Source: an uncultured archaeon
Lineage (GTDB): Archaea > Asgardarchaeota > Thorarchaeia > Thorarchaeales > Thorarchaeaceae
DNA: 32,000 bases
Direction: 5' to 3'
Assembly (NCBI GenBank): GCA_964354495.1
Contig: CAYHAA010000006.1
Location: 60,001 to 92,000 of the forward strand
Both the position numbers and the translations under genes were made by a program. This document shows, piece after piece, positions 1 through 32,000 of the stretch (positions are counted from its first letter, which is position 1; each line of letters begins with the position of its first letter). The notes below the pieces were generated by a model that was given only the letters and a program-made list of their open reading frames with translations, made no database searches and was not told where the DNA came from.

Positions 1-7
1 AACCAAA

Positions 8-1210
8 ATGGATGTCAGATTGGACTTTGGTGTCTATGATGAGATTCCCAGTTTCGCGTACTTCGACTCAGCAAGCACAACATTGGTTCCTAAGTCATCA
101 GTGAATACAACTGCAGTTTTCCTTAGTTCGGTGGTAGTTTCTTCACGACGAGGTGCACATAGACTTGCTGTCAGGGGCAGCAATATCGTGGAAACCACCC
201 GACAAACCTTATCTCGATTTCTGGAAACCGACCCTGCTTCGATTTCATTTCAGAAATCTATACCCTCTACAGTTGCATCTTTTGTTTATGGCTACAATTG
301 GAAGGATAGCAAAAGGAACAAAATAGTCGTTGCCCAATCTGAGGAAAATTCTGTCTACGTATCTATGCTGCGTGCTGCAGAGGTACTACATCTAGATGTG
401 GAAATCGCTCCAATAGAGAATGATGGTTCTGTATCGCTCAGTTTGCTTGACAGCTTGATTGATGGAAGGACGGGAATTGTTGCAGTTAGTCATGTTATTC
501 CAGGAATCGGCACAAAGAATCCAATTTCAGAAGTTGCGGAAATCGTTCACTCGCATGATGCGCTCTTACTGACAGACTCGACACGGTCAATGGGAGTAGT
601 AGAAGACTCCCCCGTTCATCTTGGAAGTGACGTTCTCATTTTCTCCGCAAACATCGGGCTAATGGGCCCACCAGGTTTGGCACTCCAATGGATCAATCCG
701 TCTGTAGATAGGAATCATATACCAGGGATTCTTGGAGGGTCCACTGTTTCGAATGTTCATAATAAGGAGTACGAAGTTGCATTTCAGCCTGACAAATATG
801 AACCGGACTATCTCAATGTTCCTGCAATCGCTGGACTTGATACTTCAATCAATTACCTAACTGAGCTTCGCTCAAACGGTCTGATTAGACATCTTGCTCG
901 TCTTTCGAATCATATGAAAAAGCGTCTGCGCGAGATTGATGGCTTGACTCTGTATGGCGCACCCAAGAGTGGAACAACCATTTTCGGTTTCAATCTTGGC
1001 GACACCTCTCAGATCGGATGTCATGATATTGCATTATTCCTTGATGAGTCAAACATAGCAGTCAGAAGTGGCCTTGTCTGTGCACATCCTCTAATACAAT
1101 CGATGACACAGGATGGTCTCGTTCAAGTCTCTCTTCATGGGTACAACACAATTGATGATATCAATCATCTAGTTTCTACCCTAGACACGATCTCACAGCA
1201 ACTGCTGTGA
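8..1210 (+). CDS. SufS/cysteine desulfurase-fold (class V aminotransferase) protein, probably PLP-deficient
   Basis: Fold motifs YFDSASTT, RRGAHRL, D-x-L-x-FS-xxx-G-LMGPPG, RSGLVCAHP and SLHGYNT align with SufS. The SGHK lysine motif reads SANI. Confidence 0.85.
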   Translation: MDVRLDFGVYDEIPSFAYFDSASTTLVPKSSVNTTAVFLSSVVVSSRRGAHRLAVRGSNIVETTRQTLSRFLETDPASISFQKSIPSTVASFVYGYNWKDSKRNKIVVAQSEENSVYVSMLRAAEVLHLDVEIAPIENDGSVSLSLLDSLIDGRTGIVAVSHVIPGIGTKNPISEVAEIVHSHDALLLTDSTRSMGVVEDSPVHLGSDVLIFSANIGLMGPPGLALQWINPSVDRNHIPGILGGSTVSNVHNKEYEVAFQPDKYEPDYLNVPAIAGLDTSINYLTELRSNGLIRHLARLSNHMKKRLREIDGLTLYGAPKSGTTIFGFNLGDTSQIGCHDIALFLDESNIAVRSGLVCAHPLIQSMTQDGLVQVSLHGYNTIDDINHLVSTLDTISQQLL

Positions 1211-1223
1211 TTCCATCATGGTT

Positions 1224-1472
1224 TCATGCGATAGAGAAAATGGGCGGAAAGAACACAAAGTATTGAACGGTAATTGCCAAGAGTATCCCGCCCAGAACCA
1301 ATCCCTTTCCTCTCTTCGTGTTCACATCAGTAAACCAGAGAATCGCACCTATGAGTACTACGATGAATGACGAGATGTTCCCGATGAAAATCAAAAAGTC
1401 CCATATCTCTGCAAAGTAAGATGCAACCAGATTTGCAAAGTCTACAAGGGGGCTCAGAATGTAGAGAAACAT
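1224..1472 (-). CDS. 82-aa two-helix membrane protein, possibly TrbC/VirB2-like pilin
   Basis: Two hydrophobic segments flank a basic loop (IVVLIGAILWFT-DVNTKRGKG-LVLGGILLAI). GAGGA SD lies upstream of the ATG. The pilin call rests on pattern only. Confidence 0.55.
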   Translation of the reverse strand: MFLYILSPLVDFANLVASYFAEIWDFLIFIGNISSFIVVLIGAILWFTDVNTKRGKGLVLGGILLAITVQYFVFFPPIFSIA

Positions 1473-1521
1473 TAGTGCATCCTCATACAGTAGTCTACTC
1501 CTCGTTGAGGATTTAAAGTCC

Positions 1522-3348
1522 TCAAAGCACTGTTACAGACTTGGCAAGGTTACGTGGTTTATCTGGATCATATCCCTTCTTCAATGCCATATAGTAGCTG
1601 AACAACTGAAGGGGTACTACAAAGATCATTGTGGAAAACTCTGCCTCAATTTGTTCGGGAATTGTGAAGACGTGATTCGAGAGACTCGCTAATTCCTTGT
1701 CATCCTTCGAAATCACAGACACTATAGACGCACCCCTCGCCTTCATCTCCATGATGTTACCAATCATTCTGCTACGTGTTTCATCATTTGGGGCAACAAA
1801 GATTACCGGATAGTCTTCTTGTACAAGAGCAATTGGACCATGCTTTGACTCACCTGCTGAATACGCTTCGGCATGATTGTAGGCGATTTCCTTGAGTTTC
1901 AGAGCTCCTTCTTCTGCGGTTGCTATCGAAACTCCTCTGCCCAAGAATAGTAAGCTTGGTCTATCGTACATCTGACCAGCTAGTCTTCTTGCCAATTCCT
2001 CATTTCTTGAAATCGTTTCAGATACAATATCCGGTACTCTCTGCAGGAACTTACGTTTTCTTTCAATGACCGAAGCATCTACAAACCCTGTTAATTCTCC
2101 GAGACTCAATGCAAGAAGAGCCAGAGCTGCCAGCTGAACCATGAACGTCTTCGTTGCGGCCACACCTATCTCTGGTCCAGCTTGAGTCAAGATTGTGTAA
2201 TCTGCATATCGTGTTATCGAGCTACCGACAACATTTGTGATTGCAACAACTTTTGCTCCTGATTCCTTTGCATACTTTACAGCACTTATCGTGTCCGTTG
2301 TTTCCCCAGATTGGGTTATCGCTATAATACAGTCATTCTGTGTGAGTGTTCCATATACCGTATCTGGGAAATCACTTGCGAGCTCAAAGATTGGAAGTAC
2401 TCCTGCAAGGGATGCAAACATATGTCGTCCGGCCTGAGCCGCATGACCAGATGTTCCCATTGCCAACATAATCACTCTCTTAGATGAGTGGATGATTTTC
2501 GCAGCTTCTCTGATCACATCATCTCTGAGTCTGAGAGTGTTCCTTATCGCTTCAGGCTGCTCATGAATTTCTTTCAGCATGAAATGTGGATATCCGCTTT
2601 TCTCGGCCTGATCCGCGGTCCAACTTATCTTGATGCCTTCTCGTTTGACTTCACTATTGTCAGCTAATTTCTCTATCCTCACCCTGTCAGCAGTGAGACT
2701 CGCTATCTCTCCATCAAGCAGAAGAATCATATCATTTGTCATGGGTAGAAATGCCGGAATATCCGAGGAAACATACGAAGCATCCTCTTTTCGACCAATG
2801 ACTAATGGATTGCCATCCCGTGTGCAGACAATCCTACTAGTTTCTTCTTTCGTACTCATCACTACAATAGCATAGGTCCCCTCAATCCGCTTTGTTGTTT
2901 CTTTGACTGCTTGAAACAAGTTCAAGCCATCCTTCATGTAGTCCTCAATAAGATGGGGGATGACCTCTGTATCTGTTTCAGATTTCAGTTCATGTCCTTT
3001 CTCTTTCAATTCAGCTCGAAGTTTCATGAAGTTGTCAATCACACCATTATGAACGACTGAGATTTCATTGTTGCAGTCGAAGTGAGGGTGTGCGTTTAAC
3101 ATGGATGGTATTCCGTGTGTGGCCCAGCGTGTGTGTCCAATCCCTATCGATCCAGGCATGTCATCAAGATTGAGTCTTCTATGGACCTCCTCAATCTTCC
3201 CCTTTTCTTTCTTGATGTAGAGTCTTCCTGCAGATATAGTCGTTACTCCAACAGAATCATAGCCTCGGTATTCAAGTCGCTTTAGCGCTTGATGCAAGAA
3301 GGGTGCGACATCACCATGTTTCTGGACAACACCTATAATACCGCACAT
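1522..3348 (-). CDS. glmS: Glutamine--fructose-6-phosphate transaminase (isomerizing)
   Basis: N-terminal MCGIIG, RGYDS, GHTRWATHG, HNG, SQSGET, LKLKE, KHGP and C-terminal PRNLAKSVT. Confidence 0.98.
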   Translation of the reverse strand: MCGIIGVVQKHGDVAPFLHQALKRLEYRGYDSVGVTTISAGRLYIKKEKGKIEEVHRRLNLDDMPGSIGIGHTRWATHGIPSMLNAHPHFDCNNEISVVHNGVIDNFMKLRAELKEKGHELKSETDTEVIPHLIEDYMKDGLNLFQAVKETTKRIEGTYAIVVMSTKEETSRIVCTRDGNPLVIGRKEDASYVSSDIPAFLPMTNDMILLLDGEIASLTADRVRIEKLADNSEVKREGIKISWTADQAEKSGYPHFMLKEIHEQPEAIRNTLRLRDDVIREAAKIIHSSKRVIMLAMGTSGHAAQAGRHMFASLAGVLPIFELASDFPDTVYGTLTQNDCIIAITQSGETTDTISAVKYAKESGAKVVAITNVVGSSITRYADYTILTQAGPEIGVAATKTFMVQLAALALLALSLGELTGFVDASVIERKRKFLQRVPDIVSETISRNEELARRLAGQMYDRPSLLFLGRGVSIATAEEGALKLKEIAYNHAEAYSAGESKHGPIALVQEDYPVIFVAPNDETRSRMIGNIMEMKARGASIVSVISKDDKELASLSNHVFTIPEQIEAEFSTMIFVVPLQLFSYYMALKKGYDPDKPRNLAKSVTVL

Positions 3349-3431
3349 GATTAAGACTCCTCAATCAGACAATGCTTAGCTCTAGCATAATCATGCAAAA
3401 AGCGTTTGTATCCGGATAGAATCGCACTAAT

Positions 3432-3743
3432 CTATCCTGTTAACTCAATCTCGATATATACAGAGTCAGGAATTCTGACACGCATAATCTGACGAATAGC
3501 TCTTTCGTCTGCATCAATGTCGATAAGCCGCTTGTGAATTCTCATCTCCCATTTATCCCAAGACTCAGAGCCTTGGCCACAGGGTGTCTTTCGGGTTGGA
3601 ATAACCATCTTACGAGTTGGTAGTGGTATTGGACCAGCCATTCTGACACCTGTTTTTCGAGTAATTCTTCTAATCTGATTACAGACTCCATCCAGGTGTT
3701 CTGTGCTCGTACTTGACAATCGAATTCTCGCTCGTTGAGTCAT
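3432..3743 (-). CDS. rps10: 30S ribosomal protein uS10
   Basis: [35 protein letters not shown] motifs. Confidence 0.98.
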
Positions 3744-3797
3744 GTAGAAATCACACTCGGCTTTTAGAGGTGTCAGAGGCTACGGAAAGTGAATCGG

Positions 3798-3808
3798 ATA
3801 AAAAGCTT
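3798..3808 (-). promoter_or_regulatory. Putative TATA box for rps10
   Basis: Minus strand reads AAGCTTTTTAT about 55 nt upstream of the rps10 ATG. Confidence 0.45.
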
Positions 3809-3886
3809 GTCTTGTGAATGAAACATGTCAACAAGAAAGACAATGTCCATAAGCGTAATAATCACATTTCAGGAAGTGTGGTGTAA

Positions 3887-4684
3887 TTGGAGCCTCCTGT
3901 TATCGTCAAGCTCGGTGGATCTGTAATAACACACAAAGACTCCTCGCCCCCACGTGTCAACGACGAGCATCTCAGTCGAATAGCGCGCGAATTAGCAAAT
4001 CATGATAGTCCTCTTATTGTGGTTTTAGGCGGTGGAGCTCATGGTCATCAAGCTGCACATAAACATGGATTTGGCAGTCTTAAAACTCCTTCACAACAAC
4101 TGCTAGCTGGAATTCCTGATATTCACCATAACATGTCAGTCCTGGCTCTAAGAGTCGAAGAAGAGATGAACAAGCAAGGTGTGCCTGGGGTTGTCTTCTC
4201 CCCATTCACATTTGTCACTTTACGAGATAACCACATAGAGCATTTTCCTACTGCTATCATCAAAAGAACATTGAACGCCGGCTCCTGCGTAATAATCCAT
4301 GGTGATGTCTGCTTTGATCTAAACAGGTCTGCTTCTATTCTAAGTGGAGACACAATTGCTGTACATCTTGCGGAAAAACTCCTAGCAAGAGCTGTCTTCA
4401 TTGGAACAAACGTAGATGGTGTTCTTGAAGAGAACCCGATCCGAAATCCCGCAGCTCGGTGTATACCTCTCATAGACAGTTCAAACAAAAGCCAGGTATT
4501 AGCAAACATAGGTCCTTCTTCTAGTACAGATGTGACAGGTGGTATGGCAAGAAAGATCAGTGAACTTCTTCAATTGAGTGACCAAAAAGTGGAAGTAGCA
4601 ATCTTCAACCTCCTAAGGCCAGGCCGATTAACTGCGTTGTTGTCAGGAAATCCAACTATTTGTACAAGGTTACAGTTTTCTTAG
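3887..4684 (+). CDS. ipk: Isopentenyl phosphate kinase (amino acid kinase family)
   Basis: VKLGGSVIT, GGGAHGH with the IPK-signature His, HGDV, ILSGD, TNVDGV and DVTGGM. TTG start. Confidence 0.9.
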   Translation: MEPPVIVKLGGSVITHKDSSPPRVNDEHLSRIARELANHDSPLIVVLGGGAHGHQAAHKHGFGSLKTPSQQLLAGIPDIHHNMSVLALRVEEEMNKQGVPGVVFSPFTFVTLRDNHIEHFPTAIIKRTLNAGSCVIIHGDVCFDLNRSASILSGDTIAVHLAEKLLARAVFIGTNVDGVLEENPIRNPAARCIPLIDSSNKSQVLANIGPSSSTDVTGGMARKISELLQLSDQKVEVAIFNLLRPGRLTALLSGNPTICTRLQFS

Positions 4685-7600
4685 CTAACTAGGGTGGAAA
4701 CGCTATCGTCCATAGTCCTCACTACTAGATTTCCAGGTGTCACCACACTATCCTCAAGATACTCAGACGCAGTCAGAATGCATACAACTTGATTCGACTT
4801 ACAGGTTCTACATGCAACATCACTATGAAGATTCAGCAGAGTGCTGAGCTGCTGTTGATTCGGAAAGATAACATATGACGTACTACCTGCGCACAAATCA
4901 TAGTATCCATGATCGCACGACACGTCCGAATGGTGCTTCTTTAGTTCTGCCTCAATTATGCCTGTAGCTTTCTCTTTCAACTCCTGCAATACTGAGGAAT
5001 TCACAATCCAAAGGCCTTGACCCACATCGACAAACTTGCTTTCATTGTTGATACGTAATGCGGTTAGAACCTCATCAGCAAGTAACTCGGTAAGCGCTCT
5101 TCTTCCCTCCTCAGCAATCAGTGGAGCAGATCTTCCCTTGAGGGACTGAAGAGCTGTCGTTTCAATGAAATCCAAAAGCACCTCCCATCTGACTTGGCCG
5201 TTTGATAGATCAACGAAATCCTGAATGAGTCCAAACCATAACCGAATCTGAATGGCTCTGCTAGTTGCTGGACCAATCTCATGTATTGCTTCAATCAATT
5301 CAGTTTCTTCACCAGAGTCCGCAGCGACCTTGTTCCTATTATCAGAGCCCTCAACAGGAATCGCTGCCCGGCTGAAACTCTCTATCATCGAATCAAGAGA
5401 GCTTGGAAAGGCAGAAACAACGTTCACAGCATAGAATTCTTCAGAGCTGTTAAGGACTTCTCGAAGTCTGGCCGCGGCAACACTTCCCCTTACTACAACA
5501 TACATTTCACTTATTCCATTTCCAAGAATTCCCATGTGGTGTCGTATCTTTTCCAAAATCACTTCCAAGGATGATGCTCTGAGATGTTCGGGTATGATGA
5601 CCACTGCTTTATCTTCAATAACCAAATCTGGAAAATTCGTTTGAGATTCGCGTATTGCAGAATTGTCCTTCTCTATGCCCAACCTGCTAGTCACATACTC
5701 CATTATCACACGACGAATTGCCTCCAATCCTTGTCCAGGCAATGCGTATACAAAACCGCCTGAAACAAGTGACAGGGCCTCTCGGTCGATGGACCCTAGC
5801 GTAACCAGGTTTCTAATCACCTCAGAAATATCGTCTTCCATCACTGTTGAATCATGAGTTGATAGAAGGTCGTGAATCTGCTGTTCGGTGGCCATACCCG
5901 CAGAAGCAAGATAACCGATGATGTGGCTGCCAAAGCGTCCTGCCCTATCAAAGACAATGGTCTGCGCTTCAGATTCTTGAGGCTGGAGCACCGGTCTTCT
6001 TTCGGGTTCAGAGTCCTCCGTTTCGGTGATAGTACCACCTGTCTTATTCTGTGACTCTTTCTTTGGCTCCTCTGATCGCAACTCACTCGAATCATCATGT
6101 ATCACTACGGGGTATTTGTCAATAAAGGGCTCAGTAGCAATTTCAAACGTGCCTGTGTCAGGAATCGCAACCAAGGCACGTCCGCGTTTCATGGTTCTCA
6201 GATATGACTCTTGATCTTGATTTAATGATAGAAACTTACTTCCAACTTGGCTATCATATGGCAGCCTAAATACGATCTTTGTTGCTGTGTTCGCTAGAAT
6301 GTTTGATGATATATTAGGTCTGGTTGATACTACAATGACACCTTGCCCAGTCGCACGTTGCAACAAGACCATTGATTCACCTGTAGTTACATCTGCTGAA
6401 GAGTCCTTCGAATAGATTTCAGGCACAAGATTGCTGGCTTCTTCAAGAACTACAATATGATGTAGACCTGAAACAATCCCTCTCCTCATAGAGCTATCAA
6501 AGATATGCTTGGCAATCAAGTTGTACAATAGACGGGCAGATTCCATGCCTCCTGTTCTTGCTATGTGGCTTAGGTCAAGAATCACACGTTTGTCTAACAG
6601 ACTCGAGATTCTTATCGTTCTAGAACCACCACTCAGAATCTCGCCCAAAGGTTCTTGAGAGAGAATCTGAAGCCTGTTGAGGAGAGCGTCACTTGTCATT
6701 CGTCCCAAACGATCTTCTGTGGCAAGCTCAGATACTGTTTTGACCAGCCCCTGAATGGAATTGTTGCCCTCCAACGATTCTGCTAGTCTATCTATAGACT
6801 CCCTTAGCAATCTCTCCATAGCGGGAGAGAGTTCTGAAGACTCACCCTTTTCCTTTAGAAGTTCTCTAAGCATGACGAACGTTGAGTAGGCGCAGCCTTC
6901 ATCATCTCCCATATCTGAATCCATTAAACCAATCACAAATGATTTATCAAGACCCGGTTTCAGGATTATTACATCTTCTACCCGCCCAGCAAGCCCTGAG
7001 TACTCCGTTCCTTTGATATCAAATATCCACCATGGGATATTTGTTTTCTCACTGACTTGAACAATAAGATGCTTCACAAGGGTTGTCTTTCCAGTACCTG
7101 TGGCTCCGAGAATAGCAACGTGCTCTCTCAACCACTCTGTTTTTAGTCCAGCTTTTGAGAAGGGTCGTCCTTCAAAGACAGTGTTTCCAATCTCGAGTTC
7201 GTTGCTCATAGATTCCCGCGGAGGAACTTGAAACACAGGGAGAACATTTGGACTGATAGCTGGAAGTTTTCTGATTGGAGTATTAATGAATGAAACCAGC
7301 CTGCTTACATGCATTTTCTGTTTCTTGATATGTTTCCTTGTGAGTAGTCTAACTACAGTTCTTTTCGGTAATCGCTGAGGTGAAAGGCTGATGGCATTGT
7401 TTCCGCCCCAGATAGACAATATTAGTCCACTCAAGCCATCTTGGGCGATGGCGATATCTTCCAACGACTTGCATTTGATAAGGAAATATACTGATGAATC
7501 AAACCATCCGACATTGTCTTGTATCTCTTCATACTCTGTGATGAGTTTCTTCTTCTCTGCGTAATCCTTCAATGACTCCTCTTTTCGTTTCTCCTTTGAT

Positions 7601-8481
7601 TGTATTGTTTTCCATTTTCCTTCAAGCTTCTGCTTTTCCTTGCCAGGTTTGCAAGTAGAAAAGACACAGGTCACACTGGCCGAGTAGTTCTGTTTCAATA
7701 GTGTTGATAGGAAAGTACCAATTTGAGATGATTCCAGTGATGGTTTCACTCCAGGAGTACCTTTCAATACCATCAATGACGTCGCTTTCATACTTTCCCT
7801 TGTTATCTCACTTCTTTCTGAGTCGAATCCGTCTGCAAACGAACCAACTGCATCTTGAAGTTCATCTTCTTCAAGCAATTTGATCTCCACTAGATTGAAT
7901 GATGCCAGTAGAATCGCCTCGACTCTTGTTGCCTCTCTCCTCAGGATTTCTCTGACAACATCAACTTCTTGATCTGTTGCTGTAATGTAGATTCGAAGAA
8001 ATGGGTCGCTTCTTGATACTCCTGCCTCGAACGCCATACTCACAGACTGCGTCATCCCCGCACGCATCGCTAGCAGCATAGATGTATTGTATTTTGGATG
8101 CCCACTCTCATCAGAAAAGACCGAGCCTGATACTGAAACGATCTCTAGACAACATACCCCCGTTGTCTGTTTTTCAGAGCCAAACAGCATGATTTCTTTC
8201 TCTATCGATACTGCAAAGTCTTCGTGTTCCATCTGATGCTTACTGAGAGCAATTCCACTCACGGCAGGTATTAAACAGATCAACCATTCTATGGCTGTCT
8301 TATACGGAATAACTGGGGGACTAAACATCTTATAGAGTGGCAGAATATAGATGAGAAGAAGATACAGGATTGCAGCCGCTATCCCAGCAAGCCAGACCCT
8401 ATGTAACCATAGCAGCAAATTGAGGTTACTTTGCTCTAGAGTACCTGTTTCTGACCGCTTGAATGGCAATCTGAATGACAT
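4681..8481 (-). CDS. Membrane-anchored HerA/VirB4/FtsK-like (DUF87) ATPase with C-terminal wHTH and degenerate nuclease-like region
   Basis: Two N-terminal hydrophobic helices, Walker A HVAILGATGTGKTT, IFDIKGTEY, VILDLS, Walker B IVVLEEASN, ILANTATKIVFRL and MKRGRALV. An HTH-like segment and PDLVIEDK follow the ATPase. GAGGGA SD upstream. Confidence 0.8.
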   Translation of the reverse strand: MSFRLPFKRSETGTLEQSNLNLLLWLHRVWLAGIAAAILYLLLIYILPLYKMFSPPVIPYKTAIEWLICLIPAVSGIALSKHQMEHEDFAVSIEKEIMLFGSEKQTTGVCCLEIVSVSGSVFSDESGHPKYNTSMLLAMRAGMTQSVSMAFEAGVSRSDPFLRIYITATDQEVDVVREILRREATRVEAILLASFNLVEIKLLEEDELQDAVGSFADGFDSERSEITRESMKATSLMVLKGTPGVKPSLESSQIGTFLSTLLKQNYSASVTCVFSTCKPGKEKQKLEGKWKTIQSKEKRKEESLKDYAEKKKLITEYEEIQDNVGWFDSSVYFLIKCKSLEDIAIAQDGLSGLILSIWGGNNAISLSPQRLPKRTVVRLLTRKHIKKQKMHVSRLVSFINTPIRKLPAISPNVLPVFQVPPRESMSNELEIGNTVFEGRPFSKAGLKTEWLREHVAILGATGTGKTTLVKHLIVQVSEKTNIPWWIFDIKGTEYSGLAGRVEDVIILKPGLDKSFVIGLMDSDMGDDEGCAYSTFVMLRELLKEKGESSELSPAMERLLRESIDRLAESLEGNNSIQGLVKTVSELATEDRLGRMTSDALLNRLQILSQEPLGEILSGGSRTIRISSLLDKRVILDLSHIARTGGMESARLLYNLIAKHIFDSSMRRGIVSGLHHIVVLEEASNLVPEIYSKDSSADVTTGESMVLLQRATGQGVIVVSTRPNISSNILANTATKIVFRLPYDSQVGSKFLSLNQDQESYLRTMKRGRALVAIPDTGTFEIATEPFIDKYPVVIHDDSSELRSEEPKKESQNKTGGTITETEDSEPERRPVLQPQESEAQTIVFDRAGRFGSHIIGYLASAGMATEQQIHDLLSTHDSTVMEDDISEVIRNLVTLGSIDREALSLVSGGFVYALPGQGLEAIRRVIMEYVTSRLGIEKDNSAIRESQTNFPDLVIEDKAVVIIPEHLRASSLEVILEKIRHHMGILGNGISEMYVVVRGSVAAARLREVLNSSEEFYAVNVVSAFPSSLDSMIESFSRAAIPVEGSDNRNKVAADSGEETELIEAIHEIGPATSRAIQIRLWFGLIQDFVDLSNGQVRWEVLLDFIETTALQSLKGRSAPLIAEEGRRALTELLADEVLTALRINNESKFVDVGQGLWIVNSSVLQELKEKATGIIEAELKKHHSDVSCDHGYYDLCAGSTSYVIFPNQQQLSTLLNLHSDVACRTCKSNQVVCILTASEYLEDSVVTPGNLVVRTMDDSVSTLVS

Positions 8482-8549
8482 GAACGTGTATCCCTCAGTC
8501 TATAGCTACTCTCATGAGTATCACTTCACCAAAATCGAACCATTATACC

Positions 8550-8568
8550 AGTTCTTGGCATAAGAACT
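8550..8568. repeat. 7-bp perfect inverted repeat with 5-nt spacer
   Basis: AGTTCTT-GGCAT-AAGAACT in the divergent intergenic region. Confidence 0.85.
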
Positions 8569-8583
8569 CCCCTCAACATAGAA

Positions 8584-8608
8584 TCCTACTAATCATCAAT
8601 TAGTAGGA
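8584..8608. repeat. 10-bp perfect inverted repeat with 5-nt spacer
   Basis: TCCTACTAAT-CATCA-ATTAGTAGGA. Confidence 0.9.
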
Positions 8609-8786
8609 GATTAAAAACATACAAACCCACTCAAGATAGGCTTGCATGAAGCATGTCGACTCAAATCAGTATTGGTGAATGGACATTGATAATCACGACC
8701 ACACTACACCAGTCGGCTGCAGTTGAAATTGCCTCGAGTCGAATAATCGTTTCCGAATTCCTTACCAACTCTAAGCTGGTGGCCCC

Positions 8787-10748
8787 ATGAAGTCTATGAG
8801 AATGTACAGTACCTTACTCTTGCTGGGAGTCTTCATTCTACTAACCCTTTCCTCAGTAACCAATACCGCTACTGCAGAAGGAGAAACTGTTGTTCAGCGT
8901 GGCGAAAGTGTGACAATTACAGTTCTACTCCTCCAAAATGGCACTTATGGAAACCCTGTTTCAGAGCAGCGGGTTGAATTCTTCGATCAGACTCACAATA
9001 TCCCACTAGGCAATGACACAACTGCCTCTAGTGGCATAGCATCGATTGAATGGGCAATCCCTCTCACTTTTCCCCTGGGCCCCACACTAGTCAATGCAAC
9101 CTTCCGAGGCAATGAACTGCTCTTCTTATCACCTTCTGCGCAGTGGATTACCTTGAAGATCATATCCTCCACCAATCTGATCATCGAGCATGAAACTGGA
9201 CCCTTTGCACCTGGAGATTCATTCACCATTTCGGCTCTTCTTCTTGATGATGGAAACACGCCCATAGCAGACGCCAAGCTCATTGCGCTCAAGGGAAACA
9301 CAGTGCTCGGCATGTCCATAACAGACTTATCAGGTATAGCTACATTTACGTTGCGTTGTAATGACACTTGGAGCGTTCTAGGTGAGAATGTAATATGTAT
9401 TGTACACGAATTGAACCTGGTGGATTGCTATGCCAGCACTACAAAGTCGTTTACAATTGATATTCGCCAAATAGTAGTTTCAATTGATGTAGGAAGTCAT
9501 CCAACTGAGGTCATGCTTGGTGACACTCTGTATTTTGAACTAGGTCTGTCCTGTTCTGATGGTGGTATTTCCGCCGAACTTGGAGTCTTTCTGGATGATA
9601 CCTTCATTGATACCATCTTCACAGATGCTCTTGGCACAGGGACGCTCTTCTTCACACTTGATTCGCGATTTGTGCTTGGTATGTGTACGTTCGAAATTGT
9701 GTACAATGGAACCGTACGCTACACAAGTTCAATCAATGGTTTTGAGTTATCTATTGTCAGTCCAGCTCTAGTAAACATCCGGATACCTTCTGTTCCTGTG
9801 ATTGGGTTCGATGCAGAAATAGAGATGACAGTCCTTGATTGCCTTGGTCGACCGCTTACAGGAACTCATATCACTGTCTTAGACGCTTCGAATGGACTCA
9901 ACACAACCCTGCAGTTCCTTTATGATTCCTCTATAGCCGCAATTCTGTTCCCGATACTTGGCCCTCCTGGTCAACATAATCTGCTGATAGAGCTAGGAAA
10001 CCGATTCATCACTAATGACACCTGTTACTACTCTCTGACTGTCTGGTCGGCTCCCGTGCTCATCTTGCAGGAATGCAACGTTCTTCATTATGCCTCTCCA
10101 AACCAAGAGATTCTTTTAGCAATCAGATTGACGGACTTTGCTGGGAACTGCTCCCATAGAAATCTTACAATTCTAATCAATGATTTCGCTGCAATGTCTG
10201 CATCGACGAACCCTGATGGAATGGCTTCCTTGAGAGTTAATGCGCCAAAATCTGAAGGAGCATACAGTATTTCATTTCTCTATGCGGGCAACATCTCTCA
10301 ATACGAATTATCGACCAGTTACGACTATGAATTGATAGTCAGTCGACAGATTCCTGTCCAAATAGAAACGAGTCATTTTGAAGTAATTCCACCTCTCCAA
10401 GAGATAACAATGCTTCTGCGGGCTCGATGTTTGAATGGATCATTGCTGGCGGGAATCACTGTCAAATTCATCTGGCTTCTACATGACTATTATGTACAAT
10501 CGCAAGAGGGAGGCGTTCTCACACTCCATCTGTCTATTCCTCCAGAGGGTGGCTACTATTCTCTCAGTTACGAAGTGGAAGGTGATGATGGCTTATCTTA
10601 TTCCGCAGGTTCAATTGAGATACCCATTCTTCAGGCAGATATATTGGCCTCTCAAGGAGTTGGTATCATAGGATTTGCAGTTAGCCTAATGATTACTCTT
10701 GTCAGTATGGTCATTCCGCTGATAAAGCGAAAACATCTCAATAACTAG
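8787..10748 (+). CDS. Secreted, C-terminally membrane-anchored Ig-like repeat surface glycoprotein
   Basis: N-terminal signal peptide, repeated beta-rich units (TDxxGxAT, YxG), about 10 N-x-S/T sequons by hand count, and a C-terminal TM helix followed by KRKH. Confidence 0.8.
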   Translation: MKSMRMYSTLLLLGVFILLTLSSVTNTATAEGETVVQRGESVTITVLLLQNGTYGNPVSEQRVEFFDQTHNIPLGNDTTASSGIASIEWAIPLTFPLGPTLVNATFRGNELLFLSPSAQWITLKIISSTNLIIEHETGPFAPGDSFTISALLLDDGNTPIADAKLIALKGNTVLGMSITDLSGIATFTLRCNDTWSVLGENVICIVHELNLVDCYASTTKSFTIDIRQIVVSIDVGSHPTEVMLGDTLYFELGLSCSDGGISAELGVFLDDTFIDTIFTDALGTGTLFFTLDSRFVLGMCTFEIVYNGTVRYTSSINGFELSIVSPALVNIRIPSVPVIGFDAEIEMTVLDCLGRPLTGTHITVLDASNGLNTTLQFLYDSSIAAILFPILGPPGQHNLLIELGNRFITNDTCYYSLTVWSAPVLILQECNVLHYASPNQEILLAIRLTDFAGNCSHRNLTILINDFAAMSASTNPDGMASLRVNAPKSEGAYSISFLYAGNISQYELSTSYDYELIVSRQIPVQIETSHFEVIPPLQEITMLLRARCLNGSLLAGITVKFIWLLHDYYVQSQEGGVLTLHLSIPPEGGYYSLSYEVEGDDGLSYSAGSIEIPILQADILASQGVGIIGFAVSLMITLVSMVIPLIKRKHLNN

Positions 10749-10760
10749 CTCGGAGTGAAT

Positions 10761-10871
10761 TGGTGCTCCGGCCGGGATTCGAACCCGGGTCGAGGGATCG
10801 AGAATCCCCCATGCTGGGCCGGACTACATTCGGTACTGTTTCAGTATAACACTTCAACAGTCCACCGGAGC
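10761..10871 (-). tRNA. tRNA-Glu(CUC) with 33-nt intron at position 10/11 (10829-10861); CCA encoded
   Basis: Removing the intron gives a 78-nt cloverleaf: GCTCCGG/CCGGAGC acceptor, GGGGA-TTCTCGA-TCCCT anticodon arm, CCGGG-TTCGAAT-CCCGG T arm. Confidence 0.95.
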
Positions 10872-10893
10872 CTGAGTATGCCAGCCCGGAGCC
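10865..10893 (-). repeat. 8-nt direct repeat GGCTCCGG duplicating the tRNA-Glu 5' acceptor strand, 21 nt upstream
   Basis: Minus strand reads aaG-GCTCCGG-GCTGGCATACTCAG-GCTCCGG-TGG. Confidence 0.85.
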
Positions 10894-10917
10894 TTAGAAG
10901 CACGCTCATCCGGGTCA

Positions 10918-10930
10918 CAAATAAGCCTTT
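10918..10930 (-). promoter_or_regulatory. Putative BRE/TATA for tRNA-Glu
   Basis: Minus strand AAAGGCTTATTTG, which places the TSS near 10894 by standard archaeal spacing. Confidence 0.45.
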
Positions 10931-10976
10931 CCCCATTTCTCAGGACTTGTACTGGAGTGGCTCGCTTGAGAAGGAA

Positions 10977-11183
10977 TTAAGGTGTACTGAATAGCTGAGT
11001 GAGATTGCTCCAGCTATCTTGTAAGAGTTGCAACAAGCCTGTGACAACGTCCTGTGCCCATCCTGTAGCTTGGAGGATTACTGCGATTACTATTGATACA
11101 GTCACCACAGCAAGACCTAGAAGAAGACTTTCCTCCACTAATGGACCGCCTTGCTCGTTGTCAATCAGATTTTCATTATTCAT
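10977..11183 (-). CDS. Flp/type IV pilin-like small protein (class III signal peptide)
   Basis: DNEQG|GPLVE gives Gly at -1 and Glu at +5, followed by a long hydrophobic helix. 68 aa, with GGGTGGAG SD at 11188-11195. Confidence 0.65.
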   Translation of the reverse strand: MNNENLIDNEQGGPLVEESLLLGLAVVTVSIVIAVILQATGWAQDVVTGLLQLLQDSWSNLTQLFSTP

Positions 11184-11211
11184 TAAGCTCCACCCTGGCC
11201 TTTCATCATCT

Positions 11212-11370
11212 CTGACCGTTCATTGTCAGTTGGACAGACTTGGGCACCAGAGTGCTGCCCGCCTAGAAAACGGCACTGGGCTTGACTCTGTGAGGACAGA
11301 GTTCGTGCCGGGTGATCCTCACATGAGTATTTTGGACCGAACTATATAAGCACCTGTCCAACTCTGTCCA
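11212..11370 (-). ncRNA. Candidate structured leader / cis-regulatory RNA upstream of the pilin gene
   Basis: Several nested and mutually exclusive stems (see findings). No family recognised. Confidence 0.35.
11343..11350 (-). promoter_or_regulatory. Putative TATA box (CTTATATA) for the pilin transcript
   Basis: Good match to the archaeal TATA consensus, about 160 nt upstream of the pilin ATG. Confidence 0.5.
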
Positions 11371-11449
11371 GGTTTCTTACAGCTGTTATCAACCCTTTTG
11401 AGGTCCTAAAGGAGGATCGCGTTCATTTTGAGCAGATGTCATCGTATTG

Positions 11450-13153
11450 CTAGTGTGATTTACTAGGTTCACGACATGCGAATCTCAAAGGATGTCCATA
11501 TGACCACATTTCTTCGCCTAGTTTTCCAAAATCCATCTTGTCCCCGTTATTCCTTACTGTGTCTATCAATATTGTGATAGGTTTTTGAGAATCCTTGATT
11601 CCAAGGCTTCTAGCAAGAGTCTGAAACGCACCGTCGGGTGCCCAATGAATGGTAGTGGGACTAGTGACGTCATACAAGACATTTGTTCCTAGATAGGTCA
11701 CCAGACCATCGTGAATTCCTCTGCGTATCTCAACGATTTCTTTGATGCGACGTAATGACTCACCGGGTTTAGGTCTTTCCAGCGTAACAACCAAATCCAT
11801 CATTCCAAGGTTAGATCTATCAATTCCATGTCCATGAATCCATCTGGAAATCAAATTAGAAGCTGAATCACTATGGCATGTCTGAATGGACCGAAGGCCT
11901 GCTGCAATAGCCTGAAACAAGGCTTTACTGTGTTCAGCTGTCTGAATCTCTCCGAGAATCAGATAGTCTGGCGATCGATGAAGACATTTCACGATTTCTT
12001 CACTCTTGTTCAGCTTCTTATGCTGTTCATCTACAGAATCCACCTGTAATCTGACTTGATGATGATTTGATGAGGGCCTACTTTCAATCGCATCTTCTAT
12101 GTAGATCTTCCTCCACCACTGGGGTGTAGTCATATCTAGCGCATTCAGGAGGGTAGTCTTTCCTGTGCCTGGTCCTCCTGTAATGGTTATGTTGAGCCTG
12201 CAAGCAACTGCTAGTAGCAGTATAGCTGCTGCCTCATGTGTGATTGTATGGTTTTCTATCAGATTCTGAATTGAGTATGGCTCTCTGCGAGCACGACGAA
12301 TTTCAAGGTACAGACCATTCGTGCAGAGAGGAGGTACACTAGCTGACAGACGAAGTATTGTACTCAAAAGGTCAAGCTCCATCTTTAGAGACGGATTACT
12401 TCGATCTAGGTGTAAATTACTCTCTGCCCTGATAAACGTGATAATTCGCGGCACCTCATCCATGCAGAAGGTAATTGATGTGGCGCATCTGCCATATTTC
12501 TGATGATCAAAATAGGCGACAGTGTCAGGTCCATCAAGATACACTTCTTCAGTCAATTCATCCAGCAGAATCGGAATGAGAGGTCCGAGTATGTGCGTTT
12601 GGTGTGCAACAATCTGTGAGAGCCTTATTCGTGTATTTTCATTGATTTCAGGAATATGTTCCTGAATGTATTCCGAAATCTTGTTCATCATTCGTTTCTG
12701 TTGTTCTGTTAATTGTTCTCTTGTTCCCAAGGGAGAACTTGCACTGTTCTTGAACTCCTTTATGAGCCTATTCAGCAGAGAAAATTCCAATGATGTCCTC
12801 ACAATCGGTCGATATGCGCACTTGACATGAGAGTTTCCATATTCTCCCATGAAAAAACAAAGGTATGGCCCAACACAATAGAAATCGATGAGATTCCCTA
12901 TTTCACAGAATAGTTCATCATTGTTACCAATATATACTGAATCCCATCCTTCAGAATACCATGGAGGTTCAGTCCTCAAAAGCTCTCCTGTGAACCGAAG
13001 ATGCAACAACCCACGATTCGCCTCTGCAAGAACGATAGGTTCCTCTGATTCCTTGGGCAGAGCACAGAGCTTCTGGCATATTGATTCAACTCCATCAGGG
13101 CAGTTACTACATCTATCCGATGAACAGTGAATGACCTTGACACTCTCTTTCAT
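11450..13153 (-). CDS. Type II/IV secretion system ATPase (TadA/CpaF/VirB11/FlaI-like)
   Basis: LRLSASVPP, IRR, Walker A ITGGPGTGKTTLLNAL, Asp-box IEDAIE, LHRSPDYLILGEI and His-box QTCHSDS. Confidence 0.9.
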   Translation of the reverse strand: MKESVKVIHCSSDRCSNCPDGVESICQKLCALPKESEEPIVLAEANRGLLHLRFTGELLRTEPPWYSEGWDSVYIGNNDELFCEIGNLIDFYCVGPYLCFFMGEYGNSHVKCAYRPIVRTSLEFSLLNRLIKEFKNSASSPLGTREQLTEQQKRMMNKISEYIQEHIPEINENTRIRLSQIVAHQTHILGPLIPILLDELTEEVYLDGPDTVAYFDHQKYGRCATSITFCMDEVPRIITFIRAESNLHLDRSNPSLKMELDLLSTILRLSASVPPLCTNGLYLEIRRARREPYSIQNLIENHTITHEAAAILLLAVACRLNITITGGPGTGKTTLLNALDMTTPQWWRKIYIEDAIESRPSSNHHQVRLQVDSVDEQHKKLNKSEEIVKCLHRSPDYLILGEIQTAEHSKALFQAIAAGLRSIQTCHSDSASNLISRWIHGHGIDRSNLGMMDLVVTLERPKPGESLRRIKEIVEIRRGIHDGLVTYLGTNVLYDVTSPTTIHWAPDGAFQTLARSLGIKDSQKPITILIDTVRNNGDKMDFGKLGEEMWSYGHPLRFACREPSKSH

Positions 13154-13213
13154 GCGACAACGCCTCCGTGGATTGGTTTTTCTTTGTCACGTACACAGGT
13201 AAGAAACAACTCG

Positions 13214-14257
13214 TCACTCCACAATTTCGTTGGGAAGTTCAATGATTTTCTTCATCATTCCGAAGTGATCCCTAATACTGTACTCTGCCACTTCTGTAGC
13301 TGTTGAAGTCAGTTTTTGAGTCAGAACGGGGCTTCTTCCATTCTGATAGGCAATCAAACGATCGCTTGCATAAGCTACTGACACTGTGAATATGAATGGA
13401 TTACGTCCTCCGCGTTTTGAGGATGGTATCATGTCCAAAGTCATCACAATTCTTTCTCTGAGTGCATTTTCATAGGATTTGAGGTCCCATCCACGGGACT
13501 TAACCTTGCTCGATACTCGTGCGTTGTTCATCAGCATTGAGAGCACTCGTGGAACATAGTCTTTCGGTTTTCGGATTTCCGGAGCATACCCTGTCACTGA
13601 CTTGAGTCTGAGGGCTTCCCGTACCATAGCTCTAACATTAACACGGTGCCCACATTTTTCAAACACATCAGCTATCTCGTTGAGTGTTATAGGAGCTTCA
13701 TCCCTGAACTCTCTCACAGCCATGAGAAGGCATACTGCAATAAGCAGGATATTGTTGCCCACACAGTCTGCAGTTTCTGATGTTACTTTCTTGTAGAGAT
13801 ATGCTGTACGATCCCGCACCTGCTCATTTAGCATCAACAATTTAGACACATGATTGAGAGTTCTAAGAGCTCGATATTTTGCTTCATTCTTTCCAATTCT
13901 GACTCTGGTACTATAAATTGTCTTAAGTCGTTTGAATTTCCTTTGTGCACGAGCAGATAGGGCTTGGCCGTGCGCATCTTGAAAGTACTTATCCTTATGA
14001 AATCCTATGTAACTTCCAAGTCCATCCACGATATGAATCCGATTTCCTAATGACACATACACACTAGCATCGGGAGTGTCACCAAATCGCTCTTCACCCA
14101 TCTGGTATGTTGGCAGGACATACTCTCTTGTGATGACCAAACCACATTCAGCACATACTATATGCCCTCGACTAGTAATCAAGAAACCGTTACAGTCAGG
14201 ACATGTTAACGATGATATTGAATGAGTTTCATACGTTCCATCAGTCAAAAACCACAC
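13214..14257 (-). CDS. tfb: Divergent transcription initiation factor IIB (TFB) paralog
   Basis: Zn ribbon CPDC-x13-CAEC and two cyclin repeats (PITLNEIA, GRNP, TQK..EYSIRD). The true start may be the TTG at 14248. Confidence 0.85.
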   Translation of the reverse strand: MWFLTDGTYETHSISSLTCPDCNGFLITSRGHIVCAECGLVITREYVLPTYQMGEERFGDTPDASVYVSLGNRIHIVDGLGSYIGFHKDKYFQDAHGQALSARAQRKFKRLKTIYSTRVRIGKNEAKYRALRTLNHVSKLLMLNEQVRDRTAYLYKKVTSETADCVGNNILLIAVCLLMAVREFRDEAPITLNEIADVFEKCGHRVNVRAMVREALRLKSVTGYAPEIRKPKDYVPRVLSMLMNNARVSSKVKSRGWDLKSYENALRERIVMTLDMIPSSKRGGRNPFIFTVSVAYASDRLIAYQNGRSPVLTQKLTSTATEVAEYSIRDHFGMMKKIIELPNEIVE

Positions 14258-14374
14258 CCATAGCAGATGTGTACATCCCTTCCTAACTGGGTTTCAGATA
14301 TAGTTCATACATTTGTACCAGCTAGAGATACAGTAGAACGAACAAAGCCATATATTACGAGAACTGAACGAGCC

Positions 14375-14409
14375 TAGTCAGAAAGAGATGACCGAAAGTA
14401 TTCTGACTA
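14375..14409 (-). terminator. 9-bp stem hairpin just downstream of rpo8 (possible terminator or processing site)
   Basis: TAGTCAGAA-17 nt-TTCTGACTA. No strong U-tract follows. Confidence 0.3.
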
Positions 14410-14422
14410 CCGATAAAACGAG

Positions 14423-14788
14423 TCATTTTAGTGTCATGTAGAACTTCTCAGAATCAAAGGTGCTACTTTGGCTGGGTGTAGACTTCACTAGATTCAAAAC
14501 TAGCCGCAAACCACCAACAGATCCAACAACTTCCAGACCCTCTTTGCCAGATTTCTTGAACAGGTTACCTTCAACATAGAGCTTTGATGACTCACCTGCT
14601 GAGATAGGCTTTGAGTCGATTGTAACACCAACCGTGTCCCCAACAGCCAATGCTCCACAGAGTGCCTCAGGTAATTCAAGTGTAAGAGTGACCCCCTCGG
14701 TCTTTGATGATATCTTGAGTATCTTCAGTCTTCTGGTTTCTGTTTCTTCTATTGAATCAATACTTGTGTCCTTGAATTTGATTACCAT
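14423..14788 (-). CDS. rpo8: DNA-directed RNA polymerase subunit Rpo8 (RpoG, RPB8 homolog)
   Basis: LTLELP..GDTVGVTIDS and YVEGNLFK...SVGGLRLVL resemble the RPB8 motifs LxLDI..DxxxxxI and YVMxGKVY...SFGGLLMxL. 121 aa. Confidence 0.75.
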   Translation of the reverse strand: MVIKFKDTSIDSIEETETRRLKILKISSKTEGVTLTLELPEALCGALAVGDTVGVTIDSKPISAGESSKLYVEGNLFKKSGKEGLEVVGSVGGLRLVLNLVKSTPSQSSTFDSEKFYMTLK

Positions 14789-14911
14789 GAGAACTATCTC
14801 CGAGTCATTTGGGGCTTAGATTCAAGGCTGGTTCGTTTTCGAATTAAACCTGTCGTTGTTTCCCTGTGCTCTTTTTTAGGCGATATAAAGACAGTTTCTT
14901 GGTGCTGGAAA

Positions 14912-16852
14912 TTGCAGAGAAGAACCCTAGCAGTAGTAATCCTCTCTCTATTAGTTGTTTCTGGCTTGCCGATACGAGTTATGGCATTCTATTTTGATTT
15001 TCAGTATTTTGAAACTGACAAAATGGTTTACGAGGTTGGTGAAACCATTGAAATGGCTGCTGGGCTGATTGCGGACTTCAGTCCTGAGGGATGGTGTTAT
15101 ATTTCGTTTGCCGTTGTCACAGATTTGGGCCCGGCATTTGCAGATGAGTACTTCATTCCTCCTTCGCCCAATGCGCGACTAGTGAACTCCTCCTATACTA
15201 TCCTACCCCAACATACTGACACTGGGGAGAATGGAATAGTTGCTCATGTGCTATTCAATGTCGAAGTGTTCGATACTGTATCACAGGGCGCCGGAGATAG
15301 TATTGAGGTGAGCATCACTAGAGGCCACCTCACAGTCCTGCCCGTATCCTCACTGACCATACAGTCCGGCACGAATATGACACTATGTCTTGGGATCGTA
15401 TCCATCCATGATGACAACATACGATACTCCAATGAATCCATCAATATTCGCGTTGAGGATTCTAGCTCTGTGACCATTTTGAATGATACCATTTCAACGA
15501 CGCTGGATGGTACTTTCAGTTTCAACTGGAGTAGTTCAATGGGGCCTCCAGGCGTCTACAATCTGACGGTCACTGGCTTTGGTAATAACGATTTTCTTGC
15601 GTTTTCAGAATCCTTACCGATATCCGTGACTCCTGCAGAATCAACTCTCTTCCTTCTTTCGGCGCCCGAGTCTATTCAATGCCAGTTTCCTGATGGAAGC
15701 CATTTTGAGAATGCGGAAATCCTTGTCAGGCATGAAACAGCAAATCAAACAGGGATTGACGATAGCACGGTCTATTGGAACAGCAGTTTTGGAAGTGGTG
15801 AATTAACAAGCGTCGGTAATGGTACATATACAGTATTCATTCCATTTCGAACACAATCAGGATTGTACGTAATCAACATTACAGCTATTAATCAGAAATA
15901 CCAAGCAGCCAGCAAGGCAATCTCCATCGAAGCTATCAAGAATACACTCCAATTCTATCCGTTTCAAAGCACATGGTCAGTTGAACATGGCGATACCCTA
16001 TTCATTCAGTTCTCAATCGAGGAGGAATTCGACTGGGGCAACGAAATTGTCGTAGACTTCCTAGACGATCTTGATGAGATATCTCTGTCCATGAACGTGA
16101 CTCCAGACTCGGTCAATTTGCTCCTAATGACTTGTTGGTCTAATCTATCAATTGGTATTCATATGGTTCATCCACACATCAGTAATGGCTACTATGCTTT
16201 CTCAAATGACACATCATCATTCCAACTTATCATCCTTGGAGAGTTCAGAGTCAACATAACTGTGTTATCTGCTTACTACGGTGAAACCATTGACCTAGGT
16301 CTTTCTGTTCTTGATACCAATAACAATACGATAGAGCTAGTATCAGTTTTAGTCTATTATGGCACTGATCCCAGTCCCTTTGCCACAACTGGGCAAATCA
16401 ACTCAACCGAAATGATATCAATAGAACTGCCCCTCTGGATAACACCTGGTATCCACTCTCTACGTCTGGAACTCCTGATTCCCTATCATGTATCTGTGTC
16501 TGAGCAAGTGAATGCTTCAGTCTGGATGAGGACTAATATGACAATCAGAGTTGAAACGATCTCAGACTGGAACCATTCAGCACATACCAGCTGCATTCTG
16601 ATTCTGACAGATTATGATTGGAGCATTTTTTCAAGCAACTCACTAGGTTCAATCATTCGCCCTCCGCCTATCTTGTTCAGTGGAATGACATCGATTGAAT
16701 TCCTTACTGTACGCGAAACCTCTCTTGATAACTGCCCCAAATTCAACTCAGGAACCAGTATTCTATCGACAGACTTACTGAATCCACTTACAGCTTCATC
16801 TGGAAAAGGCCAGACTGTTCTCAATCGCATGGATCTCACACTTGTTCCATGA
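14912..16852 (+). CDS. Secreted Ig-like repeat surface glycoprotein; last ~80 codons overlap the opposite-strand gene
   Basis: Signal peptide, beta-rich repeats (PGxYNLTV, PGIHSL), about 19 N-x-S/T sequons by hand count, and no C-terminal TM helix. Confidence 0.75.
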   Translation: MQRRTLAVVILSLLVVSGLPIRVMAFYFDFQYFETDKMVYEVGETIEMAAGLIADFSPEGWCYISFAVVTDLGPAFADEYFIPPSPNARLVNSSYTILPQHTDTGENGIVAHVLFNVEVFDTVSQGAGDSIEVSITRGHLTVLPVSSLTIQSGTNMTLCLGIVSIHDDNIRYSNESINIRVEDSSSVTILNDTISTTLDGTFSFNWSSSMGPPGVYNLTVTGFGNNDFLAFSESLPISVTPAESTLFLLSAPESIQCQFPDGSHFENAEILVRHETANQTGIDDSTVYWNSSFGSGELTSVGNGTYTVFIPFRTQSGLYVINITAINQKYQAASKAISIEAIKNTLQFYPFQSTWSVEHGDTLFIQFSIEEEFDWGNEIVVDFLDDLDEISLSMNVTPDSVNLLLMTCWSNLSIGIHMVHPHISNGYYAFSNDTSSFQLIILGEFRVNITVLSAYYGETIDLGLSVLDTNNNTIELVSVLVYYGTDPSPFATTGQINSTEMISIELPLWITPGIHSLRLELLIPYHVSVSEQVNASVWMRTNMTIRVETISDWNHSAHTSCILILTDYDWSIFSSNSLGSIIRPPPILFSGMTSIEFLTVRETSLDNCPKFNSGTSILSTDLLNPLTASSGKGQTVLNRMDLTLVP

Positions 16853-17775
16853 GTTTCACTAGCCATGAGTTCATCAACGGTTCTTGATGTGGAACCAAAG
16901 GAAACGACTCCCCACTCAGCAGTTTCCGGTCCAGATATCACATAATCATCAAGCATACTTCGTGCATCTTGAATCTTCGCTGTGATTCTTCGAACAAGTT
17001 TGTCATGAATTTCCGGACCTGATGTTTTCCTGAAGCCTGCATCATCATGTGTTGAACCTGTTACTAACAGATTATGTCCATCACCAAACTTTGGCATTAT
17101 AGCATATCCACCAGAGTCCACGCCACCAAAATGTGGTTCGTTCAGTCTTGCGAATCTTCGTTCTACTTTCACATTCTTCTTTGTATCAATAACCACCTTC
17201 TCTCTCGAGTGTGCCACGATTTCATCTGAGAGTAATATTACTGGATGTCTAAATTTCTCCGATAGTTCGAAGGCTCTAGTGGTGAGCTCGTATGTTTCTT
17301 GAGAAGAAGCTGGTGCTAATGCAATCATCTCATGGTCTCCATGGGTACCCCACCTAGCTTGCATGATATCGCCCTGAGCTGCTTTTGTTGCCTGTCCCGT
17401 ACTGGGGCCCGCCCTCTGTACGTCTACAATAACACAGGGCGTTTCAGTCATAATGGCATACCCTATGTTCTCTTGCATCAGACTAAAGCCCGGACCCGAC
17501 GTGGCAGTCATCGCCATCTTCCCCCCCCAAGCCGCTCCGATGATAGCGGATATGGCAGCTATCTCATCTTCCATCTGAATATAGGTGCCACCAATCTTGG
17601 GTAGACTCAAAGACATAATCTCTGCAATCTCAGATGCAGGAGTTATCGGATAACCTGCGAAGAATCTACACCCCGCCGCAATCGCAGCTTCAGCACAGGC
17701 TTGATTTCCCTCCCAGAAATAGATTTTCGTACTGTCAGGTACCATGATTGATTCTCTCAGGGTTGCCGTGCCCAT
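16612..17775 (-). CDS. korA: 2-oxoacid:ferredoxin (acceptor) oxidoreductase alpha subunit
   Basis: GNQACAE, FFAGYPITPASE, QMEDE, ATSGPG, QRAGPSTG and ELNLGQL. Likely start is the ATG at 17745. Confidence 0.9.
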   Translation of the reverse strand: MGTATLRESIMVPDSTKIYFWEGNQACAEAAIAAGCRFFAGYPITPASEIAEIMSLSLPKIGGTYIQMEDEIAAISAIIGAAWGGKMAMTATSGPGFSLMQENIGYAIMTETPCVIVDVQRAGPSTGQATKAAQGDIMQARWGTHGDHEMIALAPASSQETYELTTRAFELSEKFRHPVILLSDEIVAHSREKVVIDTKKNVKVERRFARLNEPHFGGVDSGGYAIMPKFGDGHNLLVTGSTHDDAGFRKTSGPEIHDKLVRRITAKIQDARSMLDDYVISGPETAEWGVVSFGSTSRTVDELMASETHGTSVRSMRLRTVWPFPDEAVSGFSKSVDRILVPELNLGQLSREVSRTVRNSIDVIPLNKIGGGRMIEPSELLEKMLQS

Positions 17776-17830
17776 ATATCCGAAATAAGCATATTCTTAG
17801 GGCATTCCCGGAGTTCTTTTCCCGATACTC

Positions 17831-17837
17831 TTTTATC
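17831..17837 (+). promoter_or_regulatory. Putative TATA box for tRNA-Gly
   Basis: TTTTATC about 26 nt upstream of the tRNA 5' end. Confidence 0.5.
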
Positions 17838-17862
17838 AACGCTGGCTTCGATGATTTGTGCT

Positions 17863-17937
17863 GCGACCGTTGTCTAGTGGCTATGATGCAGGCTTCCCAA
17901 GCCTGCGACCCGGGTTCGAATCCCGGCGGTCGCACCA
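17863..17937 (+). tRNA. tRNA-Gly(CCC), intronless, CCA encoded
   Basis: GCGACCG/CGGTCGC acceptor, CAGGC-TTCCCAA-GCCTG anticodon arm, CCGGG-TTCGAAT-CCCGG T arm. Confidence 0.97.
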
Positions 17938-18110
17938 CTCTTTCGATTTCGTCAGGTTTATCGGCAAATCGGTCATAATCCAATTGGCGAGTGATGATTG
18001 CCATGACCCCGATGAGTCAGAAATGACAATGATATGGATCTTGAGTTAGGAGCTCGCTATTACTTTCGGAAATCTCCCCTCGCAATGTTCTTTTAATCGT
18101 ATAGTCTGCA

Positions 18111-18122
18111 AATGCTTTTAAG
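18111..18122 (+). promoter_or_regulatory. Putative BRE/TATA for cdc6
   Basis: AATGCTTTTAAG about 33 nt upstream of the ATG. Confidence 0.5.
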
Positions 18123-18153
18123 GACACTACAATAGAGTGGTCTTTGGACTGCC

Positions 18154-19359
18154 ATGGCTCATGATTATGTCGAAGACGAATTGAGCAGACGTAGTGTTTT
18201 CAAGTCTGAGCAATTTCTATCAATAGACTACGTACCTGAGAGTCTTCCGCATCGCCAAACCGAGCTTCGAACACTTGCTCAGAACTTTACAACTCTAATT
18301 CGTTCGCCAGGAAGAACAAGTCATAAATTCATTATTGAAGGGCCTGTGGGAAGTGGAAAGACTGCAGTAGCCAAGAGATTTGCTGAACAAATGGTGCAGG
18401 CCGCAGAACGAAGAGAGATCAATCTTCATAATATACACATTAATTGCCGCGTCAACAAGACCGACTATCTTGTGTTTCTACGGGCTCTTCGTGAATTCAA
18501 ACCCGAATTTCCTCGTCGAGGTCACTCCCCTGAGGAGTTACTGCAGATGTTGATTGAAGTCCTTGATGAAGAAGATAGATATCTTCTGCTCATTCTTGAT
18601 GAACTTGACTACTTCATCAGACAAAGAGGCGCTGACATTCTATACGATCTAACACGACTCACTGATGATAGGCTAAATGCAAAACAGCGTGTTTCTATCC
18701 TAGCGATAGGACGCAGAATTCCCTTTGATGAAGACACGCTCGATCCAAGTACACTCAGCACGCTTCAACGCAATATCATACACTTTTCCAAATACAGCAG
18801 AGATGCTTTGTATGATATTCTCAGGAACCGAGTCGAAATGGCATTTGAAAAGAACGCTGTGATGGATGAGACTCTTCATGTCATCTCAGACATTGCAGCA
18901 GAGCGAGGCGATGCCAGATATGCCATCGAGCTTTTGTGGCGAGCAGGAAAACAAGCTGACAGTAACCAAGCAAGCCTAGTCATTCCAGATTACGCTCGTC
19001 AAGCAAAGGCTGATACTCATCCCGAACTACGGAAGGAAATATTCAGTACCCTTACACCTCAACACAAGCTGCTTCTCTTAGCAACTGCTCGCCAACTGAA
19101 GGAAACCCGTAGCGCTTACGTAACCATTGGGGAGGTTGAGGAGATGTATCGTGCAGCATGCGAAGAATATAGAAGAGAACCAAGAGCACACACCCAAATC
19201 TGGGAATGGGTTCAAGATCTCAATGCTCATGGAATAATAGACACAAAGCGATCGGGAAGTGGACAGAGAGGGCAGACAACGCTCATTGGTCTCTCTGATG
19301 TTCCTGCAGAAATGTTGGAACAGTTTATAGCTCATCTTCTCGATACAAAGGAGCTGTGA
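18154..19359 (+). CDS. cdc6: Orc1/Cdc6 family protein (Orc1-2-like C-terminal signature)
   Basis: DYVPESLPHR, Walker A GPVGSGKT, INC, Walker B LILDELD, GDARYAI and wHTH EPRAHTQ...SGSGQRGQTT. Confidence 0.96.
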   Translation: MAHDYVEDELSRRSVFKSEQFLSIDYVPESLPHRQTELRTLAQNFTTLIRSPGRTSHKFIIEGPVGSGKTAVAKRFAEQMVQAAERREINLHNIHINCRVNKTDYLVFLRALREFKPEFPRRGHSPEELLQMLIEVLDEEDRYLLLILDELDYFIRQRGADILYDLTRLTDDRLNAKQRVSILAIGRRIPFDEDTLDPSTLSTLQRNIIHFSKYSRDALYDILRNRVEMAFEKNAVMDETLHVISDIAAERGDARYAIELLWRAGKQADSNQASLVIPDYARQAKADTHPELRKEIFSTLTPQHKLLLLATARQLKETRSAYVTIGEVEEMYRAACEEYRREPRAHTQIWEWVQDLNAHGIIDTKRSGSGQRGQTTLIGLSDVPAEMLEQFIAHLLDTKEL

Positions 19360-19366
19360 AATATTC

Positions 19367-19651
19367 GTGAAGGCAGAGAGCACATCAAAAATTGCGATTG
19401 AAGACCTTCTTTCATCCCGTGGAAGAATCAAAATACTAAAGGAACTCGCAAAGTCTACGGAATTGAACATCTCGGAACTTTGTAGGCGAGTAGATCTAAA
19501 TCACAGTTCGACTAAGTCGCATCTTGAAGTGCTACTGACATCCGGGCTAATAGAAGAGAAGAAATTCGGTCGAATCAAGATATATCGCTACAAGATTGAG
19601 GATTTACGGGCTCGTTCACTACGAAGTTTCATTGATCTATGGGAGTCATGA
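19367..19651 (+). CDS. ArsR-like winged-helix transcription regulator, cdc6-linked
   Basis: SSRGRIKIL, LNISEL, HLEVL..GLIEE..FGRIKIY. GTG start 8 nt after the cdc6 stop. Confidence 0.85.
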   Translation: MKAESTSKIAIEDLLSSRGRIKILKELAKSTELNISELCRRVDLNHSSTKSHLEVLLTSGLIEEKKFGRIKIYRYKIEDLRARSLRSFIDLWES

Positions 19652-20523
19652 AGGAGCATCAGCTGATGGCAGACTATCTAGCACGTCTGTTCTATCTTGG
19701 AGATAACTATCATGGATCTCAAATGCAGCCAGGATTGAGAACCATCCAAGGTGAACTTATCAGAGCCACTTCAAAATGGAGCGGAGAAACTCACTCCTCC
19801 CACACCATTCAATTATCAGGGAGGACTGACCGCGGAGTTCACAGCTTTGGGCAACTTGTGATGGTTAGCACTGACAGACGGTTCTCCATCGATGGGATTA
19901 ATAAGCATCTTCCTGAGGATATTGTACTTTGGGCGTGGGCACGAGCTCCTGAGGGATTCAAACCACGTTCTGGGGCTTTGATTCGTCATTATCGGTATTT
20001 CCTTGACGAATCATGGAATAGTATCAATCAAGATCGTATTAGAGAGGCAATCACTCTGGTAGTGGGGTCGAATGATTTTCATTTTCTATCAAAACCTGAT
20101 GAACGACGGAACACAGTCACTACTGTACTGAATGTATCCATCGGTGAGATTTCGAATATCAAGTTCCTAGATATTTTCGGAACGAGTTTTCTATGGAAAT
20201 TCGTACGAAAGGTAGTGACATTATTGACCGAGATTGGCTCGGAAAAAGTGAAGCCCGAAACCATCCTTGAAGTCCTTGATGGAAGCAAGAAGACTATTCG
20301 TGGGGGAATTGAACCCGCGCCACCCGAAAACCTAGTACTCATGGAAACTGTAGTGCCTTTTCGACTTGCGACAAGTAAGTATGCATTACGGAGAATCCAG
20401 AATTATCTGACCACTCGTCATGATTTTCTCAGACGGTCTAACCTAACACTGTCTGGTCTTACTAATCACTTCTCTTCTTCAATAATGTTTTCTCAACGTT
20501 CAACCAGCTCGCGAAATCTTTGA
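19639..20523 (+). CDS. truA: tRNA pseudouridine(38-40) synthase
   Basis: YHGSQMQP, catalytic SGRTDRGVH, FLWKFVRK and APPENLVL. Likely start is the ATG at 19666. Confidence 0.95.
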   Translation: MGVMKEHQLMADYLARLFYLGDNYHGSQMQPGLRTIQGELIRATSKWSGETHSSHTIQLSGRTDRGVHSFGQLVMVSTDRRFSIDGINKHLPEDIVLWAWARAPEGFKPRSGALIRHYRYFLDESWNSINQDRIREAITLVVGSNDFHFLSKPDERRNTVTTVLNVSIGEISNIKFLDIFGTSFLWKFVRKVVTLLTEIGSEKVKPETILEVLDGSKKTIRGGIEPAPPENLVLMETVVPFRLATSKYALRRIQNYLTTRHDFLRRSNLTLSGLTNHFSSSIMFSQRSTSSRNL

Positions 20524-21688
20524 TTACTCTAGGTTTTAGTCCTATTATCTCAACGATTGTGTCGAAGTGAGTTCTCATTACTCTTCTCTTTGAAACTCCT
20601 GTCAGCTTCGATAAAGCATAGAGAACGTCGCCTCGCTTGTCCCTTGACCTATTTCCCTGCCAGACTAAAAGTGGCCACATTGGTTGAGAGTAGCTGACTT
20701 TTCGGTATGGTGTCACAGTTCTACTTCCAGCAACACCAGTTGCGAGGAAATCATACATATATGACAGGAGTTTCCAGTTCTGGTTTCTCATTATTCTGCC
20801 TAGTGCCAAATCAGCTAAAGAGAGTCCATCAAATCCATCGCTCAACTCATTCTCTGTCAGTAGATGGAGGTGCAGGTTTTCCTCCAACCACAGAACCAGG
20901 TCATCATAATCAAGATCAGACTCGGATAGTACTTTCCCTGCAATATCTGGCTCTGTGGTCATGAATAACCTACGAAGCGTTTCCTCAGTTCCACGCCGAG
21001 CATCTCTTGTTATAGACTCGACAGACGAGTCTTTTGTATTCCTCTTGACATATGATTCGAGATCTGAGATAGCAGCTCGGAGGTCTCCAGCCGAGTTGTC
21101 TGCTATCTGATTAATGACACTCTGCGTGACTTCAGCATGATTCTCCTTCGCTATCTGAACCAATACACTTGTTATACAGTCATGTGAAATTTGTTCGAAA
21201 GGATAGACTTGGCAGACTTTGAAAAGGTCCTTGAGTCGTGGACTATCGGGGTCGTTAGCAGTCATTATGATTGGATGAACTGAATCTTGTATCACCCTTA
21301 CAATCGCTCCAACACCGCCTCTATCGCTCGTACCCGAAAGGCCGTCTACTTCATCTAGAAGAATAATTCTGGGCCGGCCATCAAGGGTCTGTTGGGATGC
21401 TGCCCTCCAGACAAGGGTTTCAATGCTGTCCTTGTTCCTGTTATCACTTGAATTGAACTCAACAAGCTCCATATTCAAATCATTGGCCAGAGCTCCAACA
21501 GTTGCAGTCTTTCCGATACCTGGCGGTCCAATCAAAAGAACAGCTCGTTTCTCCGGCAAGCTCTTGCTCCAAGATAAGACCCATGCTTTTATTGAGGCAA
21601 TAGCATCAGAATTACCAACAATGAGGTCCAAGGTTCTCGGACGATGTTTCTCAGGCCACGGAAGACTATCACTGTTCACTGGTATCAC
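20462..21688 (-). CDS. rfcL: Replication factor C large subunit
   Basis: WPEKHRP, GPPGIGKT, EFNSSD, ILLDEVD, GDLRAAI. Lies downstream of rfcS. Confidence 0.93.
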   Translation of the reverse strand: MIPVNSDSLPWPEKHRPRTLDLIVGNSDAIASIKAWVLSWSKSLPEKRAVLLIGPPGIGKTATVGALANDLNMELVEFNSSDNRNKDSIETLVWRAASQQTLDGRPRIILLDEVDGLSGTSDRGGVGAIVRVIQDSVHPIIMTANDPDSPRLKDLFKVCQVYPFEQISHDCITSVLVQIAKENHAEVTQSVINQIADNSAGDLRAAISDLESYVKRNTKDSSVESITRDARRGTEETLRRLFMTTEPDIAGKVLSESDLDYDDLVLWLEENLHLHLLTENELSDGFDGLSLADLALGRIMRNQNWKLLSYMYDFLATGVAGSRTVTPYRKVSYSQPMWPLLVWQGNRSRDKRGDVLYALSKLTGVSKRRVMRTHFDTIVEIIGLKPRVIKDFASWLNVEKTLLKKRSD

Positions 21689-22655
21689 AGCCTGACCCTA
21701 TGTGTGCTAGCAGAGCGGTGAGTTGAATCTCCCCATTAGAACCCTCTCCGATTCTAAAATCAATCTCTGCAATCTGTTCTAGTACATTCATTTGCAGACT
21801 GGCTGGTAGAGCAAGTTTCTGAATCTCTTTGTGCATTTGCTTTACTAAATCAAAAGGGGACACGCCCTCATGGTAAATCAGTGTTTTGAGCTCCTGCAAT
21901 GCATCGACATATCTACCATCACGTGCGGTCTTAATCATTGATTTCACAGTTTCAGGGCTTGCTCTTCCAGATATTGCATACACAATCTTATCCGTGATTT
22001 GTTGACCTGTTGATGAAGCCGCCTGTAGAAGGTTTATTGCTGCCCTCATGTCCCCCTCGGCAAGATAGAGAATTGCTTCTATTCCACTGGAAAGAAGTTT
22101 GATCTTTTCCTTGGCTGCAATATGCTTCAACCGTGCAGCTATATTATCGTCCTCTAGTCGTGAGAATCTGAATATTGCACATCGTGATTGTATTGGTGGG
22201 ATTATTCTACTTGAGTAATTGCAAATCAGGATCATTCTACAAGACTGAGAGTATGACTCCATAGTTCTTCGAAGAGCATGCTGGGCATCAGCAGTCAGAT
22301 GATCTGCTTCATCTAGAACAAGTATCTTGAAATGTGCGTCCCCTGATGGCATTATCCTAGCGAAGTTTTTGATCTGATTTCTAACCACATCAATGCCTCT
22401 CTCATCACTAGCATTGAGCTCCATGAAGTTACGTTCGTAGCTATCCCCAAACAAGTCCTTTGCCATTGCAATAGCAGCTGTAGTCTTGCTAGTACCTGGT
22501 GGGCCGGTAAAGAGACAATGTGGTACCGCCTTACTCTCTACAAACATCATAAGGCTCTTGATAATCTGCTCCTGGCCAATAATCCCACTAAGAGTAGGGG
22601 GCCGATATTTCTCAGTCCACAGGTCCAAATCCATTGAGTGTTCCCACCGTTTCAT
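21669..22655 (-). CDS. rfcS: Replication factor C small subunit
   Basis: WTEKYRP, GPPGTSKT, ELNASDERGI, LDEAD, IQSRC, GDMRAAIN. Likely start is the ATG at 22634. Confidence 0.96.
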   Translation of the reverse strand: MKRWEHSMDLDLWTEKYRPPTLSGIIGQEQIIKSLMMFVESKAVPHCLFTGPPGTSKTTAAIAMAKDLFGDSYERNFMELNASDERGIDVVRNQIKNFARIMPSGDAHFKILVLDEADHLTADAQHALRRTMESYSQSCRMILICNYSSRIIPPIQSRCAIFRFSRLEDDNIAARLKHIAAKEKIKLLSSGIEAILYLAEGDMRAAINLLQAASSTGQQITDKIVYAISGRASPETVKSMIKTARDGRYVDALQELKTLIYHEGVSPFDLVKQMHKEIQKLALPASLQMNVLEQIAEIDFRIGEGSNGEIQLTALLAHIGSGCDTSEQ

Positions 22656-22836
22656 GAACAGTTGTAGTCTGTAATGGTAGATGTTTCATGTGTTCATTCT
22701 TGGTCTCTTAAAAGGTTCTCTTGACTTCCAATGTTCTATCACCATTATTATCACCTTAGATTATTTAATCACTATAGCTCAAAATAGTAGAGCAAGGTCT
22801 TTATTTCATTCAGGTCTGACAACTGGGTGGACCACC

Positions 22837-23394
22837 ATGAGAATATGTGTTGATTCCAAAGAGGCAATGAAGAGGTTTGAGATGTTATTCCTTAATGAAA
22901 ATCGGGAATGCATCTTTCTGAAGCCAACACCTGAATTCACTGTAACTGGACAAGAGTTTGGTCCATTCAAAAAGGGCGATCGCGCAGAAATGCCGAATTG
23001 GGTCATTGAAAGACTTCTCAGGACCGAGTATGTTGAAATTGCTCCGGAAGATGCTTATGAGTCTTTACGAAGACTCCAGAATCTCTATCGTGAAGAAGAA
23101 AAGCAACCTCTTAAGTTTCAGACAGTCCAGCCTTTCCTCTATACAGCAATAGCTAGGAAAACACTGCGTCTAGATAGCGACAAGACATCCATGGATCCTC
23201 GCAAGTACGAAGAGGTTGAGAAGCTCCGTAAAATGACTCCTTTTCTCGTTGAAACTAGACTATCGAAGATACTACGGGTCGCCAAATCTGGTGCTTATCA
23301 AGAAAAGCGCCAACAGATGGCTCACGAGGAACGATGGTTATGCGAGGAGCTAGCTGGACTGATATCGGGATGGCGCCAAAACATCATGGAATAG
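22837..23394 (+). CDS. gins23: GINS subunit (Gins23/Psf2-like, B-domain first)
   Basis: GPFKKGDRAEMPNWV B-domain, then helical A-domain (RLSKIL..EERWL). Directly upstream of mcm. Start set at the ATG 22837 behind a GGGTGG SD rather than 22681. Confidence 0.85.
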   Translation: MRICVDSKEAMKRFEMLFLNENRECIFLKPTPEFTVTGQEFGPFKKGDRAEMPNWVIERLLRTEYVEIAPEDAYESLRRLQNLYREEEKQPLKFQTVQPFLYTAIARKTLRLDSDKTSMDPRKYEEVEKLRKMTPFLVETRLSKILRVAKSGAYQEKRQQMAHEERWLCEELAGLISGWRQNIME

Positions 23395-23486
23395 GCATTG
23401 AGTATTAGTGCGGTTAAATACAAATCCTGAAGAACTAGGAGTCTGAACACAGATACAAGGGTATTCCTCATTGTATATCGAGGTCG

Positions 23487-25559
23487 ATGATAATGTCAAG
23501 TTATGATGAATCTCAGGAACGGTCTGAAGAGTTTCTCAGAACCTACAAGGATAGTCAAGGTGCTCTCCCATACTGGGCACGACTCCAACAAATGTCAATC
23601 AATGATGAGGTTTCTCTCTCAATTGACTATCAAGACCTGATTAGCTTCGACAATGTCTTTGTGACTCTGGCCGCTGAGAATCCCCAGCGGTTCATTGACA
23701 CGATTAATGCAGCACTTGTTTCTGTTCTAAGAGTAGAGGATCCAGACTATGTCAACAGCTTGGATATCACCACAATCAAGGCTAGGATTACAAACTACTC
23801 TGAACATGTGCCTCTGCGTGCTATTCGATCCAAGCATATTGGAAAGCTTGTACATGTGAGTGGTATCATGATGCGGGCAAGTGAAGTAAAGCCATTATTA
23901 GTACAGGCGATGTTTCAATGTCGAATATGTGATGAGAAGATTCCCCAGACTCAAGAAGAGGGCAGGTTCACAGAGCCTGCAAGGTGCCCACTCTGTGACA
24001 AGAAGACTCCAATGAAACTCCTCCCACAAGAGTCGCAATTCAGAGACTGGCAAAAGGTGCGTGTTCAAGAGTCTCCAGATGAGCTACCACCCGGTCAGAT
24101 GCCTCGCTCCATCGACATAGTTCTGGAGGGCGATATCGTAGATGTATCTCGACCAGGCGACCTCGTGAAGGTCACCGGAATACTTCAGACAACGCCTGAC
24201 TTTTCCCGAAGAGGCGGGAAGCTAGCCACCTTCAATGTATTCATCGAAGCTAATGGTGTTGAGGTGTCCGAGAAGGAATACCAACAGCTCGAGATATCCG
24301 AAGAGGATGAGAAGAAAATTCGAGAGTTAGCAGAAGATCCCTACGTCCATCAGAGGATTGTTGCGTCAATTGCGCCATCAATCCAAGGATATGATGCCAT
24401 CAAGGAGTCTATTGCATTATTGCTCTTTGGCGGTGTAGGAAAGAAACTGCCCGATGGTACTCGAATAAGAGGTAAGTCAAATATACTCATGATAGGCGAT
24501 CCGGGTACAGGAAAGAGCCAGATACTCAAGTTTGTTGCAGGATTGGCAGCACGAGGTCTCTATACCTCAGGTAAGGGAACAACAGCTGCAGGTCTCACTG
24601 CCGCAGTGATGCACGATCCTGAATCCGGTGCCATGACACTTGAAGCAGGAGCACTGGTCTTGTCCGATCAAGGAACTGCATGCATCGATGAGTTCGATAA
24701 AATGGACCCTGATGACAGGACTGCAATTCATGAAGCCATGGAGCAGCATACAGTCAGTATAGCTAAGGCTGGCATTGTTGCAACACTTAATGCAAGAACA
24801 TCAGTTCTTGCCGCAGCAAATCCCGCATTAGGCCGCTATGAGTCATCATTATCTGTTCAAGACAACATCAAATTACCATTTACGATACTATCTCGATTTG
24901 ACTTGGTTTGGATTATGGTTGACACGATTGATGCCAAAAAGGACCGCGAAATTGCCCAGTTCATTCTTAATATGCATCAAGCGAAGAAACCCAAAAGTGA
25001 TTCAGCAACTCCTCCTGTTCCGCCGGCTTTTCTCAAGAAATACATCGGTTACGCAAATATCAATGTGATTCCCCAACTCTCTGCTGAAGCAGCAGAAGTA
25101 ATCGAGAACTTCTATGTCGACCTGCGGAAGAGCGCAGAGGGTGGTGCTGCAATTCCGATTACAGCGAGGCAACTAGAATCCCTTGTTCGCCTATCAGAGG
25201 CACGAGCTCGAATGGCTTTGCGGTCCAAAGTCACCAAGGAAGACGCTCAGGCATCTATTCGATTGATGGAGGACTCACTTCGAATGGTTGCACTGGACAG
25301 AGTCACTGGCAAAATCGACATTGATCGTCTCGTTTCAAAGATGAGTGCTTCTCAGAGAAGCTCGTCCGATATAATCATCAAGGCTATCCGGGATATGGGA
25401 TCTGATGGCGCGTCAACTGTGAATAAGGATGCACTGATACAAAGGGCTGTGTCTATGGGTCTTGCAAAGGAACAGGCCGAGGAAGTCATTGAGAAGCTTC
25501 TGGCTGAGGGCATACTCTATAGCCCTAAGGAAGGAAAAATCAGACACTCCCAGAGCTAG
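23487..25559 (+). CDS. mcm: Replicative helicase MCM (no intein)
   Basis: CRIC..CPLC Zn finger, GDPGTGKS, IDEFDKM, AANP, SRFD, ITARQLE and a C-terminal wHTH. Confidence 0.98.
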   Translation: MIMSSYDESQERSEEFLRTYKDSQGALPYWARLQQMSINDEVSLSIDYQDLISFDNVFVTLAAENPQRFIDTINAALVSVLRVEDPDYVNSLDITTIKARITNYSEHVPLRAIRSKHIGKLVHVSGIMMRASEVKPLLVQAMFQCRICDEKIPQTQEEGRFTEPARCPLCDKKTPMKLLPQESQFRDWQKVRVQESPDELPPGQMPRSIDIVLEGDIVDVSRPGDLVKVTGILQTTPDFSRRGGKLATFNVFIEANGVEVSEKEYQQLEISEEDEKKIRELAEDPYVHQRIVASIAPSIQGYDAIKESIALLLFGGVGKKLPDGTRIRGKSNILMIGDPGTGKSQILKFVAGLAARGLYTSGKGTTAAGLTAAVMHDPESGAMTLEAGALVLSDQGTACIDEFDKMDPDDRTAIHEAMEQHTVSIAKAGIVATLNARTSVLAAANPALGRYESSLSVQDNIKLPFTILSRFDLVWIMVDTIDAKKDREIAQFILNMHQAKKPKSDSATPPVPPAFLKKYIGYANINVIPQLSAEAAEVIENFYVDLRKSAEGGAAIPITARQLESLVRLSEARARMALRSKVTKEDAQASIRLMEDSLRMVALDRVTGKIDIDRLVSKMSASQRSSSDIIIKAIRDMGSDGASTVNKDALIQRAVSMGLAKEQAEEVIEKLLAEGILYSPKEGKIRHSQS

Positions 25560-25573
25560 AAGATCTGACATGC

Positions 25574-27841
25574 TTGGTAACATCAACTGAGGGGAATGAC
25601 ACGGTGCGACTAGAGGAGCTCGACATCAACAAGAAGGTGATAAGCCATCTACAGAGTCTTGGTATAGTCGATCTCTTTCCCCCTCAGGCAAGTGCCTTTG
25701 AAACAGGAGTCTTGAAAGGCAATAACCTCGTTCTAGCTATCCCCACCAGTTCTGGGAAGACGCTTGTTGCAGAAGTGTGTATGTTGAAAGCGATTCTCGA
25801 CGGTCGCGGCAAGGCTCTCTATCTTGTTCCTTTGAAATCTCTCGCGCGGGAGAAGTATGATGACTTCAAGAAGTATGAAAAACTGGGCATTTCTGTTGCA
25901 ATGTCTGTTGGTGACTATGATTCTCCAGGCACAAGACTACGTGAGGCGGATATCATTATACTGACAACAGAGCGAGCTGATTCCATTGTTCGACATAAGC
26001 CTGATTGGATTGACGAGATTGGAATAGTGGTAGTTGATGAGATACACCTTGTAAATGACTCTTCACGAGGTCCAACTCTTGAGATGGTCCTTGCCAAACT
26101 GATTCAGATGGTACAAGCCCAAATCATTGCGCTTAGTGCTACAATTTCCAATGCTGATGAGATTGCCAATTGGCTAAATGCAGAACTTGTCAAGAGTACA
26201 TGGAGACCGGTACCACTTAGCGAGGGAGTCTATCTTGATGGCGAGATTGATTTCTTTGAGGGTGACAGGTACGAAAAGAGATCGACAAGGCAGGTTCCAC
26301 GTAAGTACAAGGACGAAATCGTCGATATGGTGTGCGATACATTGGATGAAAACGGGCAAGTACTCCTCTTCGTATCAAGTCGGAAATCCACAGTCACCGT
26401 GGCAAAGCGAATTGGTCCCTCGATCAGGAAATATCTCTCCAGTGATTCGATGAACGACTTGCTGCGTATCGCCAAGAAGATTGGGGGCACCCCCTCATCC
26501 CCGGAGGAGTCAAAGACTCTTGCAAAGCTCGTTGCTGAAGGGATAGCATTCCACCATGCTGGGCTCGACAATCAAGAGCGTGCACTTGTGGAGGATGCAT
26601 TCAAAGGCAATTTGCTGAAGGTTGTGGTCGCTACGCCCACGCTTGCAGCTGGCGTGAACCTCCCTGCTAGACGTGTAATCATTCGAGACTACAGGCGATT
26701 TGAAGAAAGCCTTGGCAACTATCCAATACCAATCCTAGAATACAAACAGATGGCAGGGCGCGCAGGAAGACCCAAGTATGATAAGTATGGTGAAGCTGTT
26801 CTCTTTGCAAGAACAGAATCGGAGAAAGAAGCACTAATCGAGCATTATACACTATCAGAACCCGAAGGAATCTACTCCAAGCTTGCTTCACCCACCGCGA
26901 TTAGATCGCACCTTCTTGCTTCAATAGCTGCGGAATTGACTTGTACGAACGAAGAGATTGATGGACTGATTTCAAATACGTTCTATGCGTATCAGAACGA
27001 TCAGAGGAAGATTGCACACCACGTTGCTTCGGCCATAGCCTTTCTAGAAGATGGAAAACTGATTGAAACTTCGTCTACAGGTCAGTATTCAGCTACTCTG
27101 CTTGGAAAAAGGGTATCACAACTCTACATTGACCCTCAAACTGCTATCATGTTTCGAGATATATTAGCACAGGTCGATGAACACACTCAACTGGGCATAC
27201 TACATATGATATGCCACTCACCAGACCAACCCGTGGCATATGTCACGAGGTCAGAGCTTGAAGAACATGAAGTCTTTGTTGACGACCATTCAAAGGAATT
27301 CCTAATTGAACCTCCTGATATTGAAGATGAGAACTATGCAGGCTTCCTAGGGGAGGTCAAGACAGCTCGTTTACTAGAAGAATGGATTTCAGAATCCACA
27401 GAGAAAGATATCACAGAGAAATTTGGAGTAGGTATGGGTGATGTTCACAGATATGTGCAGTCTGCAGAATGGTTGGTTCATGCAGCAGCAGAGATTGCCA
27501 GAATCACAAACAGATCAAGTCACATTCCATCATTGCATAGTCTTCATTCTCGCCTCAAATACGGTGTACGTTCCGATATCTTAGAGCTCGTCAGCCTCAG
27601 AGGCATTGGACGAATTCGCGGAAGAATGCTTCATAATCACGGCCTGAGAAGTCTCTCTGATTTATACCATGTACCTATCGATGAGCTAGCAAGAATCCCA
27701 ACTATTGGCAGAGCGATAGCGGAATCGGTCAAGAAACAGCTTGGCGTTGATGTGAAGTCATTCCAATCTCTCATAGATGAATCAAAAGATGATGAGGATC
27801 TGGGATCAATGCAGACACTACTTGATGACTTTACTCAGTAA
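25574..27841 (+). CDS. hel308: Ski2-like DEAD/DEAH helicase Hel308/Hjm
   Basis: PTSSGKT, VDEIH, LSAT, FHHAGL, TPTLAAGVNLP, QMAGRAGRP and C-terminal HhH repeats. Confidence 0.96.
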   Translation: MVTSTEGNDTVRLEELDINKKVISHLQSLGIVDLFPPQASAFETGVLKGNNLVLAIPTSSGKTLVAEVCMLKAILDGRGKALYLVPLKSLAREKYDDFKKYEKLGISVAMSVGDYDSPGTRLREADIIILTTERADSIVRHKPDWIDEIGIVVVDEIHLVNDSSRGPTLEMVLAKLIQMVQAQIIALSATISNADEIANWLNAELVKSTWRPVPLSEGVYLDGEIDFFEGDRYEKRSTRQVPRKYKDEIVDMVCDTLDENGQVLLFVSSRKSTVTVAKRIGPSIRKYLSSDSMNDLLRIAKKIGGTPSSPEESKTLAKLVAEGIAFHHAGLDNQERALVEDAFKGNLLKVVVATPTLAAGVNLPARRVIIRDYRRFEESLGNYPIPILEYKQMAGRAGRPKYDKYGEAVLFARTESEKEALIEHYTLSEPEGIYSKLASPTAIRSHLLASIAAELTCTNEEIDGLISNTFYAYQNDQRKIAHHVASAIAFLEDGKLIETSSTGQYSATLLGKRVSQLYIDPQTAIMFRDILAQVDEHTQLGILHMICHSPDQPVAYVTRSELEEHEVFVDDHSKEFLIEPPDIEDENYAGFLGEVKTARLLEEWISESTEKDITEKFGVGMGDVHRYVQSAEWLVHAAAEIARITNRSSHIPSLHSLHSRLKYGVRSDILELVSLRGIGRIRGRMLHNHGLRSLSDLYHVPIDELARIPTIGRAIAESVKKQLGVDVKSFQSLIDESKDDEDLGSMQTLLDDFTQ

Positions 27842-28882
27842 TGGTGCAGTCTTGAGAATCTTATCAATCAGAGTCTTCGTGTAGCGCGTGCATGCATCAT
27901 TCTCTGTATATGTATCACTGAATTCTGTAACTGGGACGCCCATCAATTCCTCAATTACATTCAATGATCCCATGCCCATTGCACCAAGATTGTAGCCGCC
28001 CTCAAGGAAATAGGCCAGTCTTCCAGAAGCATGGGTTTCTGCAATCCCCTTTAGACATGCATTCATTTTTGCAATGCCTGATGTTGTCAAACCCAGTGAG
28101 GTCAGGGAGTCCTGGTGATGACAATCAAAGCCAGCTGATACGAGGACGAACTCTGGTCTGAACACTTCTGCAAGGGGTTCGATTACATTTGTGAAAGCCA
28201 AATCATATGATGTGTTTCCAGCTCCTGGATACATGGGTAGATTTACTGTGTAGCCAAGACCTGCCCCTTTTCCCATCTCGTCAGGGAAACCTGAACCTGG
28301 GAACAGAGTTCTTCCGTCTTGATGCAGACTGACATACAACACACGATTCGAAGAGTAGAACGCGCTCTGAGTACCATTTCCATGATGCGCATCATAATCA
28401 ACTATCATGACATGATTGAGCCCACATTTCTTCACCAGATGGCTCGCAGCCACTGCAATGTTGTTGATGAAACAAAAACCAAATGCTCGTTCAAATTCGG
28501 CATGATGGCCGGGCGGCCTGCATAATACAAATGCATTGCTCGATTTTCCAGCCATGATTCTGTCCACGGCATCAATGCCGCCTCCAGCCGCTAGCACTGC
28601 TGCCTCATATGTGTACGCATTGACCTCAGTGTCAAGTGTATAGAAACCTCCTCCTCTTGATGACTTCTCTCGGATACCGTCTATGTATGCCTTTCCATGA
28701 ATCTGAAAAACCTCTTCTAAGTCTGCAGGCATCGGCGTCAGGAGATTCAAATTAGGGTCCTCAAGATGACCTGCCCTCTTGATGTACATCATAGCACTTT
28801 TTAATCTAACAGGACTCTCGGGGTGTCCCTTTGACATCTCATGCTTGGTAAAGGTTTCATGATATACAAGATCGGTGACCAA
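27818..28882 (-). CDS. Histone deacetylase superfamily protein (AcuC/AphA-like)
   Basis: HPESPVRL, RPPGHHA, GFCFINN, DYDAHHGNGT, SAGFD and LEGGY. Confidence 0.95.
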   Translation of the reverse strand: MVTDLVYHETFTKHEMSKGHPESPVRLKSAMMYIKRAGHLEDPNLNLLTPMPADLEEVFQIHGKAYIDGIREKSSRGGGFYTLDTEVNAYTYEAAVLAAGGGIDAVDRIMAGKSSNAFVLCRPPGHHAEFERAFGFCFINNIAVAASHLVKKCGLNHVMIVDYDAHHGNGTQSAFYSSNRVLYVSLHQDGRTLFPGSGFPDEMGKGAGLGYTVNLPMYPGAGNTSYDLAFTNVIEPLAEVFRPEFVLVSAGFDCHHQDSLTSLGLTTSGIAKMNACLKGIAETHASGRLAYFLEGGYNLGAMGMGSLNVIEELMGVPVTEFSDTYTENDACTRYTKTLIDKILKTAPLLSKVIK

Positions 28883-28967
28883 TCATATGCCTCTCCTATG
28901 CCGTGCCAGATATGTACAGAGTGTTCATTATTACCTGATAAGTTTGAAGTATTCAAGGGGGTATTGG

Positions 28968-28979
28968 GAACACGTGTTC
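28968..28979. repeat. 12-bp perfect palindrome GAACACGTGTTC
   Basis: Read directly, in the divergent HDAC / tRNA-Pro intergenic region. Confidence 0.85.
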
Positions 28980-29004
28980 AAAATATATGTGCTCTGAGGC
29001 AATC

Positions 29005-29012
29005 TTTATTTT
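29005..29012 (+). promoter_or_regulatory. Putative TATA box for tRNA-Pro
   Basis: TTTATTTT about 28 nt upstream of the tRNA 5' end. Confidence 0.5.
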
Positions 29013-29039
29013 GAATTTAGATACCGACTTCGCTAGCAC

Positions 29040-29176
29040 GGGTCGGTAGTCTAGCTTGGTATGATTCTTGCTTGGGGCGATTGAGGAATTCGCGCCTCAA
29101 GTCACAGAATGCAAGAGACCGGGAGTTCAAACGACTCGGGAAGTCCCTGTCGGAACAAGTCTCCCCCGGCCCACCA
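29040..29176 (+). tRNA. tRNA-Pro(GGG) with two introns: 37/38 (29078-29109, 32 nt) and 58/59 (29131-29158, 28 nt); CCA encoded
   Basis: Spliced 77-nt cloverleaf: GGGTCGG/CCGGCCC acceptor, CTTGC-TTGGGGT-GCAAG anticodon arm, GGGAG-TTCAAGT-CTCCC T arm. BHB structures form at both junctions. Confidence 0.93.
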
Positions 29177-29194
29177 CTTCTCTTCGTAATCTGC

Positions 29195-29755
29195 CTACTC
29201 GACCATCCATAGAGTTTCGTAAATTGGTCCTGAAGATGTCAAGGTGCTCTTTTTCATACTGAGGGACTTCACTGTCATATTCCCTATTGGTTTGTCTGCC
29301 AGTTCCTCAAGATTTCGGACAAGTATGTTAGGATCCTTGACATTTCGAACTCGTGCGATAGTCGCATGAGGTGTGAACTTCTCCCTTTCCATCTTATACC
29401 CGATTTCTGTGAGGAGCTCGTCGGCCTTCAACTTCAAATCAACAATTTTCTGTGAGTTCTCGGTCACGCCTATCCAAATCACTCTTGGCCTTCGTCTATT
29501 GGGAAAGGCGCCGACTCCTTGTATCTTTATCTCAAAGGGAGCAATCTTGATTCGCCCCAAGCAATCTCTCATCTCTTCGATTTTTCCAGTTGGTGTGTCC
29601 CCAAAGAAGCGAATAGTGAAATGTATGTTATTCGTTTCAACTATCTTCATCTTTGCACCCTCTGGATTCAGCTGGTGCTGAATTTGACTAATGCGAGATA
29701 TTAACGCCTGGTCTTCGATAGCAATACTGAGAAATGCTCTGACAACAGTGCTCAT
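29195..29755 (-). CDS. thpR: RNA 2',3'-cyclic phosphodiesterase (2H phosphoesterase, LigT/ThpR)
   Basis: RAFLSI, HFT and HAT 2H motifs, GAFP..PRVIW. Start set at the ATG 29755 behind a GGTGA SD. Confidence 0.93.
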   Translation of the reverse strand: MSTVVRAFLSIAIEDQALISRISQIQHQLNPEGAKMKIVETNNIHFTIRFFGDTPTGKIEEMRDCLGRIKIAPFEIKIQGVGAFPNRRRPRVIWIGVTENSQKIVDLKLKADELLTEIGYKMEREKFTPHATIARVRNVKDPNILVRNLEELADKPIGNMTVKSLSMKKSTLTSSGPIYETLWMVE

Positions 29756-29860
29756 AGAGTTCACCAATTTGCCTTCATTCGGCATGCCGTGCTGCCAATA
29801 TTACCATAGCGCTGGGACGGCTTAAAGATAACCCTTAAAGGACAACCATCGAACGAACTC

Positions 29861-31006
29861 ATGGAGGCAATCGAAAAGTTGACGAAACGAAAAGACTCCA
29901 CCATAGAAGTGCCTTCTACCTCCAAAGAGAGTGCCCAGAAATCAACAAGAAAACGGGGAGTTGAAGTTCCTAGTTCACGTAAGTTGGTCCTACGGGACAT
30001 AGGTTACCCCTTTCGTGCGAAGGGCGATCCAAAACCTATGGGTCTAGAGATAGACAGTCTGGAGTTATTCGCAGACTATGCGAGAGAACAATGGATGGGA
30101 ACGTATGTACAGCAAGGTACCTATCTATTTGACAGGTATATCATGCCAGACTATGCTTTTCAAGTCCTAGAAGTGGAGCCTGAAGAGTCAGTCGTTTCGA
30201 AGAAGACAGAGATTCTTCTAACGCCATCTGGTGCAACGGCGGATGTCAGAGCTCGTCCAGTCACCTTTGAGGAAGTAATAGGCCATGAACCGGTGAAACA
30301 GAAGTGCAAGATAATCCTTGAATATCTCCGCCACCCATCAAAGTTCGGTGAATGGGCACCTCGCGCAGTGCTATTTCATGGATTACCTGGCACAGGGAAG
30401 ACCATGACCGCTCAGGCTCTCGCGAATGAGGCAGATGCGAGGATATTCCTAGCAAAGGCTTCAGACCTAATTGGCGTCCATGTAGGAGACGGTGGAAGAA
30501 GAATAAGTGCGTTGTTCGAAGATGCACGTAAGAGCTCCCCGAGTATCATATTCATTGACGAGCTTGATGCTATTGGTCTGGCTCGTTCATTCCAGTCTAT
30601 TCGCGGGGATGTTTCAGAGGTTGTGACTGCACTGCTCGGGGAATTAGATCTGACAACTGAAGAGTCTGGAGTTGTGGTAATCGGCGCAACTAATGCACTG
30701 CCTCTCATCGATCCCGCAATCAAGAACAGGTTCGACACCGTCTTCGAATTCTCTCTTCCCACACTAGAGGAGCGGCACAGTATCCTTCGGCTGTACGCAG
30801 GACGTCTGCCGATTAACCTAGAGGCCGACTTATATGAAATTGCGAGAAAGACCGAGGGACTATCTGGCAGGGACCTTCGAGACCGTATACTAAAAGAGTC
30901 GCTACATACTGCAATCACTGAGGGATCTGCAACCATAACCTCTGAAATCATTCATAGGGTACTTGACAGATTGCAGTTTAGGGACAGACCCATCTACACA
31001 ATATAA
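29861..31006 (+). CDS. AAA+ ATPase, COG1223-type
   Basis: AREQWMG..YLFD N-domain, WAPRAVLFHGLPGTGKT, IFIDELDAIGL..FQSIRGDV and RF/SRH. Confidence 0.88.
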   Translation: MEAIEKLTKRKDSTIEVPSTSKESAQKSTRKRGVEVPSSRKLVLRDIGYPFRAKGDPKPMGLEIDSLELFADYAREQWMGTYVQQGTYLFDRYIMPDYAFQVLEVEPEESVVSKKTEILLTPSGATADVRARPVTFEEVIGHEPVKQKCKIILEYLRHPSKFGEWAPRAVLFHGLPGTGKTMTAQALANEADARIFLAKASDLIGVHVGDGGRRISALFEDARKSSPSIIFIDELDAIGLARSFQSIRGDVSEVVTALLGELDLTTEESGVVVIGATNALPLIDPAIKNRFDTVFEFSLPTLEERHSILRLYAGRLPINLEADLYEIARKTEGLSGRDLRDRILKESLHTAITEGSATITSEIIHRVLDRLQFRDRPIYTI

Positions 31007-31027
31007 TCAATCTAAGAATAATGGTGA

Positions 31028-31576
31028 ATGAATGCCTTGAGAATAATAATCGTCACTGGTATGCCTGGCGCAGGCAAGAGCGAGGTAGCTCAGGCATTTC
31101 ATGACATTGGTGTTCCTGTCATAGTCATGGGCGACGTTGTGCGTGAGGAAACTCGAAAGAGGGGGTTGGATGCCAATCCAGCGAACACCCGAAGGGTCAT
31201 GCTTGATCTGCGGAAGATTGATGGCCCTGGTGCAATAGCTCAGCATTGCCTAGATCGTCTTCGTGCACTTGAGTCAGATACTATTGTTATCGAAGGCTGC
31301 AGAAGTGTTGCCGAAATCGATGTTTTCGATGACTATGCAGATGAGGTGGTCACAGTCTGCGTTCACTCATCTCCGAAGATACGATACGCTCGCCTATGTG
31401 ACCGAGATCGTACTGACGCCCCCTCAACATGGGAGGTTTTCAGAGAGCGCGATATGAGAGAGATCTCCGTAGGTCTGGGGGGCGTAATTGCCCTCAGTGA
31501 TATCATGTTGATAAATGAGGGCACACTCGAGGATTTGCATACATTATCAAAGGAATTAGCAGCGAAGATGACCTGA
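31028..31576 (+). CDS. UPF0200 dephospho-CoA kinase-like P-loop protein
   Basis: IIIVTGMPGAGKS, MGDVVREE, IEGCRS, RD.RE...GLG..IALSD. The true start may be the TTG at 31037. Confidence 0.85.
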   Translation: MNALRIIIVTGMPGAGKSEVAQAFHDIGVPVIVMGDVVREETRKRGLDANPANTRRVMLDLRKIDGPGAIAQHCLDRLRALESDTIVIEGCRSVAEIDVFDDYADEVVTVCVHSSPKIRYARLCDRDRTDAPSTWEVFRERDMREISVGLGGVIALSDIMLINEGTLEDLHTLSKELAAKMT

Positions 31577-31577
31577 T

Positions 31578-32000
31578 ATGGAAATCACCATCCGATGTCC
31601 AGTTCATCCGACCGAAGATACTGAGATAGTAAAGAAAGCGGTAGAAGCCCATCTGGGTAACATCCCACTGGAGATAGTCGAGCACAATCAAATCCTAGAG
31701 ATGACCTCCACAAATACTGATCGAGATTGTCTCTCATTAGTGAGGCAGTCTATCCATGAGAAGCGGATACTTGCAGTAGTCCGCACAAGGCTCTTGAAGA
31801 ACTTCAACGATTCTGAATATACAACGAGTATGCATCTTGACAAACAAGCAGCATCTGTTGGGAAATTCCGATTGATAGACAATGATGATGAGAATCCTCC
31901 CTTAGGTTCTATTGAGATTCACCTTCTCTTCACAAGCATGCCTCTGTTTCAAGAATTCCTTGATTGGTTCTGTCCAAGAACTAAGGACGGGAAAGTGATT
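31578..32000 (+). CDS. UPF0201/DUF54 RNA-binding protein, truncated by the window end
   Basis: Not in the supplied ORF track; hand-translated MEITIRCPVHPTED..VKKAV...LDKQAASVG..PPLGSI..DWFCPRTKDGKVI, open to the window edge. Confidence 0.85.
   Translation, partial: MEITIRCPVHPTEDTEIVKKAVEAHLGNIPLEIVEHNQILEMTSTNTDRDCLSLVRQSIHEKRILAVVRTRLLKNFNDSEYTTSMHLDKQAASVGKFRLIDNDDENPPLGSIEIHLLFTSMPLFQEFLDWFCPRTKDGKVI

What the first reader, a model, noticed from the sequence alone, without database searches (positions are those of the whole stretch)
1224..19359. Possible chromosomal pilus plus DNA-exchange module with its own regulators (Orc1-2/TFB/ups/ced-like circuit)
Within about 18 kb, interleaved with core genes, lie a VirB2-like protein, a TM-anchored HerA/VirB4-like ATPase, a Flp-like pilin and a TadA/VirB11-like ATPase, all four on the minus strand. 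A divergent TFB sits directly upstream of the pilus ATPase, with two Ig-like glycoproteins and an Orc1-2-type Cdc6 nearby. In Sulfolobales, Orc1-2 and TFB3 induce Ups pili and the Ced DNA importer (VirB2-like CedA1 plus HerA/VirB4-like CedB) after DNA damage. No integrase, relaxase or att sites are visible, so this looks domesticated rather than mobile. Inference: an analogous aggregation/DNA-import system in a probable Asgard lineage. No TadC-type platform or CedA/VirB6 channel is present in the window.
Basis: inference. Interest (0 to 1): 0.72.

Follow-up and report, generated by a model that had tools for sequence, protein, structure and literature searches.

The report
Asgard pilus plus VirB4-like ATPase module
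A Thorarchaeota (Asgard) chromosome carries, scattered among housekeeping genes, the parts of an old two-motor surface machine (a thin Flp-type pilus system and a membrane-anchored VirB4/CedD-like ATPase with a small VirB2-like protein, a private transcription factor B and an Orc1-2-type Cdc6); it is a plausible but untested cell-contact and DNA-exchange apparatus in close relatives of eukaryotes.

Summary
The reading is partly supported.

The pilus part is a Tad/Flp-type type IV filament system. It has a CpaF/TadA-like ATPase and a Flp-like prepilin (G|GPLVEE). A fused TadB-TadC platform and an A24 peptidase lie elsewhere in the genome.

The 1266-aa ATPase has a VirB4-specific N-domain (Z 20.6 to TrwK). 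Its motor is closest in sequence to CedD, the DNA-import ATPase of Sulfolobus.

Synteny within Thorarchaeota is uninformative, because the whole 20-kb block is collinear. Other lineages decide the question:
- In Baldrarchaeota the 82-aa protein sits directly before the ATPase.
- In Borr/Sifarchaeia it sits beside the TFB paralog.
- In Thermoprotei and Bathyarchaeia one co-oriented cluster reads (Rpo8 in Thermoprotei)-TFB-like-pilins-ATPase-TadB-TadC-Flp-CedD-like ATPase.

Not shown:
- any filament
- a DNA substrate
- damage induction
- a CedA/VirB6 channel

The TFB is full-length, unlike TFB3.

This scan has found the same module before in other Thorarchaeota genomes. I found no paper describing it.

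The parts
1224..1472 (-). 82-aa protein: an N-terminal amphipathic stretch, then two TM helices joined by a basic loop (TDVNTKRGKG). Candidate VirB2/CedA1-like subunit ('tm82').
   Evidence: Translation. It is 67-96% identical across Thorarchaeota. The family was found in 93 of 201 Asgard genomes. It lies immediately upstream of the ATPase homolog, on the same strand, in all 4 Baldrarchaeota-type genomes. It lies next to the TFB paralog in Borr/Sifarchaeia. The nearest named Atlas clusters are all T4SS-pilin types, at 0.82-0.86, which counts as a lead only.
4681..8481 (-). 1266-aa membrane-anchored VirB4/CedD-like ATPase. It has 2 TM helices, a VirB4-type N-domain (about residues 85-415), a HerA/FtsK-class motor (about 420-790), an acidic linker and a tail of about 420 aa with wHTH-like features.
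   Evidence: DUF87 at 47 bits. NCBIfam CedD at 49-52 bits, and CedD matched in 33 of 37 family members with best E 1e-27. AF2 pLDDT is 82.8 for residues 85-800 and 85.7 for the N-domain alone. The N-domain matches TrwK/VirB4 at Z 20.6 over 299 aa, with the next match at 10.8. The motor matches the VirB4 C-terminal domain at Z 29.6, TrwB at 28.4, HerA at 26.3 and FtsK at 18. For the tail, Atlas gives HTH-type leads only.
8787..10748 (+). 653-aa surface protein with a Sec-type signal peptide, Ig-like domains, 11 sequons and a C-terminal TM anchor. It is divergent from the ATPase gene.
   Evidence: Big_3_5 at 41.4 bits, above the cut-off. Sequons. A homologous or analogous anchored protein lies next to the ATPase homolog in family f2 (L042) and family f12 (L050). 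It is present in 44 of 48 Thor-type loci.
10977..11183 (-). 68-aa Flp-like prepilin. The motif is EQG|GPLVEESLLLGLAVV, with Gly at -1, Glu at +5 and then a hydrophobic helix.
   Evidence: ORF and translation. The family is found beside the ATPase in most Asgard and TACK loci. Members read KGSPLVEEGLL or AGSLLEYGLL, the second being the classical Flp G/xxxxEY motif.
11450..13153 (-). 567-aa CpaF/TadA-class type IV filament ATPase with a Cys-rich N-terminal stretch (C-x5-C-x2-C...C...C).
   Evidence: PF00437 at 69 bits. Best solved relatives are A. fulgidus GspE2 (E 5e-25), CpaF (E 1e-21) and FlaI (E 2e-15). It is 53-88% identical across Thorarchaeota. Relatives were found in 186 of 201 Asgard genomes.
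13214..14257 (-). 347-aa divergent TFB paralog with a Zn ribbon and a cyclin region. It lies 60 bp upstream of the ATPase.
   Evidence: TFIIB repeat at 23.1 bits and Zn ribbon at 21.8 bits, both just under cut-off. NCBIfam TFIIB at 56 bits against a cut-off of 384. The genome's other TFB-like genes are only 24-26% identical. Orthologs (28-42% identity, E as low as 1e-98) lie beside or near the ATPase in 13 of 16 Asgard loci and in 23 of 32 non-Thor named loci.
14423..14788 (-). 121-aa RNA polymerase subunit Rpo8 (RpoG/Rpb8), upstream of the TFB paralog. It is a core gene that travels with the module.
   Evidence: A profile of 7 homologs hits S. pombe Rpb8 at E 2.3e-8 and Sulfolobus RpoG at E 3e-3. 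Atlas scores 0.94 to RpbG clusters. It is single-copy in the genome. It lies next to the TFB paralog in Thermoprotei, Methanomethylicia, Nezhaarchaeales and Nitrososphaerota loci, and a weaker candidate does so in Odin.
14912..16852 (+). 646-aa secreted, sequon-rich protein (19 N-X-S/T). Ig-like folds are only weakly indicated. Its 3' end overlaps POR alpha on the other strand.
   Evidence: Translation. Only weak Ig-type Pfam hits, E 0.1-0.3. Sequons. It is less conserved than the rest: 559-921 aa in relatives, and not called in L005.
18154..19359 (+). 401-aa Orc1/Cdc6 of the non-Orc1-1 (Orc1-2-type) paralog group.
   Evidence: Its best solved relative is the P. aerophilum Cdc6 1fnn (195 bits), against 154 bits for Sso Orc1-1. 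The genome's other paralog (C6:118493-119626) scores 329 and 325 bits to Ape ORC1 and Sso Orc1-1. Thermoproteales kept only Orc1-2 (PMC3914693). Every Cdc6 found near the pilus genes in other Asgard groups is of the window's type.
19367..19651 (+). 94-aa ArsR-type winged-helix regulator, always paired with the Orc1-2-type Cdc6.
   Evidence: HTH_5 at 32.9 bits. The Cdc6-ArsR pair is found within about 8 kb of the pilus ATPase in Odin, Baldr, Borr and several unnamed Asgard families.

Best explanation
The window holds a dispersed copy of an ancient chromosomal two-motor surface apparatus shared by Asgard and TACK archaea.

Motor 1 is a Tad/Flp-type type IV filament machine. The CpaF/TadA-like ATPase would work with a fused TadB-TadC platform (C5:147188-148714) and an A24 prepilin peptidase (C3:24072-24596). 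Together they would process the 68-aa Flp-like prepilin and polymerise it into a thin pilus.

Motor 2 is a membrane-anchored VirB4/CedD-like ATPase. It would work with the 82-aa VirB2-like protein. Anchored Ig-like glycoproteins probably act as adhesins.

A private TFB paralog next to rpo8, and an Orc1-2-type Cdc6 with an ArsR partner, are the candidate regulators.

The most likely job is pilus-mediated cell contact coupled to transfer of a macromolecule, most plausibly DNA, as in Ups plus Ced/Ted of Thermoproteota.

Shown here: gene identities, folds, motifs, and recurrent linkage across lineages.

Inferred: that a filament forms, that the two motors cooperate, that the substrate is DNA, the direction of transfer, and the regulation.
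For: **Identities**
- T2SSE ATPase with CpaF-like solved relatives.
- Flp motif with Gly at -1 and Glu at +5, conserved family-wide.
- The 508-aa platform has a T2SSF hit. Its two halves match the two membrane proteins that follow the ATPase in other lineages, with E down to 5e-24 and 3e-15.
- A24 peptidase.

**The large ATPase**
- The N-domain folded alone matches only the VirB4 N-domain strongly: Z 20.6 against a next-best of 10.8. Foldseek's top 14 hits are all TrwK.
- CedD is the nearest curated family in 33 of 37 members.
- CedD is needed for DNA import in Sulfolobus (PMC11823120).
- CedB and CedD are structural VirB4 homologs (PMC11868833).

**Linkage outside Thorarchaeota**
- tm82 lies directly upstream of the ATPase in 4 of 4 Baldr-type genomes. 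It lies 4.5 kb away in family f12, and 3-8 kb from the pilus ATPase in Borr/Sif.
- In Borrarchaeum, tm82, TFB, TadC, TadB, the ATPase, a 976-aa anchored protein, Cdc6, ArsR, the VirB4-like ATPase and Flp all lie within 16 kb.
- One metagenomic contig has ATPase-TadB-TadC-Flp-DUF87 in a row.
- In Thermoprotei and Bathyarchaeia a co-oriented run reads T2SSE-TadB-TadC-Flp followed by a 2-TM ATPase. That ATPase scores 190-254 bits to CedD.

**Regulators**
- The TFB paralog is near the ATPase in 13 of 16 and in 23 of 32 loci.
- The Orc1-2-type Cdc6 with ArsR is nearby in several Asgard families.

**Not mobile**
- G+C is even and there are no mobility genes.
- The block is collinear across Thorarchaeota down to 54% ATPase identity.
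Against: - No score reaches a curated cut-off: CedD 52 against 600, CedB 20 against 700, VirB4 20 against 643.
- No CedA/VirB6-like channel, VirB3 or VirB8 was found, either next to the homologs or by BLAST in the genome.
- tm82 has no family hit, and its pilin likeness rests on a sub-0.9 feature score.
- The genome has at least seven paralogous DUF87/CedD-like ATPases. The TACK operon ATPases pick the window's gene as best hit in only 3 of 5 tests, by small margins, and only the motor aligns.
- In Thorarchaeota the platform is unlinked, and the module genes are separated by housekeeping genes.
- A crude k-mer scan found no shared upstream motif.
- The Rpo8-TFB-ATPase link could instead point to a transcription-related role, as proposed for subclade 4D.
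Confidence: 0.5

Rival explanations
1. There are two unrelated systems. A Flp-type adhesion pilus and a separate VirB4/HerA-like ATPase of other function (secretion, membrane remodelling or chromosome handling) lie near each other only because this information-processing region is syntenically frozen.
For: The whole block, core genes included, is collinear in Thorarchaeota. In many Asgard genomes the two ATPases are 40-270 kb apart or on different contigs. Many DUF87 paralogs exist.
Against: Linkage recurs in different gene orders in Baldr, Borr/Sif, family f12, one JGI contig, Thermoprotei and Bathyarchaeia, and includes direct operon-like adjacency.
Confidence: 0.2
2. This is a conjugative-type or adhesive filament machine that carries no nucleic acid. 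The VirB4-like ATPase extracts and polymerises tm82, or exports proteins, for attachment, syntrophic contact or nanotube-like links.
For: VirB4 powers pilus biogenesis in T4SS (established knowledge of T4SS). The Ig-like anchored glycoproteins point to adhesion. No relaxase, channel or DNA-processing gene is linked.
Against: The nearest characterised sequence family, CedD, is a DNA-import component. The C-terminal tail has wHTH-like features, which is a lead only.
Confidence: 0.15
3. This is a repurposed 'subclade 4D'-type system with no filament. The pilus-type ATPase, the TFB paralog and Rpo8 act in a transcription-related pathway, for example by membrane sequestration or release of the TFB.
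For: The Rpo8-TFB-ATPase order matches the Thermoproteus/Pyrobaculum 4D loci, and the ATPase has a Cys-rich N-terminus. The platform is unlinked in Thorarchaeota.
Against: A conserved Flp-type prepilin, TadB/TadC homologs and an A24 peptidase are all kept. The compact TACK loci also carry 4-5 pilin-like genes.
Confidence: 0.1
4. This is a decayed remnant of an integrated conjugative element.
For: VirB4-like and VirB2-like genes are typical of such elements.
Against: There is no integrase, relaxase or att site, and G+C is even. The ATPase domain is 64-95% conserved and gene order is fixed across Thorarchaeota. Relatives occur in 156 of 201 Asgard genomes.
Confidence: 0.03

Closest known systems
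Ced (Sulfolobales) and Ted (Thermoproteales) T4SS-like DNA-import systems: CedA/E, CedA1/A2 or TedC, CedB, CedD, TedB
   Same: A membrane-anchored VirB4-type ATPase whose motor is nearest to CedD. A small two-helix membrane protein as candidate pilin. Chromosomal and not mobile. Accompanied in the cell by a type IV pilus system. An Orc1-2-type Cdc6 and an extra TFB lie nearby.
   Different: Scores are far below the family cut-offs. One ATPase carries a complete VirB4-like N-domain, where Ced splits it between CedB and CedD. It has a 420-aa C-terminal extension. No CedA/VirB6 channel was found. There is no functional evidence.
Tad/Flp pilus (CpaF/TadA, TadB, TadC, Flp, TadV) and archaeal Epd-like type IV filaments
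   Same: A CpaF-like ATPase, TadB and TadC homologs, a short Flp-type prepilin with the G/xxxxE(Y) motif, and an A24 peptidase.
   Different: The platform is fused and unlinked in Thorarchaeota. The ATPase has a Cys-rich N-terminal region. A TFB paralog and rpo8 are tied to the locus. A VirB4/CedD-like ATPase is attached.
Archaeal T4P 'subclade/subsystem 4D' of Pyrobaculum-Thermoproteus (Makarova, Koonin, Albers 2016, PMC4858521; PMC13705601)
   Same: A pilus-type ATPase with a small Cys-rich N-terminal domain, a TFIIB homolog in the same gene string, and the RPB8/Rpo8 gene adjacent.
   Different: 4D is described as having no pilins and a 4-5-TM partner. Here a Flp-like prepilin is present, the TadBC platform lies elsewhere, and a second ATPase belongs to the set. 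Direct sequence kinship to arCOG05558 and arCOG05559 was not tested.
Ups pili with the TFB3 and Orc1-2 DNA-damage circuit of Sulfolobales
   Same: By analogy only: a type IV pilus, a DNA-import ATPase family, an extra TFB and an Orc1-2-type protein.
   Different: The pilus genes are Tad/Flp-like. The TFB paralog is full-length, whereas TFB3 is truncated (own knowledge of TFB3). Neither damage induction nor a binding motif has been shown.
VirB4/TrwK of bacterial conjugative T4SS (PDB 7o41-7o43, 8rtb, 8rtd)
   Same: The two-domain fold: N-domain Z 20.6, and motor Z 29.6 to the T. pseudethanolicus VirB4 C-terminal domain.
   Different: 10-12% identity. It has its own TM anchor. No VirB3, VirB6, VirB8 or VirB10 partners were found. 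TIGR00929 scores 17-20 bits against a cut-off of 643.

Membership tests
Tad/Flp-type type IV filament system | Secretion ATPase of the T2SSE/CpaF class | tested here: met
   PF00437 at 69.4 bits against a cut-off of 24.9. CpaF solved structures at E 1e-21.
Tad/Flp-type type IV filament system | TadB/TadC (T2SSF) platform protein | tested here: met
   The platform is not in the window. There is one T2SSF locus in the genome, at C5: 28.8 bits in the six-frame search and 24.6 bits on the ORF, against a cut-off of 25.2. Its two halves match the two ATPase-adjacent membrane proteins of other lineages, with E down to 5e-24 and 3e-15.
Tad/Flp-type type IV filament system | Short prepilin with a G/xxxxE(Y) class III signal and a hydrophobic helix | tested here: met
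   The window protein reads G|GPLVEES. Relatives read G|SPLVEEG and G|SLLEYG. No Pfam Flp hit.
Tad/Flp-type type IV filament system | A24 prepilin peptidase in the genome | tested here: met
   PF01478 at 41.3 and 39.6 bits, at C3:24072-24596.
Tad/Flp-type type IV filament system | An assembled filament | not testable with these tools
   Needs microscopy or proteomics.
VirB4 family | VirB4-specific N-terminal domain fold | tested here: met
   Residues 85-415 folded alone (pLDDT 85.7) match TrwK residues 15-410 at Z 20.6, over 299 aligned residues at rmsd 4.8. The next entry is at 10.8. Foldseek's top 14 are all TrwK.
VirB4 family | HerA/FtsK-class motor most like the VirB4 C-terminal domain | tested here: inconclusive
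   VirB4 C-terminal domain at Z 29.6, tied with DndH-C at 30.4 and TrwB at 28.4. HerA is at 26.3.
VirB4 family | Sequence model TIGR00929 above cut-off | tested here: not met
   17-20 bits against 643.
Ced system | CedD equivalog (NF053655, cut-off 600) | tested here: not met
   49-52 bits for the window protein. CedD is the best family match in 33 of 37 relatives, with best E 1e-27. The TACK operon ATPases score 190-254 bits. This makes it a homolog, not an equivalog.
Ced system | CedB equivalog (NF041017, cut-off 700) | tested here: not met
   19-20 bits.
Ced system | Polytopic channel CedA/CedE (VirB6-like) | tested here: inconclusive
   None in the window. Polytopic neighbours of homologs in other lineages have no BLAST match in this genome. 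No structure-based search was done.
Ced system | CedA1/TedC-type (VirB2-like) pilin | tested here: inconclusive
   tm82 has the two-helix and basic-loop layout. Its nearest named Atlas clusters are TrbC/T4SS_pilin types at 0.82-0.86. It has no HMM hit. It was not folded.
Ced system | Induction by DNA damage and a role in DNA import | not testable with these tools
   Needs experiments.
T4P subclade 4D (Makarova 2016) | ATPase with a small Cys-rich N-terminal domain, plus a TFIIB homolog and RPB8 in the gene string | tested here: met
   Cys motif. TFB paralog 60 bp upstream. Rpo8 165 bp further upstream. Description of the family.
T4P subclade 4D (Makarova 2016) | No pilin, and a 4-5-TM partner as the only other component | tested here: not met
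   A Flp-like prepilin follows the ATPase. The platform is an 8-TM fusion elsewhere in the genome.
T4P subclade 4D (Makarova 2016) | Sequence kinship to arCOG05558 and arCOG05559 | not tested
   No Pyrobaculum or Thermoproteus sequences were to hand. Related loci in uncultured Thermoprotei were found.
Orc1-2 cluster of Orc1/Cdc6 | Groups with Orc1-2 rather than Orc1-1 | tested here: inconclusive
   By score only. The window protein's best match is the P. aerophilum Cdc6 (195 bits), ahead of Sso Orc1-1 (154) and Ape ORC2 (98). The other paralog is clearly Orc1-1, at 329 bits. No tree was built.
TFB3-type factor | Truncated TFB lacking the C-terminal cyclin/DNA-binding part (own knowledge) | tested here: not met
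   The paralog is 347 aa, with a Zn ribbon and a TFIIB region that aligns over residues 16-251.

The most novel reading that the evidence does not exclude
A regulated, chromosomally encoded system for cell aggregation and DNA exchange predates the TACK-Asgard split and is retained in nearly all Asgard lineages. It would consist of a Flp-type pilus, a VirB4/CedD-type importer with a VirB2-like subunit, its own TFB paralog and an Orc1-2-type regulator. If so, the archaeal ancestors of eukaryotes already had a species-level DNA-sharing (proto-sexual) apparatus homologous to Ups/Ced.
Probability: 0.25. Interest if true: 0.85.

Novelty: new variant of a known kind. Interest (0 to 1): 0.68.

Why it matters
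Horizontal DNA exchange between cells is well documented in Sulfolobales but unknown in Asgard archaea, the closest relatives of eukaryotes.

A recent census states that Asgard type IV filament genes are scattered and hard to assign (PMC13705601). Here they resolve into one recurrent module with a VirB4/CedD-type ATPase. Compact operon versions exist in uncultured Thermoprotei and Bathyarchaeia, and these tie a pilus machine directly to the CedD family.

This gives concrete genes to test in the new Asgard cultures and in tractable TACK species. The tests could address cell contact, DNA transfer, and control by a dedicated TFB and an Orc1-2-type protein.

Tried and rejected
- **Complex prediction.** Complex prediction of tm82 with residues 1-415 of the ATPase gave no answer: score 0.00 against a mark of 0.32. 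This is no evidence either way.
- **Upstream motif.** A scan for 6-8-mers shared by the upstream regions of eight module genes found nothing at the thresholds used. This is a crude test.
- **RNA evidence.** One sediment metatranscriptome (contigs only) has near-identical short contigs on the VirB4-like gene, the pilus ATPase, the TFB paralog, the 646-aa gene and Cdc6. There were none on tm82. Contigs from an RNA library cannot prove transcription or rank genes, so I use this neither way.
- **Channel search.** Candidate polytopic neighbours of homologs in other lineages had no match in this genome. NF041016, tried as a guess for CedA, turned out to be ArnR.
- **Other T2SSE hits in the genome.** C6:5889 is an ABC/ECF ATPase. 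C6:25048-26319 is a stand-alone 423-aa T2SSE-like protein with no platform beside it.
- **My first reading of the Cdc6 as Orc1-1-like** (note). Dropped once the second paralog was scored.
- **The 121-aa ORF as the 'pilin'.** Rejected: it is Rpo8.
- **Within-Thorarchaeota synteny as evidence of function.** Rejected: the whole block, core genes included, is collinear.
- **Orthology of the TACK CedD-like ATPases with the window gene by reciprocal best hit.** Unresolved: 3 of 5, with narrow margins.

Full report
**What is in the window.** The window is G000:C6:60001-92000, from a 3.3-Mb genome in 51 contigs that is 97.7% complete. Homolog names place it in Thorarchaeota.

ORF listing and Pfam give this order:
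- class-V aminotransferase
- 82-aa 2-TM protein (1224-1472, -)
- GlmS, ribosomal protein S10, isopentenyl phosphate kinase
- 1266-aa TM plus DUF87 ATPase (4681-8481, -)
- 653-aa Ig-like anchored protein (+)
- tRNA-Glu
- 68-aa Flp-like ORF (10977-11183, -)
- T2SSE ATPase (11450-13153, -)
- divergent TFB (13214-14257, -)
- 121-aa ORF (14423-14788, -)
- 646-aa secreted protein (+)
- POR alpha, tRNA-Gly
- Orc1/Cdc6 (18154-19359, +)
- ArsR, TruA, RFC large and small subunits, GINS, MCM, Hel308

So every element of the finding exists where stated. G+C is even, and no integrase or relaxase family appears.

**The 121-aa gene is Rpo8.** Pfam gives only a weak RpbG hit (E 0.14). A profile of seven homologs hits S. 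pombe Rpb8 at E 2.3e-8 and Sulfolobus RpoG at about 3e-3. The Atlas feature search gives RpbG clusters at 0.94. It is single-copy. The minus-strand string is therefore Rpo8, TFB paralog, ATPase, Flp-like gene. That is the order Makarova, Koonin and Albers described for the odd 'subclade 4D' of Thermoproteales: an ATPase with a Cys-rich N-terminus, a TFIIB homolog and RPB8.

**The pilus part.** The ATPase is of the CpaF/TadA/FlaI class. It is 53-88% identical across Thorarchaeota. Relatives occur in 186 of 201 sampled Asgard genomes.

In other Asgard lineages the ATPase is followed by two membrane proteins and a 60-80-aa protein. The Odin copy of the first membrane protein hits T2SSF.

The small proteins form one family with the window's 68-aa ORF. 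They carry G|SPLVEEG or G|SLLEYG motifs, which is the Flp-type G/xxxxE(Y) signal.

This genome has one T2SSF protein, a 508-aa 8-TM fusion on contig C5. Its two halves match those two neighbours, with E down to 5e-24 and 3e-15. It also has one A24 peptidase, on C3. The machine is therefore complete genome-wide, but the platform is unlinked.

**The large ATPase.**
- By sequence it is a remote HerA/FtsK-superfamily member whose best curated match is CedD. The window protein scores 49-52 bits. CedD is matched in 33 of 37 relatives, with best E 1e-27. All scores are far below the cut-offs.
- AF2 models are confident (pLDDT 82.8 and 85.7).
- The motor matches DndH-C, the VirB4 C-terminal domain and TrwB at Z 28-30, HerA at 26 and FtsK at 18.
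- The decisive feature is the N-domain. Folded alone and compared with 48,161 PDB representatives, it matches TrwK/VirB4 residues 15-410 at Z 20.6 (299 aa, rmsd 4.8), with the next entry at 10.8. Foldseek's first 14 hits are all TrwK.
- CedD is required for DNA import in S. acidocaldarius (PMC11823120).
- CedB and CedD are structural VirB4 homologs (PMC11868833).
- The 420-aa tail gives only wHTH-type leads.

**Is the grouping meaningful?** Within Thorarchaeota it cannot be judged, because the whole 20-kb block, housekeeping genes included, is collinear down to 54% ATPase identity. Outside Thorarchaeota the same families recur in different orders:

1. The TFB paralog is beside or near the pilus ATPase in 13 of 16 Asgard loci, and in 23 of 32 named non-Thor loci.
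2. The 82-aa family occurs in 93 of 201 Asgard genomes.
   - It lies directly upstream of the ATPase homolog, on the same strand, in all four genomes of family f15 (Baldrarchaeota by record title).
   - It lies about 4.5 kb from the ATPase homolog in family f12.
   - It lies 3-8 kb from the pilus ATPase, next to the TFB paralog, in Borr/Sifarchaeia.
3. In Borrarchaeum weybense all of the parts lie within 16 kb, with the Flp gene next to the VirB4-like gene.
4. A JGI contig has ATPase-TadB-TadC-Flp-DUF87 in a row.
5. An anchored Ig-like protein sits beside the ATPase homolog in two further families.
6. In uncultured Thermoprotei a co-oriented cluster reads Rpo8, TFB-like, four or five pilin-like genes, T2SSE, TadB, TadC, Flp, then a 2-TM ATPase of 620-734 aa. 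Bathyarchaeia loci have the same string without a detectable Rpo8, and a Methanomethylicia locus has it with a shorter 442-aa ATPase lacking the TM helices (77 bits to CedD). The Thermoprotei and Bathyarchaeia ATPases score 190-254 bits to CedD.

This pattern is what a functional link predicts. It also bridges the window's ATPase to an experimentally characterised family.

Caveats on this point:
- Only the motors align between the TACK and Thor proteins.
- The genome has several DUF87 paralogs.
- Reciprocal best hits are only 3 of 5.

**Regulators.** The TFB paralog is full-length and only 24-26% identical to the genome's other TFB-like genes.

The Cdc6 is not the Orc1-1 ortholog. That role falls to C6:118493-119626, which scores 329 and 325 bits to Ape ORC1 and Sso Orc1-1. 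The window protein is closest to the P. aerophilum Cdc6 at 195 bits. That protein belongs to an order that kept only Orc1-2 (PMC3914693).

All Cdc6 genes near the pilus genes in other Asgard groups are of the window's type and are paired with ArsR.

In Sulfolobales, Orc1-2 drives the ups, ced and tfb3 response (PMC6061795). Here that parallel is only an analogy.

**What is missing or negative.**
- No CedA/VirB6-like channel was found.
- No family cut-off was met.
- No shared upstream motif was found.
- The complex prediction gave no answer.
- RNA-library contigs touch several module genes but prove nothing.

**Literature and earlier notes.** Two censuses of archaeal type IV filaments do not mention a HerA/VirB4/CedD-type ATPase in such loci, and they call Asgard systems scattered. 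The Ced/Ted papers do not treat Asgard archaea. A further search found no description.

This scan has flagged the same module in several other Thorarchaeota genomes. I re-tested their main claims here: the VirB4 fold, CedD likeness, the 4D resemblance and the TACK distribution.

**Verdict.** This is a real, ancient, vertically inherited module that joins a Flp-type pilus machine to a VirB4/CedD-type ATPase. Cell contact with DNA exchange is the best-supported function, but it is unproven.

Noticed in passing
L115:2697-13074, L122:2934-13453, L116:4208-13294, L136:2286-8095: Uncultured Thermoprotei and Bathyarchaeia carry a compact, co-oriented cluster: (Rpo8 in the Thermoprotei loci)-TFB-like-pilin-like genes-T2SSE-TadB-TadC-Flp, followed by a 2-TM ATPase that scores 190-254 bits to CedD. 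The papers I read do not describe a pilus operon ending in a CedD-family ATPase.
   Followed up: partly
G000 contigs C10:28087, C16:69062, C3:38732 and 127848, C15:63547, C18:7838, C6:101975: The genome has 13 DUF87 hits, including at least six further large (800-1100 aa) HerA/CedD-like ATPases. It also has three copies of the 82-aa family (one at C15:37153-37392, beside a SufS/SelD-like fusion gene). The contexts of these paralogs were not examined.
   Followed up: no
window 10761-10836: ARAGORN calls a tRNA-Glu(CUC), but Rfam matches it only partially (31 bits, model positions 9-63).
   Followed up: no
window 16612-16852: The 646-aa secreted-protein ORF overlaps the 3' end of the POR alpha gene by 240 bp on the opposite strand. 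Its length varies from 559 to 921 aa among relatives, and it was not called in one relative, so its true 3' end is uncertain.
   Followed up: no
window 17378-17561: Contigs from three public runs skip or replace about 180 bp inside the POR alpha gene relative to the window. This is probably a divergent segment between strains.
   Followed up: no
P0285, P0290, P0349: Among the closest non-archaeal relatives of the pilus ATPase are giant bacterial 'CpaF family' proteins of 1150-1600 aa, with two or three tandem ATPase units (Anaerolineae, Riflebacteria).
   Followed up: no
window 11450-13153 and L025:8001-9587: Precomputed Pfam lists PF27713 (UCP018868) on the Thor and Borr pilus ATPases. This family is newer than the Pfam copy available here. 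I could not find out what it covers.
   Followed up: no
G000:C6:25048-26319 (L039:7048-8319): A second, 423-aa T2SSE-like ATPase (36.6 bits) stands alone, with no platform or pilin gene beside it.
   Followed up: partly

Follow-up and report, generated by a model that had tools for sequence, protein, structure and literature searches.

How can an intron be spliced from a tRNA precursor when the helix that marks its splice sites is built from nucleotides of the acceptor stem? This question is raised by a tRNA-Glu(CUC) gene of a Thorarchaeota member (Asgard archaea), which lies on the minus strand of the 32,000-nt stretch of DNA that was analysed (the window). Its layout, read by hand, is given in Table 1, where the mature G1 corresponds to position 10871 and the G1 of a leader copy of the acceptor strand to position 10892. 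Both ARAGORN and Rfam missed exon 1 and detected the gene only from about nt 9–11 on. Several other tRNAs of the same genome were missed or mis-called because of introns, among them a tRNA-Glu(UUC) with a T-loop intron that escaped ARAGORN (contig C3, about 31660–31770, minus strand). About 7 kb from tRNA-Gly(UCC) lies a 3′ fragment of a tRNA-Gly-like gene on its own, possibly an attachment site (contig C27, about 14290–14340, plus strand). The genome is a MAG assigned to Thorarchaeota, since its named near-identical gene matches are from Candidatus Thorarchaeota. The genes flanking tRNA-Glu(CUC) are syntenic across the loci of relatives; window positions 4681–14257 encode a HerA/VirB4-like ATPase, an Ig-like surface protein, a T2SSE-family ATPase and a TFB paralogue around the tRNA, and this synteny extends to many relatives.

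Table 1. Features of the tRNA-Glu(CUC) gene and its leader (window coordinates)
Feature	Position	Strand	Remarks
BRE/TATA-like promoter, GGAAAGG-CTTATTTG	10932–10918	−	BRE 10932–10926, TATA-like box 10925–10918; motif kept in orthologues
Leader copy of acceptor nt 1–7, GCTCCGG (putative decoy strand)	10892–10886	−	0 to ~4 nt after the predicted start
Second half of leader block, RYTGG (GCTGG in this gene)	10885–10881	−	Defined by column conservation; complements D-arm nt 20a–23
Variable leader spacer	10880–10872	−	Pairwise identity 0.34–0.37 among orthologues
Exon 1, tRNA nt 1–10	10871–10862	−	nt 5–8 (CGGT) form the central splice helix
Intron of 33 nt, position 10/11	10861–10829	−	ACCG at 10834–10831 pairs with nt 5–8; 5-bp inner helix
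Exon 2, tRNA nt 11–76, anticodon CTC, encoded CCA	10828–10761	−	
3′ acceptor strand CCGGAGC, partner site of the copy	10771–10765	−	Inside exon 2
D-arm partner site for RYTGG	10817–10813	−	Inside exon 2

The central helix of the intron is fully paired (4/4) in all 69 distinct intron-bearing tRNA-Glu(CUC) genes. Its intron side reads ACCG in 50 genes, GCCG in 17, and ATCG and GTCG in one each, all variants being compatible with pairing. The helix is 4 bp long and stops 2 nt short of each cut, the arrangement typical of BHB-type introns. The inner helix is strict in 36/69 genes, contains a 3×1 loop in 12/69, including the gene studied here, and takes other forms in 21/69. In this gene the motif has a relaxed BHB form, with one extra T at 10835, the 3×1 loop on the 5′ side and an outer helix that consists of the single pair C4–G12 with no bulge. 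Across the intron-bearing orthologues the intron is 26–36 nt long. Cutting after G10 and before T11 yields a canonical cloverleaf, and both the 13 intronless orthologues and the outgroup run nt 10 straight into nt 11. Judged by its sequence, the insertion is a non-canonical archaeal BHB-type intron, and its splicing is predicted. The genome encodes two EndA paralogues, RtcB and RNase P RNA. For the latter, two matches exceed the cut-off (157.5 and 110 bits; locus L243:704–1043 and 3350–3675, contig C7). A 261-bp direct repeat (94.6%) is common to both, a 743-aa ORF lies between them, and the second match diverges at its 3′ end; the arrangement has the appearance of an islet that has integrated at the gene for RNase P RNA.

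Non-canonical BHB introns (BHB, HBh′, BHL) of archaeal tRNA genes have been reviewed (PMC4090602) and are abundant in Asgard archaea (PMC11291895; bioRxiv 10.64898/2026.10.13.758758). The tRNA-Glu(CUC) intron shares with them a short D-arm insertion, the 4-bp central helix, bulged cut sites, an intron hairpin, and the presence of two EndA paralogues and RtcB. It differs from them in that its central helix takes acceptor nt 5–8 and in that a conserved leader element goes with the intron. The text of the review (PMC4090602) gives no example at position 10/11. The word ‘leader’ does not occur in the Asgard census, which states that its detection of insertions is less reliable near gene ends. Because nt 5–7 are needed by both, the splice helix and the acceptor stem are mutually exclusive.

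The leader of the gene contains a possible way out of this conflict. An earlier note on this DNA had described an exact copy located 21 nt upstream of the mature 5′ end, and GGCTCCGG is indeed found at both 10893–10886 and 10872–10865 on the minus strand, with a period of 21. An exact 8-mer repeat within 40 nt has a chance probability of about 5e-4. The eighth base of the repeat (G-1) is common to only 2/69 orthologues, and the conserved unit of the leader is a 12-nt block, GCTCCGG-RYTGG, which reaches 5 nt (RYTGG) beyond the copy. The decoy reading put forward in the same note stands in part; the note had also overlooked the RYTGG half, which is able to pair with the 3′ strand of the D-arm. 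Mean pairwise identity is 0.92 in the block, 0.45 in the preceding 12 nt and 0.34–0.37 in the spacer, the middle of the intron and the trailer. Changes within the copy are wobble-compatible or lie at the helix end, and the period between copy and gene ranges from 19 to 25 nt among orthologues. Among 20 tRNA genes examined in the genome, tRNA-Glu(CUC) alone has a leader that matches the 3′ strand of the same tRNA at 7/7 positions; the rest score ≤4.5. A pattern search of 400 Asgard genomes for 10/11 introns in TGTAG-type D-arms, which is blind to introns ending in G and to other isotypes, returned real matches only in this family; four matches outside it turned out not to be tRNAs. A loose pattern scan of metagenomes gave two real genes among 80 loci, and the block is present in both.

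The copy also coincides with the expected transcription start. An 8-bp TATA box is centred about 27 nt before the start, which takes the form of a pyrimidine–purine initiator (PMC5316973). This spacing places the start at about 10894–10895, a prediction rather than a mapped end, which agrees with the start at about 10894, right at the copy, proposed previously and does not lie downstream of the copy. The distance from the beginning of the TATA box to the copy is 29–33 nt in 68/69 intron-bearing genes, the box being mis-called in the remaining one, and a pyrimidine directly precedes the block in 67/69. Moreover, the copy is found at the predicted start in all intron-bearing orthologues, so that it is not absent from intron-bearing relatives. 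The tRNA-Glu(CUC) transcript probably opens with a conserved spare copy of the first acceptor strand. Upstream on the same minus strand, a gap of 45 nt separates the end of a 68-aa Flp-like pilin ORF (window 10977–11183), which falls below the cut-off of the ORF list, from the tRNA promoter; any transcript reading through would also include the leader block.

The consequences for folding were modeled with ViennaRNA ensembles of the 69 intron-bearing precursors, in which tertiary contacts, Mg2+ and modifications are outside the model. The median probability (P) of the splice helix was 0.90 with the leader versus 0.02 without it (n=69). Shuffled leaders gave a partial rescue (0.37), and replacement of the 7-mer or of RYTGG gave 0.58 and 0.74, respectively. 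For the gene studied here the corresponding values were merely 0.46 with the leader and 0.01 without. In the precursor models the copy pairs with nt 66–72 at a mean P of 0.98, and RYTGG pairs with nt 20a–22 at a mean P of 0.58 (0.72 in this gene). Pairing of RYTGG with tRNA nt 4–8 is minor, with a mean P of 0.08 before and 0.13 after splicing; it would explain the purine at block position eight and is retained as a possible alternative. Pairing of the copy with D-arm nt 13–23 (8+3 bp possible) was considered as its main partner and rejected, since its mean P is 0.01 and natural changes at copy positions 6–7 would sit in the middle of the helix. The suggestion that the copy acts as a decoy on CCGGAGC while the real strand sits in the intron helix is well supported, the copy being far more conserved than its flanks, decaying after intron loss and being needed for the splice helix in these models.

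We therefore favor, with a probability of roughly 0.7, the explanation that the transcript opens with a stand-in strand which occupies nt 66–72 and part of the D-arm and so frees nt 4–8 for the splice motif. The leader block would be a cis-acting element on which the splicing of this acceptor-stem-invading intron depends, and in the meantime the spare copy likely holds the 3′ end of the tRNA. According to the computed folds, the acceptor stem would win without the leader and the splice motif would barely form; with the leader, the copy would lie on nt 66–72 and RYTGG mostly on nt 20a–22, leaving nt 4–8 free and placing the motif within a long stem. A two-subunit EndA would then cut after G10 and before T11, the leader helices would retain the 10-nt first exon until ligation by RtcB, and RNase P would be unable to cut at the true +1 before the real strand has paired. 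After ligation the real strand would displace the copy, possibly aided by tertiary folding and by the irreversible RNase P cut, and the leader would be removed. This final step is the least supported of the series. The earlier note had proposed that the true acceptor stem re-forms after splicing, but the decoy fold is still favored at that stage, by a median of 4.6 kcal/mol (6.9 before splicing), so that the models lend no support to a swap back to the true stem. With the leader present, the cloverleaf costs a median of 4.6 kcal/mol more in a model without tertiary contacts and modifications.

Alternatively, the main contribution of the block could come around the time of cleavage or later, when it would tether the short exon 1 or keep RNase P from cutting too early, with EndA selecting the motif unaided. 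Exon 1 is just 10 nt long and its partner in the intron is gone once cleavage has occurred, and the leader helices have 11–12 bp on offer. A role of this kind would likewise link the block to the intron, and D- and T-arm introns of permuted tRNAs are spliced before end-processing (PMC3978253). However, with a median P of only 0.02 for the splice helix in the absence of the leader, cleavage itself should suffer, and we consider it unlikely that tethering or braking is the main role of the block. Such a role is compatible with the stand-in strand explanation, and the two are not exclusive.

The stand-in strand explanation is further addressed by genes that have lost the intron. The block is intact at ≥11/12 positions in 65/69 intron-bearing orthologues versus 0/13 intronless ones (all ≤10/12), 69 and 13 being counts of related genes and not of independent events. 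The expectation that intronless orthologues lack the copy is not borne out in this simple form: 8/13 keep a pairable 7-mer, although none retains 11/12 block positions. These eight genes, from two genera (g29 and g20), have a fully pairable 7-mer and 9–10/12 block positions, and two intronless genes of a third genus (g22) retain GCTGG. In the RpoB tree, whose root rests on a single long outgroup branch, the earliest branch (g28) has both intron and block, and grouping of the intronless genomes into one clade is rejected (AU p 0.0009). Intronless g29 and G051 are sister to the intron-bearing G046; intronless G055 and G059, together with G056, which was placed via flanking DNA, are sister to intron-bearing members of g22; and intronless G050 and G052 fall within an unresolved node. 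Going by these sequence relationships, the intron has been lost separately three or four times, and at least three. The damage to the block that followed each loss ranges from slight (g29, G052) to complete (G050). In g29 the block lies 26 nt from the start of the TATA box, and the predicted transcription start therefore falls inside the block. The CCC of the D-loop, the partner of RYTGG, is unchanged in 69/69 intron-bearing genes and altered in 6/13 intronless ones. No leader copy was found in 16 intronless Glu(UUC) paralogues, whose own 5′ strand is matched at ≤5/7 positions, or in the intronless outgroup. One tRNA-Glu(UUC) gene (L125, genome G003) has a variable-region insertion that is missing from most relatives. 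The competition between the two helices, the conservation of the block and its tie to the intron are thus apparent at the level of sequence.

The same data bear on the idea that the block has a role independent of the intron, either as a promoter or initiator element at the DNA level or as a leader structure modulating how tRNA-Glu(CUC) matures. Its location at the predicted start, the 9–10/12 positions kept in intronless g29 and g20, the GCTGG of the two intronless g22 genes and the ability of RYTGG to pair with tRNA nt 4–8 (mean P 0.08–0.13) would all fit. However, the block is absent from the other 19 tRNA genes examined in the genome, its repeat period of 19–25 nt is unlike that of a protein-bound direct repeat, and it is degraded in 13/13 intronless genes, with the predicted start inside the block in g29. 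An intron-independent role thus appears rather improbable.

A further question is which of the two copies is the mature strand. In two genes (L043 and L063) the 3′ strand and the downstream copy have both changed so that pair 3:70 is C–G, whereas the upstream copy has kept T. Furthermore, the upstream copy tolerates C4T, G6A and G7A, whereas the downstream copy always pairs 7/7 and is intact in intronless genes with a decayed upstream copy. Since it co-varies with the 3′ strand, the downstream copy is taken as the mature strand and the upstream copy as leader. The reverse assignment would make the upstream copy the true 5′ exon and the next 21 nt a second, acceptor-stem intron, like the 3/4 introns of Thermoproteales. 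The upstream copy lies 33 nt from the beginning of the TATA box and the mature +1 of many other tRNA genes here at 31–60 nt, and the palindromic CCGG of both copies can build a central helix with two 3-nt bulges. However, the sole complete motif leaves R8-Y9 instead of U8-R9 and has a P of 0.001 before and 0.05 after splicing, no other register with a conserved helix was found on inspection by hand, and the canonical sequence is not restored with the upstream copy as exon, as it would be for a 3/4-type intron. Together with the 3:70 covariation, the upstream mismatches at positions 6 and 7 and the intact downstream copy of intronless genes, this makes a second intron very improbable; its registers 0/1 to 9/10, enumerated by hand, were ruled out by covariation and folding. 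Finally, it is hardly credible that the block is just the neutral remnant of a short tandem duplication that may date from the arrival of the intron: duplication is a plausible origin of the copy and partial copies outlast the intron, but the family-wide identity of 0.92 next to near-random adjacent bases and a conservation that tracks the intron speak against neutrality.

Several known systems resemble this arrangement. As in the trans-spliced split tRNAs of Nanoarchaeum equitans, Caldivirga, Aeropyrum and Staphylothermus (PMC4033280, PMC3218864), a leader that is not part of the tRNA base-pairs, lets the splice motif form and holds the exons. The leader of a split tRNA, however, pairs with the trailer of another transcript, contributes to the motif and is cut off by EndA, whereas that of tRNA-Glu(CUC) belongs to a single-unit gene, would pair outside the motif with sequence of the mature tRNA and would have to be displaced later. 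Separate units with complementary leader and trailer are not seen here; the gene is contiguous and has one promoter. With the circularly permuted tRNAs of Cyanidioschyzon merolae and Thermofilum pendens (PMC3978253, PMC3218864) it shares an unusually long distance between promoter and 5′ end and, as we infer for tRNA-Glu(CUC), splicing before RNase P action. Unlike in permuted genes, the order of exons is normal, the 3′ half following the intron rather than preceding the 5′ half, and what is added upstream is a second 5′ strand instead of the 3′ half. The acceptor-stem 3/4 introns of Thermoproteales (cited in PMC4090602) likewise have a motif incompatible with the acceptor stem, but the extra sequence in tRNA-Glu(CUC) is a leader and not an intron. 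In the literature covered on tRNA introns and leaders, which includes the older work only in part, we found neither a leader decoy nor a leader repeating the acceptor strand.

The same arrangement is present in a different tRNA of another Asgard family. A blind pick of tRNA matches whose Rfam alignment lacks the 5′ end, made in five other Asgard genomes, yielded three genes, a small sample. Two of them have D-loop introns and no leader copy. In the third, tRNA-Leu(UAA), nt 3–6 are used by an intron at 8/9, and a leader copy lies 39 nt after the beginning of the TATA box. This leader copy is found in six genomes in total, the five further ones coming from two genera; a second tRNA-Leu gene copy in one genome (G202), with a degenerate 5′ strand, lacks it. 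In the tRNA-Leu model the copy pairs with the 3′ strand at a P of 0.93, and the splice helix slips register in a run of G, giving a strict-register P of 0.05. The tRNA-Leu(UAA) loci (L366 and L374–L378) have a longer leader with a conserved inner hairpin, and part of the L366 leader is complementary to the copy and may act as an anti-decoy. With some reservation, we lean towards a general, repeatedly evolved cis-acting RNA chaperone for archaeal tRNA introns that invade the acceptor stem: a two-part leader mimicking the acceptor strand and a D-arm partner would enable splicing, tether the exons and set splicing before RNase P, and would then be swapped out. In this reading, tRNA-Glu(CUC) of Thorarchaeota would display the full history of such a leader, from family-wide conservation to decay once the intron had repeatedly been lost.

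For genes of this kind, standard annotation misplaces the 5′ end, as ARAGORN and Rfam did at tRNA-Glu(CUC). The tRNA-Glu(CUC) locus constitutes a family-wide natural experiment, with repeated loss of the intron, a mature strand identified by covariation and a second conserved half of the leader element. Its natural variants, namely, the loss lineages, the mismatched copies and the 3:70 change, are ready controls. The leaders of tRNAs would thereby gain a possible function, and the order in which splicing precedes 5′ processing may be built into the transcript itself.
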